Shown: in pieces, positions 1-64,000 of the stretch
How the letters are laid out: the number at the start of each line of letters is the position of its first letter
Position numbering within the stretch: position 1 is the first letter of the stretch
Origin: a phage
Direction: 5' to 3' (one strand)
DNA: 64,000 nt
Assembly (NCBI GenBank): GCA_012441205.1
Contig: GCA_012441205.1_4705.1
Position numbers and translations under genes: made by a program
Notes under the pieces: generated by a model
What the model saw: the letters and a program-made list of their open reading frames with translations, nothing else
The model's database searches: none
Told to the model about the DNA's origin: nothing

Positions 1-605
1 TCTGATTGCTTGCGATAAACCGTCCACGAATCGTATATGCCGTGAAAGTTCAAATGACGTGCATTTAAGTTAACGGTGAATTCTTCCACAGAGGAGAAAT
101 CCGAACGAAGCATCGAATGGAAGGCGTCATCTCCGGTGCAGCCCCCGTATCCCTCACCCTGATAGATCAAAAGCTGATGTGGTTGAATACGCGCGGCAAC
201 CAGCGCAGCTTGTGGTTCGCAGTAAGGCGGCCACGACAGTAAAATAACATCGTACTGTGAAAGATCGATGTTCGTGTAGTCGACCTGCTGAATGTCCTCG
301 ATAAACGGGTGGGGATGTAATTCCGTATCGTAGGCGGTAACGTCCTCAACACCAAGTTTACGTAGTACATAAGTCAGGTAACCTGTCCCACAACCCAAAT
401 CAGCGACACGTCGCCCGTAACAGATATTCGCTAACTGGAGCGCGGTATCCATGGTTAACAACGACCATCCAATGTGCTGGGTACATTCTTCACGCACACT
501 CCATTGTTGATGGTACGTCATGGGTTCTATGATACTAGCAAGCTGCTGGTACGGCAATGGCATTCTGGTTTCGCCTTGCGTGAGTAATGCAATAACGTTG
601 TTCAT
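1..605 (-). CDS. class I SAM-dependent methyltransferase (N-terminal ~200 aa; C-terminus beyond window edge)
   Basis: ATG at 603-605 (minus) with upstream AAGGAAAC; motif I RRVADLGCGTGYLT; later LLSWPPY; frame open to nt 1. ORF-track 167..370 is an out-of-frame fragment of this region. Confidence 0.6.
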   Translation of the reverse strand, partial: MNNVIALLTQGETRMPLPYQQLASIIEPMTYHQQWSVREECTQHIGWSLLTMDTALQLANICYGRRVADLGCGTGYLTYVLRKLGVEDVTAYDTELHPHPFIEDIQQVDYTNIDLSQYDVILLSWPPYCEPQAALVAARIQPHQLLIYQGEGYGGCTGDDAFHSMLRSDFSSVEEFTVNLNARHLNFHGIYDSWTVYRKQS

Positions 606-621
606 TTTGTTTCCTTTTTTA

Positions 622-650
622 TCAGCATAAACCCTCCCGTGCCGGGAGGG
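622..650 (-). terminator. GC hairpin (ccctccc/gggaggg) followed by TTTATGC on minus strand
   Basis: Inverted repeat 632-650 plus gcataaa 625-631; lies just downstream of the 656..1084 gene end. Confidence 0.45.
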
Positions 651-655
651 TACGA

Positions 656-1084
656 TTATTCATTTTCAATAACTTTAAGATTCGGCGTACCGAGTGTTTT
701 CTTGACCAACGCCTCAGCAACGCGTTTCTCGATGAAATCGGTCGCATTGCTTCCGTCTATCGTGCGCATGTCACCACGGAAGTTATTGAAGACCATAAAC
801 AAGTCGCAACCGTCGATAGGTATCGCAAGATCATAACTGACTTGTGATGCCGTGAAATGGACACCGACGACAACGGCGGGAACGAATTTAACCGCTGCGT
901 TATCTCCTTCTTCTCCGGTTCCGAACGGAAGCTCAACCCGATCACCGATAGAAAATTGCGCAACATCACCAATGATGCGAGTTAATGCTGCTCGTTGCAT
1001 GTCGGCGATATTTTCCTTATTCGCGTCGCAAGGTAGGTCTAAGACTTCTTCCAACGTGAAGAATTTACGATCGAACCAGCTCAT
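656..1084 (-). CDS. hypothetical protein
   Basis: 142-aa ORF in minus-strand gene chain, tightly packed with neighbours. Confidence 0.45.
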   Translation of the reverse strand: MSWFDRKFFTLEEVLDLPCDANKENIADMQRAALTRIIGDVAQFSIGDRVELPFGTGEEGDNAAVKFVPAVVVGVHFTASQVSYDLAIPIDGCDLFMVFNNFRGDMRTIDGSNATDFIEKRVAEALVKKTLGTPNLKVIENE

Positions 1085-1085
1085 G

Positions 1086-1619
1086 TTAAGCTCCTTTCTG
1101 TTTGATTGATGATGTTAACCACGATGATCTTACCGTGAAACCCTCGGACTCGTAGAACGCCTGGGCTTCGTCGTTATCAGCACGAACATCCAGGCCGATA
1201 GAATGCCCGCCGCATCGGTAAGCGATGTTACGTGCTTCGTTCATCAAGGCGTGGCCGATCCCGCGTCCACGGTATTCCGGTTTTACAACAATCGATGTAA
1301 CATCATGAATGCCCATATGGCTCTCTGTATTCACTTCCAAGAGGCCTACCGGTATCGAAGCGATGGTGTCGATCATAACGACCAACTTTGCGGTGTCCGG
1401 TAAACGCTTCTCTAATTCTAAGGCATCGTACTCGCGTTTTAAATCGGGGATATTCTCAAACATAAACGTGGTTGCCCATGCCTCTGATTCTACATCATCG
1501 AGAATACGGTACAGCTCACGAATCTGTCGTTTATGTGGGTAAAGGTGTGGATCGGCAGCCGTTGAGGCGATAACGCAATAGAACGGCCGTTCATTAATAA
1601 CTACTGTTTTGATGCTCAT
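1086..1619 (-). CDS. GNAT family N-acetyltransferase
   Basis: RGRGIGHALM...GLDVRADNDEAQAFYESEGF resembles the acetyl-CoA binding motifs of GNAT enzymes; 4-nt start/stop overlap with upstream gene. Confidence 0.7.
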   Translation of the reverse strand: MSIKTVVINERPFYCVIASTAADPHLYPHKRQIRELYRILDDVESEAWATTFMFENIPDLKREYDALELEKRLPDTAKLVVMIDTIASIPVGLLEVNTESHMGIHDVTSIVVKPEYRGRGIGHALMNEARNIAYRCGGHSIGLDVRADNDEAQAFYESEGFTVRSSWLTSSIKQKGA

Positions 1620-2122
1620 GCTAAAATTCCCTCATTACCTAACAGTCGATTACGGTGACGTCGGTACATTTGACAAAGTGTTGTGATTTGATAAAGTTTG
1701 TTATAACGTAATTCGATACGTTTTTGCACCTCTTTCCATGAAAGTTTATCATATTGCCGATAACGATGGATTTCATTCAACATCCGAAGACGCGTAGGAT
1801 CGGTATTCTTTATTGTTACGAGCTTCACGCGTTGGTATCCGCGCTGCAACCCCGATTCAGAATACGTAATGCCGAACTCATCCTGAATGATAGTAATGAT
1901 CTCCCGCCATCGGCGCTTCTCGCCGTCACGTAAATGGACAACCCGCGATAAGATATCGTTCCGATTACGATGACTCAGTTTAATGTTAAGCATTGAAGCA
2001 ATCGCGCTAATTGCTCTCTGACTCCGCCCTAACGCCTCACCGATCTCTTTCGATGTCATGACGCCAGCGTTTCGACGTATGAATGCGATTTCGGTTGTTG
2101 TGTATTCTTTACCTGCCGCCAT
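1616..2122 (-). CDS. Myb/SANT-like HTH protein, paralogue 1 of 6
   Basis: Shares the N-terminal HTH-like segment (EIGEALGRSQRAIS) and C-terminal W..I...EFGITY pattern with the five downstream ORFs. Confidence 0.5.
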   Translation of the reverse strand: MAAGKEYTTTEIAFIRRNAGVMTSKEIGEALGRSQRAISAIASMLNIKLSHRNRNDILSRVVHLRDGEKRRWREIITIIQDEFGITYSESGLQRGYQRVKLVTIKNTDPTRLRMLNEIHRYRQYDKLSWKEVQKRIELRYNKLYQITTLCQMYRRHRNRLLGNEGILA

Positions 2123-2586
2123 TTCTTACCACGCGTGTTATAATAGTAACGTTGACAAAGATGTGTGTGATGGTACTCCCGTTTGAACTCGACATTGATA
2201 ATGCGAGCAACTTCTCTCCAGCTAACCCCTTCATGTCGAAGTGTCGTGATACGGTCTGAAATTTTGCACCATTCACCAGGATCGTATCGTCGCAGTTTAT
2301 GACGTCGTATTACGGAGGCGACGCTCGCTTTCGAGCGACCAAGATGATTCGACATTCGTTTAATCGAGTATCTATGGATATTATCGCGAATATAGGAAAG
2401 CTCGTTGTCTGTATACGTCGCGTTGGTTCTCGGCGAAGGGAACAATACGTATAACTTATTCTTAATCGCGCTTTCCGTGCGTTGAAACACGGTAACCAGT
2501 TCACTAATCGATGGTCTAGGTATTTGATACGCGTAATTCTCGAGGCGTGAGAGTTCCTCATCTGTCCAGCGGCGGTATTTGCGCAT
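2056..2586 (-). CDS. Myb/SANT-like HTH protein, paralogue 2 of 6
   Basis: Start trimmed to internal ATG (MRKYRRWTDEELSRL); W-x2-EE-x2-L motif. Confidence 0.5.
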   Translation of the reverse strand: MRKYRRWTDEELSRLENYAYQIPRPSISELVTVFQRTESAIKNKLYVLFPSPRTNATYTDNELSYIRDNIHRYSIKRMSNHLGRSKASVASVIRRHKLRRYDPGEWCKISDRITTLRHEGVSWREVARIINVEFKREYHHTHLCQRYYYNTRGKKWRQVKNTQQPKSHSYVETLAS

Positions 2587-3052
2587 GGGCAACTCCTTTG
2601 TTTTTCGTGTAATAACACCAACGTTGATACAACGCATGTTTATTCGTTGTAATCCCAAATTTAACAACAACGTCGTATGTGATAATATTCCAATTTTGGG
2701 TGACGTTAAGTCGTTCCGCGATAATCGCTTCCCGTTCTTGCTTGGTTAACGCACGACGAATTCCATTAAGCCGTATAAACTGACGAACCGAGTCATACGA
2801 ACGGTTTAAATCATACGCAATCTCCCTCAGCGATTTTTGTTTGATTACGGACTTGATGTACGCACGTTCTTCTTCCGTATACGGTCGATGCTTCTGGCGT
2901 TGACGTATTCCCAAACGCCCCAGACACGCGTCGATGCTGGCGTATGTTCGTCCTGTCCGTTGTGCGATTTCATCAATCGTCAGCGGCGTGTTCAAGTACA
3001 TGTGTGTAACATCTTTTAACTCATCGTTACGCCACGGCCGAGGTCGTCCCAT
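2558..3052 (-). CDS. Myb/SANT-like HTH protein, paralogue 3 of 6
   Basis: MGRPRPWRNDELKDV...IAQRTGRTYASIDACLGRL. Confidence 0.5.
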   Translation of the reverse strand: MGRPRPWRNDELKDVTHMYLNTPLTIDEIAQRTGRTYASIDACLGRLGIRQRQKHRPYTEEERAYIKSVIKQKSLREIAYDLNRSYDSVRQFIRLNGIRRALTKQEREAIIAERLNVTQNWNIITYDVVVKFGITTNKHALYQRWCYYTKNKGVAHAQIPPLDR

Positions 3053-3530
3053 CTTGTATCCCTCTTTTCTTTCTATGATGCCACCAACGCTGATAAACAG
3101 CTTGCTTCGTCCGTGTTATGCCAAAATGCGCATTAACCCGTTCAGCAATGTGGTACCAATCCTGCGTTTCTTCTAACAATGCATCAACGAAGGCTATGAA
3201 GATCTTAGTATCATCCTCGCTTAACCGCTTGAAGCCATGGCGGTGTGCTATTGTTCGAATACTGTTTGGATCTCTGTTTAAATCGCGTGCGAGCTGTTTG
3301 TAACTTTTGTGCTTACAGTGTAGTCTGATATGTTCTAATTCATCGACGCTGAAACGTTTATGCGGTTTACGGCGTTCGACGTTTAAGTACCTCAACCTTG
3401 ATTCGATTGCACCGTACGTCGTTTCCATGATTTCCGCGATTTCACGGATTTTTAATTTCGGGCGACGATCGTATAGTTTCAGCAACTGCTCATCGTACTT
3501 ACGATTCCATCGTCGTACTGGGGGTTTCAC
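3027..3530 (-). CDS. Myb/SANT-like HTH protein, paralogue 4 of 6
   Basis: RRWNRKYDEQLLKLY...IAEIMETTYGAIESRLRYL. Confidence 0.5.
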   Translation of the reverse strand: MKPPVRRWNRKYDEQLLKLYDRRPKLKIREIAEIMETTYGAIESRLRYLNVERRKPHKRFSVDELEHIRLHCKHKSYKQLARDLNRDPNSIRTIAHRHGFKRLSEDDTKIFIAFVDALLEETQDWYHIAERVNAHFGITRTKQAVYQRWWHHRKKRGIQDGTTSAVA

Positions 3531-3532
3531 AA

Positions 3533-4012
3533 CTAGATTTCTCCTGTTCTACGCGTTTTTAATGCTTGAGTGTAGTAAAGGGTATGAACACCGCTTAACG
3601 TGTAATGGGTGTTAAATTCGTTATTGATGATATTCTGTATTCTCTCCCAGGTTTTCTTCTCTTTTCTAAGAGTATGTATTCGGTGATAGATCATCTCTCG
3701 ACGTTGCGCTTTGCACGCGATAATACCGTAGCGGTAGCAGAGTTTAGCGATCGCATCCACGCTACGATTGAACATTACCGCGGCTTCTTTCACGCTGTGC
3801 GTCTTGAGATAATCGGCTAACATCACGCGTTCTTCGAAACAACAATAGCGGTGACGCGACGTGAGTTTCCAGCGCTTGCGATTACGGTTAATTCGACCTT
3901 GAACCGAACCTTCCGTTCGGCCAAGTCGTACCGCAATATCTTGCATCGGTATACCGTTTCGGTACAGGGTAATCAACATCGCATCTTCTTCGGGTGTCCA
4001 GTCCTTGACCAT
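3533..4012 (-). CDS. Myb/SANT-like HTH protein, paralogue 5 of 6
   Basis: VKDWTPEEDAMLITLYRNGIPMQDIAVRLGRTEGSVQGRINRNRKRW is a near-canonical Myb repeat pattern. Confidence 0.55.
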   Translation of the reverse strand: MVKDWTPEEDAMLITLYRNGIPMQDIAVRLGRTEGSVQGRINRNRKRWKLTSRHRYCCFEERVMLADYLKTHSVKEAAVMFNRSVDAIAKLCYRYGIIACKAQRREMIYHRIHTLRKEKKTWERIQNIINNEFNTHYTLSGVHTLYYTQALKTRRTGEI

Positions 4013-4024
4013 AATGCCACCCCA

Positions 4025-6715
<2,691 letters not shown>

Positions 6716-6795
6716 AAAATTGTCAAAATGTACATCGGCATAACGCCCGTGCCCGCCCGTGATGGGAGGGACACAGGCAATACGCTTTTATTTCA

Positions 6796-7404
6796 TCAAG
6801 ACTTCACAACGCATTCGACTTCGTCGTTCATATAGGCTTCGTATAAAGACAGTACTTCCTTCATTTTAATTTCAGGTAACGCAACAGAACGAATCGCTTT
6901 CAGGATATTCCGTGTCTGATGATGTTTAACCTTCGCTTCACGTAGTTTACAGAATTGACGGATGCAGGTATTAACTTTACCACCTTCCGCACGTTCGAGG
7001 GCGACGTGCAGTTTCAGATCCAGTAATACTTCCGTGAGTTCCTGGGTGGCAGGATCGTTACGAATAAGTCGCACCGTCCGTTCATCCGGATTCAACATCG
7101 TGAGGAACTGAAGCTTGATCTGTTCAGGTACGGGTTTCGTGTTCATCATGATGGCGTCAAACTGTTCCTTAACATCCAACTCATTGAACACATAACGTTC
7201 GATGTGTACGACGTGTGCTTTTCCCGACTCACCGTAAATCGCCATCGCACGATAGTCATCGAACAACACGACATACATCAGATCTTGTTCCGGTCCGATG
7301 GTACCATCCATGAGCTTCGGGGCGTGTTTCCTAAAGAAGCCGTAGCGAACCGCTTCATCCGGCATGAGCGTCCACGCATTAACGGGCTGTTTTACGAGTT
7401 CCAT
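6796..7404 (-). CDS. hypothetical protein
   Basis: Start trimmed to ATG at 7404 (MELVKQ) preceded by GAGGTG. Confidence 0.45.
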   Translation of the reverse strand: MELVKQPVNAWTLMPDEAVRYGFFRKHAPKLMDGTIGPEQDLMYVVLFDDYRAMAIYGESGKAHVVHIERYVFNELDVKEQFDAIMMNTKPVPEQIKLQFLTMLNPDERTVRLIRNDPATQELTEVLLDLKLHVALERAEGGKVNTCIRQFCKLREAKVKHHQTRNILKAIRSVALPEIKMKEVLSLYEAYMNDEVECVVKS

Positions 7405-7687
7405 GTAACACCTCATCAAGATTATCACTTACGCCAGGCGGTACCACAATACCGGTACGAATCACAGCAGCAACTTCCTGCATGCCCTTACCCTTCAACG
7501 CATAGGTTTCATGTACCACATTACGTCGAGTCGTTAATCCAACAAATTTACATACAACCATGTTGTTTTCTGAAAGATAAGCGGTGTCGAGTTCACCGTG
7601 CAACAATTCTTTTTCTTTGGTATCAATACCTAATAACGCAATTTGATAAGCAGAAAGTTTCCAATAACGCATAATCGTCCTATTCAT
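7379..7687 (-). CDS. hypothetical protein
   Basis: 102-aa ORF in gene chain. Confidence 0.4.
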   Translation of the reverse strand: MNRTIMRYWKLSAYQIALLGIDTKEKELLHGELDTAYLSENNMVVCKFVGLTTRRNVVHETYALKGKGMQEVAAVIRTGIVVPPGVSDNLDEVLHGTRKTAR

Positions 7688-8507
7688 AAACTATCAAATA
7701 TTCTGAAACCAAGTTTCTTGTTTCTACTTTTGCCGAAATCGTTCTTCGTACAGTTACAGGGTACAATTTTGTCGCCGAACTATAAATCTCTTCAGTCAAC
7801 GCACAAGCACTGTTGCTAATGATTGTAGGAATTCCCCGCGAGCGCAAGTTGTCAGCCTTTTCTGCAAGATAACGATGATCGTCTAATGTAAACCCCTCTT
7901 GAGTATAGCCCGTAAACGATGCGGTGGGGGAAATGGGAATATAAGGAGGGTCGCAATAAACGACGTCACCCGGAACCACCTTTTCAAGATGCTTCTGGAA
8001 CCCACCACTTACAATTTCTACCCCCCCCCCCTCGACGAAGGCAGCCTGAAGATGGTTCGCTGCCAGACGCAATTCCTGTTTCGGGAAATAGACGGTCTTA
8101 TACCGCCCATGCGCAACATTAAATAAACCATCACGATTATAACGACATAAGCCATTGAAACCGTAACGGTTTAAATACATGAAGCAAACTGCGCGTTCCC
8201 ACGGATCTTCAGCGCGGTTAAAACGTTCACGTATCTCGTAGTAGCTTCTGACGTCGGTAGGATCCGTTTGAAAAAGACGTTCCACTTCTTCGATGAAAGA
8301 TTCTGGACGCGCTAGCAACGCAGACCATACTGAGAGAATATCCTCATTCGCATCACCTATCGAATACGCTGGGTACTTAAGAGCAAGCGTAACAGCGCCG
8401 GAACCAACGAATGGTTCAACAAGACGCTTTCCTTTAGGTAACACTTTTTCAATCTCAGGGATAAGCCTGGTTTTGTTCCCAAGCCATTTAAGAAATGTTC
8501 TGCTCAT
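7680..8507 (-). CDS. dam: DNA adenine methyltransferase (Dam-like, N6-adenine)
   Basis: N-terminal FLKWLGNKTRL...LVEPFVGSGAV (SAM-binding) and catalytic DPPY motif, as in E. coli Dam. Confidence 0.9.
   Translation of the reverse strand: MSRTFLKWLGNKTRLIPEIEKVLPKGKRLVEPFVGSGAVTLALKYPAYSIGDANEDILSVWSALLARPESFIEEVERLFQTDPTDVRSYYEIRERFNRAEDPWERAVCFMYLNRYGFNGLCRYNRDGLFNVAHGRYKTVYFPKQELRLAANHLQAAFVEGGGVEIVSGGFQKHLEKVVPGDVVYCDPPYIPISPTASFTGYTQEGFTLDDHRYLAEKADNLRSRGIPTIISNSACALTEEIYSSATKLYPVTVRRTISAKVETRNLVSEYLIVYE
8021..8031 (-). repeat. homopolymeric C11 tract (G11 on coding strand) inside dam
   Basis: 11 consecutive C at 8021-8031; in frame it encodes E-G-G-G-V. Confidence 0.9.
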
Positions 8508-8922
8508 CGATTGGCGTTCCGATAATGTTGATGACTATTTCCGTTCGAACCGGATTGGTCAGTACGGCCTGCATGCATTCAAGCATTGTTGGGTTATCCG
8601 TAACCACCACATCGGCGTAACACAACGGATGGCTTTCGAACGCTTCGGTATCACTTACTAACAGAACACCCATCACATTTACGTATTGCGGTATGCGACC
8701 ACGAATGCGTTGCCACATGTCTTGAGTAAGGTCCTCGCTTTCTAATGCAACCACAACAACAGGACTGATATTTACCGGAAAACGCGGATGCACCGTACGA
8801 CGAAATGTTATCCAGTTTTCGATGTGGGATAATGCAAGTTCGAGAGAACAGCATTTTGGAGAAATCTGTATGTTTATTTGTTGAATCAATGAAAGGGGGT
8901 TTTGTACAGTCGCTTCAGCCAT
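8488..8922 (-). CDS. hypothetical protein
   Basis: 144-aa ORF in gene chain. Confidence 0.45.
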   Translation of the reverse strand: MAEATVQNPLSLIQQINIQISPKCCSLELALSHIENWITFRRTVHPRFPVNISPVVVVALESEDLTQDMWQRIRGRIPQYVNVMGVLLVSDTEAFESHPLCYADVVVTDNPTMLECMQAVLTNPVRTEIVINIIGTPIDEQNIS

Positions 8923-9900
8923 TTACTTTTTCCTGAAAATTAATGTTGGTAAGCCGTTTCTTACAGCATAATACAACACTAAGAGGTTAATCTTACCTGC
9001 GGATACCGTAAGCATTTTACGACGACGTGGTAAACTAACCGGTACGGTAGATGCCATCGTTGCGCTGTTCTTGAACGTTTGGGAATAACGTCGCAGCGAC
9101 GCTTCACCTAACAATGGAAGGAACAGATCCTCAGTAAGAATATCATCGCAGATATACGTAATCGCAAGTAACGGTGGATTCCACTCGTTCAGGAACTCGA
9201 AAATCTCGTTTGCGATACCCAGCGCGTTATTGGGAAGCGGAACCTCACGAACGTATTTCTGATTGCCTTTATCCAGCAGGATTCTTGACATACAGTAATC
9301 GTGGATTATACCCGCAACATCATCCGCTGTTTCTGCGTTCTGCATCAACGCCCGTGCTTCTTCCCAGGTCAGCTGACGTTTTGTTTCGTAGTAGGTTGGT
9401 TTCAAAACCGCGTAAAAATCGTGGATTAAGCGACCAACATCCCCACGGGTTTTCTCTGCCAACGCGATCGCGTACGCTTTCTTCTCCGCATCCGTTAAGA
9501 TCTGATTACGCCACAGTTCGTATTCGTCTAACAGCTCGGTGTATTTGGCTGTCCATTCAGAGGAAAGATAATAACCAATACTGTCAATCAATGCGTGCGT
9601 TAAAACACCCAGACGCTCGCGTTTTGGATCGACTGACGGCTCATAGACAAAAGGTAGCTTCGGTTTTTCAAAGCCGCTGGCTACGACGGTATCTGAAAAA
9701 GCGTTAGCGAAAACACCCATCGGTTTCCATGACGTAAGGAGATCCTGATATAGCATCGGATGAACGTTATTAATCGCTGTGAGTTTATCATCGAAAAGAC
9801 TCACGCTTGGATGTTCAGCATTCGCAAGCTCAAAATAAATTCTTTCGAGCAACGCCTTTACCGCATCGCGTGTCTTATCGATTGGGCCAATAGAAGCCAT
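8923..9900 (-). CDS. hypothetical protein
   Basis: 325-aa ORF in gene chain. Confidence 0.5.
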   Translation of the reverse strand: MASIGPIDKTRDAVKALLERIYFELANAEHPSVSLFDDKLTAINNVHPMLYQDLLTSWKPMGVFANAFSDTVVASGFEKPKLPFVYEPSVDPKRERLGVLTHALIDSIGYYLSSEWTAKYTELLDEYELWRNQILTDAEKKAYAIALAEKTRGDVGRLIHDFYAVLKPTYYETKRQLTWEEARALMQNAETADDVAGIIHDYCMSRILLDKGNQKYVREVPLPNNALGIANEIFEFLNEWNPPLLAITYICDDILTEDLFLPLLGEASLRRYSQTFKNSATMASTVPVSLPRRRKMLTVSAGKINLLVLYYAVRNGLPTLIFRKK

Positions 9901-9914
9901 GTAAATTATCCTCG

Positions 9915-10181
9915 TTAAAAAGTACCCATGATCGATAGGGCAATATGGTCTTTGTTCACACGCGCATTTAACGACATATCGAGACCGTTTTTCTTAATAT
10001 GCCAGCGTGCCACCAGTTCCGGTTGGTCAACGGAATACAGCCCTTCTCGATGTTGATTCAACCATTTAGCAATTGGATGCAGTTTATCGGGATTGACCAC
10101 ACCCAATTCCAACCCACCGGGTGTTAATGGTTTAGAATAAAAGTCAAGTGCGTTCCGTAAAAAGTCATCCTCGATGCTCAT
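9915..10181 (-). CDS. hypothetical protein
   Basis: 88-aa ORF; its ATG overlaps the stop of the small upstream ORF (ATGA). Confidence 0.45.
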   Translation of the reverse strand: MSIEDDFLRNALDFYSKPLTPGGLELGVVNPDKLHPIAKWLNQHREGLYSVDQPELVARWHIKKNGLDMSLNARVNKDHIALSIMGTF

Positions 10182-10292
10182 CGTAGCATACCTACCATGC
10201 CGATTACAGCAAACAGTACGCCGACAGCGCTATACGCAAGCAGCGCTTTAGCAACCCAAGATTTTATTTCCGTATACTCTTCATTATTCACC
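10178..10292 (-). CDS. small hydrophobic peptide (38 aa), putative
   Basis: Translated by hand: MVNNEEYTEIKSWVAKALLAYSAVGVLFAVIGMVGMLR; not in ORF track (under 60 aa). Confidence 0.3.
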
Positions 10293-10371
10293 ATGTCTCA
10301 CCTCGTTCGGTTATTGTCTGATCTCATACCTTTACTTAAGCGTATCCCCCGTCATTAAGACGGGGTGTTTA

Positions 10372-10746
10372 TCACCAGAGACGATTACCTTCCTCGTCCC
10401 ACCAAGCAATCGCTCGTGTCGACTCGAATGTGTTAGGGCGTAACGTCATGCCCTTGCGGTCAACGATTAACCGCAACTCAGTACCGAACCACTCAATCGA
10501 GATAAACAAACCCTTCCGAATGATTGCTTGATAACCTGATAGCCGCTCAAAGAGTCGTTGAAAGATCTCATCATGCCCACACGACACTAATGCTTCTGAA
10601 TAGCGTCGCATCGATTTTGCATCGCTAGGTAAACGTGTTTTACAATCCCACCATAACACAGCGTACATCAGTGCAGCATTACGCAATCGTAACGATTGAA
10701 CTGGTGTTAGCTGTCGTCCTTCAACATCATCGATAATGACATACAT
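10372..10746 (-). CDS. hypothetical protein
   Basis: 124-aa ORF. Confidence 0.45.
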   Translation of the reverse strand: MYVIIDDVEGRQLTPVQSLRLRNAALMYAVLWWDCKTRLPSDAKSMRRYSEALVSCGHDEIFQRLFERLSGYQAIIRKGLFISIEWFGTELRLIVDRKGMTLRPNTFESTRAIAWWDEEGNRLW

Positions 10747-10752
10747 CGCATC

Positions 10753-11007
10753 TTATTCCGCGCTTGTTTCCTTAACATGGACACATTCCGCATCGATAGT
10801 CACACCGGTAGAACGATGGGTCTCGTTGGTAGAATCAAATCCGCTGTTGAACAACACTGCGAATGTGTTATTATCCATACGAGCAAAGGTCTCCGCAATA
10901 CGATCGGGATGAAAATCAGTGCGGCTGATGGTCGATTTCACAAAAACTCCTATAAACAATTTAATTATTGGTATTAAGATTAAAGCAGGATCTGCGGACA
11001 GCAGCAT
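10753..11007 (-). CDS. hypothetical protein
   Basis: 84-aa ORF; overlaps next ORF, start uncertain. Confidence 0.3.
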   Translation of the reverse strand: MLLSADPALILIPIIKLFIGVFVKSTISRTDFHPDRIAETFARMDNNTFAVLFNSGFDSTNETHRSTGVTIDAECVHVKETSAE

Positions 11008-11465
11008 GATTCGTAACCACCTTCATGTGGTAACGTATTGCTGGTGTCAGGCCAAACGAGCTGAATACCCGCAACCTTTTTACCATATCGAGCGAAAGCC
11101 GCTATCGCATACACTTCGTTGAAGGATTCAATATCCTCTATTTCACGCACGTCAAGACGCAAGGTTTCACCCGTACCTTTCAGAGTTAGATTGCCATCGA
11201 ACGCGCCTAACGGGATGGTCTTTGCCTTCACCATGAAGTTACCCAGTTTGTTGATTGCTGAACCGAGAGCAGGGCAATAACCGGATACGAAGATTTCCGG
11301 CATTCCGTGTTCGGTTAGACCAACAGTATACATAAAGCCAGGCTCGTCGCTTCCCTCATCAGGAGCGACACTGATAATAGCCCATTGCTTTTTCTCGATA
11401 TATTCTTCGATAAAATCGTCCAGTTTTGAAAAATTGTTTTCATTAAGTTTAACTGTGTTACTCAT
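10980..11465 (-). CDS. hypothetical protein
   Basis: 161-aa ORF. Confidence 0.45.
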   Translation of the reverse strand: MSNTVKLNENNFSKLDDFIEEYIEKKQWAIISVAPDEGSDEPGFMYTVGLTEHGMPEIFVSGYCPALGSAINKLGNFMVKAKTIPLGAFDGNLTLKGTGETLRLDVREIEDIESFNEVYAIAAFARYGKKVAGIQLVWPDTSNTLPHEGGYESCCCPQILL

Positions 11466-11751
11466 GTTCTTTATCCTTTAATGCGTTTTCTAACCAGCGG
11501 ACATAACTTTCACGATAAAGGTGAATATGTCTTTTACCGTCGCGAAAGTTAGGGTCAATAAGATGAATCGCAGCATGGGTTGAGGTCGTCGCATGCTGTA
11601 AATGTTTTCGTGTTAATCGCCCAAGTTTTACCCAACGTTGAATATACCGTGCGTCTGCCGCTAAACAGGTACGTTCATCGATGAAAGGTACCAATACCTG
11701 AACGATACTACCGTAATACACCATCGAACTGTTGAACATCTGCGTCTCCAT
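11458..11751 (-). CDS. hypothetical protein
   Basis: 97-aa ORF. Confidence 0.4.
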   Translation of the reverse strand: METQMFNSSMVYYGSIVQVLVPFIDERTCLAADARYIQRWVKLGRLTRKHLQHATTSTHAAIHLIDPNFRDGKRHIHLYRESYVRWLENALKDKEHE

Positions 11752-11769
11752 GCAAATGGATGGGGCGGA

Positions 11770-12078
11770 TTAGTGAAGAATTACCGTTTGCGATCCGTTC
11801 TCGTATTCGGTAAGTAACTCGTCATACCGACGATCGACTACCTTGATTGCATTATCGATCTCTGTCGTGTCTGATACAACAGATCGTTTCGCTTCCAGTC
11901 GATATACTAACGCATCACGCATACCCTCGGCTGCAGCGAGTTCACAGGTTGCTTGATGTTTATTATCCGAAAAGACGAAGAATGGTTTGTTCTCTTCATC
12001 GGCCAGGAAGTAGTTACGAATCTCAACCAACCTTTCATCTGGAACCAGTTCACATTTGTTTTCGTTCATTTTCATCAT
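11770..12078 (-). CDS. hypothetical protein
   Basis: 102-aa ORF. Confidence 0.4.
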   Translation of the reverse strand: MMKMNENKCELVPDERLVEIRNYFLADEENKPFFVFSDNKHQATCELAAAEGMRDALVYRLEAKRSVVSDTTEIDNAIKVVDRRYDELLTEYENGSQTVILH

Positions 12079-12083
12079 CTCTC

Positions 12084-12416
12084 TTAAAGTTTTAACGTAT
12101 TGACGCCGCTTATAAAGGCGTTGATTTCATTGTCAATATTACCAGTTTGCTCGATAATCTTCTCCACGGTCAATCTTGGTTTGTTGTAAGCGATACATAC
12201 AGCATCGGGACCATTTCCATACATGCTCGCGACGTAAATTCGAAGTTCTTTTAAACGATCAAGTAACAACTGTGTGATATCCAGAACTTCTTCTGTGGCG
12301 GTCTGTGTGTTGCATTCGCGTAACTTGTGTTCTAACAGCGAAGTCGCAGCATCGAGCATGGATGTGTATTTACGGTAGTTATAAATATCAATTATAGCTG
12401 TCTGATTCATATACAC
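12084..12416 (-). CDS. hypothetical protein
   Basis: 110-aa ORF. Confidence 0.4.
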   Translation of the reverse strand: MYMNQTAIIDIYNYRKYTSMLDAATSLLEHKLRECNTQTATEEVLDITQLLLDRLKELRIYVASMYGNGPDAVCIAYNKPRLTVEKIIEQTGNIDNEINAFISGVNTLKL

Positions 12417-12421
12417 GTTAT

Positions 12422-12790
12422 TTATTTATCGGGGTCTGGAAAATAGTAAAATCGCCAATGCAACATAGAAATCGCATTTCTTATTCGATTCGCACGAACA
12501 CGGCGTCCGAGAAAGGACTTGTAGCAAGAATCGCAATCCATAAACAACTCATGGCTCGATTTCATCAGAACCACGATATCTCTTATATACGAATTGCAGT
12601 ACTCGATAAACGGGTCTGTATCGTACGTATATTTCCTCGCACTACCTATCCCCAACCCTCTATTTAACTCACGACAATTTATCATGAGCTTCACATAACG
12701 GATAAGCCGAACGAAGTCACGTAAATTACGATTAAACCAATATCGATACCAAAATGACTGTATACTCCGAACAGTTCTATTTAACTTCAT
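12422..12790 (-). CDS. hypothetical protein
   Basis: 122-aa ORF. Confidence 0.4.
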   Translation of the reverse strand: MKLNRTVRSIQSFWYRYWFNRNLRDFVRLIRYVKLMINCRELNRGLGIGSARKYTYDTDPFIEYCNSYIRDIVVLMKSSHELFMDCDSCYKSFLGRRVRANRIRNAISMLHWRFYYFPDPDK

Positions 12791-13418
12791 TGATACCTTC
12801 TATTAGTTGTACAGCAACTTCTTTTTCGGTGCTATAAAAGAACTTGCGATGGAACTGAACAAGAAGTTTTTCGAATTTACATTGAACGATCTTTTTGCGT
12901 TCGATATGACCCAGGGAGAGCAAAGCACCCATGCAACGTACCGCTTGTTCGAGAACTTGTTTCGCGGTATCGTGATCGTCCGGTAACGGTAAATCTTCCT
13001 CATCGTCTTTAGCGATAAGGCGTCTGATGATGTTATCGATACGTATCTCATCACCGTTAATAAAAGCCCCCTTCTCCCAGTCATCGAATCGTTGATGGAT
13101 TCGACGTTGTAAGTTGGCCCTGTCTTCCATTAACTCTTTCAACTGGCTTTCTAAATGGGATACGGTACGGCGGTCGGTTTCAGTGAAGTTTTCCGATTCT
13201 TTGTACCACCAATCATTACGCGATAGTAAATCGTTAACGCGCGAAATCGTCCGACGACACTCACTAACAAGCCCGTCACCATTCGGTAGCTCTGTACCAA
13301 AATAGCATTTGTATTTATAACGCATAACACGGATTAAACGTTTCGCTAGAAAACCTTGCCTTTCCAGTTTCTTCTTCAGTTGTGTGTATTTCTCTTCTTT
13401 TGTTTCCATTAATTCCAT
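12777..13418 (-). CDS. hypothetical protein
   Basis: 213-aa ORF. Confidence 0.45.
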   Translation of the reverse strand: MELMETKEEKYTQLKKKLERQGFLAKRLIRVMRYKYKCYFGTELPNGDGLVSECRRTISRVNDLLSRNDWWYKESENFTETDRRTVSHLESQLKELMEDRANLQRRIHQRFDDWEKGAFINGDEIRIDNIIRRLIAKDDEEDLPLPDDHDTAKQVLEQAVRCMGALLSLGHIERKKIVQCKFEKLLVQFHRKFFYSTEKEVAVQLIEGINEVK

Positions 13419-13807
13419 GATGTTGTACCTCGTTCAGCAATCAGGAGAGTCGTGGTTGTGCTTTTCACTAATCTATTAAAGTCTTGATATATCCGCCTGA
13501 GGGATGATTTCAAATCACAATAACGGCTGAAATAAACCTTCAAGTCATCTTTTGTCACAGTCTCCGTATTTATTTTCGTAGAAACACCGAGATCGATAAA
13601 CTCTTTTCTTAATTGGGATAATTCATCAAGAAGTCGATGATGGCTTAGATAAATAACAGATTTATCGGATAACAACTCGCCGGTTATCCGGCTCTGGCGT
13701 TCATCGAAATATTGGAGCCGCCATTCAATTCGCTTACGTAATTTATCAAGTAAATCAACAAAAGCGGTATAGCTGTTAACGGCTAGGTTAACTTGACTCG
13801 TTATCAT
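13409..13807 (-). CDS. hypothetical protein
   Basis: 132-aa ORF. Confidence 0.4.
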   Translation of the reverse strand: MITSQVNLAVNSYTAFVDLLDKLRKRIEWRLQYFDERQSRITGELLSDKSVIYLSHHRLLDELSQLRKEFIDLGVSTKINTETVTKDDLKVYFSRYCDLKSSLRRIYQDFNRLVKSTTTTLLIAERGTTSWN

Positions 13808-14154
13808 TCCACTTTCTCCGTTATATGCTTTAAACTGTTACGTATACTTTTCAATCGATGGTTAAATCCGGAACGATAACATTTCCGTACATCCCGTGCT
13901 GATCGCGCTTTATTCGCCTGATTAAGCTGCTCATTCACCTGCGACGCTATACGTAAACGCTCTAATAAAGACCTCAACCGAACGACAACCAACGGCTGTT
14001 CTTTCACCTTCTCTAGTTTGAGTAAAGAGTCAATATGAAACTTTATTTCGATAATCTGATTCCTGTTTTTGCGGTACTGATGAATATACCAACATCGACG
14101 AAAATAGGCGATGTTTAGCATCGGGTAGATCCTTTTCAACGCTACCTCCAACAA
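13804..14154 (-). CDS. hypothetical protein
   Basis: 116-aa ORF; 4-nt overlap coupling. Confidence 0.4.
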   Translation of the reverse strand: MLEVALKRIYPMLNIAYFRRCWYIHQYRKNRNQIIEIKFHIDSLLKLEKVKEQPLVVVRLRSLLERLRIASQVNEQLNQANKARSARDVRKCYRSGFNHRLKSIRNSLKHITEKVE

Positions 14155-14339
14155 TACATCGGATTAGGCGCTTTATGGTATTTATAGATACCTACTTTCT
14201 TCTGTCTGCCTTTACCCGGGCCTCGTTTAATACGTTTGTTATAAACACGATCCAAATATCGATCAACGATAAATCGGGATAAATACACCGGATCGATATA
14301 AGCCAGGGTACCCGCTTCTGTTTCTTCGAGACATTGCAT
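14142..14339 (-). CDS. small highly basic protein
   Basis: 65 aa, KRIKRGPGKGRQKKVGIYKYHK. Confidence 0.3.
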   Translation of the reverse strand: MQCLEETEAGTLAYIDPVYLSRFIVDRYLDRVYNKRIKRGPGKGRQKKVGIYKYHKAPNPMYCWR

Positions 14340-14365
14340 GCGTAACCTCTCTTTCCTCTAAAAAG

Positions 14366-14572
14366 TCAGTCCAACATAAGCCATGGCATCGCTTTCGCGA
14401 TAGAATCCACCGCAGCATTTGCGATCCTTCGTTCGGTGGTTGGTACCACATGCGCCACGAACCGTTTTCCTTTATTGCAACCTTTCTTGTGTTTTCCTTT
14501 GACTAAACGAACACCAATCATGTCGTTGATAACATGATTTAGTATATGGCGCTGTAGAGAATTAATCATCAC
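14366..14572 (-). CDS. small highly basic protein
   Basis: 68 aa, KGKHKKGCNKGKRF. Confidence 0.3.
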   Translation of the reverse strand: MMINSLQRHILNHVINDMIGVRLVKGKHKKGCNKGKRFVAHVVPTTERRIANAAVDSIAKAMPWLMLD

Positions 14573-14738
14573 TTTTACTCCAGGCCGAGAAGATTCTCGG
14601 TTTTAGTTCTATCTGTCCGCATATCCAGGTGTATCTCCATTTACCTTTACGAGGACCTTTCTTATTTTTAACACCTATCAGAATACGATAGGGATATGAC
14701 CAAGCCATTCTAAACTCCTAAAATAAATCTCGATATTC

Positions 14739-15065
14739 TTAATGCAGTTGCTTCTTAAAACCTAATTTAAGAAGCGTCATTCTCTTGTCGATGGTATCTA
14801 ATGCTTCCAGCAAGGATTCACGCTGTTCTTTCGTAAGCATATCGACGCGTAGACGTTCGTTAATTTCCGCTTTAAGCTGTATAGGAAGGGTTTGTGTAAG
14901 TATGCTATCAGCCTCCATCTCGTAACTATTTTTCGGTGTGGGTAATGCTTCAGTAACACCAGTGAGATAAAAACCGATAGTGGTTACTCGTTCATCCATT
15001 GCTTCTAGCAGTTCAGAACTTACCTCATCCACGATAGTTCTCCGTATTAGGGTGGGCGTACCCAC
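14739..15065 (-). CDS. hypothetical protein
   Basis: 108-aa ORF; start may be further downstream. Confidence 0.4.
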   Translation of the reverse strand: MGTPTLIRRTIVDEVSSELLEAMDERVTTIGFYLTGVTEALPTPKNSYEMEADSILTQTLPIQLKAEINERLRVDMLTKEQRESLLEALDTIDKRMTLLKLGFKKQLH

Positions 15066-15079
15066 CCTCAGTTGTTAAT

Positions 15080-16099
15080 TTACACCGCCACCTTAGCCTT
15101 GATAGCGGGGTGTGATTGATATCCGACGAACACAAAGTCTTCGTAACGGTAATCCGTAATACTTTCTGGTTTACGTACGATTGTTAGCTTCGGTAATGGA
15201 TACGGCTCACGACTAAGTTGTTCTTTAACCTGTTCGAAATGGTTGTGATAGATATGACAATCTCCACCTGTCCACACGAACTCACCAACGTCCATATTCA
15301 GCTGTTGGGCAAGCATATGTGTTAACAACGAGTATGATGCGACGTTAAAGCTCCAACCCAAGAGCGTGTCGCACGAACGTTGATAAAGCTGACAGGATAA
15401 AGCACGTGTTGGTACGTTATGCGCATTCAACCAGAGTTCTGTTTCACTGTGTCGTACATCATCCGTAACCCACTGGGTTCTTAGTACGTCATTGCGCTGG
15501 ACATAATCAACGCGTTCATCGATCGTGAGTTCGTGGGTATAGAACTGATAGAATGAATGGCACGGAGCGAGATGCATATCGTCTAAATCACCTACGTTCC
15601 ACGCGCTAACGATGATTCGTCGAGAATCAGGATCTTCTTTGAGTTGACGCATCATGTTTGCGATTTGGTCGTGGTGTTTAACATACAAGAGATGTTTGAC
15701 CATACCGGCGTCAACAACACCGCAATACTCATAGCCGCGTTGCATCAACTCACGAGTACGTTCTGTATCATGCGGAACAACCACTTTGTAGTCAATCCAT
15801 TCTCGCCATTGTCTGCCGTAAATCGGTCCTAGATTCCCTTCCTTATCAGCCCATTCATTCCAAATACGAACACCGTTATCTTGAAGATAAGCAACGTTTG
15901 TGTCGCCGTTAAGAAACCAGAGCAGTTCGTGGATAACGCTCTTAAGGTGAATCTTCTTGGTGGTTACCAGCGGAAATCCTTTCTTCAAGTCAAAACGCAT
16001 CTGACGCCCGAATACCGAACGGGTCCCGGTGCCCGTGCGGTCGGCCTTATCGCGACCGTTATCCATGATGTCTTGCAAAAGGTCCAAATACTGTTTCAT
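15080..16099 (-). CDS. thyA: thymidylate synthase with two insertions
   Basis: [70 protein letters not shown] and C-terminal [10 protein letters not shown] follow E. coli ThyA; 339 aa versus about 264 aa, with insertions after the REW and FYQFY segments. Confidence 0.85.
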
Positions 16100-16308
16100 T
16101 TTAATCCTCTAAGTGTTTCGAGTAGTTCCTGAAATTTATAACGATATTTAGGATTGCTTAACGTGTAACAGCAGCCATGTAACACGTTATACGCGTAATC
16201 AACTTGTAAACCATGAACCTTCGGATCCGATGATAGATTCAATGGCACATCATCAAAAATCCACGCTTCAATGTTCTTCTTAGATTCCTTCGTTAACATC
16301 GTTTTCAC
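16096..16308 (-). CDS. hypothetical protein
   Basis: 70-aa ORF, 4-nt overlap with thyA start. Confidence 0.4.
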
Positions 16309-16372
16309 CTCGTAGTAAAAATAAATAGAGTTTTTGTCGAGACGCCCTAATTACTTACAACGTAGGTTATCC

Positions 16373-17356
16373 TCAATAACGACCGTAGCGTTCCTCGAGC
16401 CGTTTTGGTTTTCTCAGAAGGCTATCTTTAAGTGGTACGACGTCGATATCAACACTCTCTGAGTAATAGCCGTTAGAACTACCATACCAACGGATAACAA
16501 CACAACCCTTTGCAGTACGGATATGGTAAAATGTCCATTGTATACGTTCGCTGTAATAACCGTAGTTATCGGTTCTTTCCTCGGTTCTTTCTTCAGCACT
16601 GAGTATCTTTTCACCGATGATATCATTAATATCGCCGTCAATGTCTTCAAGATACACCTCTTCGCAGCAATCCTGCTGATGACAGAATTCGACAACGTTT
16701 CCATCACCACGATAGAAAAGAAGGGCGATACCGTTTCGTAATTGCTCGCTCGTTACATCAGACACACAATGCAAACTTTTATCGTCGGTAATCACCAAGA
16801 CGTTGTTGATTACATGTCCGGCAAGCGCTCCGATCTTATTTACCGTGATAATCGGACGAACCGGTTCAGATTGAACGATAGGAATACGGACACAACCAAT
16901 TAAAGCCATCCGTCCTTTCTTTGGTCTAACCGCAAGGTAAGGTGATTTTCTTGGGTGGTTATGCAGACGTATTTCTAATTCGTCAAATTTAATCCCGTAT
17001 ATACCTAAGAAACGATCGAACAACCGATGAAACTCATCTGTTGCTTCTTCCAACGTTATGGTGTCTACCGTGAGTTTATGTCCCCTGAACACCCGGGTTA
17101 TATCGATAACGTCCAGTGTTTTAAAATGTATTTCCGTAAGGGGGTGATTTGTATTTTCCAGGTAAGTAATTGTTCTTTGAACCACGATTTTAGGTTGCGC
17201 ACCTTTAAAACGTTTCAGGTATTTAACACGATAGCGTGTATGATCTGATGTTAACATTTTAATCTCCTCTCCCGACTTCAGAGAATTCTTAAAATCCGTT
17301 AGTTTTGATAGATAGGGTAAGACGGCATAAAAGCCTCCCATTACGGGAGGCTTCAT
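16373..17356 (-). CDS. hypothetical protein
   Basis: 327-aa ORF. Confidence 0.5.
   Translation of the reverse strand: MKPPVMGGFYAVLPYLSKLTDFKNSLKSGEEIKMLTSDHTRYRVKYLKRFKGAQPKIVVQRTITYLENTNHPLTEIHFKTLDVIDITRVFRGHKLTVDTITLEEATDEFHRLFDRFLGIYGIKFDELEIRLHNHPRKSPYLAVRPKKGRMALIGCVRIPIVQSEPVRPIITVNKIGALAGHVINNVLVITDDKSLHCVSDVTSEQLRNGIALLFYRGDGNVVEFCHQQDCCEEVYLEDIDGDINDIIGEKILSAEERTEERTDNYGYYSERIQWTFYHIRTAKGCVVIRWYGSSNGYYSESVDIDVVPLKDSLLRKPKRLEERYGRY
17326..17353 (-). terminator. GC hairpin + TTTATGC-type terminator
   Basis: gcataaaagcctccc-atta-cgggaggct just downstream of the 17365..17634 gene end. Confidence 0.45.
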
Positions 17357-17364
17357 TAATCAGC

Positions 17365-17634
17365 TTATTTCACGTTAGAATCGAGAACCTCACGAACGGT
17401 TTTATCCGTACAACCACGAGCGATGTATGCATTAAGATCATCACGTAATTTACGCATCGTTGTTTTATCCGCATCAGAAACATCTGACTTGGTAAGACGG
17501 AATGCGATTGCATCGCGAATTTTATTCAACGTTGCTGGGTTATTACGCTGTTCTGCAAATACCGCTTTGATGAACTTATCGCTATCTTTCGAAGCAATAG
17601 CAGCATCAAGAATCTCAATATGCTTTTCAGACAT
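17365..17634 (-). CDS. hypothetical protein
   Basis: 89-aa ORF. Confidence 0.45.
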   Translation of the reverse strand: MSEKHIEILDAAIASKDSDKFIKAVFAEQRNNPATLNKIRDAIAFRLTKSDVSDADKTTMRKLRDDLNAYIARGCTDKTVREVLDSNVK

Positions 17635-17685
17635 CTTCTTTCCTTTATTAAACGATCATCGTCATATTCATTGCGCGTGACGTCG

Positions 17686-18939
17686 TCACTTCAGAAGCTT
17701 AGACATCGCCATGCTTCGCGCCTTCGCAACGTCATACGCATCCATGATCGCGTCACCGATAGCGGTATGACGGATCAACGGAATACCCATATCTGGATAC
17801 TCTTTGGTACCTAAGATGGATACCGGTTTGTCTTGATATGCGGCAATCATCGAACGGATATCCTGAACCTGGTTATAACGACAAACTGGCTTAAAGCCTG
17901 CTTTACGGAACCAATGCTCTAATTGAGGCCAATCTGTTTCACCGCGAGCAAGATAATAGAAGGTATCCTTACCGTAGTAATCAGTAAACACTTCACGAAT
18001 TGTGTTAATAAACTCGTTTACTTCGGCGATGGCTTCTTTATAATCCATCACTTTACTATGTTGAAAACAATAGTCACGCGCTTCCTTCGGTGCTTTGGTT
18101 TGCCACCATTCTACCGTTGATTCACTGATACGACCACCGTCGGCGATTTGACCGTGAACGTCAGGGAAGATATCTATACGTGGACCGTTAGCGATGGATT
18201 CCGGATTAGCTAGATCAAAGAACACCATACCGATTTCCAGCAGTACCCCGTTCTTTTCCAGACTGAGATTCTCAACATCCAGACAAAAAGCGGGTTTCTC
18301 TACCGTTGAAAGATCAAAACGTCCCTCATATCGTGGTGCTGGCTCGGCACCAAGGAACGTCTCTCGGATGAACTGTGAGAATGTTATATTCTCTGCTACT
18401 AAATCAATACCCAATTTACTTAACAAAGGTATAAGTTCACGATCGTTCTGCTGAATTAGCAACATTACTTGGTCGTTGACACAACAACTAATTGAGTAAA
18501 AGAGATGAACGATATCTAACGGTTTGTACGGAGCCTCAAAAATATGTGTCCGGAACGATTGGGCTAGCGCCTTATGCGTTTCTTCGCGATGATTCATCAG
18601 TCGGTAAATAGCGCAGCGCAGATAATGTCGAAGTGTTATCTCGTGAAGATGTGACGTATCTTCTTGAAATAACGTCATGAAACCGTGATATGTATAATAC
18701 TCTCCTCTTTTAATTTCTTCGTGGAGTTCTTTGTTCCCCTTTATTTCTTCTGGTGTTATCGGGTCGATCTGATCATGGATAACGTTGAGTAGATCATCGC
18801 CGTGTACCTTAAACAGTTTTTCAACGTCAAGATTAGGTAATGTCGCAATCGCCGCGTACATTAATGTTTCTGCGGGATTAAGTTCTTTATTGTCGATTGT
18901 GATGGTTAAAGCCATTTTATTATACCTCATCGAAATCAA
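17686..18939 (-). CDS. protein with C-terminal DEDDh-type 3'-5' exonuclease domain
   Basis: Exo I-like LDVENL and Exo III-like HTAIGDAIMDA (H-x-A-x2-D-A); N-terminal domain unassigned. Confidence 0.5.
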   Translation of the reverse strand: MISMRYNKMALTITIDNKELNPAETLMYAAIATLPNLDVEKLFKVHGDDLLNVIHDQIDPITPEEIKGNKELHEEIKRGEYYTYHGFMTLFQEDTSHLHEITLRHYLRCAIYRLMNHREETHKALAQSFRTHIFEAPYKPLDIVHLFYSISCCVNDQVMLLIQQNDRELIPLLSKLGIDLVAENITFSQFIRETFLGAEPAPRYEGRFDLSTVEKPAFCLDVENLSLEKNGVLLEIGMVFFDLANPESIANGPRIDIFPDVHGQIADGGRISESTVEWWQTKAPKEARDYCFQHSKVMDYKEAIAEVNEFINTIREVFTDYYGKDTFYYLARGETDWPQLEHWFRKAGFKPVCRYNQVQDIRSMIAAYQDKPVSILGTKEYPDMGIPLIRHTAIGDAIMDAYDVAKARSMAMSKLLK

Positions 18940-18959
18940 ATTAGTTCAGTTCTGGTTTA

Positions 18960-19295
18960 TCATTCCGGTCTATCAGCAGCCAGACCAAGTCCAGTCAGCA
19001 TCACGTAGTCGTACCAAGCTTTTACTTTTGCTTTCGCCTCATCTAAACTGAATGCGTTGATGTGCGGAAACTCATCGTTGACCGGGAAAGGTAAATCGCA
19101 GTCGTAGCTTGTATAGTCTTTCCAACCTTTCCATTCGATAGTTAGAGAACCAAAAACGGTCTCAGCGACAACATGGTTATAGCGACATTCTTCACACGGC
19201 GAGCGCTCTTCCGACCAAACAAGCTCATGCTGCGCTAAAAGTTGTTGTATGACCGATAACGGCTGCTCTTCATTAAGTTCGATGCTGTCTATCAT
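18960..19295 (-). CDS. hypothetical protein
   Basis: 111-aa ORF. Confidence 0.4.
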   Translation of the reverse strand: MIDSIELNEEQPLSVIQQLLAQHELVWSEERSPCEECRYNHVVAETVFGSLTIEWKGWKDYTSYDCDLPFPVNDEFPHINAFSLDEAKAKVKAWYDYVMLTGLGLAADRPE

Positions 19296-19888
19296 CGTAT
19301 ACCCTCCTTTTCCTTATCGTAATCGCTGCAAATATTGACAAACGCAGTATTATCAGACAGCGTGGCGACCATCTGACGGATTGCGTCCAACGGTTCAAGT
19401 TTAGGATTGATTGATTCACCGGTCAACGCGCTTATTGCTCGTGTGATCTCAACCAAATCAACGTTCGGGTCATTATCATCGATGATGAGCAGACTCTTCG
19501 CCGGTTTCTGACGACGTTTGACGATCAACAAATACGTGATGAGGTTCTCACGCCAAGCGTCAGAATCCAGATTGCGTATTACGGTTAACGCACGACGCTC
19601 TTCCGCCCATGATGGTTTCTCACGGATAACAGGCATGTAAGATAACTGCTCAGCAAGTCCTTTCAAACTGACACGGTTGGTACCACCAGGATGCTCACTA
19701 ATCCGCAACATCTCGGTTAACAGACGGACATAGGCGGCTGTTGTCGAAACACCCCTCAACGGCAGGAACACATTATATCCTGGGACACCATCGTGACTCA
19801 GCGGTGCGATATACGCCATGAATCGCCGAATATCATCATCGGTCTGTTCTCCAGCAACGAACTTAAACGCTTCACGTAAAACGCTCAC
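19292..19888 (-). CDS. hypothetical protein
   Basis: 198-aa ORF. Confidence 0.45.
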   Translation of the reverse strand: MSVLREAFKFVAGEQTDDDIRRFMAYIAPLSHDGVPGYNVFLPLRGVSTTAAYVRLLTEMLRISEHPGGTNRVSLKGLAEQLSYMPVIREKPSWAEERRALTVIRNLDSDAWRENLITYLLIVKRRQKPAKSLLIIDDNDPNVDLVEITRAISALTGESINPKLEPLDAIRQMVATLSDNTAFVNICSDYDKEKEGIR

Positions 19889-20174
19889 TATGAAGTCTCC
19901 TTAATGTTTCTTGTATACGCAGTCTCTCCGGCAGGTACAGACGTTTGTATAGATCAATTAACAGATAACGCATAACGGAAGCAACCACCAGGTATTCACC
20001 TTCAGCTTCCGAATAACGTATCATGTTAATTGGGTAGTTCAAATAAGAATAAGAAAAGAGATCATCGTTGGTAAGGTGATGATCTTCAAGATACTGACGA
20101 AACAATTTTGCTAAGGCATCGTACTCCATTCCGTAGTAACACAACGACACCTGTCTTGCAGATAGTCGTTTCAT
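19872..20174 (-). CDS. hypothetical protein
   Basis: 100-aa ORF. Confidence 0.4.
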   Translation of the reverse strand: MKRLSARQVSLCYYGMEYDALAKLFRQYLEDHHLTNDDLFSYSYLNYPINMIRYSEAEGEYLVVASVMRYLLIDLYKRLYLPERLRIQETLRRLHSERFT

Positions 20175-21013
20175 GCTGGGTTACCTTTTAGTTTTCCACG
20201 TATCATGTCGACAACGCGTGAGGGATCAGAAATAACATTGGCGATAAGATGATCGATAGGTAGGTCGAGAATGATATTCTTCAGCTGGAAAGCCGTATCT
20301 TTACGACGCACGCCGTAGAACACGCCATCTTTAAACACAACCTCGTACGAAATGGGGAGCTGGCTAATAACCGTGTTAGCGTAATCACCCAACCACATCG
20401 ACCCCGCCATCAGATGCGCACAAACCGCATGACTAATACGCACATCTTTGTTCTTCCGGCTAACGTCTTTGGTTTTCGACATGGTAACCAGAAGCTCACC
20501 GATCTTACTCAGCATATCGTCGTATACCCCAAAGAACTTAATCAGTTGTCGGGCACCTAACGATATATATGTTTCTCGTGGTAAGACACAACACACCTGC
20601 GGTAACGTTCCAACCCCATAGACACAACTGTGTGGCGATAATGGGAGCAAATCAGCAACCGCGTTCTTGATGTTGTTATACTCAACGATATCGTTGAACG
20701 GTGAAAGGCCTTTCGTAATCGGTTTATCGAGCGTTACATCAAACTCCGCGAATGTCCATGCTGCTTTACGGGTTTCCCCCTTCTGGTACGGTGGAGCCAA
20801 TACCGCAACAACGCGAAGCCGATATTCGTGGGTATCACGTAGCTTAAGTTGTATACCATCATCGTCGCCTTTACGCACCAGTAGGTAGCGGCTCGCACAA
20901 CCATCGCAGACCACCGTTGGTTCATGTTGACCGTATGCTGCAAGCATCGGTTTACTAAGATCTTTATCGCAATGACCGCAGCGATGATCCTGTTCCTGAT
21001 AACTGATTTTCAC
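20171..21013 (-). CDS. hypothetical protein with N-terminal zinc-ribbon (CxxC...CxxC)
   Basis: HRCGHCDK...VVCDGCASRY. Confidence 0.45.
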   Translation of the reverse strand: MKISYQEQDHRCGHCDKDLSKPMLAAYGQHEPTVVCDGCASRYLLVRKGDDDGIQLKLRDTHEYRLRVVAVLAPPYQKGETRKAAWTFAEFDVTLDKPITKGLSPFNDIVEYNNIKNAVADLLPLSPHSCVYGVGTLPQVCCVLPRETYISLGARQLIKFFGVYDDMLSKIGELLVTMSKTKDVSRKNKDVRISHAVCAHLMAGSMWLGDYANTVISQLPISYEVVFKDGVFYGVRRKDTAFQLKNIILDLPIDHLIANVISDPSRVVDMIRGKLKGNPA

Positions 21014-21029
21014 GTTGTCAACTCCCTTA

Positions 21030-21992
21030 TTAGTGAAGTACGCGATTGGTAGGAACGGTCACCGAACCGCAAGGGTTCAGATTCGTTGTTTCACGATCTG
21101 GGCTGAAACGGCGACTATTTTCTTCGTGATGTTTAACCGGATCGTCTTGCATCACGATTTCGATAGCTTCCTCAAACGACAGTTCCCGGTATCCGGCACG
21201 ATACAAGAACAACGGCCCGTCGGTTTCCAAACCCTCCACAAAACCCTTCGATAACCAAACACTACCATCGGCACTGTAAAGAATGGGTTCGACATCATAA
21301 TCGAAAACGTATTGGTACCAGTAATTAAACAGTTGGGCGATCCAACGATTGCGCAATAAATAATCGATTACTACAGCACTTTGTAGAATATGACTCCAGA
21401 TTATCTTTTCATTTTCCGTCTTCTGTAATAGCACACCACTTGTTGCTTGATGTACAGTGTACTTAAACAACCAAGCAAGGTTGGTGGCAAAAGCTGCAGC
21501 CAGATTTATATCTGGGAAATAACGTGCGGGTAAAACCAGATGTGGACGGTAAGCAGCAATCAGCGCTTCGTTAACTTCATCGCCTTCGACACAGATAACT
21601 CCATTTGTGGTCAGATGCCCCTGGTTCAATGATTGATCGATATAAAGATTACCTATCATTTCAACATGTTCAGTGCTTCCTAGAGGCAGTTCCGACATAA
21701 ATCGATCAAGGTCGACCTCTAACGTCGTGTTTACGACAAACGGATTGACCGGCCGGTTTAAATTAGGAAAAGTAATCGACCAAACCGCCTCGTGCTTCTC
21801 ATCAGCACTAACAAAGGAAACCCGGCGTTCAGCGTCACAATCGAGAACATAAGGTCTTAGTGTTTGATGACAATTCGAACAAACGTAACGGGCATCACGG
21901 ATAGGTGTGCTCGATATTACTTCGTAACGAATGGATGAAAGCGGGATTTCACATTCACAATGCGGGCACTCATTTTTGATGGTTATTTTCAT
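21030..21992 (-). CDS. hypothetical protein with N-terminal zinc-ribbon
   Basis: ECPHCECEIP...YVCSNCHQTL. Confidence 0.45.
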   Translation of the reverse strand: MKITIKNECPHCECEIPLSSIRYEVISSTPIRDARYVCSNCHQTLRPYVLDCDAERRVSFVSADEKHEAVWSITFPNLNRPVNPFVVNTTLEVDLDRFMSELPLGSTEHVEMIGNLYIDQSLNQGHLTTNGVICVEGDEVNEALIAAYRPHLVLPARYFPDINLAAAFATNLAWLFKYTVHQATSGVLLQKTENEKIIWSHILQSAVVIDYLLRNRWIAQLFNYWYQYVFDYDVEPILYSADGSVWLSKGFVEGLETDGPLFLYRAGYRELSFEEAIEIVMQDDPVKHHEENSRRFSPDRETTNLNPCGSVTVPTNRVLH

Positions 21993-22255
21993 TGTTGAAT
22001 TCCTTTTGATAAGAATAACTGAATATCGGTAAATTGTTCTTCAGGAACATCGTCGGCAGCCGTTAGAACCTTAGGGCCATGTTCGTTGAGGTAAGCTTCC
22101 CGTTGAAGATGATAAAGTCGATTGGCTTCTTGGAACTCAGTGTCTATCATGTAAACCAGCGTAAACTTCGAACGTTTATTCGGATTATATCTCTTATTAC
22201 GTTTCTTTGGTTTCTTCGTCATAATAGCCTCGTGAAGGTGGATGGGTACACCCAT
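21989..22255 (-). CDS. hypothetical protein
   Basis: 88-aa ORF. Confidence 0.4.
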   Translation of the reverse strand: MGVPIHLHEAIMTKKPKKRNKRYNPNKRSKFTLVYMIDTEFQEANRLYHLQREAYLNEHGPKVLTAADDVPEEQFTDIQLFLSKGIQQ

Positions 22256-22270
22256 CCACCTTCCTCCATG

Positions 22271-22792
22271 TTAAAGTGCGTTCAATTCTTCAGGTGTACG
22301 TACGGTACGCGTGTTGGGATCAACCATTGCTGGCACACCCGCTGGACATTTACGGACATCGATCCGCATCTCCGGCTCGATCGGACGAACGCGATACGTT
22401 TTGCCGTCATCGGTTAACACCGAAATGGTCAACGCTTGGTTCAATTCACTAACGAAGTTCACCAAACGCTGTTGTCCGCCCTTCGACCAGAAGTTAAGAT
22501 CGGTTTCTCCATTGAAATAACTGATTCCTTCCGCGGTTCCAATCGTGATTTTAACGATACCCGGATAGTCACGAAGAAGAGGTGCCTGATAACCTTCATC
22601 TTCCGTATCCAGTTTTACCCACGCGCCTCCCGTAGACAAACAGTTAACTTCCAAGGCGGTTGGTGCGCTGACTTCCGCCGATGACCAGGTATACATCGTG
22701 CCTAGTTTAGCGTGTCCGGTTTCCAGCTCGCTGTAATCCCAAGCATGTGCTGATGCCGTAATAAATAAAGCCGCAAGAAACAACTTTTTCAT
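22271..22792 (-). CDS. secreted or periplasmic protein (signal peptide)
   Basis: N-terminal MKKLFLAALFITASAHA is a typical Sec signal peptide with AxA cleavage site. Confidence 0.5.
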   Translation of the reverse strand: MKKLFLAALFITASAHAWDYSELETGHAKLGTMYTWSSAEVSAPTALEVNCLSTGGAWVKLDTEDEGYQAPLLRDYPGIVKITIGTAEGISYFNGETDLNFWSKGGQQRLVNFVSELNQALTISVLTDDGKTYRVRPIEPEMRIDVRKCPAGVPAMVDPNTRTVRTPEELNAL

Positions 22793-22847
22793 TCTTTTCG
22801 ATTCCTATTAAAAGTGACCGATTTCTGTGGTCGAGATTGCTAATAAA

Positions 22848-23309
22848 TTAATTCCGGTTTTGTTTCCGTATTGCACGGTTACGTTTACGTTCTTGGTCTT
22901 TGATGGCACCAAGAAACTTCTTTAATTCCGACGGTTCAAGCGTACCCTCACGTACCACACCGTTTTGTTCGATATGGTACGACCAATAACCAACTTCAGC
23001 CGTTAAGGATAACGTTGTCGGCTGCTCATCGGGTAACGATCGGGGTGAGAAAATAAAGAGTAATTCAAAAGGCGTTTCTCGGCTGATGATGGGACGGATA
23101 CTAACATCAAGCCCCTCCCATCGCTGAGGTTTAAATATTCCTCCAGCCGCGACGATTGTCTCCGAGCGTTGTTCTACAAGCTCGGCTAATTCACGATCGT
23201 CATTGAAATAAATATCGTGAAGGATATCCGTATCGATAAAAAACCCGCGATCCGAATCGTGACGAACAATGGAATTCTTCATTCTAACGCCTTTGTTGTT
23301 TGTTTTCAT
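22848..23309 (-). CDS. hypothetical protein
   Basis: 153-aa ORF. Confidence 0.45.
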   Translation of the reverse strand: MKTNNKGVRMKNSIVRHDSDRGFFIDTDILHDIYFNDDRELAELVEQRSETIVAAGGIFKPQRWEGLDVSIRPIISRETPFELLFIFSPRSLPDEQPTTLSLTAEVGYWSYHIEQNGVVREGTLEPSELKKFLGAIKDQERKRNRAIRKQNRN

Positions 23310-23358
23310 GTCCTATACGAACATGAAAAACCGTTAATTTTTACCATAGCCGCATGCG

Positions 23359-23634
23359 TTAAAATTCCACACCGCGACCTGTCATCGACGAAGGAACCGC
23401 TCGATAATAGAAGTAGATGTAATGGTCACGATGGCTAAAATAGTTTTTGCAAGCATAGAACTCTCCAGATCCAATGAATGATTTAATACGTGTAACTTGA
23501 GGGTGTCGTGCGATTAACGCCTGTATGACGATTTCCATTTGGTGTGCGCTCAAGCCTGGTCGAGCTGCAACATGATAATGAAGCTCCCTAAGAAATTGTT
23601 TCCAGGGGTCGTGGTGTGTCGATGATCGAGACAT
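23359..23634 (-). CDS. hypothetical protein
   Basis: 91-aa ORF. Confidence 0.4.
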   Translation of the reverse strand: MSRSSTHHDPWKQFLRELHYHVAARPGLSAHQMEIVIQALIARHPQVTRIKSFIGSGEFYACKNYFSHRDHYIYFYYRAVPSSMTGRGVEF

Positions 23635-23665
23635 CTTTATCTCCTTAACATGTGTTGGTAACGCA

Positions 23666-23690
23666 GCATAAACCCTCCCCGAAGGGAGGG
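23666..23690 (-). terminator. GC hairpin + TTTATGC-type terminator
   Basis: gcataaaccctcccc-gaa-gggaggg. Confidence 0.45.
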
Positions 23691-23700
23691 TGGTTGACGA

Positions 23701-24258
23701 TTACTCCATCCATACTTCTTCGTCGTAATGATTTTCTATCGCATTACGCCAAAAACGTACGGTGTCCAAACTAATCGGTGCGTAAAAATGTTGGTCAACG
23801 CCGACGTTAAGTCCGTTGGCCTTCGCTAACATACAACGATGAATATGCCCGAATAGATTAAAGTAGCCTGGGTTTCTTTCGCTGGGTTTATGGCATAGCC
23901 AGTAGGATTCGTCATTGCTAATCGGCAACACCAACGGATGTTCATAAACAGCAGCAAACCCCATACCGAGCAGTTTATCACGCCACGCTTCGAAGCTTAA
24001 TCCTGTCGCTTTGTATGCGTCTTCGTCCCAATTCCCCATTACCAATTGAACCTGGATATCAGAACGAATGGCTTCAATGAACTCGAACTTGCCCCAATCA
24101 CCCAGATGCCATAACACACTGTTCTTTGGAAGATTGTTGATGGCTTTCAGCATATGCTGGTTCATATCGGCGACGCTTGCGAACGGACGGCGTGAATACG
24201 TCCATGTACGCTCGCTATCAAAATGGGTATCCGACATAAAGAAGATGGGTGGGGTCAT
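23701..24258 (-). CDS. calcineurin-like metallophosphoesterase
   Basis: FFMSDTHFD (DxH), WHLGDWG (GD), later GHIH; 185 aa. Confidence 0.6.
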   Translation of the reverse strand: MTPPIFFMSDTHFDSERTWTYSRRPFASVADMNQHMLKAINNLPKNSVLWHLGDWGKFEFIEAIRSDIQVQLVMGNWDEDAYKATGLSFEAWRDKLLGMGFAAVYEHPLVLPISNDESYWLCHKPSERNPGYFNLFGHIHRCMLAKANGLNVGVDQHFYAPISLDTVRFWRNAIENHYDEEVWME

Positions 24259-24737
24259 TGATCTAATTGCTCCAGAAATGCACGACCCGATTTACTTGCT
24301 TTTAAATGCTGTTCTGCGGAAATAAGCAGAAGATCGGTTGGCGTGAACGCAGCGCTACCTTTCCACTCTGTTTTCAGTTTACCCTCTTCGATACTGAACT
24401 GAATCAGTTGTTGGGTACCGAAGTTAAGCGTGTTCGTCGCGGCGCTAAATACGCCACCCATCATGCTGTAACCAAAGACTTTCACGTTTTCCGTGTAGAA
24501 GTCATTGTCGATCAATTTGTTCTGGAGCTCGAGTTGGTCGGACGGCAGCAATCCTCCGTCAAAGACACTTAAAATACCAGCCAGGCGATACATACTCACC
24601 TTTCCTGAAACGCCCACCACGTAATTGCCGTACAGTGTTTCTTCCAGTTTAGCAACAACGGTGCGATCGTCGGAGGTTTTCATCGAAACCTCAATACCAT
24701 CACCAACTTCTGTTAACGTTAAATCAACGATACTCAT
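24255..24737 (-). CDS. hypothetical protein
   Basis: 160-aa ORF. Confidence 0.45.
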   Translation of the reverse strand: MSIVDLTLTEVGDGIEVSMKTSDDRTVVAKLEETLYGNYVVGVSGKVSMYRLAGILSVFDGGLLPSDQLELQNKLIDNDFYTENVKVFGYSMMGGVFSAATNTLNFGTQQLIQFSIEEGKLKTEWKGSAAFTPTDLLLISAEQHLKASKSGRAFLEQLDQ

Positions 24738-24759
24738 TCATTATTCTCCGCTTTCATGT

Positions 24760-25446
24760 TTAACACATGATTTCACCATGTTTCTTTTCAACATACGTAT
24801 AAACATCATCCAAATAAGCAATGAGTTTATCACGATCCGCACAGAGCGATTTAATCATCGCAATCTCTTTCATATAAAGCTGCTGACCTAACGCCGGATA
24901 GGTAATCCAAGCGTAGCCGTCAGGCGCAAATTTAGAAATAAGATAATCGGCGGTTTCCTGTAATGCGAACTCTTTGCTCATCTGGCCGTAACGATGTTCG
25001 ATTGCACGGATACCAAAACGTTCGCTATCGAGACGGCCCATATCCGCCAGACGAAGCACTTGAGAGGCAACCGAACTACGTGGACCAGAATACGAGGCAC
25101 GATGTTCAGCAATAAGTACGCGTATCTCCTCGATGTCTTCCGGTGTGAAAATATGCTGCTCGTTACGAAGCAGGATAACCGATGCACGAATACCCCCGAT
25201 AAGGTGGTGGTATGTTCTGTTTTCGTGGCAAGCGATATCATGCATAAATGCAGCGGTTAATAGACGACGACGTTCCGTGGGTCTGATGATCCCAACCACA
25301 TCAGCAAGTTCATTTGCCAGTTCAACAACGGCAAGCACATGTTCTTCTTGATGTGCAAGATCGTTCTTCCGAATATTTTCAATTACTTCAGCGCGAGTTT
25401 CCCGAGATAAGAAATTTAAACAATCCAACGAATATAAAGATTTCAT
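24760..25446 (-). CDS. HD-domain phosphohydrolase-like protein
   Basis: H...HD pattern (HVLAVVELA...AAFMHDIACHE). Confidence 0.45.
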   Translation of the reverse strand: MKSLYSLDCLNFLSRETRAEVIENIRKNDLAHQEEHVLAVVELANELADVVGIIRPTERRRLLTAAFMHDIACHENRTYHHLIGGIRASVILLRNEQHIFTPEDIEEIRVLIAEHRASYSGPRSSVASQVLRLADMGRLDSERFGIRAIEHRYGQMSKEFALQETADYLISKFAPDGYAWITYPALGQQLYMKEIAMIKSLCADRDKLIAYLDDVYTYVEKKHGEIMC

Positions 25447-25491
25447 TGCACGTACCTCTTTGAATCTATTAATAAATTTTCTTTACTCACG

Positions 25492-25511
25492 TAAGTAATA
25501 TAGCCGTGAAA
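25492..25511 (-). promoter_or_regulatory. early-promoter-like motif TTTCACGGCTATATTACTTA (minus strand)
   Basis: One of four near-identical copies, each 50-100 bp upstream of a minus-strand start codon. Confidence 0.45.
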
Positions 25512-25654
25512 GGATTTGTGTTGGTCCGTTTCGATACCCATCGTATTTTATGGATTGTCGAATGACGTCATTTTAAGGGACATCCCCGGCCTCCTCCCCA
25601 GGAAAGGTGTGGGGAGGAGTTTTTATCATACATTCTATTAAATCGAGCGCGATT

Positions 25655-27736
25655 ATGTTGGATAGAATCAATCGTTTAATGAACCGAATAGCGGTTAAAA
25701 ATCAGAGTAACAATACCGTGCATATCGGGGGTATCGATGCCTGGCGTCTTTCAGATGACATTCAGCGAATATGGGGTACCTCCCGATTTATGAAACACAT
25801 GTTTCGTAATTTCTCTTCCAGTGGTCTCAGTCTCCACAACTTTTACCTTCCCGATTTCGTTTATATTCTCGAAACGATCATCGAGGCAAAGAATACTCGC
25901 AGTAATAAACGCATGCTGAAACACCTTATTGAGGTACTGCTGCAGGAAACCTGGTTGCAAAATACCACAATCGAGCAACCTGCAATCCTCGATAAAGCAC
26001 GCATGAACAAAATGCTAACGCTCTCCCTGTTCGATTATCAAGATGAGTTTATCGACATCTATAACCGTAACGTACCTAAATATCGACTGAAAGGATACGT
26101 GTGTGCGATGGGTGCGGGTGCCGGTAAAACAATCACCGCGTTGGCTTTAAGCGCCGCAATGAACGTCGACGTATTTGTGGTCTGCTGTCCTAAGAACACC
26201 ATGCGTTCAGCATGGCAATCCGATGTAAACAAAGCCATCGTTGACCCCGCAACAGAAACCGCATTCTGGTCAGATACAATGCCACCGTCACAGCTGCAGA
26301 AAAGCGATAAGTATTATTTTCTGCATTACGAGTCGATGGGTTTATTAAACGATGTAATGATCAAGCATAAACGCACCGCGAAGCGCGTGTTGATCGTGGT
26401 TGATGAAAGCCATAACTTCAACGACAAGAACAGCCAACGTTCCCAACGACTGGTTGATCTCGTACAGACGATGCGTCAGACCATGAATGCGGATGTGCAT
26501 GTCTTGTTTATGTCGGGTACGCCCGTTAAACAGATGGGTTCTGAGATGATCCCCTGTTTAGGTTGTATTGACCCGATGTTCCAAGGACAGGTGGTCGATA
26601 GCTTCAAAGCAATTTACGGTTTAACCAGCAGCCGCGCTAACGATATCCTCAGACATCGTCTTGGGTTCATGATGCATGTTGTACCTAAAGAGGCTTATCG
26701 TAAAACCCGGCCGGAAGTTCAGGACGTTTACGTGAAGCTCCCTAACGGTAGCGATTATACCATCTCGAGTATCCGCGACGACATGGCGATATTCGTACGC
26801 GATCGGGCGAAGTATTACAAGGATAACTGGGGGCATTACAGAAAGATTTTTGATGACGCCTTGGACTACTATCGTAAGACTATTCGTACCGATGGTGAAC
26901 GTAAAGAGCTATCTCGATACGAATCGATTGTTGCTCGTTTCCAGAAAGGTTACGACCCCGTCAGAGACAAAGAAGATGCGATGTTCTGCAACGCGTTTGA
27001 AAAACGTTCTATTATGCCGGTTCTTCCTTCTGATTTAAGGGTTGCTTTCAAAGACGCCAAGAGCGTCATCAAGTACGTTGGGTTGAAAATTCAGGGTGAA
27101 GCGTTGGCGCGTGTTCTAGGTGCAGCCCGCATTCGGTGTCATGTCGACATGGTGGAGTACATCGACTTCGAAGGGTACATCAATAACGCTGAAGCCAAGG
27201 TGTTGATCTTCACGTCGTACGTTCAGGTGGTTGAGCGTGTCGACAACATGCTTCGCGATGCCGGTTTCTTACCGGAACCCATTTACGGGAAGACCAACAA
27301 GAACATCAACCAGATACTTGCTCGCTTACGCGATGATCCTGACAGCGGTCCCGCTATCGCAACATTTGATAGCTTAGCCGAAGGGGTTCCGATGTTGATG
27401 TGTAACGTGGGTCTCTTCTTGAACAACCCATGGCGTTCATCCGATGAAATCCAAGCCATCAGCCGTCTCGATCGTGTAGGGCAAACGCAACCTGTTCGGA
27501 TTTATCGTTTCATGTTAGATACAGGAAGCGAGGGTAACGTTTCTACACGTAGCCACGAAATCATGGAGTTAAGTCGACAGCTTGTTGAAGAAATCACAGG
27601 CGTCAAATACGTGGTGAACAAGCAAGATGCTGTTAACTTGCAGGAAACGTTGGCGATGGAAGGATACGATCAATACGTTACCGTAAACACCACGGAATAC
27701 GATATTAAACCACGACCTGCGTTCTTGGAATGGTGA
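25655..27736 (+). CDS. SNF2-family helicase/ATPase
   Basis: Walker A GAGAGKT, motif II VVDESHNF, motif III FMSGTPV; start set to ATG 25655 (ORF track GTG at 25607 lies inside a hairpin). Confidence 0.7.
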   Translation: MLDRINRLMNRIAVKNQSNNTVHIGGIDAWRLSDDIQRIWGTSRFMKHMFRNFSSSGLSLHNFYLPDFVYILETIIEAKNTRSNKRMLKHLIEVLLQETWLQNTTIEQPAILDKARMNKMLTLSLFDYQDEFIDIYNRNVPKYRLKGYVCAMGAGAGKTITALALSAAMNVDVFVVCCPKNTMRSAWQSDVNKAIVDPATETAFWSDTMPPSQLQKSDKYYFLHYESMGLLNDVMIKHKRTAKRVLIVVDESHNFNDKNSQRSQRLVDLVQTMRQTMNADVHVLFMSGTPVKQMGSEMIPCLGCIDPMFQGQVVDSFKAIYGLTSSRANDILRHRLGFMMHVVPKEAYRKTRPEVQDVYVKLPNGSDYTISSIRDDMAIFVRDRAKYYKDNWGHYRKIFDDALDYYRKTIRTDGERKELSRYESIVARFQKGYDPVRDKEDAMFCNAFEKRSIMPVLPSDLRVAFKDAKSVIKYVGLKIQGEALARVLGAARIRCHVDMVEYIDFEGYINNAEAKVLIFTSYVQVVERVDNMLRDAGFLPEPIYGKTNKNINQILARLRDDPDSGPAIATFDSLAEGVPMLMCNVGLFLNNPWRSSDEIQAISRLDRVGQTQPVRIYRFMLDTGSEGNVSTRSHEIMELSRQLVEEITGVKYVVNKQDAVNLQETLAMEGYDQYVTVNTTEYDIKPRPAFLEW

Positions 27737-27743
27737 TTAAGAA

Positions 27744-27775
27744 GCTCTGCCTGATGTCAGGCAGAGCTTTATGCT
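27744..27775 (+). terminator. rho-independent-type terminator (11-bp perfect stem + TTTATGC)
   Basis: gctctgcctga-tg-tcaggcagagc then tttatgc, directly after the helicase stop. Confidence 0.55.
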
Positions 27776-27836
27776 GTATTTGTTGCAAGATCGTATGACG
27801 TATATGCGTCGTAATTATTAAAATAGGGCAAAATAC

Positions 27837-29291
27837 ATGAAACTCAAACAAAGCTGGAAAGACGAACTTCTCGCGTTAGTAAACAGCAAAAACAGTTTAC
27901 AACTGACATTAGACGATGTAAAATTTGAACTAACGGCACCGGTAAGCGAAGTGCCTGGAACGGTCGTTGTTACAATCAAACCGAACGATAATAGTCGCTA
28001 CTTTAACGAGCAGTCTCTGACCTACATCCGTCGAGACATCGCTAAAAACTTCACCGGGATCCCGTTACGGGTTATCGTTAAGCAAGATACCGCTGTAAGG
28101 GATATCATCAATACGATTGCTGAACGTTACGGATTGGTATTTGACACAGCCGTCGACTTCCTCGAATCCGAGCTGAATAAACAAATTACGTTCGCAGACA
28201 CCGGTATTAAAGACATTACGGTTCCGGTTGCAAACACGTCTTATGTTTGGGCGGGTAATCTTCAGTTCAATATTGCTAACGATACGTTAAGCTTGATTAC
28301 TATCATCAAGAAAACCGATCTTACGAATCTGGTTTATCTGGATGGTGTTGAAGCTGACACATCTGGTTCGTTACTATTAGCAACCGCAGCACTTGTTAAC
28401 GAACACGTAAATGAACCGATGGTTGAAAACGAAGATATCGTTAATGAATTTATTAACGTTCTTAATACTCTAGCCAAATATGGTGACATAACCGGCGATG
28501 AATTAGATGCCGCCTTACAAGCGTACGATGAAGCAGAAAACAGGAATAAAACCACGGTAATAACTCTTGGTGATATCCAGTGTGTTGCAACAGAAAAAGA
28601 CGATTGGGAAATTGGACGTTTACGCGGTCAGATGGTTCTCGCGCTCAAATCCGATAAATACCCGGAGCCCGATAACACGTTCAGGTTGTTTACGAATGGT
28701 GGTGACGTATCGCTAACGTTAAACACAATGAAAGATATAAGTATCGATTGGGGTGATGGGAATAAAGTAACGTTGGATGCTGAAGAAAGATACGCGCACC
28801 ACACATACGCCGACAATAACCAGTACCAAATCGAAATTGTGTCTCGTACGGACCCAGATGTGCTGCGACCAAATTATATTTCTGGGAGTGAGATAACCGA
28901 AGTAATTCACTGGGCTACTACTTCAACAATAGCTCTGAATTTTGTTGGATGCGATAATTTAGCGACTGTTCCAGATGAGATCCCAACTTCGTGGACAACG
29001 TTGGACAGCATGTTTGAAAGTTGTACGAATTTGAATGATCCGTCTATCTCTAACTGGAATACAAGTAACATCACATCAATGAATGGTATGTTCGGCGGAT
29101 GCACTAAATTTAACCAACCTTTAGCTGCCTGGGATGTCAGCTCAGTAACTGACATTGGTGGTATGTTTAACGGATGCAACAGTTTTAACCAAGATTTAAG
29201 TGGGTGGCGATTACCGTCAGGAGTAACCCACGACAATTACGATAGTGGTGCTTTCTCGTGGCAGACGGAACATAAACCGACGTTCCAGTAA
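27837..29291 (+). CDS. DUF285-type repeat protein, possible adhesin or tail-fibre-like
   Basis: C-terminal repeats FESCTNLNDPSISNWNTSNITSMNGMFGGCTKFNQPLAAWDVSSVTDIGGMFNGCNSFNQDLSGW match the DUF285 repeat pattern. Confidence 0.5.
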   Translation: MKLKQSWKDELLALVNSKNSLQLTLDDVKFELTAPVSEVPGTVVVTIKPNDNSRYFNEQSLTYIRRDIAKNFTGIPLRVIVKQDTAVRDIINTIAERYGLVFDTAVDFLESELNKQITFADTGIKDITVPVANTSYVWAGNLQFNIANDTLSLITIIKKTDLTNLVYLDGVEADTSGSLLLATAALVNEHVNEPMVENEDIVNEFINVLNTLAKYGDITGDELDAALQAYDEAENRNKTTVITLGDIQCVATEKDDWEIGRLRGQMVLALKSDKYPEPDNTFRLFTNGGDVSLTLNTMKDISIDWGDGNKVTLDAEERYAHHTYADNNQYQIEIVSRTDPDVLRPNYISGSEITEVIHWATTSTIALNFVGCDNLATVPDEIPTSWTTLDSMFESCTNLNDPSISNWNTSNITSMNGMFGGCTKFNQPLAAWDVSSVTDIGGMFNGCNSFNQDLSGWRLPSGVTHDNYDSGAFSWQTEHKPTFQ

Positions 29292-29312
29292 AAAAAAAAA
29301 TAGTTAGCATAT

Positions 29313-29351
29313 CTTCCTCCCTACCCATAACGGGCGGGGAGGAAGGTTTTA
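29313..29351 (+). terminator. bidirectional terminator hairpin
   Basis: cttcctccc...gggaggaagg followed by TTTTA; preceded by an A-run; sits between convergent genes. Confidence 0.5.
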
Positions 29352-29363
29352 TGGCGTTATGAC

Positions 29364-29702
29364 TTAGAACCAGAGTTCTTTCATGAAGTAGGCTTCCGTA
29401 TCGTAGATAAGCCACCCATCGGGGATTTCTAAAGGATCGTCTTCGGTTAAGGTGAGCATGTGCAGGGCGAACGCACGCTTAATATCTTCCAACAGCTTAT
29501 CATCACCGTAACCTTCGGGTAGTTTACGGTCAGCCAGCTGAGTTTGTTTATAGACATCGCGGAACGCTTCAGGATTATGTTTATCCATCGGGAATTGTTC
29601 AGCAGCCTGAACCATCGAAAGCGTCCAGCTTACAACATTGTAACGCTCACCGTTAATTTCACTGAACTGATCATCGATTAAACAGATTTGTTGTATATTC
29701 AT
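29364..29702 (-). CDS. hypothetical protein
   Basis: 112-aa ORF. Confidence 0.4.
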   Translation of the reverse strand: MNIQQICLIDDQFSEINGERYNVVSWTLSMVQAAEQFPMDKHNPEAFRDVYKQTQLADRKLPEGYGDDKLLEDIKRAFALHMLTLTEDDPLEIPDGWLIYDTEAYFMKELWF

Positions 29703-30592
29703 TCATTTTCTCCATTCTTATCTTGGTCGCAATCACACTCTTCGACGTCTTTCTTACTTAAACGTAAGACACCGAGTGCGGCATGCTTGAGTTCTTGCAA
29801 CGCGCTTTTCAGCTGACCTTCTTCATCGAAATCAAAATACTTCTCGTTGTAGCTTAATGCTGGAATCATATTTACGAGAGGCTCGATGGCAGGCATCAAC
29901 ATTTCGATGACGACCTTAGGATCAACAAAGCGATCGAACCCTTCAGGAAGTTTGCTCGCTACAACCTTATCGTTCTTGATGAAGAATTTGTTCTTGAACA
30001 AATCGTCAAGAATAGCGTTCTCTTCATCCGTACGTTTTGCGTGGGGACGATCGATCATCTGAACGAAAACACCACTCAACGCTTCAGGCAAAGTCGGATT
30101 TTCACGAAGAGAAGTTCCAGCCGGAATTTCAATATCGATCTTTGCCCACTCAACAACCTGGTGATCTCGTGTGTAGATAACGTCTACTTCCCACGCCAGG
30201 CCGTCCGGACTTTCCACGGTGTAACGTGTTTTCGCTTGACCTTCCGGAGCCATACGCTCAATGGCATCAAACATCTCGACTGGAATTTCTACCTCGCTTT
30301 CCGTTGCATCACCTGGACCACGATACACCTTCGTGGTCATGATGTATTTCGGTTCTTCGTTATCGATCTGTATAGCTCGTGCTCGTACTTGACCTTTCAC
30401 ACCACCAACGGCCGTGTTATCAAACAACCATTGATGTTGCACCATATGTTCAATTTTTGATGCTACTTGACGAAGACGTTCAACACCATCCTCAGCCAGT
30501 TTGCCAAAGAAGACCAACTCACGTTCCTGCTGTGTCTCACCACTTAACATCATTAAATTGGCGATTTGTTTCACGCCTCTTACTTTTGACAT
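29699..30592 (-). CDS. hypothetical protein
   Basis: 297-aa ORF. Confidence 0.5.
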   Translation of the reverse strand: MSKVRGVKQIANLMMLSGETQQERELVFFGKLAEDGVERLRQVASKIEHMVQHQWLFDNTAVGGVKGQVRARAIQIDNEEPKYIMTTKVYRGPGDATESEVEIPVEMFDAIERMAPEGQAKTRYTVESPDGLAWEVDVIYTRDHQVVEWAKIDIEIPAGTSLRENPTLPEALSGVFVQMIDRPHAKRTDEENAILDDLFKNKFFIKNDKVVASKLPEGFDRFVDPKVVIEMLMPAIEPLVNMIPALSYNEKYFDFDEEGQLKSALQELKHAALGVLRLSKKDVEECDCDQDKNGENE

Positions 30593-30660
30593 ACATGCTC
30601 CGGTTATAAGGGCCTGCTTCGAGGCCCTTCATTGATTTTTGATTCCACCAAACGCTATCG

Positions 30661-32235
30661 TTACAATTCAAAATCTTCATCGATAACGCGCTGGGTAAGC
30701 ACTTTGTCGCTGAAGAACTCCACCTTGCGCTGATGGTATTTACGATGTGCTTCTATCGAAGTACATACCAGATACCAGAACGTTGGTGTCATTCCTTCAA
30801 ACTTCCCTTTCAGCTGACGTAGCCGTCCCAACACCTGAATGTTACCGGTTCGTGACCCCATCGCTAACGTCATGAACGTCATCACCAAGTCAGGAAGGTC
30901 GATGCCCGTACCTGCCGATTTCACGGTTGTAACGCTAATATCGTTATCCAACAAGACCATGAAATCTTCTTCAGCAGTATAAGGACCAATCTCTAACTCA
31001 GGAATACGTTCACTGAGATAATGCGACAACGACTTACACATATCGACGGTTGCACAATACACCAGCATCTTCATACCTTCCTGATACTGGTTCATGAAAC
31101 CTTTGATTATAACGGTATAGATGAAGTTAAAGTACGCGAGTTTGAGTTGCTTGTTCTTCATGATAGACTGTTCGAATATCGTGTGAGAATAAGAACCCCC
31201 AAAGCCTTTGTATCTGACTTTATCTGTACTGCGTAGTCGATACGTCACGGCATTTACCGCAATGTATTTCTTGTATTCGCATTTCGCATAACGTGCTTCT
31301 TTCGGATACATCAAATACAACATCCGCTCGATGAACGGATCGTCGGACACCGCCGTTGCTGACAGATAGATGATTTCCGGAATATTCGCGTAGCACTTCA
31401 CTTTGAACAAGAAATGCAAAGCTTCGTGACATTCGTCATGGATTAACAACCCAATGCCTGTTTTCTCCCAGAACTCGACTGGATGGAAAACATACGGTGC
31501 GACACAGTTGTTCTTTTCATAATCGGTTATGTATCTCTGAAACATGTTCAGTGAGAATAACGCAATTTTGAAATCCAGCTCACCTTGTTCCACCAACATC
31601 TGGAATTCCAGCATGCTGTAACGAGGAATGTCGGGATGCGGTGGGTCAGATTGGGCTGTACCGCGTATCTCGATAACATCACCTGGTTCCATACCGAAGA
31701 AACTTAGCAACGAGCTGCGCCATCCAGGCATGTATCTCGGTGACAGAATAATGCCCGTCCGTACACCACGTCGGAAAGTGATCTCCTGCGACATGGCTGT
31801 TTTACCACTGCCCGTGCCTGCGGTGTTTAGGCTCATTCTGAAGGGGGTATCCTTACCCCCGTCCATGTACTCCAACCATTCTTGCTGATCTTGACGCCAT
31901 GGAAACTTCCATTTCTTTACGAACTCCACTTCTTTACCTGGTACCGGATCGTGATAGACGATTTCCAACCACTCTTTTCGTATCCCTCGAGAAAAGATAA
32001 AATCCAAAAACGATTTCAACTGTTCACGGAGTAAGTATACCTCGCTATAATCGCTTCTTGCCGCGGCATACGTGTTTATGGTATCGGTAACCATTCTCCG
32101 TGTACGAGGATCGCGTCGTTTCCTCAGATGCAAACAACGGTCTCGAAGGTAATGGCCGATAAGATGGGCAAATCGAAGTCCGTATCCGCTCAGCCTCATG
32201 CCGTGCGAGAAGACGTCGATACGAGCTAACTTCAT
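30661..32235 (-). CDS. SF2 DEAH-box helicase
   Basis: Walker A NTAGTGSGKT, motif II HDECH, motif III SAT, motif V/VI TVKSAGTGIDLP. Confidence 0.7.
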   Translation of the reverse strand: MKLARIDVFSHGMRLSGYGLRFAHLIGHYLRDRCLHLRKRRDPRTRRMVTDTINTYAAARSDYSEVYLLREQLKSFLDFIFSRGIRKEWLEIVYHDPVPGKEVEFVKKWKFPWRQDQQEWLEYMDGGKDTPFRMSLNTAGTGSGKTAMSQEITFRRGVRTGIILSPRYMPGWRSSLLSFFGMEPGDVIEIRGTAQSDPPHPDIPRYSMLEFQMLVEQGELDFKIALFSLNMFQRYITDYEKNNCVAPYVFHPVEFWEKTGIGLLIHDECHEALHFLFKVKCYANIPEIIYLSATAVSDDPFIERMLYLMYPKEARYAKCEYKKYIAVNAVTYRLRSTDKVRYKGFGGSYSHTIFEQSIMKNKQLKLAYFNFIYTVIIKGFMNQYQEGMKMLVYCATVDMCKSLSHYLSERIPELEIGPYTAEEDFMVLLDNDISVTTVKSAGTGIDLPDLVMTFMTLAMGSRTGNIQVLGRLRQLKGKFEGMTPTFWYLVCTSIEAHRKYHQRKVEFFSDKVLTQRVIDEDFEL

Positions 32236-34238
32236 AACGTGATTACATCCTCCGGTTTAGGTTCTTTACGCGGTAAAAGCATGTAGTCGATCGGATGATC
32301 TGGCTTCATGGTTGGGATATAACTGTTCGGGTTTTGGAACGCATCCAGTTGCTCTTGGTGAGCGAACTTCATACTCAAGGAGCGCATGTTCATGTTCTTC
32401 TTGAAGGTACTGAAGTATCGTGTTGTTCCCTGTTTCGGCATGCGATAATCTTTCGTGTGTGGCGAACGAATCATGCTGGCGTAGAGAATAACATCGAGAT
32501 GCGAAAGGTTCATTCGCAGACGCTGGGCACACAGACGATGCCAATAATACAGCACGTTTGCAACTTCTTCCGGCGTTGCTTCGTCTTCCGAAAGGAATCC
32601 GGCACTGAAAGAACCTTTCCCGAATTTGAACTCACGTTCGATTTCTTTTGCGTATTCCATCATGTTTTTGTGGATTAACGGCATCTGGAATAACGTACGT
32701 GAATTGTCCCAATGTTTCAAGTCGAAAATCACAATCCCGTCAGACGTCACTTCCCAGCTATGGCGTTTTAGATAACGGATAAACGCTTTACTCGGTACAA
32801 CAGGACGACCGCAGAAATCGAAATTGACTTTGAGCTTACGATAGCTTTCATCTTTCCTGTCGTAAATCTCCATATCGCAAAGCGTCATGTTAAACAAACG
32901 TTGCGGTATCAGCGAACTAATTTCTTCCGCTTCGGCTACGTCGTACAACATGTTCGCAAGACCTAACTTCATCTTAATCAGCACGTGTTTACCTTTCAGC
33001 TCACGTGCGAGTTTGATGTCGTTCATGTTCTGGCTGTAGCGAAGGATATGTTGATATTCCGGTGGGATTGGTGCTGTGGATACCGTTGACGAACCATCGT
33101 GGTGTTTGGTAGAAAGAATGTTCTGCGTTACCTGTTGCGAACAGGTACGCGCTGCGCCATCGCCGACATTATCGGTTAGTGCGAAGTTATGACTTAATTC
33201 ACCGTAACACGTTGTACATACCCCAGCAGGATCGGGATGATGGCAATAGTTAACGGAGCGCATGCGTACCGTCGTACCAATCAATTCTTTCATGTGTGGT
33301 TGTATCGCTACCAACGAACCGTCATCACGAATAATGAATCGACCATGGAAGCCACGCAGGTCGGTCTCATCACGGATTGGCATCGGGATGGTCTCTTTAC
33401 TACCACAATCACCAGGATGAAGTCGTTGTACAACCGCTGTCGCTATCTGAAGTTCACGACCGAAATATTCAGACTTTTTAATCTGCTCTTTGTTGAACAG
33501 CAACGATTTCGCCGCAGAACGACTTTCTTTCAAGCTGTCGGGAAGAGAGATCAAACCAGCTGCGTACGACCGCATTACTGGATCACGGAATATCTCGGAG
33601 TTAATATCAGTCAAGAATCCACGCATCCCAATACACTGTAGCACCTGCCCAATCGAAACGTGTTCGGTTCTTACCGCACGTGCAATAGGGTTTGCATGTA
33701 ACGTTTTATCGGTGCTCAGTACCTTGGTCAGTTTCTTGTATGCGCTTTCGATACCTTCACGGGTGGGTTCCGCTTCGGCGATGATTTTCTTAACTTCGGG
33801 GTGTACAGTAATCTGATAAAAATCATCCGCGCAAATCGTTGTTACGTATTCCTCCAACGCATACGTAAAGAAGTTATACACATTGTTAAACATATCGAAC
33901 AATGCTTTCCAGAGAACCTCACGATTCTCTTGTGGGTAAGCATACATGCATTGACGATACGCGGCGCTTTGCAACGCAACCGATGAACCCGCTGTGAACT
34001 TGCGTTTATCAACCAGGTTCTCTTTTGTCAGTGGTGTCTCAGGATACATGCGATGCACAGACCAGTGCATGTAACTAAAGAAAATGCGTCGCGCACGTAA
34101 TTCATGAACGCCATCGTCCATCTCGATATATACGCGGTCATTAGGCTGTGCCCACTCGAATACCTCATCAACCGGCCAGTGCATAAGCTCGCGTGCCCTC
34201 ACACGACGTTTCGTGGTGGTCGTCTGTGTTGTAGTCAT
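32232..34238 (-). CDS. multisubunit RNA polymerase beta-prime homologue (C-terminal part)
   Basis: VRMRSVNYCHHPDPAGVCTTCYGE...AARTCSQQVTQNILSTKHHDG parallels E. coli RpoC VRSVVSCDTDFGVCAHCYG...[21 protein letters not shown] (recalled from memory). Confidence 0.6.
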   Translation of the reverse strand: MTTTQTTTTKRRVRARELMHWPVDEVFEWAQPNDRVYIEMDDGVHELRARRIFFSYMHWSVHRMYPETPLTKENLVDKRKFTAGSSVALQSAAYRQCMYAYPQENREVLWKALFDMFNNVYNFFTYALEEYVTTICADDFYQITVHPEVKKIIAEAEPTREGIESAYKKLTKVLSTDKTLHANPIARAVRTEHVSIGQVLQCIGMRGFLTDINSEIFRDPVMRSYAAGLISLPDSLKESRSAAKSLLFNKEQIKKSEYFGRELQIATAVVQRLHPGDCGSKETIPMPIRDETDLRGFHGRFIIRDDGSLVAIQPHMKELIGTTVRMRSVNYCHHPDPAGVCTTCYGELSHNFALTDNVGDGAARTCSQQVTQNILSTKHHDGSSTVSTAPIPPEYQHILRYSQNMNDIKLARELKGKHVLIKMKLGLANMLYDVAEAEEISSLIPQRLFNMTLCDMEIYDRKDESYRKLKVNFDFCGRPVVPSKAFIRYLKRHSWEVTSDGIVIFDLKHWDNSRTLFQMPLIHKNMMEYAKEIEREFKFGKGSFSAGFLSEDEATPEEVANVLYYWHRLCAQRLRMNLSHLDVILYASMIRSPHTKDYRMPKQGTTRYFSTFKKNMNMRSLSMKFAHQEQLDAFQNPNSYIPTMKPDHPIDYMLLPRKEPKPEDVITL

Positions 34239-34383
34239 TATTGCTTTCCGATTTAAATGGTTTTATCATACGGTTTACCAAATCCGTTGGACTTTACTAT
34301 CGTTGTGATAGCATCGGGAATCCCTTCCCTTAGGTTATGTAGGTGTTAATATATCTCCACTGCTGACCTTTATGTCGGCAGCA

Positions 34384-34869
34384 TTATCCAGCTTTCTGTT
34401 GTAAAGCGTATGGATCCATAGCGTCAGACATATCCGCAAAAACGGTGAGAATAAACCCCTTTATCTGTCTCACCTCGGTTACACGAAGCCCTTTATCATT
34501 ACGATATACGTTTTCTTCACCGACCAACTTCGGCCTGATAGCATAAACCCCATCAACAAACGGGAATGTCGGATACGGATAAATACCGATACGAATGATG
34601 TTTGGGTGATCGCCTAGAAGGTCACGTCCAAACTTATCGACTCGACCATAAATCGTTCCATCCACACCTTCCACTTCAATGAGATCATTTCGAATATCCT
34701 GAAATAGCTGCTCTAACGTGTCGGCGGGATACGCGTATGCGACGCCTAACGCTGGATCCTCAATGGTTTTGACACTGAATCCGTTAAGCCAAACAATCCG
34801 TTCGTCCGCCCATGTTTCTTCATATACCGTTAATCCATCGCCGTATATGTTGGCGTGTGCTATCTCCAT
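34384..34869 (-). CDS. hypothetical protein
   Basis: 161-aa ORF. Confidence 0.45.
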   Translation of the reverse strand: MEIAHANIYGDGLTVYEETWADERIVWLNGFSVKTIEDPALGVAYAYPADTLEQLFQDIRNDLIEVEGVDGTIYGRVDKFGRDLLGDHPNIIRIGIYPYPTFPFVDGVYAIRPKLVGEENVYRNDKGLRVTEVRQIKGFILTVFADMSDAMDPYALQQKAG

Positions 34870-35026
34870 AATCTCATTTCCTCTTATACGTTAGGATAGA
34901 TGACATGTTGGATATACGTTGCCTTTGCATATATTGCTTTATTTCCGTCAGAAATAACGGAAAATAAAAACAACGACATAGTTCCCTCCCACCTCCACAT
35001 GGGAGAGGGAGGGCTATTCGTGTTTA

Positions 35027-35389
35027 TTACTCTATGCTGTCTTCTTCAACACAATCCTCTTCGGAACCGTCGAACGTTTTCTGCACTGCGGTGGTATCCC
35101 AGTTGGCAGCGTAATCAGCCATCGCTTCGCGCAGTGCTTCTTCACCAGCATCACCAGCCAGGTCAAGCACAACCAACCCTTGCGCGACGTTTTGAGCGAC
35201 AGTATCAATAACGGTCGCATCTTCTTCAAAACTACGTACCGGTTCAATGGTGCCTACATCAACAGCATAGTTCGTGGTCGCTGTAAGCACGGCGACTTGT
35301 AGCGCGTCGCTATCTTCATCATGCAATGCTGCTTCAATACCGATTGGACGGGCCAGTTCTTGCAGTGTTAATTTGCGAATTAAGTTCAT
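35027..35389 (-). CDS. hypothetical acidic protein
   Basis: 120-aa ORF, D/E-rich. Confidence 0.45.
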   Translation of the reverse strand: MNLIRKLTLQELARPIGIEAALHDEDSDALQVAVLTATTNYAVDVGTIEPVRSFEEDATVIDTVAQNVAQGLVVLDLAGDAGEEALREAMADYAANWDTTAVQKTFDGSEEDCVEEDSIE

Positions 35390-35411
35390 TATGTTTTTCC
35401 TCAGGTGAATG

Positions 35412-35840
35412 TTAGCAATCGTTTAAAACTTTTTCGATACGATGGTTGACGAGTTCATTGAACGACTCTTCAACTTGTTCGATAATTTCATCAACGTCGA
35501 TATCTAATTGTTGGGGTTGGATAACATGCTCTTTCATGGTTTCTAGCCAGTATTCGGCTTTAACCATAACGTTAGCTACTTGTTCGACCTGGCTGCGTAT
35601 GTCGACGATCTGGCAGTCAGGATTTTTAATATCGATGATGTGCCCGTGCTGATTGATAAAGCCTAGCTTATTCGACGCCTTTACCGCATCGCGGGCAAGT
35701 TCTTGCAAGATTAAATTATTAACGTAGTTCACTGCTACGGAACGATTTTCGTTATCACTCATACCAGGGATCCTCTTTAAGTCATCACATTCTAGTGTTA
35801 AGCAGTTAAAATAAACCGTCCCTTTAATCAGCATAAACAT
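35412..35840 (-). CDS. hypothetical protein
   Basis: 142-aa ORF. Confidence 0.45.
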   Translation of the reverse strand: MFMLIKGTVYFNCLTLECDDLKRIPGMSDNENRSVAVNYVNNLILQELARDAVKASNKLGFINQHGHIIDIKNPDCQIVDIRSQVEQVANVMVKAEYWLETMKEHVIQPQQLDIDVDEIIEQVEESFNELVNHRIEKVLNDC

Positions 35841-35870
35841 CCTCCTCCCACCACAGGGGCAGGAGGAGGC
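35831..35870 (-). terminator. GC hairpin + TTTATGC-type terminator
   Basis: gcataaacatcctcctccc...ggaggagg downstream of 35881..36291. Confidence 0.4.
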
Positions 35871-35880
35871 GTAATATGCA

Positions 35881-36291
35881 TCAGAAAGGAGGGCGATCTT
35901 TAAATTCTAGCAACGTGTCTTCGAAGCAAGCGATAAGTTCAGACTGCAATTCGGTACGGCCTTGTTCACCGAAGAGTTCCAGCAACATTAACCCCCGAGC
36001 GGTCTTCGTAGCAACCTCTTCGCAGATGCGGAGATCGCGAACTTCATCATCGCCGACATCTTTACGTAACTGCGCTGCAATGGGCTTAAGATTACCGTTT
36101 TCATCGTGTTCGTCACGAAATGCATCATAAGCCGCATCGATGTTCGCGATCCGTGTCAACCCTTCAGAATCCCGCCAGTCTCGATATAATCCAAGCAGAC
36201 GGTTATGATTCTTCGTTTTGACGTTCGGTGCTGGAAGGTTGCGCAACAGATGTGGTGTAATCATTGCTATCACGCTATCCGAATGATCCAT
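35881..36291 (-). CDS. hypothetical protein
   Basis: 136-aa ORF. Confidence 0.45.
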   Translation of the reverse strand: MDHSDSVIAMITPHLLRNLPAPNVKTKNHNRLLGLYRDWRDSEGLTRIANIDAAYDAFRDEHDENGNLKPIAAQLRKDVGDDEVRDLRICEEVATKTARGLMLLELFGEQGRTELQSELIACFEDTLLEFKDRPPF

Positions 36292-36302
36292 CGTATACCT
36301 CG

Positions 36303-38471
36303 TTAGCTTTCGCAGTCATCTGCGTCGATGATTTGTCCGCCAGCAACGTTCAGTTGATGATACAGAATCCTCAACGCACGGTTGCCGCCAATGGGATACT
36401 TCTCGAAGTTGGTCGCAATAGGAATCGCTGACGGTTTATCGGTCGCATAGATGCTTTCAGTGATGCTATCCACCTGTTTTGGATTGTTCGCATAATCCAT
36501 AAAGACGCTAGCAAACCATCCGCCAGCAAAGGCGGTAACTTCGCGATGTTCAGATTCACCGCAGTAACGAGTTGGTTGCTCTTTACCAGGAGAACTGTAT
36601 TTATCGCTATTACTGAGTTTCGACGGTAATCCATGCGCTTGCAGTTTAGGGATGCCCACCGCTGACCAGTCGTTCGCCGTCTTCTCCAACATCATGATGT
36701 ACGTGTCACCGATCGCAATATCGTTCTTGGTTGTCCGCCATTGCCCAGAACGTCCACGATACCGTACAGGACCTTTCTTCAACGGGAACTCACGAATCAG
36801 ATTCTCCATACGTTCTGAACCTGCTGCGATACTGTCCGTCGGGATATAAACTTCCGTACCGTGGCGCTGTACGTACCGTAAATGATCCCATTTATCCTCA
36901 TCCGTGATACAGTATTTTTCAACAACCTGTTCCACGAACTCAGGACTGACGATATAGTAGTAGCGCATCAGTGTGTTCCAAGCGGTCTCCAGATCGCCTG
37001 CATCCATCACCGGTTTCAGTTCACGCATGATCTGATCACCAACACCGTTGATGTATGGCGCATTAACACGACTTAAACTCATCCTTTTGATTACCGTGCT
37101 ATCGTCGAACATAAAGTCCGCAACGTTACCCCATTGGTCAACCGGCATTTCATCGTCTTCCATGATGTCGGTTACGACGAATTTATCACCCGCCATACCG
37201 GTGAATTTAAACCCGATACCCGGAACAACATCGTACGTGTATGTGATGGTCACACGCCAATCATCGAGATTCTCTTTACGGTAATCGCGGGTCGGTAACA
37301 CATGACGTAGCTGTCCGTTAGGATTGCGGATATCAATACCGTGTTCAGCATCAGCCAGGTTCAACCACCACATCACCGTTTGATGATGACGTATCGGCGT
37401 ACCAACGCGTTCACGTTCGTACTTACGAACAGCATCCTGAATTCGGGTGTAAAGCAAACCAATCGCGTTCTCGTATTTCAGGAATTGACGATACGGAGGA
37501 CGCATCTTCTCTTCCATCATAATCGCACGCTCGCGGGCTTGACGTCCAGAACGACGATGTCGGTCGCTGACAACATCGATATCCGTTACACGCGCATTCG
37601 GTTCCGCGTAAGTGAGATCATCGTAAACATAATCCACACGCTGAAGGTTACACGTCATCATGTCAACAACGCTGAGGATAGGATCGATTTCGCGCGTTGC
37701 TGCAAGTAACCCATCCTTACGAATACGCTCACCGTTCTCGGGTATTGCTTGATATACCTCATCATCACCGTAGAGATTGATTGGGTATCGTGATTTACCT
37801 GATGTGATCGTTCGCTTCTCAATGCCGGTACTGGTGAAATGCTTCAATACACCACGACGGGCAACACCACCATCCTCGATACACTGATAGAAGCTACCGA
37901 AACACACTTTGCAATCGCGACCGTAACCCCACTCGCGCGTTTCTTGATTGATCGCTGGGCTTTCCATCAAACGAGAATACCGCGGTACGATCTGGCCTCG
38001 ACGAAGGGAATGGAACAAGTTGGTTGGTCGAAAACGGAAACCATACTGCTGATGCATGATGTGATGCTCAGGCACTTCAAGCAAGCGTAGCTCGTGACGG
38101 TTACCATCCTCTTGGTTTTCATACAGCACGTAATGCATCGTGTTTGTTTTGATGCTGTTTGCTGTATGTCCTGGTTGAAACCGCGGAATGATATCTATGA
38201 TGCGAGATTCAACTGGAAACTCTACTGACCAAGTGTTCTGTCCGTACTGGTATTCAATCCCCGTCGTTAGTCGGGACGGTTTCGCATCTTTGATAACCAA
38301 CGCTTGGCTAAGATGTCCACCAAACATCGCAGCGCGCTGTGCTGAGTTATAATGCAGTAGCCCGTTAAGTCCAGTCCCTACGCCAGTATACTCCTGTTTA
38401 ATGGGAATGATTTTACCTTCAGCGATTGCCTGCTTCACAGATTCATAAAGAGGTTTTTCTTTATAATGCAT
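36303..38471 (-). CDS. multisubunit RNA polymerase beta homologue (C-terminal two-thirds)
   Basis: LHYNSAQRAAMFGGHLSQALV...KPSRLTTG, GMAGDKFVVTDIMEDDEMPVDQWGNVADFMFD and C-terminal GGNRALRILYHQLNV parallel E. coli RpoB ([64 protein letters not shown]). Start trimmed to ATG 38469-38471 with AGGAAG RBS. Confidence 0.7.
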   Translation of the reverse strand: MHYKEKPLYESVKQAIAEGKIIPIKQEYTGVGTGLNGLLHYNSAQRAAMFGGHLSQALVIKDAKPSRLTTGIEYQYGQNTWSVEFPVESRIIDIIPRFQPGHTANSIKTNTMHYVLYENQEDGNRHELRLLEVPEHHIMHQQYGFRFRPTNLFHSLRRGQIVPRYSRLMESPAINQETREWGYGRDCKVCFGSFYQCIEDGGVARRGVLKHFTSTGIEKRTITSGKSRYPINLYGDDEVYQAIPENGERIRKDGLLAATREIDPILSVVDMMTCNLQRVDYVYDDLTYAEPNARVTDIDVVSDRHRRSGRQARERAIMMEEKMRPPYRQFLKYENAIGLLYTRIQDAVRKYERERVGTPIRHHQTVMWWLNLADAEHGIDIRNPNGQLRHVLPTRDYRKENLDDWRVTITYTYDVVPGIGFKFTGMAGDKFVVTDIMEDDEMPVDQWGNVADFMFDDSTVIKRMSLSRVNAPYINGVGDQIMRELKPVMDAGDLETAWNTLMRYYYIVSPEFVEQVVEKYCITDEDKWDHLRYVQRHGTEVYIPTDSIAAGSERMENLIREFPLKKGPVRYRGRSGQWRTTKNDIAIGDTYIMMLEKTANDWSAVGIPKLQAHGLPSKLSNSDKYSSPGKEQPTRYCGESEHREVTAFAGGWFASVFMDYANNPKQVDSITESIYATDKPSAIPIATNFEKYPIGGNRALRILYHQLNVAGGQIIDADDCES

Positions 38472-38502
38472 AGGACTTCCTATTATCGAATTGAGGTACG
38501 TC

Positions 38503-38856
38503 ATGTCTAACACGCCCCTGAACGACTTTCTTAAGACAAACCCCGATGACCTCATCCACGATCTTGATTTCAGGAACGTTGTTGAGATGCATCTGGAATA
38601 TTTCAAAAATGCCGGACTGGTCTCTACGATAGACATACCACCCGAACGCGCCTACGAATTCGATGGTAACTTTTATGGATTGTGTCGTGTTCTGCTCGGT
38701 GAGGGCAGTGAACCAATGCACTGGATAACCATGAGACTCAATGGTTATCGCGACCCTACGGAATACACCGCCGATGTTCTAACCATGAAGATTGTCGATA
38801 CAAGCGCAATCAACACATTAAAACAGCAGTATCGCACAATCCACTACAGCGCTTAA
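38503..38856 (+). CDS. hypothetical protein
   Basis: Plus-strand ORF (MSNTPLNDF...) followed by hairpin + TTTATGC at 38862-38900. Confidence 0.4.
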   Translation: MSNTPLNDFLKTNPDDLIHDLDFRNVVEMHLEYFKNAGLVSTIDIPPERAYEFDGNFYGLCRVLLGEGSEPMHWITMRLNGYRDPTEYTADVLTMKIVDTSAINTLKQQYRTIHYSA

Positions 38857-38921
38857 GATAACCCTCCCACAGCGTAAAGCGTAGGGAGGGCATTTATGCC
38901 GTCGTTCGATGACTTAATACA

Positions 38922-40202
38922 TCAGAAACGATTTACAGTACGTCCTGTCCACGCGCTCAGGATGTTGTTACGTTCCATCTCAGCACGACGACGTAAACCG
39001 TTTGGCGACTGCGGTGCTTGCGGCATCCCCCATCCAGCCGGTTGCATACCCATGCCCGGCCAAGCAGCGTTATTGAACATCGTACCGTTACGTTCCGCAA
39101 CACGGTTCATCAGCGCATCAAACGTGCTATTACCTGCCGGTTGGTTACCGCCGCTTTCCCACTGATTAGGTTGGACAGGTGCGGTTTTACCTAACAGGTT
39201 ATCGATCACACTGCCTGTTGAAGCAGGACGCGGTTGCATACCTTCATGTGCAGCTGCTGATGGATTTGGCTTAACCGTCGGCTGCGGACGACTGTTCAGC
39301 GTTACACCCATGTTGTATTTCGCTGGCGGAATCTGACCACGATGTTGATTGATCGGTTCAAAATCCTCAACCCAGGTAACATCACAGTAGCCGTTCTCTT
39401 TACCGTCGTACTTATCACCAAACAGTTTGATGAGATTGTTCAGCGGTTCCATCAGCTTAGCGAAGCTGTGGATAAGACAATCGAAATACGGAGCATGAGG
39501 ATCGCTTGACCCAGCGTTGTACGTTTCACTTACCTCACCCGCGTGTGGGATAACGTACTCAACCAGGTTTCTCAGCATGTTAAGATCTTTCTTGGAAATC
39601 TCAACACCACACCAGTACGTTTTCTTATCTTTCGTGCTGATATGTTCTTCTTCCATGAACGGGAAAGTAACGACCGCAACACGGGTCATCTTCTTACCCA
39701 TGTAGGTTGCACCAGTACGACGAAGATAAATTTTGGACAGTGTATACGGCGTATCACGTTTCAGCCAAACGGTGACCAGTTTACCCAGGGTCGTTAATGT
39801 TTTATCGCTGGCGTCCGCAAGGATGTTGAAGAACTCTTTTTGCTTCGGTCCGAAACGTTTTGCTTCTTTAGGATTGATTGCGGTTTCAACCATCCAAATC
39901 AGCATGGAGCATAGCGTGGCGTTAAAACGAACAACCATCGCACGACGCAGGAACTGAAGTACTTCCGATTCGCCGTTCATCACGTCTTCACTTAGCGGAT
40001 GGAACAGCACACGTTCAGCCAGCTGATTTCCGGTACGAACTTCAGAAACCGGCATCAGCAACGGCATGCTTTCCACGGTAGCGGCAACTGCAACAACTTT
40101 ACCATCCCCATCCGTAAAACGATATTCTAATTCGTGGGCGTCATTCTCAAAATAGTTAACGCTCTGTAGTGCTTTGCGATAAGCTTCGATAAGCTTCGAC
40201 AT
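38922..40202 (-). CDS. hypothetical protein with Gly/Pro/Gln-rich C-terminal low-complexity tail
   Basis: 426-aa ORF. Confidence 0.5.
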   Translation of the reverse strand: MSKLIEAYRKALQSVNYFENDAHELEYRFTDGDGKVVAVAATVESMPLLMPVSEVRTGNQLAERVLFHPLSEDVMNGESEVLQFLRRAMVVRFNATLCSMLIWMVETAINPKEAKRFGPKQKEFFNILADASDKTLTTLGKLVTVWLKRDTPYTLSKIYLRRTGATYMGKKMTRVAVVTFPFMEEEHISTKDKKTYWCGVEISKKDLNMLRNLVEYVIPHAGEVSETYNAGSSDPHAPYFDCLIHSFAKLMEPLNNLIKLFGDKYDGKENGYCDVTWVEDFEPINQHRGQIPPAKYNMGVTLNSRPQPTVKPNPSAAAHEGMQPRPASTGSVIDNLLGKTAPVQPNQWESGGNQPAGNSTFDALMNRVAERNGTMFNNAAWPGMGMQPAGWGMPQAPQSPNGLRRRAEMERNNILSAWTGRTVNRF

Positions 40203-40257
40203 ATTGTATTTCCTTTTCTTTACGTCAACGGTCCCCCTACAACAGGGGACCTATGGA

Positions 40258-41844
40258 TTAGAAGTTGCCTTTGGTAGTTACCGCATCCACCAGGTTAAAC
40301 AAATCAACACTCAGCTTGTAAACCTCCTGCTGGCTACGGTTGAGCAGCGGGCTGTATGCAGATGGGTTGATGTTCGGCATGGTGTACGGAATCGGTGCGG
40401 AGCCGTCAACGCTGATCTTGAACTGGCTGTCCAGGAACAGGTTAATCGCGCCGCTCACCATAACCGCATTCGGGTTGTTACCCAACATGGAGGGTAGGAT
40501 ATTGGTAATCATGTCAGAACGCATTTGTTCAGCAGCACGGTTACAATCGTATCCTTTAATGAACGGTACAGCGTCGGTAACCGCAACCGCCCACTGACCT
40601 GGCATGATACCGAGTTCTGGGTGACCATGGTTGTCAGCAATGAAACGGAACGACTCCAACATGCGATACGTCATCGCAGCAGGCATCATTGCAGCAAGCG
40701 ATGAGCAATACAGCGTTGGATAATCGATCACGTCCCAGCTCTGGCTGTCGGTAGGCATCCAACCAAACTCGGTGGTTGCTGATGTACCACGACGAGCTTC
40801 CACATACGGGAATAACGTTAAGACGTCACGGATATGTTCACCGAACATCCGTTTCATGTCAGCCCAACTCAGGCTACCGCTGAAAGCGAATCCTTCATCA
40901 CGCATAATCGCACCGAATACCGGATGCGCAACCAGAGGTTCTTCACGAACAGCTTGAGCGGCTTCCACGTAAATATCCTCGTTCTCTGCGCTACCTGGAT
41001 GAGACCCGCTTTCGTACGTCTGACGAATAGCTCCAACATTATCGAAGGCTTTTCTCAGATAGATGGTTGGGATGTTCGTATCAGCACTAGCTGGTTTGAT
41101 TTTCTCTGTTGCGAAACACATAGCTGCTTCCACACCACGGAAAACCGGTTCCGGTTGCGGTGGATAGGATGTACGATGAACCACATCAGCGTAGGCTGGA
41201 TCGAACTGCTGCATCACGTTCTGCATGGCTGGGTCCATGAACTGGTTATCAAAACCACCATTACCTACCCAACGTGCTGTTGATGCATAGGTCAGCGTAT
41301 CCTGAACACGAGTACTGAACTGAACATCACGATTAACAGGGTCGTATGCGCCGGTCAACAGGTTCGTTGCGTCCATCGGGGTTGCACGAACGATTTGCTT
41401 ACCGAACATATCCGTCGTGGTTGTTTCGGTTACCTGGATTACGTTCGTGAAGAAGAACACCAGTTCGTTCGGCAGATCGATAGCACGCGTTGTAAACGCA
41501 TCGAGACTTACAGAATGGTCGGTGTATCCAGAAATGTAATGGACGCGCTTGGTTCCTGGTGCAAGGGCCAAGGATTCTTCTACAGCCATCATGAAATGGA
41601 AACGGCGTGTGCCCCAACCATTCGCAATCTCCGAAACCCCCTCAGGTTCTGCAGACTGCTGCAACAACCCGGTTGCAAGCTTATTGATTGCTGATGGTGT
41701 TGTTGCCGTACCGAACCGCGTCGTGTTAATAAAGTCTTCGATGCTACGCATGCTATCTGCGTGGAATCGTAGCGGACGACGCTGTACGTTGTTGTACGGT
41801 GCGGTTTCAACCATCAGGATTTCACGAACATTCATCGGGATCAT
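40258..41844 (-). CDS. hypothetical protein (possibly structural)
   Basis: 528-aa ORF. Confidence 0.5.
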   Translation of the reverse strand: MIPMNVREILMVETAPYNNVQRRPLRFHADSMRSIEDFINTTRFGTATTPSAINKLATGLLQQSAEPEGVSEIANGWGTRRFHFMMAVEESLALAPGTKRVHYISGYTDHSVSLDAFTTRAIDLPNELVFFFTNVIQVTETTTTDMFGKQIVRATPMDATNLLTGAYDPVNRDVQFSTRVQDTLTYASTARWVGNGGFDNQFMDPAMQNVMQQFDPAYADVVHRTSYPPQPEPVFRGVEAAMCFATEKIKPASADTNIPTIYLRKAFDNVGAIRQTYESGSHPGSAENEDIYVEAAQAVREEPLVAHPVFGAIMRDEGFAFSGSLSWADMKRMFGEHIRDVLTLFPYVEARRGTSATTEFGWMPTDSQSWDVIDYPTLYCSSLAAMMPAAMTYRMLESFRFIADNHGHPELGIMPGQWAVAVTDAVPFIKGYDCNRAAEQMRSDMITNILPSMLGNNPNAVMVSGAINLFLDSQFKISVDGSAPIPYTMPNINPSAYSPLLNRSQQEVYKLSVDLFNLVDAVTTKGNF

Positions 41845-41845
41845 T

Positions 41846-43432
41846 TTATTTTTTTCCTCTTAAATTTACTACGTGTTCATTTAATCGAACAACTAATTGC
41901 ACAAGCTGCTGACGGATATCTGCTGGACAAAGCATCAATCCTTTACGGTCAGCTGGGACTTTCTCAAGGATTTCCGGGCCTGCTGCTGAAACATCCCAAT
42001 CCCATTCACAAAACGCATCGGCCACCATGTTAATACCGACAACCGGTAAAGTTGTACGTTCATCTTCATACATGGCGTGTGGATACAATTTATTGACAGT
42101 AATGATCTCCTGTGGTTTTAATTGGTGGATAATCTGATAAACATCGTCGCGTTTAACCTGGATACCTACGGTAAGCGCTGCCAGTTGAGGAAAACCCCAA
42201 TGGTCTAACAAGCACGCTGCGATGGCTAACGCTTTTGCCTGATGCACGGCTTCAATCGGTGCCAGACTTCTCGCCGGAAGATGGCTATCAAGCAACCATT
42301 GTGCCAGTGCTCGGCATCCGCGGTTGATTGGTTTTAACTCAACGGTGTCATCGTGTTTAGCGTACGTGTATCCATCGTAACGTTTTGCGATACGCGCATA
42401 CATGTCTTCAACTTTACCGTAAGGTGCCGTTTCGTCGACGTCGTGCAACACACGTTCCATCTGGGTAAGATAGGCGATGTCAAGAATGAGTACACGCGGT
42501 GAACGTTTATCTTTCACCATCAACGCATCGATCACGCCTTGACTGTCTTCATCTTGCGCGTTCCCTCGTGGGGTTTTCTCACGAATCGGTCCACTGAAAC
42601 GTCGTTCCGTACAAAGGTTATTCACATAGCTAAAGATTAACGTTACCAGATGCGTACAACTCACTAACACCCCATCTTTAACGACAGGCTGTACGGCTTG
42701 GTCCAAGTCGCGTACGGCGAGACGGCGGACGATGGCTTGTGAACGCAACCAGCCAGGCACTTTCTCCGTCGACATGTAATCCACGGTCATCGACAGCGTG
42801 ATCTTTTTATCACCCGTTTGTGCGCGGATATAGTCTTCCAGTCGGTCGTAAGCGGCGATATCGTGAATGCGTGTTTTATACATCAACGACATAGCCACTT
42901 CTTCTTTACGAACCGTTCCGTACGTTTTCCCTGCGTCAATCAGAAACTCTGCCCAAATCGGCACCATCAGACGGACGTAGATCGCTAACGCCGTTAACTC
43001 AACGTAATCATTTCGTAAATAGGTTTTCTCAGGAATATCATCCTCACCTAATGTTGTTTTCATGTCCGGCGGTAATTTTACCCAACCTGGGGTATTACAC
43101 AACGCCAGAATCTCTTCGTACACAACCGGTTTGTAAATTTCACCAACAGCGCGACTCAACTCCTCCATTTGTTGTTGTGGAGCAATGTAGTTATCCATCG
43201 CTTCACGTGCTTTAACGAACCCTTCGAAGATGTCGTCAATTCGACGTGGGTTCTTTTGTTCTATCCAGGCGAGATACTTGTTAATCTCCCGCATCTGATT
43301 GCTAGCCATATCCCCATCAATCTTGATGTAACCCTGGCCTGAAAATTCCACAGTACGTCCATCACGGTGTTTGATGAGATAGTGATCCAGCTTTTCTTTT
43401 CCTTGCGTCGTAATGACGGGCACTATGTGCAT
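41846..43432 (-). CDS. hypothetical protein
   Basis: Start trimmed to ATG 43430-43432 (MHIVPVITT) with AAGAGG RBS; promoter-like motif 57 bp upstream. Confidence 0.5.
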   Translation of the reverse strand: MHIVPVITTQGKEKLDHYLIKHRDGRTVEFSGQGYIKIDGDMASNQMREINKYLAWIEQKNPRRIDDIFEGFVKAREAMDNYIAPQQQMEELSRAVGEIYKPVVYEEILALCNTPGWVKLPPDMKTTLGEDDIPEKTYLRNDYVELTALAIYVRLMVPIWAEFLIDAGKTYGTVRKEEVAMSLMYKTRIHDIAAYDRLEDYIRAQTGDKKITLSMTVDYMSTEKVPGWLRSQAIVRRLAVRDLDQAVQPVVKDGVLVSCTHLVTLIFSYVNNLCTERRFSGPIREKTPRGNAQDEDSQGVIDALMVKDKRSPRVLILDIAYLTQMERVLHDVDETAPYGKVEDMYARIAKRYDGYTYAKHDDTVELKPINRGCRALAQWLLDSHLPARSLAPIEAVHQAKALAIAACLLDHWGFPQLAALTVGIQVKRDDVYQIIHQLKPQEIITVNKLYPHAMYEDERTTLPVVGINMVADAFCEWDWDVSAAGPEILEKVPADRKGLMLCPADIRQQLVQLVVRLNEHVVNLRGKK

Positions 43433-43488
43433 AACAACCTCTTTTCGCGGTTCCCTGTTAAAACGTCTTCTGTGACGTCTACCACAAA

Positions 43489-43505
43489 GGTAATATAAGC
43501 GTGAA
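43489..43505 (-). promoter_or_regulatory. early-promoter-like motif TTCACGCTTATATTACC (minus strand)
   Basis: Copy B of the TATATTAC family; TGACGTC half-palindrome at 43473-43479 between motif and start codon. Confidence 0.45.
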
Positions 43506-43636
43506 TAATTTTGGATTCCGGCTGAGTTATCGCTCAGCATGCAAGGCATCCCGCCGAAGCGAGACACCTTGCACTAACGGAAAATATTCGCGTTACCTTC
43601 TGAATCGAAGACTCAGAATGCGATGCTAAAGCATGA

Positions 43637-44428
43637 TTAGAACGCTAAGCCATCAAAGGCTACGGACGGATCATCGTCGTCATTTGCGCTTGGCGCATCC
43701 CAACGGGTATCAGGGGCCGCTGAAGCCGAACTTGATGCGTTAGAGTTACCGTTGTACTGGCCGTTACCAGCATTACGGTTACCGCCGCCGTTGTTATTGT
43801 TACGGTTATAGCTATTGTTGCCACCATTACTTACGCTACGGCTTTCACCGTCGAAATTGGTTGCGAGGATGCTCGGCAACACTGCGCGATGAATACGTAC
43901 AAATTCCAACGCACAAAGCGGAGAAACAACCCCGATCTGTAAAGGTTGCCCAGACTCATCAACCAGAGCGTGGAAACGCGGTGGCTTGAATACGAATTGG
44001 ATGTTCGGTTTTTGGTACGCGGTTACAGCGATATATACCGAACCATCATCGTTCTTACCAACCCATGTTGTACTTTCGGTAATCTGTTTCTTCTTACCTG
44101 GATTATTGCGATCGTCGATAACCTTTTCGTTCTTCATCGCAAAACGTTGGCCTGGCTTACCCTTAGCAACCTGCTCGAGGATCGCAAGCAGGTTATAGAA
44201 CGCGTATGAACTCATGCGTGCCCAAATGCTTTCGGCGCGACCCTGCTGGTCTTTACGACCTGTATAAACCGTGATGCGCGGTTGATTCTTAGCAACGCTA
44301 ATTTTCAATGAGGGGATTGAATTACCGCCCTCAACCTTTTCGTCCGCCCACAGTTTCCAGTTGTTGTCGTCATACGCTGTAGGAATAATGTTTCCTTGTG
44401 GTTTACTGCCCGAATTCCAATTGCTCAT
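43637..44428 (-). CDS. possible ssDNA-binding protein (Gly/Asn-rich linker and acidic C-terminal tip)
   Basis: C-terminus NGGNNSYNRNNNNGGGNRNAGNGQYNGN...DDDDPSVAFDGLAF resembles the SSB linker and acidic tail architecture; N-terminal fold not verifiable here. Confidence 0.3.
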   Translation of the reverse strand: MSNWNSGSKPQGNIIPTAYDDNNWKLWADEKVEGGNSIPSLKISVAKNQPRITVYTGRKDQQGRAESIWARMSSYAFYNLLAILEQVAKGKPGQRFAMKNEKVIDDRNNPGKKKQITESTTWVGKNDDGSVYIAVTAYQKPNIQFVFKPPRFHALVDESGQPLQIGVVSPLCALEFVRIHRAVLPSILATNFDGESRSVSNGGNNSYNRNNNNGGGNRNAGNGQYNGNSNASSSASAAPDTRWDAPSANDDDDPSVAFDGLAF

Positions 44429-44501
44429 TTTCAGCCTCGTTACGTAGTGTGAATCAATTTCTGGTTCAGATGATAGTCAATATTAGTTAAAAATTACAGC
44501 C

Positions 44502-45335
44502 TCAGCGGAACATGTCCAACAGAAAACGTTTTGCGAAGGGGTCACGTAACTGGTTGACACCAAAGCGTGTACGGTCTTCCGTTGTTAATGGATTCCACTG
44601 ACTCTGTTTCGCAAGATCTAACAGCATCCTTTTTATTTTCACCGGCCCGCTATTGAACTGTACGGCTTGGTCACCGAACGTTCCCAATGTCATCTTTGTA
44701 AATGGAAGGTTCGCAACCTCTGGACGATCCCCACCAGTAAGTTTGGTCGACCACTGATGTTTTCGTTTCAAGGTTCCGGTATGGCTTTCTACCAAAATAA
44801 GTTCACCAAAACCGGTTCTTGCCAACAAGTCAGAAACATAGTGCGTGGTGATATACGATGTCTTGGTTATCGTGGGTAATTTACAATCCATCGATTCGAT
44901 ATTAGGGAGTCGATCTACAGACGCCATCAACCCACGATAAAGTGTAGCGAGTCCTTTTTGTTTTTCGGTGTGTGGCTCCTTATGTATAGCGTGCGGATAA
45001 ACACGCTTTATTGACGCATAGGTTGGCGCATATATCCGCAAACGAATATGGGGAATGAGTTCATTCACCAACTGCCTTAGCTGCAGTAACTCGTTTTGAA
45101 AATCCCCTGTTATCATCGATAACGGTAATTTATGTTGTTCAACGTCTTCAAAGCTTTCAACGAAATTGCGTGCTAAAGTACGCAGGTTGAACAACCAATC
45201 CATCGGTGTTTCTGGCTGTTGCTGTACTGCTGATAGTGTTGCTGACGTCCCTACCGATAAAGGATAATCACCTAACGTGCGGGCGTACATATTGCTCATA
45301 CCCCACAACTCCTTCTTATCATGGCAACGTATCAA
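44502..45335 (-). CDS. hypothetical protein
   Basis: 277-aa ORF. Confidence 0.45.
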   Translation of the reverse strand: MIRCHDKKELWGMSNMYARTLGDYPLSVGTSATLSAVQQQPETPMDWLFNLRTLARNFVESFEDVEQHKLPLSMITGDFQNELLQLRQLVNELIPHIRLRIYAPTYASIKRVYPHAIHKEPHTEKQKGLATLYRGLMASVDRLPNIESMDCKLPTITKTSYITTHYVSDLLARTGFGELILVESHTGTLKRKHQWSTKLTGGDRPEVANLPFTKMTLGTFGDQAVQFNSGPVKIKRMLLDLAKQSQWNPLTTEDRTRFGVNQLRDPFAKRFLLDMFR

Positions 45336-46461
45336 GCCAAGCAGAAACCTTTAAGGCATCAACGTTCGGGTATTTATTACGAATGCGTTCGACCAACAAA
45401 CGCTTAACGTTGTCCTTTGTCAAGTCTCCACCTTTCTCGATAACGTTATTGACAAAACTGTTCTTTAATAGCGACTGGTTGTTCTTGGCGTCCGTTTTAA
45501 TTGACCAAACGAAGCCTGGATACAAAGAAGGGATAGAACGAAACGTTTTCGCCGCATCGTCTTCCTTATCGCAGCGTATTCGGATATGATCACCCTTCTT
45601 CAATGGAGCCAATTCCCGTTCCAACACACGGACAATTTCATCTCCAACAAGACCATGCAGTTTTATCGTCTTGTAGACATCTGCTTTCTTGTTTTCAACA
45701 AATTCCCACTGGTCGTTAAACGTTTCCGTTAACATATAACGGAGATACCCTTTTGGACCTTCTTCACCGTGCGCCAAGCGACCGAACGAACCGCCAACCA
45801 TGATACGTCCTTTCTGGGATTGTAAGTGAATATGTCCGCTCACGATCCATCCCTGGGTCTTCTCCACCATTGCGTTATACGCATCGCTGCTATGAACACA
45901 TGTCGCTTTTAACGCTTCTGGTGGAAGCTGATATTCAAACGCACCGTGCATCAGAATGAAGTCCGGCGATCCCTTCTCATCAATAAGTCGGTTCACGGCT
46001 GACAACGTCACATCCGGGTCGTGGCTGTAGTTATCTGGAAGATAAAGTACTTTTAAACCAAAGTCTTCATCAACCATGCAGAGGTCATCGTAATAACGAA
46101 CTTTCGCTCCTATCTCCATGACCTCGTTCTGTTCAACGAACCACTGACTTTGCTTCTGGTCGTGTAAGTTGGTACCCTCAAGAAAGATCAACGTAATATC
46201 GTGTTTTCTTGCATACCGTAACAACCAGGTACCCCAGGCACGAACAGCAACCACGTCACTCGTCACAAACGTCGTGATACGATCGAAGACATCACCACTG
46301 AACGTAATCACATCAAGCAGCGCAGGATCTTCTTTTGTAATGTAATAACGCAGCTGGCTAATCAGGTTTACTGTCGGTGTTTGACGATGGATAAAGTGAA
46401 TATCCGACAAGTTGATTCCACGTAATACCCCAGGCGTTTTATTTCGACTGAAGTCTCGCAT
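45319..46461 (-). CDS. metallophosphoesterase, Mre11/SbcD-like nuclease family
   Basis: Motifs LSDIHF (D-x-H), FSGDVFDR (GD-x2-D), EGTNLHD (GNH-like), MHGAFE, SGHIH. Confidence 0.5.
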   Translation of the reverse strand: MRDFSRNKTPGVLRGINLSDIHFIHRQTPTVNLISQLRYYITKEDPALLDVITFSGDVFDRITTFVTSDVVAVRAWGTWLLRYARKHDITLIFLEGTNLHDQKQSQWFVEQNEVMEIGAKVRYYDDLCMVDEDFGLKVLYLPDNYSHDPDVTLSAVNRLIDEKGSPDFILMHGAFEYQLPPEALKATCVHSSDAYNAMVEKTQGWIVSGHIHLQSQKGRIMVGGSFGRLAHGEEGPKGYLRYMLTETFNDQWEFVENKKADVYKTIKLHGLVGDEIVRVLERELAPLKKGDHIRIRCDKEDDAAKTFRSIPSLYPGFVWSIKTDAKNNQSLLKNSFVNNVIEKGGDLTKDNVKRLLVERIRNKYPNVDALKVSAWLDTLP

Positions 46462-47243
46462 CAGAATTCCTCTAAGTTGCTGCTGCTAATAGTCCCCGTC
46501 GTAGACGGCATGTTTCTACTACCCACCGACGCAGTTGTTGAAGAGGTTCTGGCTAGATTCAATCCGTTTAATAACCCACACTCTTTTACCGTACGACGTG
46601 AACCATCACGAACGTCATAAAGAGGTACGTTATAATGGTCAAAAATCCGAAGCCATTGCACGTAATCAGCAACAACATGGTCTTTGCTTTCATTCGGGGC
46701 AAAGCGATCAAGCTGATGGTCGACGTAAGCTTTAGCGCTTTCAGGATTGAAGTTATACTGTCGACGTGCTTTGTCCACCATCGCGAGGAAACATGTATTG
46801 GGGTCACGATTGATGTATGAACGCGTCCGGATAAAGATAGCCGGTACCGTAAACAGAACCTTGTTGTTATTCCCATCAGCAACGATGTTAACCGCACGAT
46901 GCGGTTGGCCTGCTATCTTACACCAATCGTGAACAATGGTGCTATTACTCAGCATCTCCGCGTATTCAGGATCCTGGGAAAACATTCCTGCGAACGGATA
47001 CAAGAAATGTTTAACGAACAGCGATTCAGGCAGGATGTTGGGACGCGTCATCTCCTGTAAACCTTTTCGTAGAAGCTCGCTATTGTCTACCAGCTCCTGC
47101 CACATGTCCGGTCGTGTTTTCGGGATGGACGGATCCTGAGCGCGGCGAATGCGCTCTTCCTCATTTACAACCACTACCCCAGCCGGATACCCCAATAAAT
47201 CCGTTCCTTCGCTAACGTTGCTGTTAGTTTGGCGCGCCTTCAT
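46461..47243 (-). CDS. hypothetical protein
   Basis: 260-aa ORF. Confidence 0.45.
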   Translation of the reverse strand: MKARQTNSNVSEGTDLLGYPAGVVVVNEEERIRRAQDPSIPKTRPDMWQELVDNSELLRKGLQEMTRPNILPESLFVKHFLYPFAGMFSQDPEYAEMLSNSTIVHDWCKIAGQPHRAVNIVADGNNNKVLFTVPAIFIRTRSYINRDPNTCFLAMVDKARRQYNFNPESAKAYVDHQLDRFAPNESKDHVVADYVQWLRIFDHYNVPLYDVRDGSRRTVKECGLLNGLNLARTSSTTASVGSRNMPSTTGTISSSNLEEF

Positions 47244-47631
47244 TTACTTCCTCCTGCCACTTGATAAAATTACCACGCTCGGATCGCAGAACACCACCCA
47301 GATCGTACGATATACCTTTCTCTGTGACAATCCCCCCAATCTGGAGATCAACACGTTCCGTCGTCGGATCGATATACTTGACACGGACTTTCAATTCCAC
47401 GCGATCGTAATAACGCATTAAATAATCATACAACATCCGGTACGTCGCATCTTCCAATTTGGGTGCGCTATACTGCGACGTTGCAATGAGGTACGGTAGT
47501 GAAACGATGGAACCTTGATAGCAATACGACTGGGAATAATTCGATATTGCGAAATTGGTCATTAACCCATCCAGCTTTTTACCCGACGCGGTTAAAAAGC
47601 TCGACAGTCCCGGTAACGGATTCGATGCCAT
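47224..47631 (-). CDS. hypothetical protein
   Basis: 135-aa ORF. Confidence 0.4.
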   Translation of the reverse strand: MASNPLPGLSSFLTASGKKLDGLMTNFAISNYSQSYCYQGSIVSLPYLIATSQYSAPKLEDATYRMLYDYLMRYYDRVELKVRVKYIDPTTERVDLQIGGIVTEKGISYDLGGVLRSERGNFIKWQEEVNEGAPN

Positions 47632-47644
47632 GAGGAACTCCTCT

Positions 47645-48184
47645 TTAAGCGTAATTCATTCCAACCAATCTATCGTAGTTAGGCATATGCCCTAACTCCA
47701 GTTCGACGGGCATGGATACATTGGTGCGTGGTGCGTAAAATGTTCGCGTATGCATATCGATATACCCACAGTCCAAATAAACAATATCGGACAACTCCGC
47801 TGGATGTTTAGGTGCGGGAATCTTTAAGCGATTGTAACACTCAAGCTGCCACCAGGCATGAAAAAAGTTATTGTAAGCGTACGATTTACTGTTAGCAACT
47901 TTAAGTCCGTAGATCACCCATAACGCCGCCATGAAGTTGGTCGCGTTAATTCGCATCGGTTGTTCATTATTGAGCATGTACGTGTAGGTAAACAACGGTG
48001 TGTTACCATCACCGAAACGTCCGACCAAGGTATTGTTTGTGCGTTCGACCTCAAAGGAAAAATGCTGGCTGCTATTGCCATCAAAATGGATCATTCCGTT
48101 CTCCTCAAGCTTTTTCATTTCATAGAGTGGTGGAAATTCGTAGAAAGTTACAAAAATAAAAAAGAATGGGCAGCCCCTCCCCAC
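47645..48184 (-). CDS. hypothetical protein
   Basis: 179-aa ORF. Confidence 0.45.
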   Translation of the reverse strand: MGRGCPFFFIFVTFYEFPPLYEMKKLEENGMIHFDGNSSQHFSFEVERTNNTLVGRFGDGNTPLFTYTYMLNNEQPMRINATNFMAALWVIYGLKVANSKSYAYNNFFHAWWQLECYNRLKIPAPKHPAELSDIVYLDCGYIDMHTRTFYAPRTNVSMPVELELGHMPNYDRLVGMNYA

Positions 48185-48213
48185 CCGAAGGTAGGGAGAG
48201 ACCGCAAATATAC

Positions 48214-48678
48214 TTAAACCAAAGCTGCGATAACGTCGTTAACATTACGGCCTCGCAACTCTGCCGCTAAACGAATAACTTCATCCAGGGAACGGTTTGT
48301 ACGAATCTTGGCCACTTTCCAATTTTCAGGATACTGTTCGAAGTTAAGCAACCAAGTCATTACCTTTGCTTGTTCCATACCGTTGAGTTTGATTGTCGTG
48401 CGCGGATTGGCTTTGAACCACTTCTTGCTCAGCTGCGCCATACGGCGAACAGGGTAAGCGTAAGCGCGAGTCCAGTCTTTGGACAGATTGTCGAGTAATT
48501 CACAGTAGCTGTTGTCGTAGTCTTTGTTGATACGACGTAATAACCAGTTGGCGGTCATCTGATAAAGTTTATCATCTTCACGTAACCGCATACCCGCTAC
48601 TGCTAAATAAATGATAAGACCTGCGCCCAGGATGAGAGACAGGATAAACAGAATTTGGGTTTCTTGTGCTAAAGTCAT
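48214..48678 (-). CDS. hypothetical membrane-anchored protein
   Basis: N-terminal hydrophobic helix ILFILSLILGAGLIIYLAVAG; promoter-like motif about 90 bp upstream. Confidence 0.45.
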   Translation of the reverse strand: MTLAQETQILFILSLILGAGLIIYLAVAGMRLREDDKLYQMTANWLLRRINKDYDNSYCELLDNLSKDWTRAYAYPVRRMAQLSKKWFKANPRTTIKLNGMEQAKVMTWLLNFEQYPENWKVAKIRTNRSLDEVIRLAAELRGRNVNDVIAALV

Positions 48679-48767
48679 TTTACTATCCTCGGATTTCGTT
48701 AGGATTTAATTTCCAATATAAGGGCAATGTGATATGCCTTATACAGTCGATTGATGTTGTACATCAC

Positions 48768-48787
48768 TTAAGTAATATAGCCGTGAA
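48768..48787 (-). promoter_or_regulatory. early-promoter-like motif TTTCACGGCTATATTACTTA (minus strand)
   Basis: Copy C; identical 20-mer to copy A. Confidence 0.45.
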
Positions 48788-48797
48788 AAATGTTGGA

Positions 48798-49634
48798 TTA
48801 ACGTGTTCTCCTATCACGATGCGTATACGACTGAAGACCGATGTCCATATGCGGTAACGTCAGCGTCTGCCAGATCTGTCGTGCGTAGCGATCGAGCGTA
48901 TGATCGTCAGTAACACAATCGACGGGTTCGATGAGGTGGGTCGTATACTGGCTTTTCTCAGAGAAAGGTTCGATGTTAGCTGTATCGCCTAATCCGCTTT
49001 TCACGGTGAAGACAAGACGTGTGACGATCATCGCCTTATGCTGCTGTTCATTATAACGAAGGCTGCGGTATACGGCATAGCTTCCTCCTTTTAAGCTTCG
49101 GGTATAACGAAGGTCGGAGGTCGTCTCGGAAATCTGATACAGCATCCAGTCCAACGTATCACGCCAGTACGCATCATCCACATCAGGAACTGTAATACCA
49201 TACCGCGTAGGTAGCAGTTCTAAAAGCAATTTATAAAGTCCGCGACGCAGACCATGCTCTTCTGTTTCCGATAAACCGTTTCCAACGTAACGTGAAATAC
49301 GTGTACGTAAATACGTACGGATGAACATATTCGCCATCAGTGTTTTCACTCTGCTACTGGTATCCTCAAAGCGATCAACGCTGAAACTCGTTTCAATCAG
49401 CCGTCCATTAAAATACAATGCGGCAACATACATCGCGTTATTGCTATCACGTTCAATGTTTAAACGACCGCAGATATTAGCCGCGTCGTTCATGGTAAAT
49501 TCTAATTTATCGTGTTCGATACGATAGATAATATCCTCTTGGGTTGCCAGGCTCGCAATGCGACGGTAGCCCGGAGAAGTACGTTTTACACTCATGATTG
49601 TCCTCGTTTTCAATTTTAAGATTGCATGCGGCAT
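48798..49634 (-). CDS. hypothetical protein
   Basis: 278-aa ORF. Confidence 0.45.
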   Translation of the reverse strand: MPHAILKLKTRTIMSVKRTSPGYRRIASLATQEDIIYRIEHDKLEFTMNDAANICGRLNIERDSNNAMYVAALYFNGRLIETSFSVDRFEDTSSRVKTLMANMFIRTYLRTRISRYVGNGLSETEEHGLRRGLYKLLLELLPTRYGITVPDVDDAYWRDTLDWMLYQISETTSDLRYTRSLKGGSYAVYRSLRYNEQQHKAMIVTRLVFTVKSGLGDTANIEPFSEKSQYTTHLIEPVDCVTDDHTLDRYARQIWQTLTLPHMDIGLQSYTHRDRRTR

Positions 49635-49661
49635 AAACCCTCCCCGCCTTATGCGGGGAGG
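49631..49661 (-). terminator. GC hairpin + TTTATGC-type terminator
   Basis: gcataaaccctccccgc-cttat-gcggggaggg downstream of 49678..50316. Confidence 0.45.
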
Positions 49662-49677
49662 GCAGCCATTAAATGGA

Positions 49678-50316
49678 TTAACCTAATTTACCACCGGCGA
49701 TATTGGTGAAATCTTCGCCATCAGGAACTTGCAGTAGGATACGTGCCATGTCCCAGTTGGTTAATGTAATTGCTTTATCATCGATACTCAGTTCTGGTAG
49801 GTCGAGTTCATGATCATCAAACTCGTAGGAAATACTCCACGTTTCATCTGTTTTAGGATCGGTTATCAACACACCGTCTGTTACACGCATGTAGTCCGGG
49901 TGCAGTTCATTACTGAACGTGCCGAACGGATCGGTGTAACATTCAGCATACCCCTCGATCTGCTGACGCTGTGCCTTCGTACGTAATTCAGGGCACGCCA
50001 TGATCAGTTGTCGAGATATGCCGTTTGCAGCTCGGAAATCCTCCACGGTGTTACATGGCATAACCACATCGTCATGGAAGATGTTCTCCGATTGTCTCAG
50101 CAAAGTCTTACGGAGTTCAGCATAGTTTATCTGATTGAATGCGTCGAACGTTGCTAACGATTCAGCGTAAAAATGCTTTACGTGTTCGCTTGCGCCGCCG
50201 AGGCTATTCATCAGCTTGTGGCCGTACTCCATAAAGCTTTTATCGAGACCGGAGGACATTTCTCCGAACCTCAGTGCACGATAACTGTCTCGTCCACCTG
50301 TAAATATTTGCGCCAT
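49678..50316 (-). CDS. hypothetical protein (possibly a further RNAP-associated segment)
   Basis: 212-aa ORF starting 15 bp after the stop of the beta-prime exon 3. Confidence 0.4.
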   Translation of the reverse strand: MAQIFTGGRDSYRALRFGEMSSGLDKSFMEYGHKLMNSLGGASEHVKHFYAESLATFDAFNQINYAELRKTLLRQSENIFHDDVVMPCNTVEDFRAANGISRQLIMACPELRTKAQRQQIEGYAECYTDPFGTFSNELHPDYMRVTDGVLITDPKTDETWSISYEFDDHELDLPELSIDDKAITLTNWDMARILLQVPDGEDFTNIAGGKLG

Positions 50317-50331
50317 TACAGGCGTCCTCCT

Positions 50332-50556
50332 TTAGCAATGGTTGTTAGTTGCTTCTATTTCGTCAAGATAAGGTTCTACGTCATCGCCCTCCACGAATTC
50401 GTTGAACCAACAGTCAATAGTGGAAATAACCGGTGACTGGTGTTCACATTTCTTAGATACCTTAAAAGGTACGTTATTATCCATCATACCGAGTTCGGGT
50501 CGAAAACGCCCGAAATGTTTCGCAGTCCAAATGTCTGGGACGATATGGTTGTTCAT
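50332..50556 (-). CDS. RNAP beta-prime N-terminal subunit, exon 3 (joins 52532..51282 + 50931..50917 + 50556..50332)
   Basis: Begins ATG 50554-50556, MNNHIVPDIW...MMDNNVP, aligning with E. coli RpoC QMAVHVPL...MMSTNNILSP immediately after NADFDGD; ORF-track TTG start at 50568 rejected. Confidence 0.6.
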   Translation of the reverse strand: MNNHIVPDIWTAKHFGRFRPELGMMDNNVPFKVSKKCEHQSPVISTIDCWFNEFVEGDDVEPYLDEIEATNNHC

Positions 50557-50916
50557 CAATATCTTCAATACGAATCGCTACTTCGTATCCGCAGCATTAC
50601 CTGCAGCTCCTGGTGTTACCAGGATGTTGAGAGTATATCATGTCCATATTCCAAATGGAACGTAGGACTTCCGCGCTGGATCTCGCTTGAGACCACTTAC
50701 TCGTTGAACGTTCTCCTAAAAGGAGCTTCGCTGCTGATTGGACATTGTTACGTACGGTAGGCGTCCCACTAAAGGGATTTTCATTGAAGCCGCGTACATC
50801 CGTTACCTTGTTTCTACCTTATCGGTTCCTCTTACGAGGCGTAACGGCTTTAGCCTATTCCAGCAATTCACGGAATGCATATTCTCCTTTTCAGGAGATA
50901 AGGCCATGGCTCTGGC
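50557..50916 (-). ncRNA. intron 2 (group I-like, ORF-less, 360 nt), paralogue of intron 1
   Basis: 5' exon ends in U, intron ends in G; conserved blocks and covarying hairpins shared with 50932-51281; separates micro-exon from exon 3. Confidence 0.6.
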
Positions 50917-50931
50917 ATCACCGTCAAAGTC
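50917..50931 (-). CDS. RNAP beta-prime micro-exon encoding catalytic DFDGD
   Basis: Minus-strand gactttgacggtgat = D-F-D-G-D, in frame with flanking exons under the proposed junctions. Confidence 0.65.
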
Positions 50932-51281
50932 CACGTATCTTCAGTATGAATCGCTACTTCATACCCGCAGCATTACCTGCAGCTCCTGGTGTTACCAGGA
51001 CGGAGAGATCATCTCATCACCCACGAAGGGTGTTCCGCGCTACCCTCAGCGAATTCGAGGGACATGATCGTTGAACCTTCCACCGATGATCGATGGCTAG
51101 GCTGCTGATTGGACATTGTGCGTTGGGGTGGCATCCTGGTTCAGGACTGTCATTGAAGCCTCCCAACATCCACTCACTTATTTCCGCCTCATCGGCTCCC
51201 ACAAGGGCAGAGTGGCTTTAGCCCGTCTCAGCAATTCACGGAATTCAAGCTCTTCCTTTCGGAAGGCAGGGCCTCATTTGA
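50932..51281 (-). ncRNA. intron 1 (group I-like, ORF-less, 350 nt)
   Basis: Begins right after codon GCU (Ala of ...GYNA) at 51282; ends in G before the micro-exon; paralogous to intron 2. Confidence 0.6.
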
Positions 51282-52532
51282 AGCGTTGTATCCCTTAAGG
51301 ATCATCACGCTTAACCCGATGGTGTTATCCTGCGGATCGCGTTTAACCTTGGTGATTTCAAGACATTGGTTACTGCTTCGGTCAAGTGATGGGTTTCGAA
51401 CAAAGCCACACACAATCCCATCGAACGGTGTATCAGCAATAAGCTCATCGTGCAGCTCGCTCATCATTGGATGATAATTACGGACATGTTCCGCAACGAA
51501 CGCACGTGCTGCTCTTGGCGAATAACCACGATGGAATAACTTGGATTGGATATGTTCTTTATTGGTTAAAGTAAATGGTGCGTATGGGAAATGCAGATGA
51601 TAATAACGATGGTTTGCTGTTATCGAACTGATTACGGTACGCGTGGTGAATGGATGTAATGTACCTAATATGTTTTTACGTGTGATACCTTTCTTCTTAC
51701 CAATGAACTCATCGAAAATTGCTGCGTGGTATTGCAGTAGCTTCAATTGTACTTTCGCCATCCAGTTTTCTTTCTTTCTGGCGCTCAAAGGTGTTGTTGG
51801 GTGATAGATACTATTCAACGTACCGATAGCATCGATCGCACCTTCCATTTTGCTATCTGCATAACGACCGGTTGGCGTATTCTCGATAACGAACATCATG
51901 GCCGCAGGAAAGCTGATATACTGACTGAAGAACTTATCACGATGGATACGGATGAATTCTCGTAGCGTGTCAACTTTCTCCGTGTTCTTCGGTCCACGTA
52001 ACGTAGGTCCTTTATACAAGATCTCCATGATGCGATCGAAGTTCTGTATAAAGCTATTTACGCCACGTCGTATCCCGAATACATCGAATTGCTGCTCCAG
52101 ATAGTTCTTGAGTTCGATGGGTCGTTTTACATTTGGACGGTAACTGGCATCAATGAGCCACGTCATCGTTTCAAAGCTTTTGATATTCAACTCGCTTGCC
52201 AGCACGAGATGGACCAACGGGTTAATGAACGCATCAATTCCTTCAGGAACACGCGCCCAAACCGTCGAACGAATCTCTTGTTCTGCTGGATAGGTTACAA
52301 CCGTTTTACAGTTCGGACACACCGTACCGAGCAGCTCACCACGATTGTAGAAACCACAACCACATTGTGGTGTGATATCCAACGTATCGCTGGAGTAAAC
52401 ACGGGTGATAAAACTGTTTAATTTCTTCTTCTCTTCGACGACTTTTGTATCGTAATCATTCAACAAAATCGGCGTGAAAGGAAGTTCTGCGAGCTGTCTA
52501 TCGAAACTCACGATATCGAGCATGATGGCCAT
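51282..52532 (-). CDS. RNAP beta-prime N-terminal subunit, exon 1
   Basis: Zinc ribbon CGCGFYNRGELLGTVCPNC; GKKKGITRKNILGTLHPFTTRTV (E. coli [23 protein letters not shown]); RNPSLDRSSNQCLE (NRAPTLHRLGIQAFE); LSVMILKGYNA (LHPLVCAAYNA). The ORF-track tail to 51228 is intron read-through. Confidence 0.7.
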
Positions 52533-52574
52533 GGGGTATCTCCTACAAATGAAAAAGAACGTTAGGACGTATAA

Positions 52575-52598
52575 GGGAGGGAGGTTGCCCTCCCTCCC
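52575..52598 (-). terminator. GC hairpin terminator between 631-aa gene and beta-prime gene
   Basis: gggagggagg-ttgc-cctccctccc. Confidence 0.45.
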
Positions 52599-52624
52599 GT
52601 CAGATTACATCGAACGTTCTTCCA

Positions 52625-54520
52625 TTAGAACAGGTTGAATGCCCCACCCATGTTGTTAACGCCAACATTCGGACGATCGCTACGTGCGTAGATGTTACCG
52701 GAGATGTTACCCAGACCACGAGCACGTGCTGCCATGTTACCACGAACAGCGGTACCTGCCAGATGCTGGATGTTCTCAGGACGGATGGTGAAGCCAGCAT
52801 CAGCAGCGGCCTCGATCAGCGCCTGCAGTGCTAACGGATCGAAGTCGTAACGCATTGCCCAGCCGGTTTGTTCCCAGCTACCAGACAGAACACGATCAAT
52901 GATTTCGTGACGAGCGACAACACGCTGAGACATCGTCATATCGGTACGGTCGAAGCTGTCTTCCCAAGCTTCTACGGTATCCGGGTTAGTGATGTTCATC
53001 ATGTACAGATCGTCCATATCACGAATATCGTGACGGTGACCATCCTGGTGGTTATAATGACCCAGCGGGATACGGTTACCGGTAGCGTAGACCAGTGGTG
53101 CGCCGTACTGATATTTCTTGCTGAAGCAACCCAGGGTAGTATCATCGAAGGCACGGAAGAGTGCTTTGTAACCTTCGGAGATTTCCCGGACTTCACCTTC
53201 AACTTTGCCCGTATAGATCTTCTCAGCCGCCGGGATCATACGCAGCAGCCAGCTGTATTCGCCTTCTTCCGGTACGTCGATAGAAATCAGCAGAGACGGA
53301 TACAGTACCTGTTGCAGGAACTTGTAAATCTGCTCGTTGGTTTGAGTAGACAGATCCAGCGGTGCGGTAACTTCCGGATCCAGTACCATCGCCAGAGCAC
53401 CCGGGTTATGCGGACCAATACCACGAGCAGCGTTGCTGATTAAAGACTGTGCCCACGCCATACCGCTGTTCAGCGTAGCGATGGTGCCAATCAGACCCAA
53501 CACGAAAGTGTTCGGCGTGAACGCATCCAGCTCCAGCGGGTAAGCGCTGGTCATCACGTAACGCGGTTGGTATTGTACAGTCGGCGGTACCGGATAACCG
53601 TTAACCAGAACAGGGCCTTGGTTGAAGGTCGGGTTCTGCGGGCTGTAGGTCAGGTCAATGTAACCGGTGGTTGCGACCAGACGCTGCTGACTATCGTAAT
53701 CGCTCATCGCTTGACGGATGCGGTTAGAGATAGTTACAGTGATGTCAGAACGCACAGGGTTACCAACAATATCGCTGTCCTGCATACCGCTGGTGTTGTA
53801 CTGAACGCTGCTGATTGGCTGATCGCTTGCCATCATGCCCAGGTTGAACTGCGGCAGACCCAGTTTATCGCCGAGACGGATTTCGATCGCGGTTTGGATT
53901 GCGTTATCTGCAGCAGACAGCAGGGTGGTTGCCAGATGCGCAGATTCAGCGGTGATTTCATTGGTCACCACAGCCAGACCAGCGATACGAGCAGTACCAT
54001 TAGACTTACCACCGATAGCTGCATACATTGCCGCCATGACTTCGTTGATGAACGTACCGTTCAGGTTATCAACCCAGGTACGCGGCACCAGAATGTTACC
54101 ATGCGGGCCTTGTTCTTCACGACGCGGCAGCGGAGCCAAACCGGCAACCAGTGGAAGCACATAACCGAAGAAGTGGTTATGGTCACCAACTTTTGCACCG
54201 CTCATAACAACCAGGGTCGGATACGGTACACTGTATTGGTTAGGATCGACGGTCACCATGATGAAGTCGTCTTTGAATCCTTTATCTTCCAGTTCTTTTT
54301 CCATCAGACGACGGAGATTCAGTACCTGCTCGGAGCCAGTATTACGGCTAATACGACGGCTCAGTGTACGGTTGATCGTACGCATCGTATGAGTTACTTT
54401 AGGCTGGCCAGCAAAATCTGCAGCGGTTTCCAGCGCCTCATCAGCACGTTGTGCGGTGCGGGTTTCAGCTGCACGAATTTCTACATTATCGTTACCGTTA
54501 TTACGTACGTCTAAGCCCAT
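52625..54520 (-). CDS. candidate phage-nucleus shell protein (chimallin-like); otherwise abundant early protein of unknown function
   Basis: 631 aa; own TATATTAC promoter-like motif 70 bp upstream and own terminator; immediately upstream of the beta-prime N-terminal gene; no motif-level confirmation. Confidence 0.4.
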   Translation of the reverse strand: MGLDVRNNGNDNVEIRAAETRTAQRADEALETAADFAGQPKVTHTMRTINRTLSRRISRNTGSEQVLNLRRLMEKELEDKGFKDDFIMVTVDPNQYSVPYPTLVVMSGAKVGDHNHFFGYVLPLVAGLAPLPRREEQGPHGNILVPRTWVDNLNGTFINEVMAAMYAAIGGKSNGTARIAGLAVVTNEITAESAHLATTLLSAADNAIQTAIEIRLGDKLGLPQFNLGMMASDQPISSVQYNTSGMQDSDIVGNPVRSDITVTISNRIRQAMSDYDSQQRLVATTGYIDLTYSPQNPTFNQGPVLVNGYPVPPTVQYQPRYVMTSAYPLELDAFTPNTFVLGLIGTIATLNSGMAWAQSLISNAARGIGPHNPGALAMVLDPEVTAPLDLSTQTNEQIYKFLQQVLYPSLLISIDVPEEGEYSWLLRMIPAAEKIYTGKVEGEVREISEGYKALFRAFDDTTLGCFSKKYQYGAPLVYATGNRIPLGHYNHQDGHRHDIRDMDDLYMMNITNPDTVEAWEDSFDRTDMTMSQRVVARHEIIDRVLSGSWEQTGWAMRYDFDPLALQALIEAAADAGFTIRPENIQHLAGTAVRGNMAARARGLGNISGNIYARSDRPNVGVNNMGGAFNLF

Positions 54521-54589
54521 TTGGGATTCCTCTTTTCTTAAACTTTATTAAATGACGTCATTGAATCAGCTTCTACTCGCTCATTCACC

Positions 54590-54609
54590 TAGGTAATATA
54601 ACCCTGAAA
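54590..54609 (-). promoter_or_regulatory. early-promoter-like motif TTTCAGGGTTATATTACCTA (minus strand)
   Basis: Copy D; 12-bp palindrome AATGACGTCATT at 54551-54562 between motif and start codon. Confidence 0.45.
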
Positions 54610-54774
54610 TTTTTTTCAATATTGGTGTAACCACATTGAACGATATAAACCCCTAGGCGAACGCTGCCGAGAAGCAACATTCTTTCTACATATAATCAGG
54701 ATATGTCTGTAAACTTTTACTTCTCTTATTGAGAGTAATGTCATATCCGTTTACCATCTTCTTACGGAGTTCGT

Positions 54775-55869
54775 ATGTTTCGTGTTTTAAATAACCTCCC
54801 GCGAACATCATCGGGTGTGCAACCCGTCCCTCAGAAAGACTATCTAATACGCGAAGTTCAAAGAAACCTACAGACAATCCAGAACCACTATCAAGGTTTT
54901 ACCTTCGCGGTTCAGAGCGATCACATCCTTGCGTTGCTGCTCGCACAGCTCCCTATGAGATACGACATCTCAGTACAAACTTACTACGACATGATTCTCG
55001 ATCTTACTCCAGAATTGGGTAATCGTGTTAAGTTGACAACATCAAGATACGCGGGTAAGTTATTCGACGGTGCTTTCTATCCGGGATTGCACGAAGCTAT
55101 TATCGCAACCGGTGAAAGTCGTCTTATTTCACGTGACGTTCTTGACAACTGGCGTAATTGGTCACCGGTTAGAATCGTGACGCACCCATACTCAAATCTT
55201 CGTTACATTCCTCTTCACCGAAAGCCGGTTGAAGAAGGACGAGGTTTTGCGGTCATTATGGTTGATGTACCTTTATTAGCGCTACAGTATCGAATGTGGT
55301 CTTTGGTCATGGGTCATAACGTCGACGGCAAATGGGTGGTTAAAGAACCGGTTACAAGCTTCCTTGCGAGTTTTCCGTTGGTTAACGCATTATACTCACA
55401 CAACGATGTTGTTATACGCAATCGTTGTTTGTGGGTATCTCCGGCTAAGAATCCACTCAAATCACCAATTTACGTTAACGACCTTGATAACGTATTCAGT
55501 CAAGTCGTTCTGTCCGTACAGCATCATTTATTACGAAGAAGACGAAGCTACACCGACATGCTTAAACAGATACCGAGTTTATACGGGGATCAGTACCAAG
55601 CAACCCGAATGGGTTACACCGTCGATCTTCGGCAAACGCGATGGGCAAGGGATCTGGGTTGTCTGTCATTATGGCAACAACTCGTCACGTTGCAAAACGT
55701 ATCTGAAAGCGTCGGGTTCAGCAGTCAAATCGATAATGACCTGTACCGTGCTGCCGACCGGAGTCTAAAAGAAGGTAACTGGGAGTCCTCTCCGTTACCT
55801 GGCGATTTAAGACGTGAAGTTATCGCACAGGTTGCCGACCTCTTAAAAATTCTTCCCGCTGGTGCATAA
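54775..55869 (+). CDS. hypothetical protein
   Basis: 364-aa plus-strand ORF ending at a bidirectional GC-rich hairpin region (55870-55925). Confidence 0.5.
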   Translation: MFRVLNNLPRTSSGVQPVPQKDYLIREVQRNLQTIQNHYQGFTFAVQSDHILALLLAQLPMRYDISVQTYYDMILDLTPELGNRVKLTTSRYAGKLFDGAFYPGLHEAIIATGESRLISRDVLDNWRNWSPVRIVTHPYSNLRYIPLHRKPVEEGRGFAVIMVDVPLLALQYRMWSLVMGHNVDGKWVVKEPVTSFLASFPLVNALYSHNDVVIRNRCLWVSPAKNPLKSPIYVNDLDNVFSQVVLSVQHHLLRRRRSYTDMLKQIPSLYGDQYQATRMGYTVDLRQTRWARDLGCLSLWQQLVTLQNVSESVGFSSQIDNDLYRAADRSLKEGNWESSPLPGDLRREVIAQVADLLKILPAGA

Positions 55870-55935
55870 TAACCTCCCTCCTCCCTTGCATCCTCCCAAC
55901 CCGTAAGGGAAGGGAGGATGGGGTGGTGGGTTATG

Positions 55936-58089
55936 TTACTCTGCGGTTTCTTGCTTCGGTAAATAACTTGCTGCGATGTCTTGGGCTAACAATGTATTGT
56001 TTTTATTCGAGATGAAAATACCATAACTTTCCATTAACGCGTAATACGAACGCACGAGCGTAGAGATCAATCGACGAATATCCATACCTTGAATAAAGAT
56101 ATCAGGAAGCCCGGAGGCTTCGATCACCGGTAATGGTATCGTTAAGTTGCTTATCGTTTTCTTATCGTTACGTACAATCCAATCACGGAAACGTTGTTGT
56201 AACCCTTTATCCTCCCAGGAATCAATCCAATCGTTAAGAAGCGTTTTGTTCTTCGTCGCCAACGGCACACGAACCCCAACATAGGGTGGTTCCTGGCAAT
56301 GGCCGTACGATTGAGCAAACACCTCTTCCCACATATCGTAAGACTGTTTCGTTACTGCAACATGCGGTTTCACTTTAACACGTGTTAAGAAATCAGGATC
56401 ACCACGTTTCATGGACTCAACGATTTCGTTTTCTAACGAGATAATATCGTCAAGAACCAATCGAATGCTGATCTTCTCGTTACGTAACAGCTTATCCATG
56501 ATACCACACATCATGCGTTCAACACGTTTGACGATCATTTTTGGTGCTGACGCATCGCGCATAACCGGACCTTTCAATTCCAGCTTCGGTGGATTGATGG
56601 GAACCCCTTCACGCATGGTCATGTATCCGTAATAGTTTTTACCCATCGAGGTTAACGACAGAATCAAGAACATATATTCGTTCTTCATTTCCATTACGTA
56701 CATATGCTCTTTCGCTACACCGATATTACCAGAACACATCGCCATCAGATGAACCGTAATCTGCGTAACCAGATAGATAAGCGTATTTGCTAAGCGCGTC
56801 GAAATTGGATTGATCTCCATATTTCCAAATCGCCACTGAACCCACTCCTGGCAGGTAAACACCGTCGAGTCGGTATCAGACAACACACCCACTTCACGGA
56901 TTGCTGACGGAAAAGCATAAACACCGGCCGGTTGGTTCTCGGTACGCCATAACGCCTTAATTAAATCAGCGTAGCTTTGGATGCGTTGCAACATTAATTT
57001 TGTCGTTGCTGCAGTAAGACGATAACCAAGTTCATTTCCTTTTTCCAGAGCTACGTAAATCGCTTCCCCGTTCAAGAACTCCGTGCATTGTGCCGTAATC
57101 CAAGCGACCGTGTTGTTATCCATGGAAGCAATAATGGCTTTAGCCTCTTCCATCGTTTCAACAGGTTCGGATGCCAGCTCGCATAACGAATCAAGAAAAT
57201 CTCGAACAAATTCAGGATTAAGCTCACGTAACGAGTACAGGTTATTGCTATACATGTAGCAGGCGCGTTCCAGTGGGGTTAAACCGGTAATTAACTCCCG
57301 GATAGTCAGTTCTTTCTCTGGGTCGAAAGTATACCGATGCAAGCATTTCGATACGTTAGCCCAAACCTCTTCCGGCGTAGGGTAATGTAGTTTGTATTTT
57401 ACCATTACCTGTTCAATGGCTTTACGATCGCTGTTGCGGACAATACTCACGATGTTTTCAATTGCGATATCACAATCGTAATAATGGAAATTGCCCGCAA
57501 GGAAGCGTTCGTTGTTCGCATTGGCTGAACCTGAAGCACAGCGACACGTTGTCGTTAAACTTGGATGCGCAATTGGATTATAAAAAGGGTTAAACTTGGA
57601 CGCCTGGGTTCCTGACAAACTGTTGTTATCTAACTTGGTGTTGGTTTGTCGTTTATCGTGTAACTCAGCTTCATCTTTACGTCCGTGTGCTTGCGCTATC
57701 GACATTTGTTTCTTTTGTTTCTTACGCAACTTACCGTTTTCAACCGCAAAGTCGCTTAGCACACTGGAACGTGTTTCACGTGGATAACAGTTAGCCCACA
57801 CCGGCGTGATAATTAAATTATTTTCTTTAATATCATTGAAGTATTGGCTGAACATGATGACTTCTTTTTCTCGATTTCCTTCGGTGCGCTGTGTTAATAC
57901 AAGGCAGTCGGGATCAACCATCCCGTATTTTCCACCAGGACGAACCGTATCAAGGACAAACTGCAACGCTTCCTGCTGTGATATCCCACGCATGCGCATT
58001 AAGAACAGGGTATAATCCTGTACCGCTTCTTTGGTCATATCCAACGTACGGCCATATCCGTTTTCATCGTAAAAGAACGGATTTTCCAT
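55936..58089 (-). CDS. hypothetical large protein
   Basis: 717-aa ORF; no motif recognised by eye. Confidence 0.5.
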   Translation of the reverse strand: MENPFFYDENGYGRTLDMTKEAVQDYTLFLMRMRGISQQEALQFVLDTVRPGGKYGMVDPDCLVLTQRTEGNREKEVIMFSQYFNDIKENNLIITPVWANCYPRETRSSVLSDFAVENGKLRKKQKKQMSIAQAHGRKDEAELHDKRQTNTKLDNNSLSGTQASKFNPFYNPIAHPSLTTTCRCASGSANANNERFLAGNFHYYDCDIAIENIVSIVRNSDRKAIEQVMVKYKLHYPTPEEVWANVSKCLHRYTFDPEKELTIRELITGLTPLERACYMYSNNLYSLRELNPEFVRDFLDSLCELASEPVETMEEAKAIIASMDNNTVAWITAQCTEFLNGEAIYVALEKGNELGYRLTAATTKLMLQRIQSYADLIKALWRTENQPAGVYAFPSAIREVGVLSDTDSTVFTCQEWVQWRFGNMEINPISTRLANTLIYLVTQITVHLMAMCSGNIGVAKEHMYVMEMKNEYMFLILSLTSMGKNYYGYMTMREGVPINPPKLELKGPVMRDASAPKMIVKRVERMMCGIMDKLLRNEKISIRLVLDDIISLENEIVESMKRGDPDFLTRVKVKPHVAVTKQSYDMWEEVFAQSYGHCQEPPYVGVRVPLATKNKTLLNDWIDSWEDKGLQQRFRDWIVRNDKKTISNLTIPLPVIEASGLPDIFIQGMDIRRLISTLVRSYYALMESYGIFISNKNNTLLAQDIAASYLPKQETAE

Positions 58090-58388
58090 AAATCCTCCAA
58101 AAGTTATTTAGTCTGTCTACATCATCTCGTATATCTGTTAAAAAAGAAGGACGGCATAAAAAAGAACCGATCCAGCCGAAGCCAGATCGGTTAAAAAGGA
58201 TAATAACTGACAGAAAGATATCGATGATGTTCGTGAAACAAGATCTTCTCTCGTGTACAATGATGCTAGATCAGAGGGAGGTTGTAACACGAGAGGTGGT
58301 CCGCCAAAGAAGGAATAAAAAACACGAACCTATCTTATTTCACTGATGGCACTAACCACTCAAAATATATAGTACCGTATGTAAAAGT

Positions 58389-58802
58389 TTACTGATTAAT
58401 CAAGTCGTTAGCAACAATCTTGGTGTAACCCGCCTGATTAAGAATTTGATTAATTTTCGTCACGTCGGTCGCATCCTCAATAACGATGCTGGGTTTATAG
58501 ATCAGCGTCTTGGTAACGACGATTGTACTCTCCTTAATCCAAGGAATCCCTAGAATCACATACTCACCATCGGCTGTAATGACCTCGACGTAATTGTATT
58601 TCGTCGGATCGTTCGGTACACTAGACGGGAGCCGGGAATAAATCTGTTGGTGAATGGCGTCTACATCACGACCGTTACGTACAGCTGTGCGATAATTGTA
58701 CACAGCGCTAATTTCTACTCCGTTGAAGTTAACCCCAAGTTCTGGGGCGTACACATCAAAACTCACAACAGAGCCAATCTTTTCTAAATCAGAAGCTGGC
58801 AT
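58389..58802 (-). CDS. hypothetical protein
   Basis: 137-aa ORF. Confidence 0.4.
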   Translation of the reverse strand: MPASDLEKIGSVVSFDVYAPELGVNFNGVEISAVYNYRTAVRNGRDVDAIHQQIYSRLPSSVPNDPTKYNYVEVITADGEYVILGIPWIKESTIVVTKTLIYKPSIVIEDATDVTKINQILNQAGYTKIVANDLINQ

Positions 58803-59334
58803 AATAGCATCCTTTATTTAAAATGTATTCATATCCGAAAGTCGTCGCTGACCAGACCCGGATAGATGATAGTGTTCCGCCACGATAAAACGTTTTTGTG
58901 AATTCCATATCCTGGACAACACGATAATAAACACGTCCGATAATACGCACGATAAGGTTTCGTGATAACGATCTCTCCTCGCAGTATTCATCGATAAAGT
59001 CATCGTCGATATCCGATAAGACAACATCCGCAATTTCTTGCAGTAGATTCCTCATCAGCATCTGCCTTCCTTCGGTACCCCACCCAGACAAACAGTAATC
59101 GTCTTCTGCCTGACTATAGATGTCGTTAACCGCCTGTTCGAGCAGTTGCTCAAGATAGTAGTCATCGCGTTTTATAACGTGGCGACGGCGCTCAGTGGCG
59201 TATTTTTCCATCCTGTGTTTCTCTTGTTCGGCGTATGTATTAACGACGCCACAGTCTTTTCTGGATCGTCCCACAATGCGCGACGAAAACTGGATACTAC
59301 CATAACGGTAGGATAGATTTGTACAACCTCCCAT
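58789..59334 (-). CDS. hypothetical protein (start uncertain)
   Basis: Overlaps upstream ORF by about 160 nt; true start probably an internal Met. Confidence 0.3.
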   Translation of the reverse strand: MGGCTNLSYRYGSIQFSSRIVGRSRKDCGVVNTYAEQEKHRMEKYATERRRHVIKRDDYYLEQLLEQAVNDIYSQAEDDYCLSGWGTEGRQMLMRNLLQEIADVVLSDIDDDFIDEYCEERSLSRNLIVRIIGRVYYRVVQDMEFTKTFYRGGTLSSIRVWSATTFGYEYILNKGCYYASF

Positions 59335-59660
59335 CCGTAACGATGTGCGTTAGTCGTACGTCCGACATTGAACAGACATAACTGATTTAAGAAACAGAGC
59401 TGCATCTTCGTAAACAACACCATATCTTCACGTTTAACGTATCCGAGGATATATGCATTCTCGAACGCCTCGCGTGACAAGACGGGACGATTAAGATACC
59501 GTAACGCTAATACCAACAACGTTGTTATGCGCAACGGATCTTCTGGGTCATTCATGGTGCTCAGCTCTGCTTGTAACCAGTCAGGGATAGTAACCGTCAG
59601 ACGATAGGTATCTGTTCCACGATCAACCACATTCAATGTTGAAAAAGGCAACATATCCAT
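59172..59660 (-). CDS. hypothetical protein
   Basis: 162-aa ORF. Confidence 0.35.
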   Translation of the reverse strand: MDMLPFSTLNVVDRGTDTYRLTVTIPDWLQAELSTMNDPEDPLRITTLLVLALRYLNRPVLSREAFENAYILGYVKREDMVLFTKMQLCFLNQLCLFNVGRTTNAHRYGWEVVQIYPTVMVVSSFRRALWDDPEKTVASLIHTPNKRNTGWKNTPLSAVATL

Positions 59661-60198
59661 GAATTCCTTCTAGCTCGAGGTTGTTCTCGCCGGTCTTCGG
59701 TAATAACCCACTGGCCGTTAACATCTGTGTCATCGAGTAGTCAAAGCACGGGAATATCAGGTTAACGGTTTCCTGGATCGCGTCAACATAACTATAAATG
59801 GCTTCATAATACTCACCGTCATGATCTACGCTAACCAGTTCCTGACACAGTTCTTCGCTTATCATTTCATATACCGGCGGATACCACGATTGAAATGGTC
59901 GCTGCATACGTAACGACCAATACTCGTACGTCGTATACTGAAGCACGTCGTAAGCCGATACGTTAATGCGGTCGAAGAAAGCATACTTGTCCATATGCTG
60001 ATACAACATCGCCAGCACGGTTTCCAAGCACACCGATATCCGCACGCCGTCATCTTTCCCGTTAAGAAAATTAGGTTTCTGCCGATAACGCACAAATGCC
60101 GACGGCTTTGATTGCATTATTCCACCACCAACCATAACGTCATACTCGTATCTAACGTAAAATTGAAATGCCACCAATCTTCTACACGTGGAATCCAC
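59623..60198 (-). CDS. hypothetical protein
   Basis: 191-aa ORF. Confidence 0.4.
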   Translation of the reverse strand: MDSTCRRLVAFQFYVRYEYDVMVGGGIMQSKPSAFVRYRQKPNFLNGKDDGVRISVCLETVLAMLYQHMDKYAFFDRINVSAYDVLQYTTYEYWSLRMQRPFQSWYPPVYEMISEELCQELVSVDHDGEYYEAIYSYVDAIQETVNLIFPCFDYSMTQMLTASGLLPKTGENNLELEGIHGYVAFFNIECG

Positions 60199-60602
60199 GT
60201 ACGAAGGATTTGGTTAACTTCGCTTCGCATCACCGATAAACGACAACGAAAATCGAACTTCTCATCATGACCGTAGTCTTCATGCATGAAAACTTCATCC
60301 AAAACGAACTCAAGTTGCATGTCGACATCACGACCAGAGATATTCCGTTTGTACAGATACAGTTCAATCGTGTCGTAAAGCAACGTATGAATATCATAAT
60401 TTCCGTTCGGTGAGAAATAAGGTAATCGCTCATCGAGCATCGAAAACAGATATTCACTGTAGTTTAATAACGGGATGATGTACCGACGTCCGGTCTGTGG
60501 TGCGCGAATATGTATCGAAACCTGACTTGGACGCGGAATAGCCGACGGCTTAGAATCGTCTCTCTGAAATTGCTCTAAAGATCGCAACAAAGGTGGCCGC
60601 AT
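60117..60602 (-). CDS. hypothetical protein (start trimmed)
   Basis: ORF-track N-terminal extension is W/R-rich and overlaps the next gene; ATG at 60600-60602. Confidence 0.35.
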   Translation of the reverse strand: MRPPLLRSLEQFQRDDSKPSAIPRPSQVSIHIRAPQTGRRYIIPLLNYSEYLFSMLDERLPYFSPNGNYDIHTLLYDTIELYLYKRNISGRDVDMQLEFVLDEVFMHEDYGHDEKFDFRCRLSVMRSEVNQILRTWIPRVEDWWHFNFTLDTSMTLWLVVE

Positions 60603-60846
60603 TGTAACTCTCCAACGCCCAATTGTAAGGCCCTTCCAACATGTGTTCCCATACGTGAATAAACTCGCTACCGAAGACAGGCTCCAGCGCCATGGTGAGA
60701 TTCGTAAGTTCTGACGCGGCCGCATGGTAAGCATCAACATGTCTTTCCATTGACGGATCGTCTTCATTGAAAATACGTTCTGTGTCGCCAGCCCGCTCAA
60801 TAAGTTCGGTAATGAGATCTGTCCATGTCTCGTGACACGTCATCAT
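60550..60846 (-). CDS. hypothetical protein (start trimmed)
   Basis: Internal MM at 60841-60846 chosen; upstream part overlaps the 60797..61774 ORF. Confidence 0.3.
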   Translation of the reverse strand: MMTCHETWTDLITELIERAGDTERIFNEDDPSMERHVDAYHAAASELTNLTMALEPVFGSEFIHVWEHMLEGPYNWALESYNAATFVAIFRAISERRF

Positions 60847-61774
60847 TTCCTGTTCTCGACTTAGTATGCCGATGTCTGCGTGGACGCTGGACTCGAACCG
60901 GTCTAAAAGGACCCGAAGAACGTGCACCTTGTCGATGTATTTCACCGTTATCCAAGAAAGCGGTTGCCACCGACTCAGCATCCATCCGGTACTCGGGAAC
61001 CCCAAACTCATATAGTACGGGTTGCACCGGACCGAAGACGGAGCGACGTTGTTTAAATCGTTCCTTAAGGGCAAGGCCTTGTTTAATATAAACGGGTTCA
61101 TTGGCGAGTTGTTCCGCTTTTCGTTTTGCGTGAGCCAATCGAAGTTCTTCCAATTGCCCAAGCCATTCAAATTGTTCATCTGTTAGCTCCTGGGGACGTT
61201 CAACAATCGCGCCAGACGGGCAGATATTGATCGTAATGTTAATTGACGGCATCGCCATCACTCGAGGATTACTATTACGTACGCGGACAACGTGTTCGGT
61301 TGCTGATTTACGATCGACGCAATACTCTGTTTCTTGGAACTCAAATGCTTTTAACGGTGTTGGTTTTGTTTGACGTTTAGGAACGCGGCCAAGATCGACA
61401 ATATAGGCATAATCGCACACACGTTCTATTCCGTAAATACGGTTATCCGACCAGTTCTTACCAAACAGCTTATTGTGGTGATAAGACAGATATTCGGTTA
61501 CCATACCCTGGACAACATCGAAGTCTTCTCGAAATTCAGGTTGGTACCAAATCGGACCGAGAATATCTGCGAACGATTCATGACGATATCGAGGATCATG
61601 TCGAGTCCAGGTCATTCTCTGATTAAGATCGAAATCCACCAACAACTCGGTTAATTGCAATTTTTCCTTCGGAGAAAGCTGGCGTTGATGATGCAAACTC
61701 AGGCAATCGATAAGCGGTAATGAAACCCACGATGCTAATGTGTACAAATCGATCCTGGCTAATCTCTTGGTCAT
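60797..61774 (-). CDS. hypothetical protein
   Basis: 325-aa ORF; the Arg-rich C-terminal tail may be read-through. Confidence 0.4.
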   Translation of the reverse strand: MTKRLARIDLYTLASWVSLPLIDCLSLHHQRQLSPKEKLQLTELLVDFDLNQRMTWTRHDPRYRHESFADILGPIWYQPEFREDFDVVQGMVTEYLSYHHNKLFGKNWSDNRIYGIERVCDYAYIVDLGRVPKRQTKPTPLKAFEFQETEYCVDRKSATEHVVRVRNSNPRVMAMPSINITINICPSGAIVERPQELTDEQFEWLGQLEELRLAHAKRKAEQLANEPVYIKQGLALKERFKQRRSVFGPVQPVLYEFGVPEYRMDAESVATAFLDNGEIHRQGARSSGPFRPVRVQRPRRHRHTKSRTGNDDVSRDMDRSHYRTY

Positions 61775-61865
61775 ACTCTTTTCCTAAGTCCCCATTGTTT
61801 ATACACACGATATCTGGGAATAGTTAAAATATACGGCGTAAAACGAAGCAGGAGAGTTTCTGACG

Positions 61866-62186
61866 TCATTTTCTCCCTCTTCGAATACCACCGATACCTC
61901 TTTCGTCTAAGACGTCCCAGGCACGCTTTATTTCATCCTCTGTTGCTCTGGTATCTGGAGGGACAACCATAACACAGTCGTGGAATGGCCAATGTGTAGG
62001 TCTGGGGTTAGCGAACAAATCATCCCATTCAAATGTCCATTCTTTCTTTGAGCGGTTGTAGTAGAACGTAAGATACGTATTGGTGTATGCTAGATAACCG
62101 TGCATAACCTCAATATTCTTACGATCCAGCCGTTCCTGATTCCAATCGTTAAACCGCTTTCTTATTTTCTCCCACCATTTTCCCAT
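61866..62186 (-). CDS. hypothetical protein
   Basis: 106-aa ORF. Confidence 0.45.
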   Translation of the reverse strand: MGKWWEKIRKRFNDWNQERLDRKNIEVMHGYLAYTNTYLTFYYNRSKKEWTFEWDDLFANPRPTHWPFHDCVMVVPPDTRATEDEIKRAWDVLDERGIGGIRRGRK

Positions 62187-62201
62187 GCTTTCTCCTACAC
62201 G

Positions 62202-62230
62202 GCATAAAAGCCTGCCCCGAAGGACAGGCT
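62202..62230 (-). terminator. GC hairpin + TTTATGC-type terminator
   Basis: gcataaaagcctgcc-ccgaag-gacaggct downstream of 62240..62440. Confidence 0.4.
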
Positions 62231-62239
62231 CGATAGAAC

Positions 62240-62440
62240 TTAACGACCATCCAATTTCAATGAAGGATGGTTGACGATATGTGCGTGTTTTGCTGGGTCA
62301 TATAGCTGATATGGAAAATAGCCATGCCATTGACGGCCTTGGCATTTCGTACACAGGAACTGACCAACACCTTGTCGATTCTCGTAAGCGAGTTCGGTAC
62401 TATCAACATGACCGCAACGTTCGCAGATAAACAGCGACAT
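62240..62440 (-). CDS. small zinc-ribbon protein
   Basis: 66 aa with CERCGH...CTKCQ. Confidence 0.45.
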   Translation of the reverse strand: MSLFICERCGHVDSTELAYENRQGVGQFLCTKCQGRQWHGYFPYQLYDPAKHAHIVNHPSLKLDGR

Positions 62441-62477
62441 AGCGCATCCCCATTCACTTGAACCTTTTGGTTCGGCA

Positions 62478-63458
62478 TTAGAAAAGCAAGAAACCGCTAT
62501 TCTTCGCTTCCGCTACAGTTTCGTCACCAACTTTCGGCGCTTGTTGACGTGCGTTACGATGTTCGATGTAACGTTTCGCTTCGTCCGCGATCTGTTTGAT
62601 AATACCCCCTAAACGATCGGTACTTAAAACAAACGACGTCGCTTCACGAATTGGGCTGCTTTCAGGCACAAAACCATCGCAGCTGTAAATAGCGCTAACG
62701 CCCATGACTTTTGTCGCGTCTTTCGGATAAAGCGTACAGAAAGCAATCGGGCTATCGTTCTCTTTCGTCCAATCGTATCCCATGAACGTATTCAGTTCGG
62801 TGATCGTTGGTTCCAAACCGGTAACACGTGGATGGTTTAAGAAGTTTTCCAGGTCGGCGCTGTCAAGACGACGGTTCTCGCCAGAAAACAGAACACAAAG
62901 CTGGCTAATAACAACCTGCACGTCCAGGTTGACATCCTGCTCCGATTTCCCATTTTCGCCATTCATGTGATAGCTAACAATCACTGGACGTTTCAACCCT
63001 TCTGCAGCCGCCATCAGTCCTTTGAAGGTGCGATCGGCGTTGATCGTTTGACGCTCGTCATCGAACGAGGCAACGATGCAACACACCACACGTTCACCAC
63101 GTTCCAGCAGGTTAGCAACCAACGCAGGACCTGCAACAGAACCTGAACCACCGCTCAGACTAAAGACCACGATATTAAATTTACCTGGCGTATGCTTATT
63201 CAGAATACCCGGGATTTGTGAACAGATCAGTTCAGCGTTCTCATCACGCTTCTTACCAGAACCGTCTAACTCACGACCGGCTACATCTTTAAAGATGTAA
63301 ATATGATCGTCACCCAGTGTGCTATCGCGTAGGTTAGCGCGGCTGGTATCGACATACGTCATGCTGTGTAATCCTTTCGCGACTTCGCCTTCAAATGCTG
63401 AGCCGATTTCGCCACCACAACCACCGACAGCCCAAATATGTACTTGGTTCTCTTGCAT
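62478..63458 (-). CDS. phuZ: tubulin/FtsZ-family GTPase (PhuZ-like phage tubulin)
   Basis: T1-loop-like HIWAVGGCGGEIGSAF (G-x-G-x2-G) and T4 signature SLSGGSGSVAGPALVA (GGxxGxGxAP); 326 aa, typical of phage tubulins. Confidence 0.7.
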   Translation of the reverse strand: MQENQVHIWAVGGCGGEIGSAFEGEVAKGLHSMTYVDTSRANLRDSTLGDDHIYIFKDVAGRELDGSGKKRDENAELICSQIPGILNKHTPGKFNIVVFSLSGGSGSVAGPALVANLLERGERVVCCIVASFDDERQTINADRTFKGLMAAAEGLKRPVIVSYHMNGENGKSEQDVNLDVQVVISQLCVLFSGENRRLDSADLENFLNHPRVTGLEPTITELNTFMGYDWTKENDSPIAFCTLYPKDATKVMGVSAIYSCDGFVPESSPIREATSFVLSTDRLGGIIKQIADEAKRYIEHRNARQQAPKVGDETVAEAKNSGFLLF

Positions 63459-63522
63459 GTGAACTCCTAACTTAATATGTATTTAACGTACAATGAATCT
63501 TTCTTTGCTAAAGGGGTGACCC

Positions 63523-64000
63523 ATGGGTGCTATTGACTACAGTGTAGATCGTATCTGTCGTACAATACCGGCAGATATCCTACAGTATTGCTATATCGAT
63601 CGTTACGACTGGCGTAATCGCTATCCTCGTTCCGTAGAAGACATCATTACCGATTGGGTAATCCGTAAACGGGTTATCGGCGACATCGATATCTACGGGG
63701 GACTACAAACCGTTATTCCCCTTGATGATGCAGGTGTCACAATCGAAGAAGTCACCATTAACTGTTATGTTTTCCACATTCCGTTGGAAGCCACACAGGG
63801 ACGTTATATCACGTCCGCATTATCCATTATTTCAGGGAGCGTGAACAACTACGGAATAAACTATAACGGGCAATGGGGCGCTTTCAACCAAACCCAATTT
63901 CAACGTCAGCTTTGTGGGTGGAACCCCGCAAGCAACACGTTACAGCAAGGGATGAACGCGTTCGGTCCCATGAACGTTCTTAGTACAGCCAACGTTGATA
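63523..64000 (+). CDS. hypothetical protein (5' part; continues past window end)
   Basis: ATG at 63523 preceded by AAAGGGG; open frame to nt 64000; not in ORF track because no stop in window. Confidence 0.45.
   Translation, partial: MGAIDYSVDRICRTIPADILQYCYIDRYDWRNRYPRSVEDIITDWVIRKRVIGDIDIYGGLQTVIPLDDAGVTIEEVTINCYVFHIPLEATQGRYITSALSIISGSVNNYGINYNGQWGAFNQTQFQRQLCGWNPASNTLQQGMNAFGPMNVLSTANVD

What the first reader, a model, noticed from the sequence alone, without database searches (positions are those of the whole stretch)
8021..8031. In-frame homopolymeric G11/C11 tract inside the Dam methyltransferase gene
Eleven consecutive C (coding strand G11) encode E-G-G-G-V in frame. Tracts of this length are prone to slipped-strand mispairing; plus or minus one nucleotide would truncate Dam before its DPPY catalytic motif. 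This could be a phase-variable switch for phage DNA methylation, or a sequencing or assembly artefact.
Basis: seen in the sequence. Interest (0 to 1): 0.45.

Follow-up and report, generated by a model that had tools for sequence, protein, structure and literature searches.

The report
Slippery G-run switch in phage Dam
A run of eleven G's inside the DNA-methylase gene of a giant, nucleus-forming E. coli/Salmonella phage changes length (10 to 13) between otherwise identical phage genomes, turning the gene on and off, so it looks like a real mutational switch and not a sequencing error.

Summary
C11 (coding-strand G11) lies at 8021-8031 inside a 275-aa Dam-family N6-adenine methyltransferase gene (7680-8507, minus strand). 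It encodes E-G-G-G-V, and it is the only G/C run longer than 6 in 64 kb (about 0.003 expected). The window is a ~94%-identical relative of the nucleus-forming jumbo phage Goslar, and dam is an 850-bp accessory insertion that Goslar lacks.

Goslar-like genomes recovered from public isolate and run assemblies carry the same tract as G10, G11, G12 or G13. These lengths occur on flanks that are identical or differ by 1-2 substitutions over 10.5 kb, on at least three haplotypes and in a second clade with 72% nucleotide identity. Only G11 is in frame. The other lengths stop after 162-175 aa, before the catalytic DPPY motif. Every OFF allele is intact once the tract is reset, and the post-tract codons are under purifying selection (pN/pS 0.13). 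Alleles with an interrupted tract (e.g. GGGAGGAGGGG) were all in frame except one, G6AG5.

Best reading: a slipped-strand contingency locus that toggles phage Dam. This is a new member of a known kind (T2 agt, Campylobacter-phage polyG tracts, bacterial phase-variable methyltransferases). Within-sample heterogeneity, GATC specificity and any fitness benefit remain untested.

The parts
8021..8031 (-). G11 mononucleotide repeat (C11 on the + strand). This is the hypermutable element. It supplies the last base of GAG (E159), three GGG codons (G160-G162) and the first base of GTA (V163).
   Evidence: Relatives have G10-G13 at this position.
7680..8507 (-). dam: 275-aa Dam-family (D12 class, PF02086) N6-adenine DNA methyltransferase gene, intact and in frame in this window (ON).
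   Evidence: AlphaFold2 model with pLDDT 91.
7673..8522 (-). Segment absent from phage Goslar. The whole dam gene is an accessory insertion between the homologues of Goslar gp125 (window 8488-8922) and gp124 (window 7379-7672).
   Evidence: blastn of the window against NC_048170. An identical dam allele sits in diverged flanks.
8397..8411 (-). Motif I FVGSG (FxGxG, AdoMet binding), upstream of the tract. It is retained in the truncated OFF products.
7941..7952 (-). Motif IV DPPY (catalytic), 69 nt downstream of the tract. It is translated only when the tract length is 11 (or 8 or 14).
8018..8020 (-). TAG immediately after the tract. This is the stop codon used when the tract is G10 or G13 (162/163-aa products).
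   Evidence: Seen in L014, L019, L021, L115, L117 and L029.
7984..7986 (-). TGA used when the tract is G9, G12 or G15 (173-175-aa products ending ...GGGGRNCKWWVPEAS).
   Evidence: Seen in L023-L028, L113 and L116, and as protein P0135.

Best explanation
The G11 run is a real, hypermutable simple-sequence repeat (a contingency locus) in the coding region of an accessory dam gene carried by Goslar-like, nucleus-forming jumbo phages of E. coli, Salmonella and Shigella.

Shown: the tract exists as G10, G11, G12 and G13 in natural genomes that are otherwise identical or nearly identical. Only G11 gives the full 275-aa enzyme. All other observed lengths give 162-175-aa products that keep the AdoMet motif but lack catalytic motif IV (DPPY). 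OFF alleles carry no other lesion. The codons after the tract are under purifying selection. The pure run is kept in two clades that are saturated at synonymous sites. Alleles whose run is broken by substitutions were in frame, except one (G6AG5).

Inferred: the length changes arise by slipped-strand mispairing during phage DNA replication. This may be favoured because replication happens inside the phage nucleus, where host mismatch repair is probably excluded. Phage populations are therefore mixtures of Dam-ON and Dam-OFF genomes, whose DNA is or is not methylated, probably at GATC. Because the replicating genome is probably out of reach of the host's own Dam, the phage gene would decide the methylation state of progeny DNA. 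Switching would then hedge between conditions where methylated DNA is an advantage (for example restriction of unmethylated GATC, or methylation-dependent phage functions) and conditions where Dam is costly (methylation-sensing defences, or harm to a persistently infected host).
For: Identity of the gene.

Tract lengths measured in DNA with both flanks present:
- Clade 1: G10 in 5 samples, G11 in 10 including the window, G12 in 8, G13 in 1.
- Clade 2 (72.5% nt identity): G11 in 2, G12 in 3, G13 in 1.
- A third allele family: pure G11 (L131).

Same background, different length:
- L007 (G11) vs L027 (G12): 0 differences in 10,513 shared columns.
- L026 (G12) vs L029 (G13): 0 differences in 10,479.
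- L008 (G11) vs either of those: 1 substitution.
- Window (G11) vs L023 (G12): 2 substitutions.
- Different lineages differ by 180-860 substitutions over the same span.

One identical 828-nt dam allele occurs in 24 loci with four tract lengths and no other difference.

Sampling that does not depend on tract state, through the neighbouring gene, gave contig counts of G10 3, G11 9, G12 5.

Switch rather than decay: all 19 OFF loci become full-length ORFs when only the tract is reset. pN/pS is 0.20 before the tract and 0.13 after it.

Retention of the run: 64% of four-fold sites and 12 of 15 other shared Gly codons differ between the clades, but 0 of 3 tract codons differ.

Natural control: the GGGAGGAGGGG allele (P0143, 18 contigs; L004/L005, L119-L127) is always in frame, and no truncated partner appeared among the listed cluster members.

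Structure: the three Gly residues form the turn between helix 143-158 and strand 163-166, within a 7-residue insertion relative to E. coli Dam, so a variable Gly count is plausibly tolerated.

Precedent for the mechanism in phages: PMC12633550.
Against: No raw reads could be examined, so heterogeneity within one phage population and the switching rate are not shown. Consensus errors at an 11-13-nt G run in short-read assemblies cannot be fully excluded.

Several contigs end inside or just before the tract (L015-L018, L020, L022; P0139, P0141). That fits mixed lengths but also fits poor read quality there.

The other long homopolymer (A11 at 29290) also varies among relatives: 9, 11 or 12. So instability is a general property of long runs here, not something special to dam.

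Several lineages have lost the pure run (EGEG, EGKG, EGRG, GGA-GGA-GGG), so it is not universally maintained.

The statistical support for retention of the run is modest, p about 0.01-0.05 from three codons.

Look-ups by exact protein bias the ON:OFF counts and the set of backgrounds.

GATC specificity is inferred from about 45% identity to bona fide Dam enzymes, and one DNA-contact residue differs (E. coli P134 aligns with Ala).

No selective agent favouring OFF is known. The hosts are Dam-positive, so a defence aimed at methylated GATC is hard to imagine.
Confidence: 0.68

Rival explanations
1. Neutral mutational hotspot. The tract really does slip, but dam is a dispensable accessory gene. 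The ON/OFF mixture is unselected noise, with OFF genomes being recent dead ends, not a bet-hedging device.
For: dam is absent from Goslar itself. About half of the pure-tract genomes are OFF. The intergenic A11 run varies too. Several lineages replaced the pure run with interrupted versions. Interrupted alleles are sometimes inactivated by other lesions: P0166, P0169, and G6AG5 in L002/L003.
Against: Post-tract codons are under purifying selection (pN/pS 0.13), so the full-length protein is needed over time. No OFF allele has a second lesion. The pure run is retained in clades saturated at synonymous sites even though GGG is the rarest Gly codon. An identical dam allele has spread across diverged backgrounds.
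Confidence: 0.2
2. Technical artefact. The true tract has one length, and the G10-G13 calls come from polymerase stutter in library preparation, sequencing errors after long G runs, and assembler choices.
For: All data are short-read assemblies. Several contigs break in or next to the tract. L007 and L027 are identical apart from the tract and could be the same material assembled twice. The A/T run also differs between near-identical genomes.
Against: Four lengths were seen, in both directions from 11, whereas stutter mostly shortens a run by one. The same contig with the same length recurs in several samples: L026 (G12) in 4, L110 (G11) in 4, and the G13 form in 3 places. Assemblies from NCBI, ENA and Logan all vary. 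The 10.5-kb flanks of the matched pairs have essentially no other indels (one indel column in one pair), although they contain 5-6-nt runs. The window's tract is in frame in an otherwise intact gene.
Confidence: 0.08
3. Programmed recoding. The G run is a transcriptional-slippage or ribosomal-frameshift site, so one genome makes both a short and a full-length product whatever its DNA length.
For: Long homopolymers can cause RNA-polymerase slippage (general knowledge). Chimalliviruses use their own non-canonical RNA polymerases. Slippage could make OFF alleles leaky.
Against: The alternative frames end after 0 and 12 codons and encode nothing conserved. The variation is seen at the DNA level. 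In-frame interrupted alleles that abolish slippage are common and conserved.
Confidence: 0.04

Closest known systems
Phage contingency loci: T2 agt (alpha-glucosyltransferase) and T4 rIIA homopolymer switches (Gomez, Barrick & Waters, bioRxiv 2025, PMC12633550)
   Same: A mononucleotide run inside a phage gene for a DNA-modification enzyme. Shifts of plus or minus one base give reversible loss of function. In T2 the two states evade different defences: McrA/BC restricts agt-minus phage and TgvAB restricts agt-plus phage.
   Different: Here the run is G11, not an A run of about 9. The enzyme is an adenine methyltransferase. The phage is a nucleus-forming jumbo phage. The evidence is natural population polymorphism, not measured reversion rates. 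No counter-selecting defence is known. That paper does not mention Dam, methyltransferases or jumbo phages.
Hypermutable polyG tracts in Campylobacter Fletchervirus receptor-binding protein genes (Sorensen et al., Cell Rep 2021, cited in PMC12633550)
   Same: PolyG tracts of 7-11 in phage coding sequences that generate ON/OFF subpopulations.
   Different: Those tracts control host recognition in phages of a host that itself relies on polyG switching. Here the target is DNA modification in an enterobacterial phage.
Bacterial phase-variable methyltransferases (phasevarions): Type III mod genes of Haemophilus and Neisseria, and the polyG-controlled Type IIG cj0031 of C. jejuni (PMC13076061, PMC4889913)
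   Same: A repeat within a methyltransferase ORF switches the enzyme ON/OFF by slipped-strand mispairing and so changes genome-wide methylation.
   Different: Those are cellular genes, usually part of restriction-modification systems, and they regulate host regulons. This one is an orphan Dam on a lytic phage, and no regulatory role has been shown.
PolyG tract noted in a methylase gene of Bordetella phage BPP-1 (Liu et al., J Bacteriol 2004, as cited in PMC12633550)
   Same: A polyG run in a phage methylase gene.
   Different: I know it only through the citation, because the paper was not available. According to the citing preprint it was not studied further. It is a temperate podovirus and an unrelated enzyme.
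Phage-encoded Dam orthologues (T4/T2 Dam, P1 Dam; structures 1YFJ, 1Q0S) and E. coli Dam (2G1P)
   Same: Same enzyme family, with the same motif order FxGxG...DPPY. The match to E. coli Dam is full length at E 1e-68.
   Different: Those genes have no long repeat. The Goslar-like enzyme has a 7-residue insertion that holds the Gly tract.

Membership tests
Dam / D12-class N6-adenine DNA methyltransferase (PF02086) | Full-length match to the family profile above the curated threshold | tested here: met
   204.9 bits against a cut-off of 22, profile positions 1-253 of 253.
Dam / D12-class N6-adenine DNA methyltransferase (PF02086) | AdoMet-binding motif I (FxGxG) near the N-terminus and catalytic motif IV (DPPY) in the C-terminal half | tested here: met
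   FVGSG at aa 33-37 and DPPY at aa 186-189. Both are invariant in the 52-sequence alignment.
Dam / D12-class N6-adenine DNA methyltransferase (PF02086) | Close sequence relationship to structurally characterised GATC Dam enzymes | tested here: met
   E. coli Dam 2G1P/4GOL at E 1e-68 over residues 2-274; DpnM (2DPM) at E 9e-42.
Dam / D12-class N6-adenine DNA methyltransferase (PF02086) | Residues that contact GATC in E. coli Dam (K9, Y119, N120, L122, R124, P134; residue list recalled from the E. coli Dam-DNA structure paper, not checked here) | tested here: inconclusive
   In the alignment, K7, N118, L120 and R122 are conserved. Y119 aligns with F117 and P134 aligns with A132.
Dam / D12-class N6-adenine DNA methyltransferase (PF02086) | Methylates adenine in GATC | not testable with these tools
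   Needs a methylome or DpnI/DpnII digestion of ON and OFF phage DNA. The window has 272 GATC sites.
Simple-sequence-repeat contingency locus (phase variation by slipped-strand mispairing) | A long uninterrupted repeat within the coding sequence or promoter | tested here: met
   G11 at gene nt 477-487. About 0.003 such runs are expected by chance.
Simple-sequence-repeat contingency locus (phase variation by slipped-strand mispairing) | Repeat-length polymorphism between otherwise identical or near-identical genomes | tested here: met
   G10-G13 with 0-2 substitutions in 10.5 kb of flank, on at least 3 haplotypes. One dam allele shows four lengths.
Simple-sequence-repeat contingency locus (phase variation by slipped-strand mispairing) | Length changes switch the product between full-length and truncated | tested here: met
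   The truncated products are seen in databases.
Simple-sequence-repeat contingency locus (phase variation by slipped-strand mispairing) | OFF states are transient: no secondary lesions, and the gene is under purifying selection | tested here: met
   19 of 19 OFF loci are intact after tract reset. pN/pS after the tract is 0.13.
Simple-sequence-repeat contingency locus (phase variation by slipped-strand mispairing) | Reversibility and a high switching rate within a clonal population | not testable with these tools
   No reads or cultures were available. Indirect hints only: lengths both shorter and longer than 11 occur on one allele, and contigs break at the tract.
Simple-sequence-repeat contingency locus (phase variation by slipped-strand mispairing) | The alternative states have different fitness in different conditions | not testable with these tools
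   Needs locked-ON and locked-OFF phages tested on host and defence panels.
Phasevarion (phase-variable methyltransferase controlling a regulon) | Methylation state changes the expression of other genes | not testable with these tools
   Needs transcriptomes of ON and OFF infections.
Programmed frameshift or transcriptional-slippage gene | The alternative frame encodes a conserved functional extension | tested here: not met
   The alternative frames stop after 0 or 12 codons.

The most novel reading that the evidence does not exclude
A phage-borne epigenetic switch. The Goslar-like genome replicates inside a protein nucleus that probably excludes host Dam and mismatch repair. The slippery phage dam would then be the sole determinant of whether progeny genomes are GATC-methylated. 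The two epigenetic states might not only change exposure to host defences but also set phage gene expression or lifestyle, for example the persistent carriage in bacterial colonies for which Goslarviruses are notable, as against productive lysis. That would be a viral phasevarion.
Probability: 0.12. Interest if true: 0.8.

Novelty: new member of a known kind. Interest (0 to 1): 0.55.

Why it matters
If the switch is real, natural populations of a widespread group of enterobacterial jumbo phages are standing mixtures of methylated and unmethylated genomes. These are the Goslarviruses, now known from hundreds of isolate assemblies.

This matters for three reasons:
- **A natural example of phage bet-hedging.** It would be a population-level example of the recently proposed idea that phages use contingency loci, and it involves a DNA-modification enzyme.
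- **An open question about nucleus-forming phages.** Their DNA is thought to be shielded from restriction, so why keep and toggle a Dam at all? That makes the role of DNA methylation in chimalliviruses directly testable with natural locked-ON alleles (GGA-GGA-GGG) and OFF alleles.
- **A practical warning.** Annotation pipelines split or truncate this gene in about half of the genomes. Phage-therapy or typing work on these phages should expect heterogeneity at this site.

Tried and rejected
- **Phage collection.** Megablast of the dam gene found nothing. The best protein-level hit there is 44.5% identical, so no close relative exists among deposited phage genomes.
- **Complete E. coli genomes and PLSDB plasmids.** No match.
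- **IMG/VR.** 66 loci, all 44% identity or less, so uninformative for the tract.
- **GTDB species representatives.** No match to the tract-flank pattern.
- **JGI metagenomes.** The first exact-anchor scan found nothing. A degenerate anchor found 4 loci.
- **The 162-aa products.** I first read P0144 as evidence for G10, but six of its nine contigs simply end inside the tract. Those were excluded from the length tally.
- **First flank comparison.** It was inflated by unequal locus ends and was recomputed on shared columns.
- **A11 control.** I used the A11 run to separate technical from biological variation. It also varies, so it does not discriminate.
- **Burkholderia phage phiE125.** I recalled a poly-G methyltransferase frameshift there, but the literature search returned nothing I could read to confirm it, so it is not used.
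- **BPP-1 paper.** Not held.
- **Recoding.** Rejected because the alternative frames are empty.
- **GATC avoidance.** It gave no clear signal: observed/expected is 1.11 against base composition and 0.63 against a second-order Markov model.

Full report
**1. The observation**

Window 8021-8031 is C11 on the + strand, that is G11 on the coding strand. It lies in the minus-strand ORF 7680-8507 (275 aa) at gene nt 477-487. The codons read GAG GGG GGG GGG GTA, giving E159-G-G-G-V163.

The ORF is a Dam-family enzyme:
- Pfam PF02086 is matched over the whole profile (E 2.3e-60, 204.9 bits).
- It aligns end to end with E. coli Dam structures 2G1P/4GOL (E 1e-68).
- Motif I FVGSG is at 8397-8411 and motif IV DPPY at 7941-7952.

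The run is not a chance feature. The next-longest C run in 64 kb is 6 and the longest G run is 5. About 0.003 runs of 11 or more are expected. GGG is the rarest Gly codon in the window's long ORFs, at 14%.

Changing the run length in silico gives these products:

| Tract length | Product | Stop codon used |
|---|---|---|
| G8, G11, G14 | Full length, 274-276 aa | Normal stop |
| G10, G13 | 162/163 aa | TAG at 8018-8020 |
| G9, G12, G15 | 173-175 aa | TGA at 7984-7986 |

All truncated forms lack DPPY.

**2. What genome this is**

The first 25 kb of the window match Escherichia phage vB_EcoM_Goslar (NC_048170) at 94% identity over 89% of the length. Goslar is a nucleus-forming jumbo phage of the Chimalliviridae. 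The dam gene itself has no near match in the phage collection. Alignment to Goslar shows that window 7673-8522 is an insertion placed exactly between the homologues of gp125 and gp124. So dam is an accessory gene that the type phage lacks.

The window's exact Dam protein is on record from E. coli and Salmonella assemblies, on contigs of about 238 kb. This fits published work: Goslarvirus genomes are common in bacterial isolate assemblies, with 237 contigs reported in PMC12768965 and 59 "persistent" phages in bioRxiv 10.1101/2024.12.31.630880. Neither paper mentions a methyltransferase, homopolymers or frameshifts.

**3. Relatives show that the tract length varies**

A protein search found close relatives (92-93% identity) of 275 and 274 aa, together with many truncated products of 162-176 aa and C-terminal fragments of 99-113 aa. 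All of them break at the Gly tract.

I fetched the DNA and measured the tract only where both flanks were present.

Pure tracts:

| Allele group | G10 | G11 | G12 | G13 |
|---|---|---|---|---|
| Window's allele family (samples) | 5 | 10, including the window | 8 | 1, plus two similar places not shown |
| Second clade, 72.5% nt and 78% aa identity (samples) | none in DNA; G10 seen only as protein P0157 | 2 | 3 | 1 |
| Third allele family (L131) | - | 1 | - | - |

Six further contigs end inside the tract. NCBI "partial" proteins mark contigs that break 12-18 nt before it, including one contig of 243,103 bp.

Interrupted versions also exist:
- **GGGAGGAGGGG:** synonymous, still E-G-G-G, found in 11 samples.
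- **G5AG5:** encodes E-G-E-G.
- **G4AAG5:** encodes E-G-K-G.
- **G6AG5:** out of frame.

**4. Same background, different length**

Over about 10.5 kb of shared flank, with the tract excluded:

| Pair | Tracts | Differences |
|---|---|---|
| L007 vs L027 | G11 vs G12 | 0 |
| L026 vs L029 | G12 vs G13 | 0 |
| L008 vs L026 or L029 | G11 vs G12/G13 | 1 substitution |
| L009 vs L023 | G11 vs G12 | 1 substitution and 1 indel column |
| Window vs L023 | G11 vs G12 | 2 substitutions |

Different lineages differ by 180-860 substitutions over the same span. After resetting the tract, one identical 828-nt dam allele is shared by 24 loci that show four tract lengths. The tract therefore changes far faster than any other site, and it has done so repeatedly on at least three haplotypes and in two clades.

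Sampling through the neighbouring gene does not depend on tract state. It gave contig counts of G10 3, G11 9 and G12 5. So roughly half of the pure-tract genomes are OFF.

**5. Switch or decaying pseudogene?**

- All 19 OFF loci become intact full-length ORFs when only the tract is reset.
- Pooled pN/pS is 0.20 before the tract and 0.13 after it. The part translated only in ON phase is under purifying selection, so the enzyme is needed over evolutionary time and OFF states are young.
- Between the two clades, 64% of four-fold sites and 12 of 15 other shared Gly codons differ, but none of the three tract codons does. This is modest evidence (roughly p 0.01-0.05) that the pure run is retained.
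- The commonest interrupted allele (P0143, 18 contigs) is always in frame, and no truncated partner appears among the listed cluster members. Instability therefore tracks the purity of the run.

**6. Where the tract sits in the protein**

An AlphaFold2 model (pLDDT 91) places E159-G162 in the turn between helix 143-158 and strand 163-166, upstream of the strand that carries DPPY. The tract lies in a 7-residue insertion relative to E. coli Dam and the Shewanella-type Dams. A linker of this kind can plausibly accept two to four glycines, so G8 and G14 may also be ON.

**7. Is it an artefact?**

I could not inspect reads, so this cannot be closed completely. The evidence against an artefact:
- Four lengths occur, in both directions from 11.
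- Identical contigs with the same length recur in several samples (L026 in 4, L110 in 4).
- Variation appears in NCBI, ENA and Logan assemblies alike.
- The 10.5-kb flanks of the matched pairs have essentially no other indels: one indel column in one pair.
- The window's tract is in frame in an intact gene.

The intended control did not discriminate. The other 11-mer (A11 at 29290-29300) starts in a TAA stop codon and runs into the intergenic space, and it also varies: 9 in three relatives and 12 in one. Long homopolymers are unstable in these genomes generally. That fits slippage during replication in a compartment that probably lacks host mismatch repair (inference), but it would also fit technical noise.

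**8. Mechanism**

Shown: a hypermutable G run toggles dam between a full-length reading frame and catalytically dead reading frames.

Inferred:
- Slipped-strand mispairing is the cause.
- The enzyme methylates GATC. It is about 45% identical to bona fide Dams, and the recognition loop NRYGFNGLCRYN is conserved. However, E. coli P134 aligns with Ala.
- Host Dam probably cannot reach the sequestered genome, so the phage gene sets the methylation state of progeny DNA.
- The mixture hedges between conditions that favour methylated DNA and conditions that favour unmethylated DNA.

What would favour OFF is unknown.

**9. Comparison with what is known**

- **T2 agt and T4 rIIA.** Contingency loci in phages were proposed in 2025 for these genes. 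T2 agt is a DNA-modification gene switched by an A run, with McrA/BC and TgvAB as opposing selective agents (PMC12633550).
- **Earlier polyG reports.** That preprint cites earlier polyG tracts in Campylobacter phage receptor-binding genes and in a methylase gene of Bordetella phage BPP-1.
- **Bacterial systems.** Repeat-switched methyltransferases (phasevarions) are classical in bacteria.
- **What I did not find.** I found no report of a switchable Dam in a lytic or nucleus-forming phage.

This is therefore a new member of a known kind. Its natural population evidence is unusually clear, and its biological setting is interesting.

**10. Verdict**

Confidence that the tract truly varies in nature is about 0.85-0.9. 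Confidence that it acts as an ON/OFF contingency switch maintained by selection is about 0.65-0.7. Interest is moderate, at 0.55.

Noticed in passing
window 29290-29300: A second 11-nt homopolymer (A11). It begins inside the TAA stop of ORF 27837-29291 (+), lies between convergent genes, and sits next to a GC-rich inverted repeat (about 29311-29345). In close relatives the run is 9 (L102-L104) or 12 (L105). It is the only other run longer than 7 in the window.
   Followed up: partly
window 7673-8522; loci L006-L029, alignment columns about 5000-6000: An identical 828-nt dam allele sits in Goslarvirus backgrounds whose flanks diverge by 3-15% right up to the gene borders. This implies recent exchange of the dam cassette by recombination among mosaic genomes. 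The look-ups were by exact protein, so the set of backgrounds is selected.
   Followed up: partly
window about 4348 and 13408-13803: There are other gene-content differences from Goslar. Goslar gp120 (NC_048170 121396-122103) has no counterpart at the junction near window 4348, and window 13408-13803 has no Goslar match.
   Followed up: no
proteins P0166, P0169; loci L002/L003: Alleles with an interrupted ('locked') tract are sometimes inactivated in other ways: an 18-aa internal deletion (P0166, 257 aa), a frameshift just after DPPYIPI (P0169, 230 aa), and a G6AG5 frameshift (L002/L003). This suggests that loss of Dam is at times tolerated or favoured.
   Followed up: no
proteins P0139, P0140, P0141, P0142; loci L015-L018, L020, L022, L030: Assemblies often break at or a few bases before the tract, including a 243,103-bp contig that is otherwise a complete phage genome. 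This is consistent with mixed tract lengths, or with poor reads, inside single samples.
   Followed up: partly
hit H24/H25 (phage phi80, JX871397 26515-27310): Phage phi80 carries damL, annotated as a DNA adenine methylase pseudogene disrupted by a frameshift. I did not check whether that frameshift sits in a repeat.
   Followed up: no
whole window: The window belongs to the Goslarvirus group, which is recovered mainly from E. coli, Salmonella and Shigella isolate assemblies rather than from phage isolations. This matches the 'bacterial assembly-associated' or 'persistent virulent' phages described in PMC12768965 and bioRxiv 10.1101/2024.12.31.630880.
   Followed up: partly

Follow-up and report, generated by a model that had tools for sequence, protein, structure and literature searches.

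A perfect palindrome in the leader of the nuclear shell gene of a Goslar-like jumbo phage, with counterparts across nucleus-forming phages

Introduction

Dimeric repressors with palindromic operators that act downstream of the promoter include the trp, PurR/LacI-type and MetJ met-box systems. Phage mRNA leaders contain translational operators, among them those of T4 gene 32, gene 43 and regA and the coat-protein hairpin of MS2. At early promoters of the phiKZ type, which are active without new protein synthesis, transcription starts about 7-10 nt downstream. The early-promoter consensus of phiKZ and 201phi2-1 has been published (PMC7058600, table 2; PMC7598289), and TATG is the late-start motif of phiKZ (PMC7598289). 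The short RNAs of phiKZ, such as T102/PHIKZ221, derive from 5'UTRs by premature termination and are ~71 nt long (Putzeys et al. 2024, PMC10914365). In infected cells, a vesicle and later a protein shell surround the phage DNA, with selective import of proteins, and a nucleus-forming phage needs no protein earlier or in larger amounts than ChmA.

Here we analyse a stretch of phage DNA of 64,000 nucleotides (GenBank assembly GCA_012441205.1; the window), which by its sequence is that of a Goslar-like E. coli jumbo phage of the Chimalliviridae. A sequence-only reading of the window had pointed to an exact 12-bp palindrome in two divergent intergenic regions, beside promoter-like motifs, and had proposed that it is the site of a dimeric DNA-binding protein.

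Results

The palindrome AATGACGTCATT is present at exactly the two places reported (Table 1), as are the shorter TGACGTC at 43473-43479 and the 61861 site, and both full copies lie between divergent genes, copy 1 between an HD-domain gene and a SNF2 helicase gene and copy 2 between chmA and a gp245 homolog. The complete 237-kb Goslar genome contains the 12-mer at the two orthologous places only. The claim that this repetition is unlikely by chance held for the pre-specified 12-mer, which was matched in none of 100 shuffles, but not for palindromes at large, because some repeated 12-bp palindrome arose in 18 of 300 shuffles of the window and in 59 of 100 genome-size shuffles; as a bare statistic, the two-copy repeat is weak. 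The chance that two of Goslar's 13 intergenic 12-bp palindromes are identical is ~78/4096. Both copies are oriented alike with respect to the gene that follows and also share the 13th and 15th base (AATGACGTCATTT-N-A), and both intergenic regions are ~99% conserved among Goslar-like phages, compared with 95.7-97.5% for coding DNA. No family of degenerate copies was found in Goslar, where a single one-mismatch site (coding) and 18 two-mismatch sites (two of them intergenic) were detected.

Table 1. Features of the two palindrome loci and of the partial matches in the window
Feature	Position	Strand	Remarks
Predicted early promoter of the HD-domain gene operon, TTTCACGGCTATATTACTTACGTG	25488..25511	-	kept in L018 and L020
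Conserved asymmetric block, ATTTTATGG-N2-TGTCGAATGAC	25545..25566	+	conserved in relatives with 58-62% helicase identity
Palindrome copy 1, AATGACGTCATT	25561..25572	.	94 nt from its start to the helicase ATG; upstream of the HD-domain early promoter by ~60 bp
Terminator-like hairpin (CCTCCTCCCC...GGGGAGGAG) and T-run	25590..25624	+	helicase 5' region; annotated terminator in Goslar; folds strongly
SNF2/DEAD-like helicase gene (Goslar gp160 homolog)	25655..27736	+	
5' leader hairpin, AGACGUC-ACAGAA-GACGUUU	43461..43481	-	follows an early promoter at 43483-43506
chmA (chimallin, major nuclear shell protein), 631 aa	52625..54520	-	98.7% identity to Goslar gp246; Pfam PF25677 Chimallin
chmA ribosome-binding site, AAGAGG	54529..54534	-	read from the sequence
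Palindrome copy 2, AATGACGTCATT	54551..54562	.	chmA early leader; begins 42 nt before the ATG, right after the 5' hairpin
Predicted 5'-terminal leader hairpin, GAAUGAGC-GAGUAGAA-GCUGAUUC	54563..54586	-	MFE and centroid; directly 5' of the palindrome
Predicted chmA early promoter, TTTCAGGGTTATATTACCTAGGTG	54586..54609	-	core TATATTAC at 54593-54600; consensus match
Gene-junction site, TGACGTCATT	61861..61870	-	stop codon (TGA) of the gp236 homolog, overlapping the start codon (ATG) of a 32-aa ORF

Considered as a third, partial copy, TGACGTC at 43473-43479 proved to be one arm of a 5' leader hairpin. The TGACGTCA core occurs five times, once at 61861, and that site, considered as a regulatory copy, is instead coding-junction sequence at the start of a 32-aa ORF (61771-61869) whose ATG is preceded by GAGGGAG.

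The promoter-like motif is, judging from its sequence, the known phiKZ-type early promoter of the virion RNA polymerase. A scan of the window found its core, TATATTAC, on the minus strand at 25495, 43490, 48772 and 54593, with the upstream TTTRARR and the downstream GTG, and each of these elements heads a minus-strand operon, that of chmA among them. All four match the extended 201phi2-1 consensus, TTTRARR-BTATATTAC-DWHDGTG, as TTTCACGGCTATATTACyTnnGTG. This identification explains the motif but not the palindrome, which lies outside the early-promoter consensus and accompanies only one or two of the ~12 Goslar early promoters. Nor is a shared site beside the promoter supported, given that the chmA copy lies at ~+26 to +37, downstream of its early promoter, whereas the other copy is upstream of that of the HD-domain gene. 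With two sites in differing positions, no degenerate copies and a single copy in phiKZ, the distribution is not that of a regulon with a constant site position.

The product of the Goslar gene orthologous to chmA, gp246, is annotated as 'nuclear shell protein'. At this locus, the early promoter is followed by the 5' hairpin, the palindrome and the ribosome-binding site, in that order. Copy 2 is invariant in seven Goslar-like genomes, whereas the adjoining leader bases vary, in the manner of a footprint, and relatives with 46-47% ChmA identity carry TTGTCGACAA or AATGTCGACAAT in its place, at the same position. In L011 and L017, a hairpin of different sequence occupies the place of the chmA 5' hairpin, and the same applies to most other early leaders. 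The perfect 12-bp dyad extends at chmA to 20 bp with one mismatch. A stable stem-loop is not predicted for this element, the hairpin of the 12-mer having a predicted energy of 0.0 kcal/mol and those of its family 0 to -3 kcal/mol, and in the predicted MFE structure of the chmA leader the 12-mer remains single-stranded; for an RNA homodimer duplex of the palindrome, the prediction is -14.7 kcal/mol.

When the 100 nt preceding the chmA start codon were searched for their longest perfect palindrome in 17 sampled phages, 15 leaders yielded a loop-less one of 10-18 bp; the Noxifer leader contained no palindrome and that of RSL2 one of 8 bp only. In 13 of these 15 leaders, 38-55 nt separate the palindrome start from the ATG, with Eowyn (-22) and AgentSmith (-86) as the exceptions. 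Shuffling of the individual leaders gave P values of 0.002-0.04 for 12 of the 17, and Fisher combination across nine clades gave 3e-6, or 1e-4 when each clade was represented by its weakest member, whereas none of 24 control leaders of neighbouring genes had a palindrome longer than 8 bp. An element at one leader position is present in at least seven sampled clades, in phages of Escherichia, Pseudomonas, Erwinia, Proteus, Xanthomonas and Ralstonia; we found no description of it in the literature searched.

The sequence of the chmA palindrome is conserved within clades across genera, TTCTTGATCAAGAA being common to phiKZ, PS119XW and Psa21, ACATTAGCTAATGT to RAY and Proteus phage 10, and GTTCGCGCGAAC to LucasX and RTH11, but differs between clades, partly through symmetric paired changes. 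Such double substitutions separate Goslar TGACGTCA from TGTCGACA of the sister clade and TTCTTGATCAAGAA from TACTTGATCAAGTA, and TT...AA in phiKZ contrasts with TA...TA in PhiPA3 and TTAA...TTAA in Phabio. Symmetry, paired substitutions included, is thus kept in orthologous sites at chmA but not at site 1 (25561-25572), where relatives retain the left half only. phiKZ carries its own chmA palindrome once in 280 kb.

Perfect palindromes are also enriched about three-fold in Goslar gene leaders as a whole, with 13 intergenic palindromes of at least 12 bp against 4.2 expected. Apart from that of chmA, about ten different ones are found in leaders, including that of the major head protein, and the leader palindromes of Goslar begin 14-42 nt before the ATGs. 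Because one sequence-specific protein could not read about ten different sequences, they hint at a structure-based or RNA-based mechanism. The terminators of phiKZ are perfect palindromes that work as RNA hairpins, so that a perfect centre is no proof of recognition at the DNA level. This enrichment points to a broader leader feature in these phages.

Copy 1 is overlapped by an asymmetric block whose general form across relatives is ATTTTATGG-N2-3-TGTCGAATGAY; the block is unique within the Goslar genome and missing in relatives whose helicase identity is at most 40%. L018, L020 and L021 keep AATGAC or AATGAT from the palindrome, and no TGWCGWCA was found at site 1 in relatives. The block includes a conserved TATG at 25549-25552 and constitutes the putative start of a short helicase leader RNA. 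Further downstream, the hairpin and T-run are retained with a different sequence in L018 and L020, so that site 1 has what an attenuator should have, a terminator hairpin and U-run in the 5'UTR that are kept in relatives; no Rfam family matches this site. Copy 1 is specific to this phage lineage, and its identity with copy 2 may be coincidental.

Discussion

Copy 2 is the local form of a palindrome found in the chmA leaders of most nucleus-forming jumbo phages and is therefore probably a dedicated chmA control element; that it is a selected, chmA-specific cis element appears highly probable to us. The proposal of a dimeric-protein site survives for this copy, which is a real, selected dyad, its position kept family-wide, its changes symmetric and its like absent from the controls, but not as a site shared by two copies. 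The conserved leader position, the symmetric substitutions and the unstable RNA hairpin fit a symmetric dimer on DNA. Our main reading, to which as a whole we give a probability of roughly 0.4, is that copy 2 is the Goslar-clade version of a chmA dyad that acts on DNA as the site of a dimeric factor; here we infer the transcription start sites, the action at the DNA level and the existence of a binding protein.

Under this main reading, the chmA palindrome would be a double-stranded DNA site for a symmetric (dimeric), sequence-specific phage factor that, bound at ~+26 to +37, could halt transcription of the early gene with the strongest expression, or change its timing, possibly at the switch from the virion to the non-virion polymerase. 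Candidate binders encoded in the window are a protein of 115 aa whose Myb-like and HTH domains score above the Pfam cut-offs (4025-4372, minus strand) and two HTH proteins that are sub-threshold in Pfam. Copy 1 lies within another conserved element, where a putative attenuator or short leader RNA of the SNF2 helicase gene, composed of the TATG start, the block and the terminator hairpin, would begin; only the left half of copy 1 is ancestral, and its completion to the same palindrome, specific to the Goslar clade, would reflect either recruitment to the same factor or coincidence. Doubtful in our view is the broader proposition of a family-wide shell-gene element, undescribed in the literature searched, that co-evolves by symmetric substitutions with a dimeric, probably core-encoded factor, which in Goslar-like phages would also act at the helicase/HD-domain locus.

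The chmA element is transcribed, so a role in RNA is possible, either as the site of an RNA-binding protein in the mRNA leader (translational operator, stability or export) or through intermolecular pairing. In Goslar-like phages, these 12-13 nt also occur, in the sense direction, in the putative helicase-leader RNA (~78 nt), which, the sequence being palindromic, would have full complementarity to the chmA leader ~20 nt before the ribosome-binding site. The location of both copies in (putative) 5' leaders, in one orientation and with the 13th and 15th bases in common, favours such a role, as do the layout of site 1, whose 5' block and 5'UTR terminator resemble the phiKZ 5'UTR-derived short RNAs (PMC10914365), the predicted homodimer duplex (-14.7 kcal/mol), the binding of ChmC near the 5' end of chmA mRNA in PhiPA3, the many different leader palindromes of Goslar and the palindromic terminators of phiKZ. 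Nevertheless, we consider it rather unlikely, given that the monomer hairpins are marginal (0 to -3 kcal/mol), that a hairpin would have the two innermost variable positions (A5/T8 to T5/A8) in its loop and so leaves this symmetric change unexplained, that the sister-clade helicase block and chmA palindrome have only 6-7 complementary nt, about the chance level, and that phiKZ lacks a second copy. It is quite conceivable, if short of probable, that the identity of the two copies is coincidental, a lineage-specific 3' flank of the helicase block completing the chmA 12-mer with no common factor; this would concern the link between the copies only and is compatible with either mechanism for copy 2. 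Repeated 12-bp palindromes in 6% of the window shuffles and 59% of the genome shuffles, the missing right half of site 1 in L018, L020 and L021, the single copy in phiKZ, the differing positions relative to the early promoters and the lack of degenerate copies all agree with coincidence, but the chance of identity among the 13 intergenic palindromes is only ~0.02, the match, read in the sense direction of each downstream gene, continues into the 13th base, and both intergenic regions are more conserved than coding DNA.

A second chmA start used by the non-virion polymerase (a middle start), marked by the palindrome or including it, with leader palindromes in general as elements of the initiation region, is improbable in our view. 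This would parallel phiKZ gp54 (chmA), which has an early primary start and a secondary start with a middle-promoter motif, and the distance of the Goslar palindromes from their ATGs is near the typical phiKZ 5'UTR length of 31-40 nt (PMC8244752). However, neither the middle motif (TACT at -22) nor the late one (TATG), as published, is palindromic or occurs at 54551-54562, and perfect dyad symmetry is not an expected requirement of promoters. Recognition by a known factor, either a bZIP protein at a CRE-like TGACGTCA or host MetJ at a met-like box, is disfavoured and very improbable, even though TGACGTCA is identical to the core of the eukaryotic cAMP-response element and the met box, AGACGTCT, has GACGTC in common with the palindrome. 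The TGACGTCA core is not kept at the orthologous sites, where TGTCGACA, TGATCA, TAGCTA, CGCG or TGCA cores are found, and these unrelated palindromes at the same place in other phages of the family imply that position and symmetry are conserved rather than this sequence. Moreover, the enclosure of phage DNA and the selective import of proteins make access of a host factor such as MetJ doubtful, and bZIP proteins are not known as a family of bacteria or phages.

If the broader proposition of a co-evolving factor is true, that factor would set the amount and timing of shell protein as the phage nucleus takes over from the early infection vesicle. The chmA-leader element offers a concrete, mutable handle on how ChmA synthesis is timed and limited, and a bait for its regulator.

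Compared with known systems, the eukaryotic CRE bound by bZIP dimers has an identical 8-bp core, but this is a resemblance of sequence only, the orthologous cores of related phages being unrelated. With the T4 and MS2 operators, the chmA palindrome shares its shortness, its conservation and its place shortly before the ribosome-binding site of a phage gene with very high expression; those operators, however, are stable hairpins or pseudoknots with defined loops, whereas the chmA monomer hairpin is predicted to be unstable and the symmetry runs through the centre. Site 1 is similar to T102/PHIKZ221 of phiKZ in having a block and, ~40 nt on, a C-rich/G-rich hairpin with a T-run just before the helicase ATG, conserved in relatives, although the hairpin loop is longer than in the phiKZ terminator motif and the TATG start is putative. 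Dimeric-repressor operators differ from the chmA element in that the latter occurs as one site per genome (two in Goslar), with no regulon or autoregulated repressor gene, on DNA transcribed by phage multisubunit polymerases within a vesicle or nucleus, and with candidates only for the cognate protein. In its architecture, the chmA element nevertheless resembles these operators, being an even-length dyad of 10-18 bp, located between promoter and ribosome-binding site, that is conserved within clades and changes by symmetric paired substitutions.

Results

The window matches Escherichia phage Goslar, one of the nucleus-forming jumbo phages (Chimalliviridae), at 95.7-97.5% identity and corresponds roughly to Goslar 117-181 kb. 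The sequence-only reading had located the exact palindrome AATGACGTCATT at 25561-25572 (copy 1) and 54551-54562 (copy 2), and both coordinates are correct, as are those of the partial copies (a TGACGTC core at 43473 and TGACGTCATT at 61861) and of the promoter-like motif TATATTAC (minus strand, at 25495, 43490, 48772 and 54593). Copy 1 is flanked by an HD-domain gene (minus strand) and a SNF2/DEAD helicase gene (plus strand), and copy 2 by chmA (minus strand), the gene for the major nuclear shell protein, and a gp245 homolog (plus strand); the complete Goslar genome contains AATGACGTCATT only at the two orthologous places. The argument that two exact copies are unlikely by chance holds for a pre-specified word, which none of 100 shuffles matched, but not under a fair null, namely any 12-bp palindrome present twice, which was encountered in 18 of 300 window shuffles and 59 of 100 genome shuffles. 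Goslar has 88 twelve-bp palindromes, 13 of them in the intergenic DNA that makes up 7% of the genome, and the probability that two of these 13 are identical is about 0.02. Degenerate copies of AATGACGTCATT do not form a halo. Because of these fair-null frequencies, the chance of identity and the missing halo, the repeated 12-mer by itself is suggestive, not compelling.

Coordinates of features in the window; chmA-leader and helicase-leader features are in leader order
Locus	Feature	Coordinates	Strand	Remark
chmA leader	Early promoter	54609-54586	minus	
chmA leader	5' hairpin	54586-54563	minus	
chmA leader	Palindrome copy 2	54562-54551	minus-strand order	
chmA leader	A/T-rich spacer		minus	16 nt, between palindrome and AAGAGG
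chmA leader	AAGAGG	54534-54529	minus	
chmA leader	chmA ATG	54520	minus	
Helicase leader	TATG	25549-25552	plus	precedes copy 1
Helicase leader	Palindrome copy 1	25561-25572		
Helicase leader	Strong C-rich/G-rich hairpin and T-run	25590-25624	plus	3' of copy 1; annotated terminator in Goslar
Helicase leader	Helicase ATG	25655	plus	3' of hairpin
gp245 homolog	TATG(T)	54690-54700	plus	divergent region upstream of the gene
Early leaders	5' hairpins	43461-43481; 48750-48766		
gp236 homolog	32-aa ORF	61771-61869	minus	
Polymerase-subunit gene	Group I intron matches	50609-50970; 50985-51292	minus	
gp119 homolog	115-aa protein	4025-4372	minus	

The motif TATATTAC corresponds to the published early promoter that the virion RNA polymerase uses in phiKZ-like phages (PMC7058600, PMC7598289). 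The extended 201phi2-1 consensus (TTTRARR-BTATATTAC-DWHDGTG) matches each of the four copies in the window and, in Goslar, about 12 sites, all on the minus strand, and by sequence the element is a member of this known early-promoter family. Most early leaders start with a hairpin directly after the promoter GTG, in Goslar as in the window; its sequence differs from leader to leader, and these hairpins are probably 5'-end stabilisers. Neither partial copy belongs to the palindrome phenomenon: TGACGTC at 43473 is one arm of an early-leader hairpin, and at TGACGTCATT the gp236 homolog ends in a TGA that overlaps the start codon (ATG) of a 32-aa ORF, which has a good Shine-Dalgarno sequence (GAGGGAG). 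This ORF is unannotated in Goslar, and its stop in turn overlaps the start of the next gene, which looks like translational coupling. Elsewhere in the window, a pair of neighbouring group I intron matches below threshold (30 bits against a gathering score of 50; E about 1e-5) is found beside a polymerase-subunit gene. Goslar is about 1.1 kb longer in this interval and has one annotated intron and an annotated HNH endonuclease gene, and the window phage seems to have no endonuclease ORF there.

Given that the published early-promoter motif is centred near −10, copy 2 would occupy about +26 to +37 of the early chmA transcript, whose start is predicted near 54587. In the divergent region, the TATG(T) sequence, also present in the sister clade (contig L011), is a possible late-type start for the gp245 homolog.

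For 17 phages, a sample of the family, we then recorded the longest perfect palindrome in the 100 nt preceding chmA. For 12 of the 17 leaders, P was 0.002-0.04 (mononucleotide shuffles of the 100-nt leaders); the Fisher combination over nine clades was 3e-6, or 1e-4 with the weakest member taken per clade. As controls, 24 leaders of the genes flanking chmA, a polymerase-subunit gene on its downstream side and a divergent gene on its upstream side, contained no palindrome longer than 8 bp. Within clades, the palindrome sequence is kept across genera and the remaining leader diverges, and the arm changes between phages are symmetric (TT..AA, TA..TA, TTAA..TTAA). On the strength of the family-wide palindrome, the controls, the within-clade conservation and the symmetric changes, copy 2 is, as judged by sequence comparison, a selected, gene-specific element. 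We found no description of a chmA-leader palindrome in the open-access papers searched. A search for more ChmA relatives gave only three clusters in the protein database, to which IMG/VR, a metagenome contig collection and GTDB genomes added none.

Longest perfect palindromes in chmA leaders, and palindromes of other Goslar leaders, with start relative to the ATG
Leader	Palindrome	Position
Window (Goslar-like)	AATGACGTCATT	−42
L011 (sister clade)	TTGTCGACAA	−39
phiKZ, PS119XW, Psa21	TTCTTGATCAAGAA	−38
PhiPA3	TACTTGATCAAGTA	−39, counted from upstream in-frame ATG
Phabio	TTAACTTGATCAAGTTAA	−51
RAY, Proteus phage 10	ACATTAGCTAATGT	−44, −38 respectively
LucasX	TGTTCGCGCGAACA	−50
RTH11	GTTCGCGCGAAC	−55
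SNUABM48	CAATCGCGATTG	−42
RP12	GCTTTGCAAAGC	−52
Eowyn	CCTTATAAGG	−22
AgentSmith	TAACCGGTTA	−86
RSL2	TACGCGTA (8 bp only)	−46
Noxifer	no palindrome	
Goslar, major head protein gene	ACTTATATAAGT	−35
Goslar, gp067	18-mer	−29
Goslar, gp058 (65117-65132)	16-mer CACATTAGCTAATGTG	

In PhiPA3 (NC_028999.1), the ATG that aligns with the phiKZ start is in frame and has AAAGGA as its Shine-Dalgarno sequence (1309 versus 1387); the annotated chmA start is probably 78 nt too far downstream, and the palindrome would then be placed as in phiKZ.

The two intergenic regions are about 99% conserved among seven Goslar-like genomes from IMG/VR and public metagenome assemblies, which therefore provide almost no footprinting resolution; the few chmA-leader changes, in two of these genomes, all fall outside the 12-mer. 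Real resolution comes from a sister clade (ChmA 46-47% and helicase 58-62% identical) represented by metagenome contigs only, with two lineages per locus and chmA contigs not matched to helicase contigs. Its chmA leader retains the promoter and hairpin and carries a different palindrome at the same position (TTGTCGACAA in L011, AATGTCGACAAT in contig L017), the Goslar core TGACGTCA becoming TGTCGACA via two changes at symmetric positions. The element conserved at the helicase locus of the sister clade is asymmetric, ATTTTATGG-N2-3-TGTCGAATGA(C/T); in place of the right half of the Goslar palindrome stand AATGACCCCAAC and AATGATCCCTTA, and there is no TGWCGWCA palindrome in the region. The terminator-like hairpin there is retained in structure, with a different sequence.

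Copy 1 lies about 60 bp upstream of the early promoter of the HD-domain operon and therefore outside that transcript. The sequence block at this site is unique in Goslar, so that a repeated promoter class was rejected, and it is missing upstream of helicase homologs with at most 40% identity; an IMG/VR scan for its pattern yielded, among jumbo phages, only two Goslar-type contigs, plus unrelated matches. In an unrelated phage group, about 20 IMG/VR contigs (30-50 kb) have TTATGGTATTGTCGAATGA in common as part of a conserved region of ~100 nt; its match to the block at copy 1 is apparently due to chance. A mini-ORF starting at the ATG at 25550 was likewise discarded because the spacer differs by 1 nt in relatives and the frame is not kept. 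A scan for sigma-70 promoters and simple terminators found nothing at copy 1, where the hairpin loop exceeds the scanner's limit, and Rfam gave no match at either copy. The helicase homolog of a metagenome relative (L021 5482-8616, P0015; 1044 aa) contains a LAGLIDADG_3 (intein-type) domain, an insertion absent in the window phage.

Goslar (NC_048170.1) has 13 intergenic perfect palindromes of at least 12 bp versus 4.2 expected, an about three-fold excess reached in none of 1000 shuffles; the positions include 45685, 60909, 65117, 79480, 81250, 189480 and 202818, and most have their first base 14-42 nt ahead of a start codon. The gp058 palindrome CACATTAGCTAATGTG contains the exact 14-bp chmA palindrome of Erwinia phage RAY and Proteus phage 10, the same palindrome preceding another gene in another genus. 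Goslar and phiKZ show a general palindrome excess: 14-bp palindromes in Goslar number 31 versus 14.5 expected, and those of at least 12 bp in phiKZ 132 versus about 68 expected from length alone. The phiKZ terminators at 29350, 77866 and 84958 are loop-less perfect palindromes (GCCTCCCCTAGGGGAGGC).

Discussion

We propose, with a probability of roughly 0.4, that copy 2 is a DNA operator, at which a symmetric factor would recognise duplex DNA. Single RNA hairpins formed by the chmA palindromes are predicted to be marginal (0 to −3 kcal/mol), the Goslar 12-mer is unpaired in the predicted leader structure, and the change between Goslar and the sister clade hits the pair adjoining the centre, where the bases of a hairpin loop would be free to vary. 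The marginal hairpins and the near-centre change favour either a symmetric factor on duplex DNA or an intermolecular RNA duplex. The earlier proposal of a dimeric DNA-binding protein site thus gains from the symmetric changes and weak hairpins at chmA but loses at copy 1, half of which is absent in relatives. An RNA-level role, which we consider somewhat less probable and rank second, has in its favour that the chmA palindrome is transcribed, that phiKZ terminators are perfect palindromes yet function as RNA hairpins, and that the many leader palindromes of Goslar are too different for a single sequence-specific protein to read them all; the marginal stability of the single hairpins argues against it. 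Duplex prediction between the putative short helicase RNA, which would span about 78 nt (25552-25630), and the chmA leader returned mainly long spurious duplexes. Ranked third is a second start region at the palindrome, used by the non-virion polymerase, a reading suggested by the early and middle start sites reported for phiKZ gp54 (PMC8244752), the chmA of that phage. A CRE site was ruled out because the orthologous chmA sites carry unrelated cores. The window also encodes a homolog of Goslar gp119 with a Myb-like domain and a second HTH, both above Pfam cut-offs; judged by these domains, this putative small DNA-binding protein is a candidate binder of the palindrome. An HTH-like protein at 2056-2670 (Goslar gp115) is a further candidate.

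The identity of the two copies may be coincidental, a view that we hold to be somewhat doubtful. It accords with the derived state of copy 1, whose right half the sister clade lacks, with the different placement of the two copies relative to their early promoters, and with the phiKZ chmA palindrome, of which even the 10-bp core occurs only once in the 280 kb of that genome. This palindrome was not found upstream of the phiKZ helicase gene gp203, and among the matches listed in an IMG/VR scan for the phiKZ 14-mer, the contigs are apparently unrelated. Coincidence is harder to reconcile with the low chance of identity among intergenic palindromes, with a match that takes in a 13th base when each copy is read in the sense of its downstream gene, and with the unusual conservation of both intergenic regions. 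The alternative is that, in the Goslar clade, the factor acting at chmA came to act also at the helicase/HD-domain locus or on its putative short RNA.

Compared with known systems, the chmA palindrome resembles a perfect-palindrome operator in its symmetry, without the two defining features of a known binding protein and a regulon. The layout at copy 1 resembles that of the short RNAs and attenuators in phiKZ 5'UTRs, where terminators yield short RNAs that are abundant and about 71 nt long (PMC10914365).

Follow-up and report, generated by a model that had tools for sequence, protein, structure and literature searches.

Split beta and beta' genes of a non-virion RNA polymerase in a Goslar-like jumbo phage, with a beta' N-terminal gene predicted to be spliced at its catalytic motif

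The polymerase locus

The 64,000-nt stretch of phage DNA analysed here (the window; contig GCA_012441205.1_4705.1) carries split genes for a multisubunit RNA polymerase, as outlined in Table 1. Across the whole region of the finding it has 96.8% nucleotide identity to the E. coli phage Goslar (NC_048170; Chimalliviridae), and the window is colinear with Goslar from 29259 to 50876. The cluster runs from chimallin and beta'-N, through other genes, to homologues of gp65, gp66, ChmC, gp68, gp69 and gp70, followed by beta-C, beta'-C and a helicase gene that overlaps the beta'-C gene by 4 nt. This order is also colinear with phiKZ gp54-gp75 and with the cluster of PhiPA3, and the presence of chimallin identifies the locus as the conserved cluster of chimallin and the non-virion RNA polymerase (nvRNAP).

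Table 1. Features of the polymerase locus (positions are those of the window)
Feature	Position	Strand	Remarks
SF2 helicase gene	30661..32235	-	homologue of phiKZ gp75 / RAY gp250; directly downstream of beta'-C
nvRNAP beta' C-terminal subunit (beta'-C) gene, 668 aa	32232..34238	-	homologue of phiKZ gp74, Goslar gp165
CTTCYG zinc-site remnant, then beta' trigger-loop segment	33099..33218	-	aligned to bacterial beta' CxxCYG...AAQSIGEPGTQLTMRTFH
s1, 161 aa, pI 4.5	34384..34869	-	Goslar gp166; lineage-restricted, no function by homology
s2, 120 aa, pI 4.05	35027..35389	-	Goslar gp168; coding-type substitutions
s3, 116 aa	35412..35762	-	Goslar gp169; ATG and Shine-Dalgarno sequence at 35762
s4, 136 aa	35881..36291	-	Goslar gp170; hypervariable gene
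nvRNAP beta C-terminal subunit (beta-C) gene, 722 aa	36303..38471	-	homologue of phiKZ gp71-73, Goslar gp171
GFKFTGMAGDKF, double-psi beta-barrel segment	37179..37214	-	beta-C aa 420-431; two universally conserved lysines
Sigma-like fifth nvRNAP subunit gene, 528 aa	41846..43432	-	homologue of phiKZ gp68, Goslar gp175
Beta'-N exon 3, MNNHIVPD...NNHC, 74 codons + stop	50332..50556	-	Goslar gp185
Group I intron 2, 357 nt, no ORF	50557..50913	-	Rfam, 30.4 bits, E=1.4e-5
Micro-exon 2, 18 nt, GAC TTT GAC GGT GAT GCC (DFDGDA)	50914..50931	-	catalytic aspartate triad
Group I intron 1, 350 nt, no ORF	50932..51281	-	Rfam RF00028, 30.1 bits, E=1.8e-5
Beta' N-terminal subunit (beta'-N) exon 1, 417 codons, ends ...LKGYNA	51282..52532	-	nvRNAP
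Chimallin (ChmA) gene	52625..54520	-	Pfam PF25677, E=2.7e-26; phrog_4795

C-terminal subunits and the small genes between them

The beta'-C gene had been described as the part of beta' around the CYG motif and the trigger loop, and both its coordinates and its motifs are borne out. Residues 11-654 of the product match phiKZ gp74 (PDB 7OGP chain D; E=1.3e-86), and the protein also matches phrog_3015, 'RNA polymerase beta subunit' (E=4.7e-170), and the corresponding AR9 subunit (E=1.3e-13). The alignment to bacterial beta' (E=1.2e-4) takes in region F with the bridge helix (aa 203-264), the CTTCYG motif (aa 341-346; 33218..33201) and the trigger-loop segment VGDGAARTCSQQVTQNILSTKHH (aa 358-380; 33167..33099). 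No Pfam RNA polymerase domain reaches its gathering score.

The beta-C product can be placed on RpoB-type subunits through phiKZ gp71-73 (E=6e-86) and AR9 (E=2.3e-17). Against E. coli beta (1063-1241) the product scores only marginally (E=0.0055), and the Pfam domain Rpb2_6 scores 16.3 bits, under its gathering score of 23.4, with no RNA polymerase domain passing. The segment GFKFTGMAGDKF aligns to E. coli beta residues 1063-1074, so that the 'GDK' from which the preliminary description took the gene to run is at the second conserved lysine; the ORF is longer than that description allowed, as some 420 residues precede the GxKxxGxxGxKG segment. The active-site lysines K422 and K430, in the second double-psi beta-barrel, correspond to phiKZ K386/K394 (PMC7618050). 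The longest ORF extends to 38636, but translation more plausibly begins at the ATG at 38471: this codon is served by an AGGAAG Shine-Dalgarno sequence, Goslar is annotated with the same start, residue 1 of the 66%-identical homologue in the related genome L017 aligns there, and 38491..38856 is taken up by a conserved plus-strand gene.

Direct similarity to cellular subunits, as judged by these alignments, is weak. Other evidence comes from the solved phiKZ nvRNAP, for four of whose chains the window encodes homologues with highly significant matches over the full length: gp74 and gp71-73, as above, gp55 once spliced in silico (E=1.1e-74), and the sigma-like gp68 (7ogp_B, E=1.7e-27; phrog_3209, E=5.5e-68; tblastn from phiKZ gp68, E=2e-35). 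PHROG RNA polymerase families are matched at 568, 603 and 386 bits, and the catalytic elements of an nvRNAP are all in place (alignments; PMC7618050). A homologue of phiKZ gp123, the beta N-terminal subunit, was not found within the window (best E=0.4); Goslar carries one at 39951..41621 (E=4e-49), i.e., at about 40-42 kb, and beta-N is encoded outside the window. Compared with Goslar, beta'-C has 59 synonymous codon changes and 1 non-synonymous, and beta-C 69 and 0, for a joint 128 to 1 that indicates purifying selection.

Could the two genes instead belong to the polymerase packaged in the virion (vRNAP)? Both sets are split beta/beta' homologues with an identical beta' split point (PMC7598289), and a weak secondary match to phrog_2962 (40 bits) shows that related families exist. 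However, the solved non-virion chains gp74 and gp71-73 outscore other matches by at least about 250 bits, and the genes sit with chimallin, ChmC and gp68 in a cluster that follows the order of the phiKZ nvRNAP genes. In addition, virion mass spectrometry of Goslar identified gp78, gp196, gp205, gp207 and gp210 as its vRNAP; none corresponds to the window genes, and gp165, gp171 and gp247 are not among them. A virion assignment is effectively refuted, with next to no chance of being right, and the question of which set is present, which had been raised beforehand, is answered in favour of the non-virion one. The two genes almost certainly encode the C-terminal halves of beta' and beta in the nvRNAP of a nucleus-forming jumbo phage related to Goslar, and no observation speaks against their being polymerase genes. 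Sequence comparison confirms that beta' and beta of this phiKZ-like enzyme are split and that beta' is made from distant genes. This reading survives the refutation proposed in the preliminary description, a failure of the ORFs to align with RpoB/RpoC. As such the finding is ordinary, being the nvRNAP of a Goslar relative and a well-characterised enzyme.

The window is known by its sequence; when the enzyme is expressed, how it is assembled, its import into the nucleus and its absence from virions are taken from studies of phiKZ and Goslar. By analogy, the injected virion polymerase would transcribe the nvRNAP genes early, the mRNAs would be translated in the cytoplasm, and the products would form a five-subunit enzyme without alpha or omega. 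This enzyme would be imported into the chimallin-bounded phage nucleus and there transcribe middle and late genes.

Four small ORFs separate beta-C from beta'-C. Their substitution patterns against Goslar are of the coding type (synonymous to non-synonymous changes: s1, 13 to 5; s2, 11 to 1; s3, 11 to 9; s4, 13 to 3). They are real genes, but acidic, fast-evolving and restricted to Goslar-like phages. For s1, which has a good Shine-Dalgarno sequence, only homologues of at least 83% identity were found among 5.8e9 proteins, and the AF2 model is unusable (pLDDT 50). For s2, a search of 1.84e9 proteins gave only two cluster representatives, with 93% and 53% identity, the latter located downstream of the beta-C gene in L017. 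The longest s3 ORF opens at 35840, immediately after a 12-bp hairpin, and an indel relative to Goslar lies upstream of 35762; 35840 is unlikely to be the true start. None of the four reaches the threshold of a Pfam family or matches a PHROG family, and tblastn against 50,697 phage records found them in Goslar only.

The preliminary description suggested that these ORFs could be accessory subunits. At least one might be an accessory or regulatory nvRNAP subunit, possibly a lineage-specific one: the four share the strand of the two polymerase genes that flank them, are closely spaced and have good ribosome-binding sites, their substitutions are those of coding sequence, and homologues of s2 and s4 stay downstream of beta-C in L017, where beta-C itself is 66% identical. 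Small acidic proteins can bind polymerase or act as DNA-mimic binders. We nevertheless consider this role unlikely. All five true subunits are recognisable in phiKZ and the small ORFs are not, neither the phage records nor billions of predicted proteins hold homologues beyond Goslar-like phages, and the block varies in content, with s1 and s3 not detected in the part of L017 covered. The small proteins also evolve much faster than the polymerase. For instance, s4 has only 55% amino-acid identity to its counterpart in a second relative, L016, where the neighbouring small ORFs have 96-98%, and in L017 s4 and s2 fall to 30% and 52%. Beta-C adjoins beta'-C directly in phiKZ, and the two have consecutive gene numbers, with nothing between, in PhiPA3 (gp65-66, gp67) and RAY (gp248, gp249). 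Finally, the phiKZ enzyme, purified and solved, has exactly five subunits (PMC7618050), and the real fifth subunit in the window is the gp68 homologue. The four genes are a variable accessory insert of the Goslar lineage, ORFans rather than conserved polymerase subunits.

A beta' N-terminal gene interrupted at its catalytic motif

The sole surprise of the region is the third subunit gene, in which two putatively self-splicing introns flank an exon of only 18 bases with the codons of the catalytic site. That beta' is split over distant genes had been correctly described, but 50332..52532 is not one gene ORF; it resolves into three exons and two group I introns. Exon 1 includes a zinc ribbon, CGCG...CPNC (52364..52308). 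When the exons are joined in silico, the score against gp55 rises from 208.7 to 255.3 bits, and the spliced product aligns without gaps to NADFDGDQLN of phiKZ gp55 and matches the AR9 subunit (E=3.6e-14). The introns are thus predicted to divide the gene exactly at its catalytic NADFDGD motif and to be spliced out.

Related genomes have presence/absence alleles that fall exactly at the predicted intron boundaries. Goslar, L006 and L013 lack an intron at the first site, L007-L009 and L013 lack one at the second, and the micro-exon sequence is contiguous in L013. Among 13 related genomes there are five intron layouts, using four insertion sites within about 30 nt. Intron 2 is a paralogue of intron 1 (about 70% identity) and an orthologue of Goslar intron B (86%). 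Intron 1 ends in G, and its P1 helix is GCU|UC-AAAU-GAGGC with the conserved U.G pair at the splice site; intron 2 has C-G at its 5' splice site, with C in place of a near-universal U.

These features also allow a less favourable view, in which the introns are decayed, non-splicing remnants and the gene is defective, in a genome that is non-viable or an assembly chimera. At 30 bits against a gathering threshold of 50, neither intron passes in Rfam; both are without homing-endonuclease ORFs, and intron 2 has the C-G exception. However, L005, an independent 237.5-kb genome with 97.7% identity, has the same two-intron layout and the same C. Between paralogues only about 70% identical, P3, P7, P9-P9.2 and all other helices are kept: 99.5% of cells are paired, with 36 compensatory pairs compared to 1-4 in slid controls, which is unlike decaying sequence. 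The exons remain in frame, the exon 1 protein is 100% identical to that of relatives, and the gene holds the only NADFDGD found in the window's nvRNAP cluster and should be essential. A defective gene is thus highly improbable, and an intact gene with two spliced introns is preferred.

Comparison with known systems

Goslar has orthologues of all the window's subunit genes in the same order (gp165, gp171, gp175 and gp247+gp185), and the same four small ORFs (gp166, gp168-170) between beta-C and beta'-C. The difference lies in the first beta'-N intron, which in Goslar is of another type, carries the HNH/NUMOD endonuclease gp186 and sits 5 nt further downstream, within the Phe codon, leaving a 13-nt micro-exon. 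In the window, the ORF-less paralogue of intron 2 lies between Ala and Asp codons and leaves one of 18 nt. The Goslar RefSeq record annotates one intron only, with the DGDA micro-exon outside any CDS and gp185, the equivalent of exon 3, as a separate hypothetical protein.

The phiKZ nvRNAP (gp55, gp68, gp71-73, gp74, gp123; PDB 7OGP/7OGR/8QUE) has the same five-subunit architecture, splits and catalytic elements, and the gene neighbourhood is shared from gp54 to gp75, at only 24-32% amino-acid identity (tblastn). Group I introns also occur in phiKZ gp55 and gp71/73, and a profile of the window introns hits them in their 3' halves (nhmmer E=1.6e-17 and 1.4e-12). In gp55 a single HNH-bearing intron separates the codons for Asn and Ala (AAU^GCU); its site lies 3 nt upstream of the first one in the window. 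Beta-C is interrupted in PhiPA3 and, by an intron, in phiKZ, whereas the window has an unbroken beta-C, set apart from beta'-C by 1.9 kb of small genes. The nvRNAP of the Bacillus phage AR9 (PDB 7S00/7S01) also combines split beta/beta' with a promoter-specificity subunit but is much more distant; AR9 is not nucleus-forming, uses uracil-containing template-strand promoters and is without the zinc-binding domain (PMC7618050).

Alignment to cellular beta' extends to the split beta' of cyanobacterial type (8gzg_Z, E=1.2e-4), and the break in the phage beta' follows the first double-psi beta-barrel, as it does in cyanobacterial beta' (PMC7598289). Cellular beta aligns over the GxKxxGxxGxKG segment. 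Unlike cellular RNA polymerase, the phage enzyme has no alpha or omega, its beta is also split, and its fifth subunit is sigma-like and permanently bound.

Multi-intron phage genes are known from orf142 of Staphylococcus phage Twort and from the DNA polymerase and terminase genes of Bastillevirinae, where some introns carry HNH endonucleases and others no ORF (PMC11878797). The window differs in that the host gene is that of the catalytic subunit of RNA polymerase. With the phiKZ site counted as a fifth beside the four of Goslar-like genomes, all insertions fall within about 30 nt around NADFDGD and, unlike the Twort and Bastillevirinae cases, the Goslar-like genes have internal exons of only 13-18 nt, and two of the introns in tandem are mutual paralogues.

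Genes of a non-virion RNA polymerase

Over the 6.4-kb region holding the genes for the C-terminal portions of the subunits beta and beta' (beta-C and beta'-C), the window shares 96.8% nucleotide identity with Escherichia phage vB_EcoM_Goslar, a nucleus-forming jumbo phage (Chimalliviridae), and colinearity between the two extends over 29259..50876 and resumes at 51283. The two genes, preliminarily described as parts of a split multisubunit polymerase, are real: they carry polymerase motifs, match phiKZ chains and differ from Goslar by 128 synonymous codon changes and 1 non-synonymous change. Over its whole length, the beta'-C protein (668 aa) scores 568 bits against phrog_3015, a family labelled 'RNA polymerase beta subunit'; it matches phiKZ gp74 (7ogp_D) over residues 11-654 of 668 (E=1.3e-86), and can also be aligned to the AR9 non-virion polymerase (1.3e-13) and to bacterial beta' (1.2e-4). 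In the latter alignments, aa 203-264 correspond to region F and the bridge helix, aa 341-346 to CTTCYG and aa 358-380 to the trigger loop; the CYG and trigger-loop segment claimed for this ORF is therefore present. Homologues of beta'-C occur in 305 phage records. The beta-C protein (722 aa) matches phrog_3295 (603 bits) and phiKZ gp71-73 (7ogp_C, E=6.1e-86). Its segment GFKFTGMAGDKF, aligned to E. coli beta 1063-1074, contains both universally conserved lysines, K422 and K430, for which the phiKZ equivalents are K386 and K394 (PMC7618050). Placement on RpoB and RpoC is thus clear for beta', but for beta it is reached via the phage structures only, as a direct comparison with cellular beta yields a marginal match only (E=0.0055). 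At the Pfam gathering thresholds (RNA_pol_Rpb1_x/Rpb2_x), beta'-C and beta'-N give no match and beta-C reaches 16.3 bits for Rpb2_6 against the 23.4 needed; the polymerase homology of beta'-C and beta-C is visible only when phmmer is used to compare them with solved chains. For beta-C, the ATG at 38471 is preferred because it has an AGGAAG ribosome-binding site, is the start used in Goslar and is where residue 1 of a 66%-identical homologue aligns. The longest ORF, starting at 38636, was rejected on its weak ribosome-binding site and the homologue alignments, and is further disfavoured because the extension overlaps a conserved plus-strand gene.

The preliminary description left it to be decided whether these genes belong to the virion (vRNAP) or the non-virion (nvRNAP) polymerase. 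Three lines of evidence place beta'-C and beta-C in the non-virion set. First, matches score highest against the four chains of the phiKZ nvRNAP that have homologues in the window. Second, the gene order is colinear with phiKZ gp54-gp75 and with the conserved cluster described for PhiPA3: chimallin and beta'-N are followed by homologues of phiKZ gp59, gp62, gp65, gp66, gp67 (ChmC, Goslar gp176), gp68, gp69 and gp70, then by beta-C, beta'-C and a gp75-like helicase, and nine phiKZ genes of the gp59-gp75 region map colinearly by tblastn. The minus strand carries all of the polymerase, small-ORF and neighbouring nucleus-cluster genes treated in this text. Third, mass spectrometry of Goslar virions assigned the vRNAP to gp78, gp196, gp205, gp207 and gp210, none of them orthologous to these genes. 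The sigma-like fifth subunit is found in the homologue of gp68, for which an upstream start at 43567 was rejected (weak ribosome-binding site, homologue alignments). A homologue of gp123, beta-N, was not found within the 64-kb window (best E=0.4); it is present in Goslar at 39951..41621 (E=4e-49) and is therefore presumably encoded outside the window. By analogy with phiKZ and Goslar, from whose literature this is carried over, the enzyme would be absent from virions, synthesized after infection and active in the phage nucleus.

A split nvRNAP is among the defining features of phiKZ-like phages and has been solved structurally; the genes described here are already known, being orthologues of annotated Goslar subunit genes. 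The finding as such matters little; its value is one of bookkeeping, in that the genes are assigned to the non-virion set, the fifth subunit is located and the small ORFs are not counted as subunits.

Coordinates of features in the window and in the related locus L006
Feature	Coordinates	Strand	Remarks
D12-class N6-adenine DNA methyltransferase	7680..8507	(-)	Pfam PF02086, E=2e-60
DUF7448 ORF	16373..17356	(-)	327 aa; domain E=1e-23
SF2 helicase	30661..32235		524 aa; adjoins beta'-C
beta'-C	32232..34238	(-)	
s1	34384..34869	(-)	
s2	35027..35389	(-)	
s3	35412..35762	(-)	
Hairpin between s4 and s3	35841..35869	(-)	12 bp, GC-rich
s4	35881..36291	(-)	
beta-C	36303..38471	(-)	
phiKZ gp70 homologue	38922..40202	(-)	low-complexity Q/P/G-rich tail
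phiKZ gp69 (Imp1) homologue, weak	40258..41844	(-)	E=1e-7 over N-terminal 160 aa
Sigma-like fifth subunit (gp68 homologue)	41846..43432	(-)	7ogp_B, E=1.7e-27; phrog_3209
ChmC (Goslar gp176, phiKZ gp67)	43637..44428	(-)	
beta'-N exon 3	50556..50332	(-)	MNNHIVPD...
beta'-N intron 2	50913..50557	(-)	357 nt, without ORF
beta'-N exon 2 (micro-exon)	50931..50914	(-)	18 nt, GAC TTT GAC GGT GAT GCC = DFDGDA; catalytic aspartate triad
beta'-N intron 1	51281..50932	(-)	350 nt, without ORF
beta'-N exon 1	52532..51282	(-)	ends ...LKGYNA
Chimallin	52625..54520	(-)	Pfam PF25677, E=2.7e-26; family hallmark
L006 intron X	5244..5608		tandem introns, L006:5244-6365
L006 intron A	5622..5997		
L006 intron B	6011..6365		

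The four small genes and their neighbourhood

Judged from their sequences, the four small ORFs that separate beta'-C from beta-C (s1-s4) are genuine genes. A good Shine-Dalgarno sequence precedes every one of them, the proteins are acidic (pI 4.0-5.0), and the synonymous/non-synonymous changes relative to Goslar (s1 13/5, s2 11/1, s3 11/9, s4 13/3) fall mostly at third positions. We take s3 to start at 35762, because the longer ORF starts directly after a 12-bp hairpin, with an indel between the two starts. This hairpin, CCTCCTCCTGCC-CCTGT-GGTGGGAGGAGG, is the strongest stem-loop of the region. Their position had suggested that the ORFs at 34384..36291 could encode accessory polymerase subunits. 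That one or more of them does so for the nvRNAP now seems improbable. They belong to no PHROG family and match no Pfam family above threshold, a tblastn search of 50,697 phage records matches Goslar only, and the known homologues are Goslar-like: those of s1 are all at least 83% identical (among 5.8 billion proteins), and those of s2 come to two cluster representatives, 93% and 53% identical (among 1.84 billion proteins). Moreover, beta-C and beta'-C are directly adjacent in phiKZ, PhiPA3 and RAY, and the solved phiKZ enzyme has five subunits, the fifth of which corresponds to the gene at 41846..43432. The block itself is also variable. In the related contig L017 (beta-C 66% identical), beta-C is followed on its 3' side by an s4-like ORF (30%), an s2-like ORF (52%) and two unrelated small ORFs, and s1 and s3 were not detected in the examined part of that contig. 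In the relative L016, s4 (L016:2932-3342) retains 55% protein identity against 96-98% for the neighbouring small ORFs, which reflects either a hypervariable gene or allelic replacement. With no link to the polymerase, the accessory-subunit proposal is unsupported, and we conclude that s1-s4 probably form a fast-evolving accessory insert specific to the Goslar lineage.

All-against-all blastp of s1-s4 gave no significant paralogy; when the profiles of the s2 and s4 families were compared (hhalign), the result was a weak shared C-terminal motif of 37 residues (probability 48%, E=1.8e-4), a hint only. For s1, AlphaFold2 modelling on an alignment of six sequences gave a mean pLDDT of 50, too low for use. 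Identification of s1 (Goslar gp166) with the 'Imp7 (gp166)' of a 2026 preprint was rejected, as the preprint means phiKZ gp166.

Several features of the surroundings can be recorded beside these genes. Conserved nucleus-associated genes adjoin the polymerase genes at 38922..44428 (-). In L016 (L016:7004-9265), a close relative, the SF2 helicase that adjoins beta'-C reaches 753 aa, owing to an in-frame insertion of ~229 aa (700 nt) directly after Walker A GSGKA and ending ...VTHN before T. The insertion has an intein-like look and no Pfam match; a group I intron was rejected here, there being no Rfam match. Relative to Goslar, the window has the DUF7448 ORF in addition, where Goslar has ~5 nt, and at 17366..17373 lacks ~1.6 kb (gp143-gp145), both near the thymidylate synthase gene. 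An adenine methyltransferase gene is also present, and a tRNA scan found no tRNA genes. Scans of 30500..39000 gave 13 sigma-70 promoters (14.9 in shuffled sequence) and 9 intrinsic terminators (7.7 in shuffled sequence); as neither count exceeds that of shuffled sequence, no operon boundaries were drawn from them.

Group I introns in the catalytic loop of beta'-N

The more interesting item is the third gene cited with the polymerase, beta'-N, which lies outside 32232-38471, and the introns noticed there in passing are worth more than the polymerase finding itself. The preliminary description correctly placed a distinct beta'-N gene at 50332..52532, ~16 kb from beta'-C and encoding a separate polypeptide; however, this is not one ORF but three exons and two introns. 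Both inserts match Rfam RF00028 with 30.1 and 30.4 bits (E ~1e-5) when a 1.2-kb stretch is searched in E-value mode. Because these scores are below the 50-bit gathering score, the introns were missed by a first scan, in which the whole window gave no match at gathering thresholds; E-value mode revealed no further sub-threshold group I matches in the 64 kb. Precise removal of both introns is predicted to restore the reading frame. Spliced in silico, with junctions (^) ...AACGCU^GACUUUGACGGUGAUGCC^AUGAACAAC..., beta'-N becomes a protein of 497 aa that spans YNADFDGDAMNNH and aligns without gaps to phiKZ gp55 through NADFDGD (E=1.1e-74), the gp55 score rising from 208.7 to 255.3 bits. Only after this removal is a beta'-N bearing NADFDGD obtained. 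A micro-exon of 15 nt (DFDGD, splice after GAU) was rejected, since it loses one residue relative to phiKZ and every intron-less allele and lacks P1 pairing.

The two introns are paralogous (~70% identity), and intron 2 is orthologous (86%) to the second Goslar intron, intron B. In an alignment of 13 intron 1, intron 2 and intron B sequences (378 columns, 93 pairs), the introns fold into P1, P2, P3-P8 and P9-P9.2; P7 and P3 are separated by a hairpin, as they are in subgroup IA. Paired cells make up 99.5%, and 36 of the 93 pairs are changed on both sides, versus 1-4 with slid partners; none of 500 shuffles reaches the observed covariation. P7, for instance, occurs in three compensating versions (GAGUA/UACUC, GAUCA/UGAUC and GAAUA/UAUUC). 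The predicted group I core (P3-P8, including the P7 pseudoknot) is thus supported by covariation. Both introns end in G. In intron 1, P1 is GCU^UC / GAGGC with U.G at the 5' splice site, a pair that is almost universal in group I introns. In intron 2 of the window and of the related locus L005, P1 is GCC^A / UGGC with C-G instead; the C is the last base of the micro-exon (window 50914, L005:5619), while all other orthologous B-type introns have GCU and U.G. As it is common to two independent genomes, the C is presumably tolerated. In intron A, of the Goslar type, where the exon has changed synonymously the guide sequence has changed with it (CCGACUU/GAGUCGG versus CAGAUUU/GGAUCUG). In the window, (A/G)AYGCY stands in the 5' exon at both insertion sites, and the same GGC of the guide sequence matches it.

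Intron layouts in related and known phages

Comparison with twelve related loci (IMG/VR and metagenomes) reveals five layouts among the 13 genomes. Intron 1 stands alone in L007, L008 and L009, and introns 1 and 2 are combined in the window and L005. Goslar carries a different intron with an HNH/NUMOD endonuclease together with intron B. Three introns (X, A and B) separated by two 13-nt micro-exons, in the L006 type AUAAUGCAGAUUU and CGACGGUGACGCU, occur in L006, L010, L011, L012 and L014, and L013 has intron X alone, with an ORF for a 321-aa I-HmuI-like HNH endonuclease. The four insertion sites in these Goslar-like genomes (GGGU^AU, GCU^GAC, UU^C and GCY^AUG) all lie within the ~30 nt that code for GYNADFDGDAM. 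Intron 2 is absent in L007-L009, intron 1 is absent in Goslar, L006 and L013, and in L013 GYNADFDGDAMNNH is contiguous 3' of the single intron; the exon junctions are fixed because an empty allele such as this is seen for every site. As many as three introns thus stand in tandem, the micro-exons between them being no longer than 13-18 nt, and the 18-nt exon of the window, between two paralogous introns without ORFs, is essentially just the Mg-binding DFDGD. In nucleus-forming phages, the catalytic loop of nvRNAP beta' may be a hot spot for the turnover of group I introns, a reading that we put forward tentatively. The common 5' exon sequence suggests, speculatively, that the intron reached an ectopic site nearby through reverse splicing rather than through endonuclease homing. 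Also speculatively, intron stacking may be tolerated through the physical separation of transcription from translation in chimalliviruses.

These layouts bear on how Goslar, a widely used model phage, is annotated. In its RefSeq record (L001, NC_048170, 36098..39386), the truncated gp247 is exon 1 read through into the intron, the 'hypothetical' gp185 is exon 3, and one of the two introns is annotated (one Intron_gpI feature and HNH gp186). The second intron (~36320..36685) and a 13-nt micro-exon with the DGD (DGDA) codons are unannotated. The catalytic DGD codons are outside any Goslar CDS, and therefore no annotated CDS has a complete NADFDGD, which has consequences for predicting structures, searching proteomics data and designing knock-downs. 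The series of layouts at one catalytic site also offers material on how tandem ribozymes splice around exons of 13-18 nt, on whether transcription-translation separation favours intron accumulation, and on how co-infecting chimalliviruses compete by means of introns, an effect shown for gp210, the intron endonuclease of PhiPA3.

Polymerase genes of chimalliviruses are already known from the literature to carry introns, and several group I introns in one phage gene are known from Twort and the Bastillevirinae (PMC11878797); no description of the tandem arrangement or of the micro-exons was found in the literature searched. The fifth site is that of the phiKZ gp55 intron, AAU^GCU, located 3 nt upstream of the first site of the window. 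Compared with the profile of the window's intron family, the phiKZ gp55 and gp71/73 introns match in their 3' halves (nhmmer E=1.6e-17 and 1.4e-12). In phiKZ (L018, AF399011), the 3' halves of the introns at 5186..6560 and 21442..21676 have in common with those of the window the core and two terminal hairpins, GCAG-GUAAUG-CUGC and GUAUGA-AGUAGCGA-UCAUAC. From these likenesses in sequence, one intron family seems to populate the nvRNAP genes of distant chimalliviruses.

Follow-up and report, generated by a model that had tools for sequence, protein, structure and literature searches.

How a polymerase subunit can be made from a gene whose catalytic codons stand apart from the rest is the question raised by this locus of the window, the whole 64,000-nucleotide stretch of phage DNA analysed here. 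The phage is a Goslar-like chimallivirus (nucleus-forming giant phage), with Goslar as its closest genome (94.8% nucleotide identity). As judged by homology, 52532..50332 on the minus strand is the gene for the β′-N subunit of the nvRNAP, a homologue of phiKZ gp55, and adjoins the chimallin gene (Table 1). The pieces of this gene are separated by inserts of structured RNA with in-frame stops, and we propose that it is very probably interrupted by two paralogous, mobile and endonuclease-less group I introns 18 nt apart, which flank the DFDGDA codons and both of which must splice for the polymerase to be active.

A β′-N gene in three pieces

The open reading frame 51228..52532 (minus strand, 434 amino acids) matches the β′ N terminus up to ...LKGYNA, as the original prediction had it and as the alignment to phiKZ gp55 confirms. 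The product of exon 1 is 100% identical in amino acid sequence to Goslar gp247. Past 51282 the frame continues into intron 1 for 17 codons and a stop, not for the 21 codons counted originally. The placing of the DFDGD codons at 50931..50917 and the resumption of homology at the ATG at 50556 are both upheld: the joined product (the end at 51282, the DFDGD codons and the reading frame from ATG 50556) gives an end-to-end alignment with phiKZ gp55 (PDB 7ogp_A; E 2e-73, query residues 21–475), running through NADFDGD, and has a match to Pfam RNA_pol_Rpb1_2 at residues 371–430. Exon 3 aligns to the phiKZ gp56.1-derived residues 443–495 of 7ogp_A, a chain named PHIKZ055 + PHIKZ056.1. DFDGD, the Mg-binding aspartate triad of β′, is encoded on the micro-exon. 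Full-length homology including NADFDGD, together with the chimallin gene upstream, an arrangement that matches phiKZ gp54/gp55, places the gene in the phiKZ gp55 family. Homologues of the subunit are present in 307 phage records.

Each intron would fold into a complete group I ribozyme with a P3/P7 pseudoknot and excise itself by two guanosine-initiated transesterifications. In whichever order the two splicing events would take place, only the doubly spliced mRNA, expected to read ...AACGCT↓GACTTTGACGGTGATGCC↓ATGAACAAC (↓, junction or insertion point), would give the 497-amino-acid subunit with its Mg-binding aspartate triad.

Table 1. Parts of the split gene, its upstream neighbour and core intron helices, in window coordinates
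Feature	Position	Strand	Description	Basis
Exon 1, nvRNAP β′-N	51282..52532	-	417 codons, end ...LKGYNA, final codon GCT	ORF and phiKZ gp55 alignment
Intron 1 (i1)	50932..51281	-	Probable group I, ORF-less, 350 nt	Rfam RF00028, structure, covariation, orthologues, empty site
Micro-exon DFDGDA	50914..50931	-	18 nt, GAC TTT GAC GGT GAT GCC	Uninterrupted relatives and gapless phiKZ alignment
Intron 2 (i2)	50557..50913	-	Probable group I, ORF-less, 357 nt; Goslar intron B orthologue	Rfam, structure, covariation
Exon 3	50332..50556	-	74 codons and stop, MNNHIVPDIW...	ORF; aligns to 7ogp_A
Chimallin (nuclear shell protein)	52625..54520	-	Upstream neighbour, context only	ORF; Goslar gp246 annotated 'nuclear shell protein'
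P7 of intron 1	51071..51065 / 51011..51006	-	Invariant G-C next to bulged C (guanosine-binding site)	
P3 of intron 1	51243..51237 / 51039..51033	-	Pseudoknot with P7	
P7 of intron 2	50704..50698 / 50635..50630	-		Structure and covariation
P3 of intron 2	50875..50869 / 50675..50669	-		Structure and covariation

Probable group I fold and 5′ splice sites

The two inserts had been described as paralogues, and blastn bears this out (70.5% identity over 356 columns, E 4.5e-29). All the shared blocks listed at that stage are present and equal P3-J3/4-P4, P5′-P4′-P6 and P9-P9.1; the three hairpins with compensatory changes are likewise present, and equal P2, P9.2 and a P5 sub-hairpin. A search for further copies of both introns within the window found none.

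The class, left open originally, is probably group I: P1 with its guide sequence, P7, J8/7 and the terminal G, at 50932 in intron 1 and 50557 in intron 2 (both introns were correctly read as ending in G), can now be placed, and the fold covaries. Comparison with the Rfam model gave a divided answer. Both segments match Intron_gpI (RF00028) over the full model, at 30.4 bits for intron 2 and 30.1 bits for intron 1 (respective E-values of 4e-5 and 5e-5 when 3.5 kb were searched, rising to 7e-4 and 1e-3 for the whole window), with neither reaching the gathering score of 50; a scan of the whole window at the gathering threshold yields no match. A routine Rfam scan would miss both introns because they appear only at an E-value threshold. 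Related introns score 46.9 bits (Goslar intron A), 30–33 bits (intron X) and 75.6 bits (the phiKZ gp55 intron).

A structure model running from P1 to P9.2, with the P3/P7 pseudoknot, was built by hand on an alignment of 12 sequences (A2; 84 pairs in 17 helices). Paired cells make up 98.1% of 1008, against 35–43% when the partners are slid. Both sides have changed in a compensatory manner in 30 of the 84 pairs, against 1–2 in slid controls, the 12 sequences falling in two clades and many of these 'events' being one inherited difference between i1 and B. None of 500 shuffles reaches the observed pairing and covariation values. Two P5 sub-helices (133–135 and the 147–161 hairpin) were excluded from the counted structure because MAFFT puts i1 and B out of register by one base in A2 columns 157–175; each pairs when the clades are read separately. 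P5 is weak (82% paired). The covariation agrees with the original proposal that RNA structure is under selection in these segments, rather than neutral drift.

Each intron comprises P1, P2, P3–P8, a large three-way P5 extension, P9, P9.1 and P9.2, and the P3–P8 core with its pseudoknot is backed by covariation. In P7, A2 pairs 228–298 (U-A, G-C, A-U) and 229–297 (C-G, U-A) covary, one position thus showing three different Watson–Crick pairs. At the guanosine-binding site, G226–C300 is invariant and C225 is bulged (A2 numbering). J8/7 reads AUGAGA, AUGAUA or AAGAUG, compared with the consensus AAGAUA. Group I introns of subgroup IA have extra helices P7.1/P7.2 between P7 and P3′; here a single hairpin, P7.1, occupies this position, with all five of its pairs covarying. 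Intron 1 of the window and that of L124, a Goslar-like relative, show 10 differences: four at unpaired positions (three loop, one junction), three one-sided but pair-keeping, two compensatory and one breaking a loop-closing pair, a pattern that speaks for constraint on i1 in the twin-intron lineage.

P1 also covaries: GCU↓UA/UAGGC in Goslar, GCC↓A/UGGC in intron 2 of the window and GCU↓UC/GAGGC in i1. Intron 1 has a U·G wobble at its splice site and no obvious P10. The guide of intron 2, CAUGGC, can pair at every base with GCC↓AUG of the joined exons (P1 and P10). The hairpin labelled P1 for intron 2 in the Rfam alignment equals the P9.2 hairpin of intron 1 and was rejected; it is the guide-sequence P1 that covaries.

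A U·G pair at the 5′ splice site is near-universal in group I introns. In intron 2 of the window and of L124, a C-G pair replaces it; the pair concerned (A2 9–18) is U·G in 10 of the 12 family members. Given this C-G pair, intron 2 may splice poorly: in the Tetrahymena ribozyme, changing U·G to C-G raises P1 undocking approximately 80-fold (PMC1891724). In the twin-intron lineage, intron 2 might even be impaired or helper-dependent, which would mean inefficient production of the subunit, a need for a protein or RNA cofactor, or a decaying allele. The confinement of C(−1)-G to two of the 12 A2 sequences and the weakened docking of the Tetrahymena P1 both point that way. However, the gene for nvRNAP β′ belongs to the core and is presumably essential, two diverged full-length genomes share this architecture (the L124 contig is 237.5 kb), and their intron 2 copies differ at only three positions, all unpaired; the P1 and P10 complementarity of GCCAUG to CAUGGC is, moreover, unusually complete and may compensate. 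We therefore consider an impaired intron 2 improbable. Twin near-identical ribozymes could also cause exon skipping, with a product joining AACGCT↓ATGAAC and a catalytically dead β′; it is conceivable that the diverged P1 of intron 2, with its C-G pair, keeps such skipping in check.

The micro-exon and its junctions

The junctions can be read exactly from related genomes, one of the checks proposed originally: intron-less alleles exist for each site, with the same coding sequence uninterrupted. The empty intron 2 site reads GACTTTGACGGTGACGCG ATGAAC without interruption in L127, L131 and L132. In L129, which reads ...GATTTCGACGGGGACGCG ATGAAC, the i1, A and B sites are all empty together, and the empty i1 site GCT↓GAT is present. 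Relatives without intron 2 read ...GGTGAC GCG↓ATG AAC (GAC GCG/GCA ATG among the alleles), and thus a codon lies between DFDGD and M. With this Ala codon added, the protein aligns without a gap to phiKZ (NADFDGDQLNL) and to AR9 β′; without it there is a gap of one amino acid. The micro-exon therefore measures 18 nt, not 15, and its junction with intron 2 moves by 3 nt, shortening that intron from 360 nt (50557–50916) to 357 nt (50913..50557). The last base before intron 2 is accordingly C, and of the two 5′ exons said to end in U only that of intron 1 does so.

The 15-nt alternative, with intron 2 at 50916..50557 and a U at the end of both 5′ exons, would obey the usual rule in placing a U before GCC, and its spacing to 'VP' equals that of E. 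coli DFDGDQMAVHVP. We nevertheless judge it very improbable. Besides the additional codon in alleles without intron 2 and the gap that it forces against phiKZ gp55, GAT GCC of the window and GAC GCT of Goslar differ only synonymously while the bases beyond diverge freely, and ...GGUGAU↓ pairs with no guide sequence and so leaves no P1, whereas GCC↓AUG has a perfect partner in CAUGGC. The two models differ in the peptide expected: GYNADFDGDMNNH... from 15 nt, and GYNADFDGDAMNNHIVPDIWTAK or a peptide with DFDGDAMNNH from 18 nt. A junction shifted by 1 nt (GC↓...U↓G ATG) was rejected, as the intron would then end in U, not G. The window contains exactly two copies of the 15-mer TTCCGTGAATTGCTG, where 0.18 matches with up to two mismatches are expected by chance; an IMG/VR scan with it returned mostly unrelated contigs, the relatives being Goslar and L104 only.

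A further reading takes the gene as unspliced, its pieces being either subunits translated one by one or parts of a decaying pseudogene, with ordinary intergenic DNA between them. This is scarcely credible. In its favour, exon 3 does start with ATG, the Goslar annotation has the pieces as separate CDSs and split RNAP subunits are frequent in jumbo phages. Against it, the product would be left without the catalytic DFDGD, the coding sequence is uninterrupted at each site in relatives, phiKZ gp55 is one chain across the junction in the solved structure, and the segments covary as a structured RNA does and not as under neutral drift.

Introns of related phages and their movement

Phage introns have a known habit of sitting in active-site codons, and the arrangement described here is a variant of these, not the unique case that had been implied: Goslar, other Goslar-like genomes and phiKZ all carry introns within the same 27 nt. 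The 12 Goslar-like genomes contain one to three introns each (X, i1, A and B) at four sites, in five architectures; the phiKZ intron occupies a fifth site, and all five insertion sites fall within those 27 nt. Orthologues of i1 are found in L124, L127, L132 and L131. Precise empty sites for i1, A and B in close relatives reveal the presence/absence polymorphism of homing introns. Goslar intron A and the L129 copy of intron X are the only ones with ORFs of the HNH_3/NUMOD1/I-HmuI-like type. As predicted, the two introns of the window encode no homing endonuclease (ORFs of at most 61 amino acids, none with a Pfam match); the Twort orf142 introns are reportedly ORF-less as well. The i1 site lies 10 nt from the X site and 5 nt from the A site, and i1 never occurs together with X or A among the 12 genomes, a hint of a protective role of the kind considered below.

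Goslar (NC_048170) also has two introns and a micro-exon, with exons identical in protein; intron B is orthologous to i2 (86% identity). Its intron A, however, is unrelated in sequence to i1 (approximately 40% identity), and its insertion point, GAC TT↓C, lies 5 nt downstream of the i1 site. Intron A contains an HNH ORF of 336 amino acids, and the micro-exon that remains in Goslar measures 13 nt (CGACGGTGACGCT). The gp247 record annotates Intron_gpI and an HNH/NUMOD1 endonuclease, covering intron A only; intron B and the micro-exon are unannotated, and a literature search found no description of Goslar-type multiple introns, these two features included. In Goslar-type annotations one essential gene is broken up, one part being named 'RNA polymerase beta subunit', another 'hypothetical protein', and a gap left unannotated. 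The corrected gene model would restore the true 497-amino-acid catalytic subunit, along with the overlooked intron B and micro-exon.

In phiKZ (gp55/gp56/gp56.1), the nvRNAP β′-N gene holds a group I intron with an HNH endonuclease, as cited in PMC11512511. The gene, the chimallin neighbour and the interrupted motif are the same as in the window, and the P9.1–P9.2 3′ tail of this intron is homologous to those of i1, i2 and X. The phiKZ intron is placed at CCT AAT↓...↓GCT GAT TTT GAC GGC GAT, where it parts the N and A codons of NADFDGD. It differs in being a single, endonuclease-carrying intron of 1372 nt, 3 nt upstream of the i1 site, with no second intron or micro-exon. In PhiPA3, the intron of the gp210 endonuclease is a group I intron in a multisubunit RNAP gene of a chimallivirus, right after the conserved catalytic aspartates (Birkholz et al. 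2024, PMC11620839), and this case indicates that such introns can matter in phage–phage competition (PMC11620839). There, the beta-subunit gene is concerned, and its single intron has an HNH endonuclease, unlike the introns of the window.

A limited literature search found no phage exon reported to be of such small size (18 or 13 nt), nor one made of an enzyme's catalytic motif. Among organellar group I and II introns (for example, fungal cox1), exons of less than approximately four codons between self-splicing introns 'occur regularly in mitochondrial genes' (PMC10352661); these mini-exons are non-viral and are not reported with paralogous twin introns around an active site.

The introns are best pictured as selfish mobile elements that would have accumulated at a conserved active-site sequence. 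Intron 1 is an old paralogue of B whose ectopic insertion may have been directed by the internal guide sequence, and the i1 and B copies have later exchanged segments. Ectopic guide-directed insertion is consistent with the recognition shared by i1 and B, both of which read ...AYGCU↓ through a GGC guide. Beyond parasitism, the pile-up on the DFDGD codons could conceivably trace an arms race between co-infecting Goslar-like phages, a suggestion that we make tentatively and regard as rather unlikely. The X and A HNH nicking endonucleases would target this part of the polymerase gene, an essential one, in a rival, and i1 and B would be kept for the immunity they confer, because their insertion splits the X and A target sites.

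The locus amounts to a dense natural experiment, with five insertion sites in 27 nt, micro-exons of 13–18 nt, segment-exchanging paralogous introns with a shared guide and a natural C-G 5′ splice site. A tractable E. coli phage allows direct tests of guide-directed ectopic transposition, of exon skipping, of whether adjacent ribozymes interfere with each other and of whether introns protect against the homing endonucleases of rivals. Finally, in the phage of the window, transcription and translation are physically separated by the phage nucleus.

Exon structure of the nvRNAP beta'-N gene

The region is 94.8% identical in nucleotide sequence to Escherichia phage vB_EcoM_Goslar, a nucleus-forming jumbo phage. 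A 631-aa ORF, the counterpart of the Goslar nuclear shell protein, chimallin, precedes the nvRNAP beta'-N gene, an order identical to that of phiKZ gp54/gp55. Past the chimallin stop and ahead of the beta'-N start comes a perfect GC-rich hairpin (GGGAGGGAGGG-CAA-CCTCCCTCCC); it is kept in the related genome L104, has no T-run and resembles a terminator or a processing site.

Coordinates of features in the window (all on the minus strand)
Feature	Coordinates	Length
Chimallin ORF	54520..52625	631 aa
GC-rich hairpin	52575-52598	
beta'-N gene	52532..50332	
Exon-1 ORF	52532..51228	
End of exon 1 (GYNA)	51282	
Intron 1	50932..51281	350 nt
Micro-exon (DFDGDA)	50931..50914	18 nt
Intron 2	50913..50557	357 nt
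Exon 3 ATG	50556	
P9 + P9.1 block, intron 1	50965-51000	36 nt
P9 + P9.1 block, intron 2	50589-50624	36 nt
P8, intron 2	50642-50668	

The original prediction placed the DFDGD codons on a 15-nt micro-exon between two inserts. The exon-1 ORF is present. Exon 1 up to GYNA, followed by the DFDGD codons and by the ORF that opens at the exon 3 ATG, encodes a protein that aligns with phiKZ gp55. Over its residues 21–475 this joined protein matches the solved phiKZ gp55 chain (E 2e-73), with NADFDGD spanned, and Pfam RNA_pol_Rpb1_2 covers its residues 371–430. The exon-1 frame continues for 17 codons inside intron 1, not 21.

Exact junctions were fixed by empty sites in related genomes. Three metagenome contigs (L127, L131 and L132) carry intron 1 alone (arrows below mark splice sites), after which GACTTTGACGG(T/C)GAC GC(G/A) ATGAACAAC reads through; in L129, which carries a different intron (X) alone, AT AAT GCT GAT TTC GAC GGG GAC GCG ATG AAC is unbroken. 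An Ala codon therefore lies between DFDGD and M, and the micro-exon is 18 nt long. Three observations agree with this length: GAT GCC in the window and GAC GCT in Goslar differ only synonymously, and the bases after them diverge; P1 covaries (Goslar GCU↓UA/UAGGC versus window GCC↓A/UGGC); and the intron 2 guide CAUGGC can pair with every base of the ligated exons GCC↓AUG. Counting the Ala codon closes the former 1-aa gap relative to phiKZ and AR9 beta'.

The cost of the 18-nt model is the 5' splice site of intron 2, which in the window and L124 is a C-G pair rather than the near-universal U.G. Both 5' exons had been read as ending in U; this holds for intron 1 (GCU↓, U.G) and fails for intron 2 (GCC↓). 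The C-G splice site is the single truly unusual molecular feature here. In Tetrahymena, substitution of U.G by C-G makes P1 undocking ~80-fold higher (PMC1891724).

Group I fold of the two introns

As predicted, the inserts are paralogous (70.5% identity, E 4.5e-29) and ORF-less (longest ORF ≤61 aa in either, no Pfam match). In the covariance-model search that had been suggested, the Rfam group I model matches both over its whole length (intron 1 at 30.1 bits, intron 2 at 30.4; E ~5e-5); these scores lie below the gathering score of 50, and a default Rfam scan of the window is therefore empty. Orthologues were collected from Goslar, two IMG/VR genomes (L104 and L124) and eight metagenome contigs sharing exon 3. 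Twelve intron sequences, four of intron 1 and eight of intron 2 or its Goslar orthologue, intron B, were aligned with their exon flanks, and a group I structure was drawn on the alignment by hand. The fold comprises P1, P2, P3, P4, P5, P6, P6a, P8, P9, P9.1 and P9.2, a three-way extension of P5 that includes an A-rich strand besides two small hairpins, and P7, the pseudoknot partner of P3, with a single hairpin separating P7 from P3'.

In this structure 98.1% of cells are paired, versus 35–43% with the 3' partners slid, and 30 of the 84 pairs change on both sides, versus 1–2; none of 500 shuffles equalled the observed values. Within P7, U-A, G-C and A-U alternate at one position and the invariant G-C is kept beside a bulged C, forming the guanosine site. 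J8/7 agrees with the AAGAUA consensus, and both introns end in the anticipated G. On this hand-drawn model, the structure counts are decisive for group I.

Intron 1 has a canonical P1, GCU↓UC/GAGGC with U.G, and no evident P10. P8 of intron 2 (CCUACG...UAUGG) is a near-match to the 11-nt GAAA-tetraloop receptor and its L2 is a GAAA loop, which suggests a putative L2–P8 tertiary contact; P8 of intron 1 is plain, unlike this receptor-like P8.

Architectures, insertion sites and intron history

Five intron architectures occur among twelve Goslar-like genomes: introns 1 and 2 (window, L124), intron 1 only (L127, L131, L132), X, A and B (L104, L126, L128, L130, L133), A and B (Goslar, L001) and X only (L129). 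Intron A of Goslar encodes a 336-aa HNH/NUMOD1 ORF and X of L129 a 323-aa I-HmuI-like ORF. Each three-intron genome has two micro-exons of 13 nt, and none of the twelve genomes is intron-free at this locus. In the Goslar RefSeq record (NC_048170, 4434–6457), gp247 ('RNA polymerase beta subunit') and gp185 ('hypothetical protein') stand as two separate genes and intron A is the only intron marked; neither intron B (~355 nt) nor the micro-exon CGACGGTGACGCT of 13 nt is annotated.

With phiKZ included, five insertion sites lie inside 27 nt: GGN T↓AT (X), AAT↓GCT (phiKZ), GCT↓GAC (intron 1), GAY TT↓C (A) and GCN↓ATG (B/intron 2). The phiKZ gp55 intron, between N and A of NADFDGD (75.6 bits), has a P9.1–P9.2 tail in common with introns 1, 2 and X. 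It maps to NC_004629, 3669–5040, as CCT AAT↓1372 nt↓GCT GAT TTT GAC GGC GAT, with the endonuclease ORF (gp56, HNH) in the 5' part and then the ribozyme core. Intron 1 is found together with X or A at none of the twelve Goslar-like loci; the X and A sites are 10 and 5 nt from that of intron 1, and B occurs alongside either set. A lineage effect could explain this non-overlap, as could mutual exclusion or protection against the HNH endonucleases.

Introns 1 and B are both preceded by A-Y-G-C-U and both have a GGC guide, a shared target and guide consistent with ectopic insertion directed by the internal guide sequence. The copies are mosaic: P1–P2 of intron 1 is of the Goslar-B type and P9–P9.1 of the window's intron 2 is of the intron 1 type, the P9 + P9.1 block being the same in both window introns and different in Goslar intron B. 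This mosaicism is evidence that the paralogous introns have recombined. Between the window and L124, intron 1 differs at ten positions. Pairing is retained at five of these, through three one-sided and two compensatory changes; four others are unpaired, three in loops and one in a junction, and the last disrupts a loop-closing pair. The pattern points to ongoing selection on the fold in this twin lineage.

Splicing and precedents

Both introns have complete group I folds and precise junctions, and the catalytic subunit is continuous once both are removed. Each intron would self-splice with guanosine, and active nvRNAP would need both events. Since the 18-nt exon would serve as 3' exon of intron 1 and as P1 substrate of intron 2, splicing is probably sequential. 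Exon skipping, reportedly described for Twort group I introns by Landthaler and Shub in 1999, would here yield a dead subunit. This analysis saw no evidence for a regulatory, rather than parasitic, role of the arrangement.

Introns were already known in chimallivirus RNAP genes (phiKZ gp55, PhiPA3 gp65-66 and gp210; PMC11512511, PMC11077065, PMC11620839), as were multiple introns in phage genes (PMC11878797) and mini-exons between organellar introns (PMC10352661). Our literature search found no description of Goslar-type multiple introns, of a phage micro-exon made of a catalytic motif or of a C-G splice site. Unrelated environmental viral contigs retrieved via a core 15-mer (L052, 2891–4657; also L065, L061 and L062) each hold group I introns in tandem, three or four per contig (Rfam 81–91 bits), seemingly within a capsid-like gene and separated by short exons. 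Phage genes with multiple introns may be commoner than annotated.
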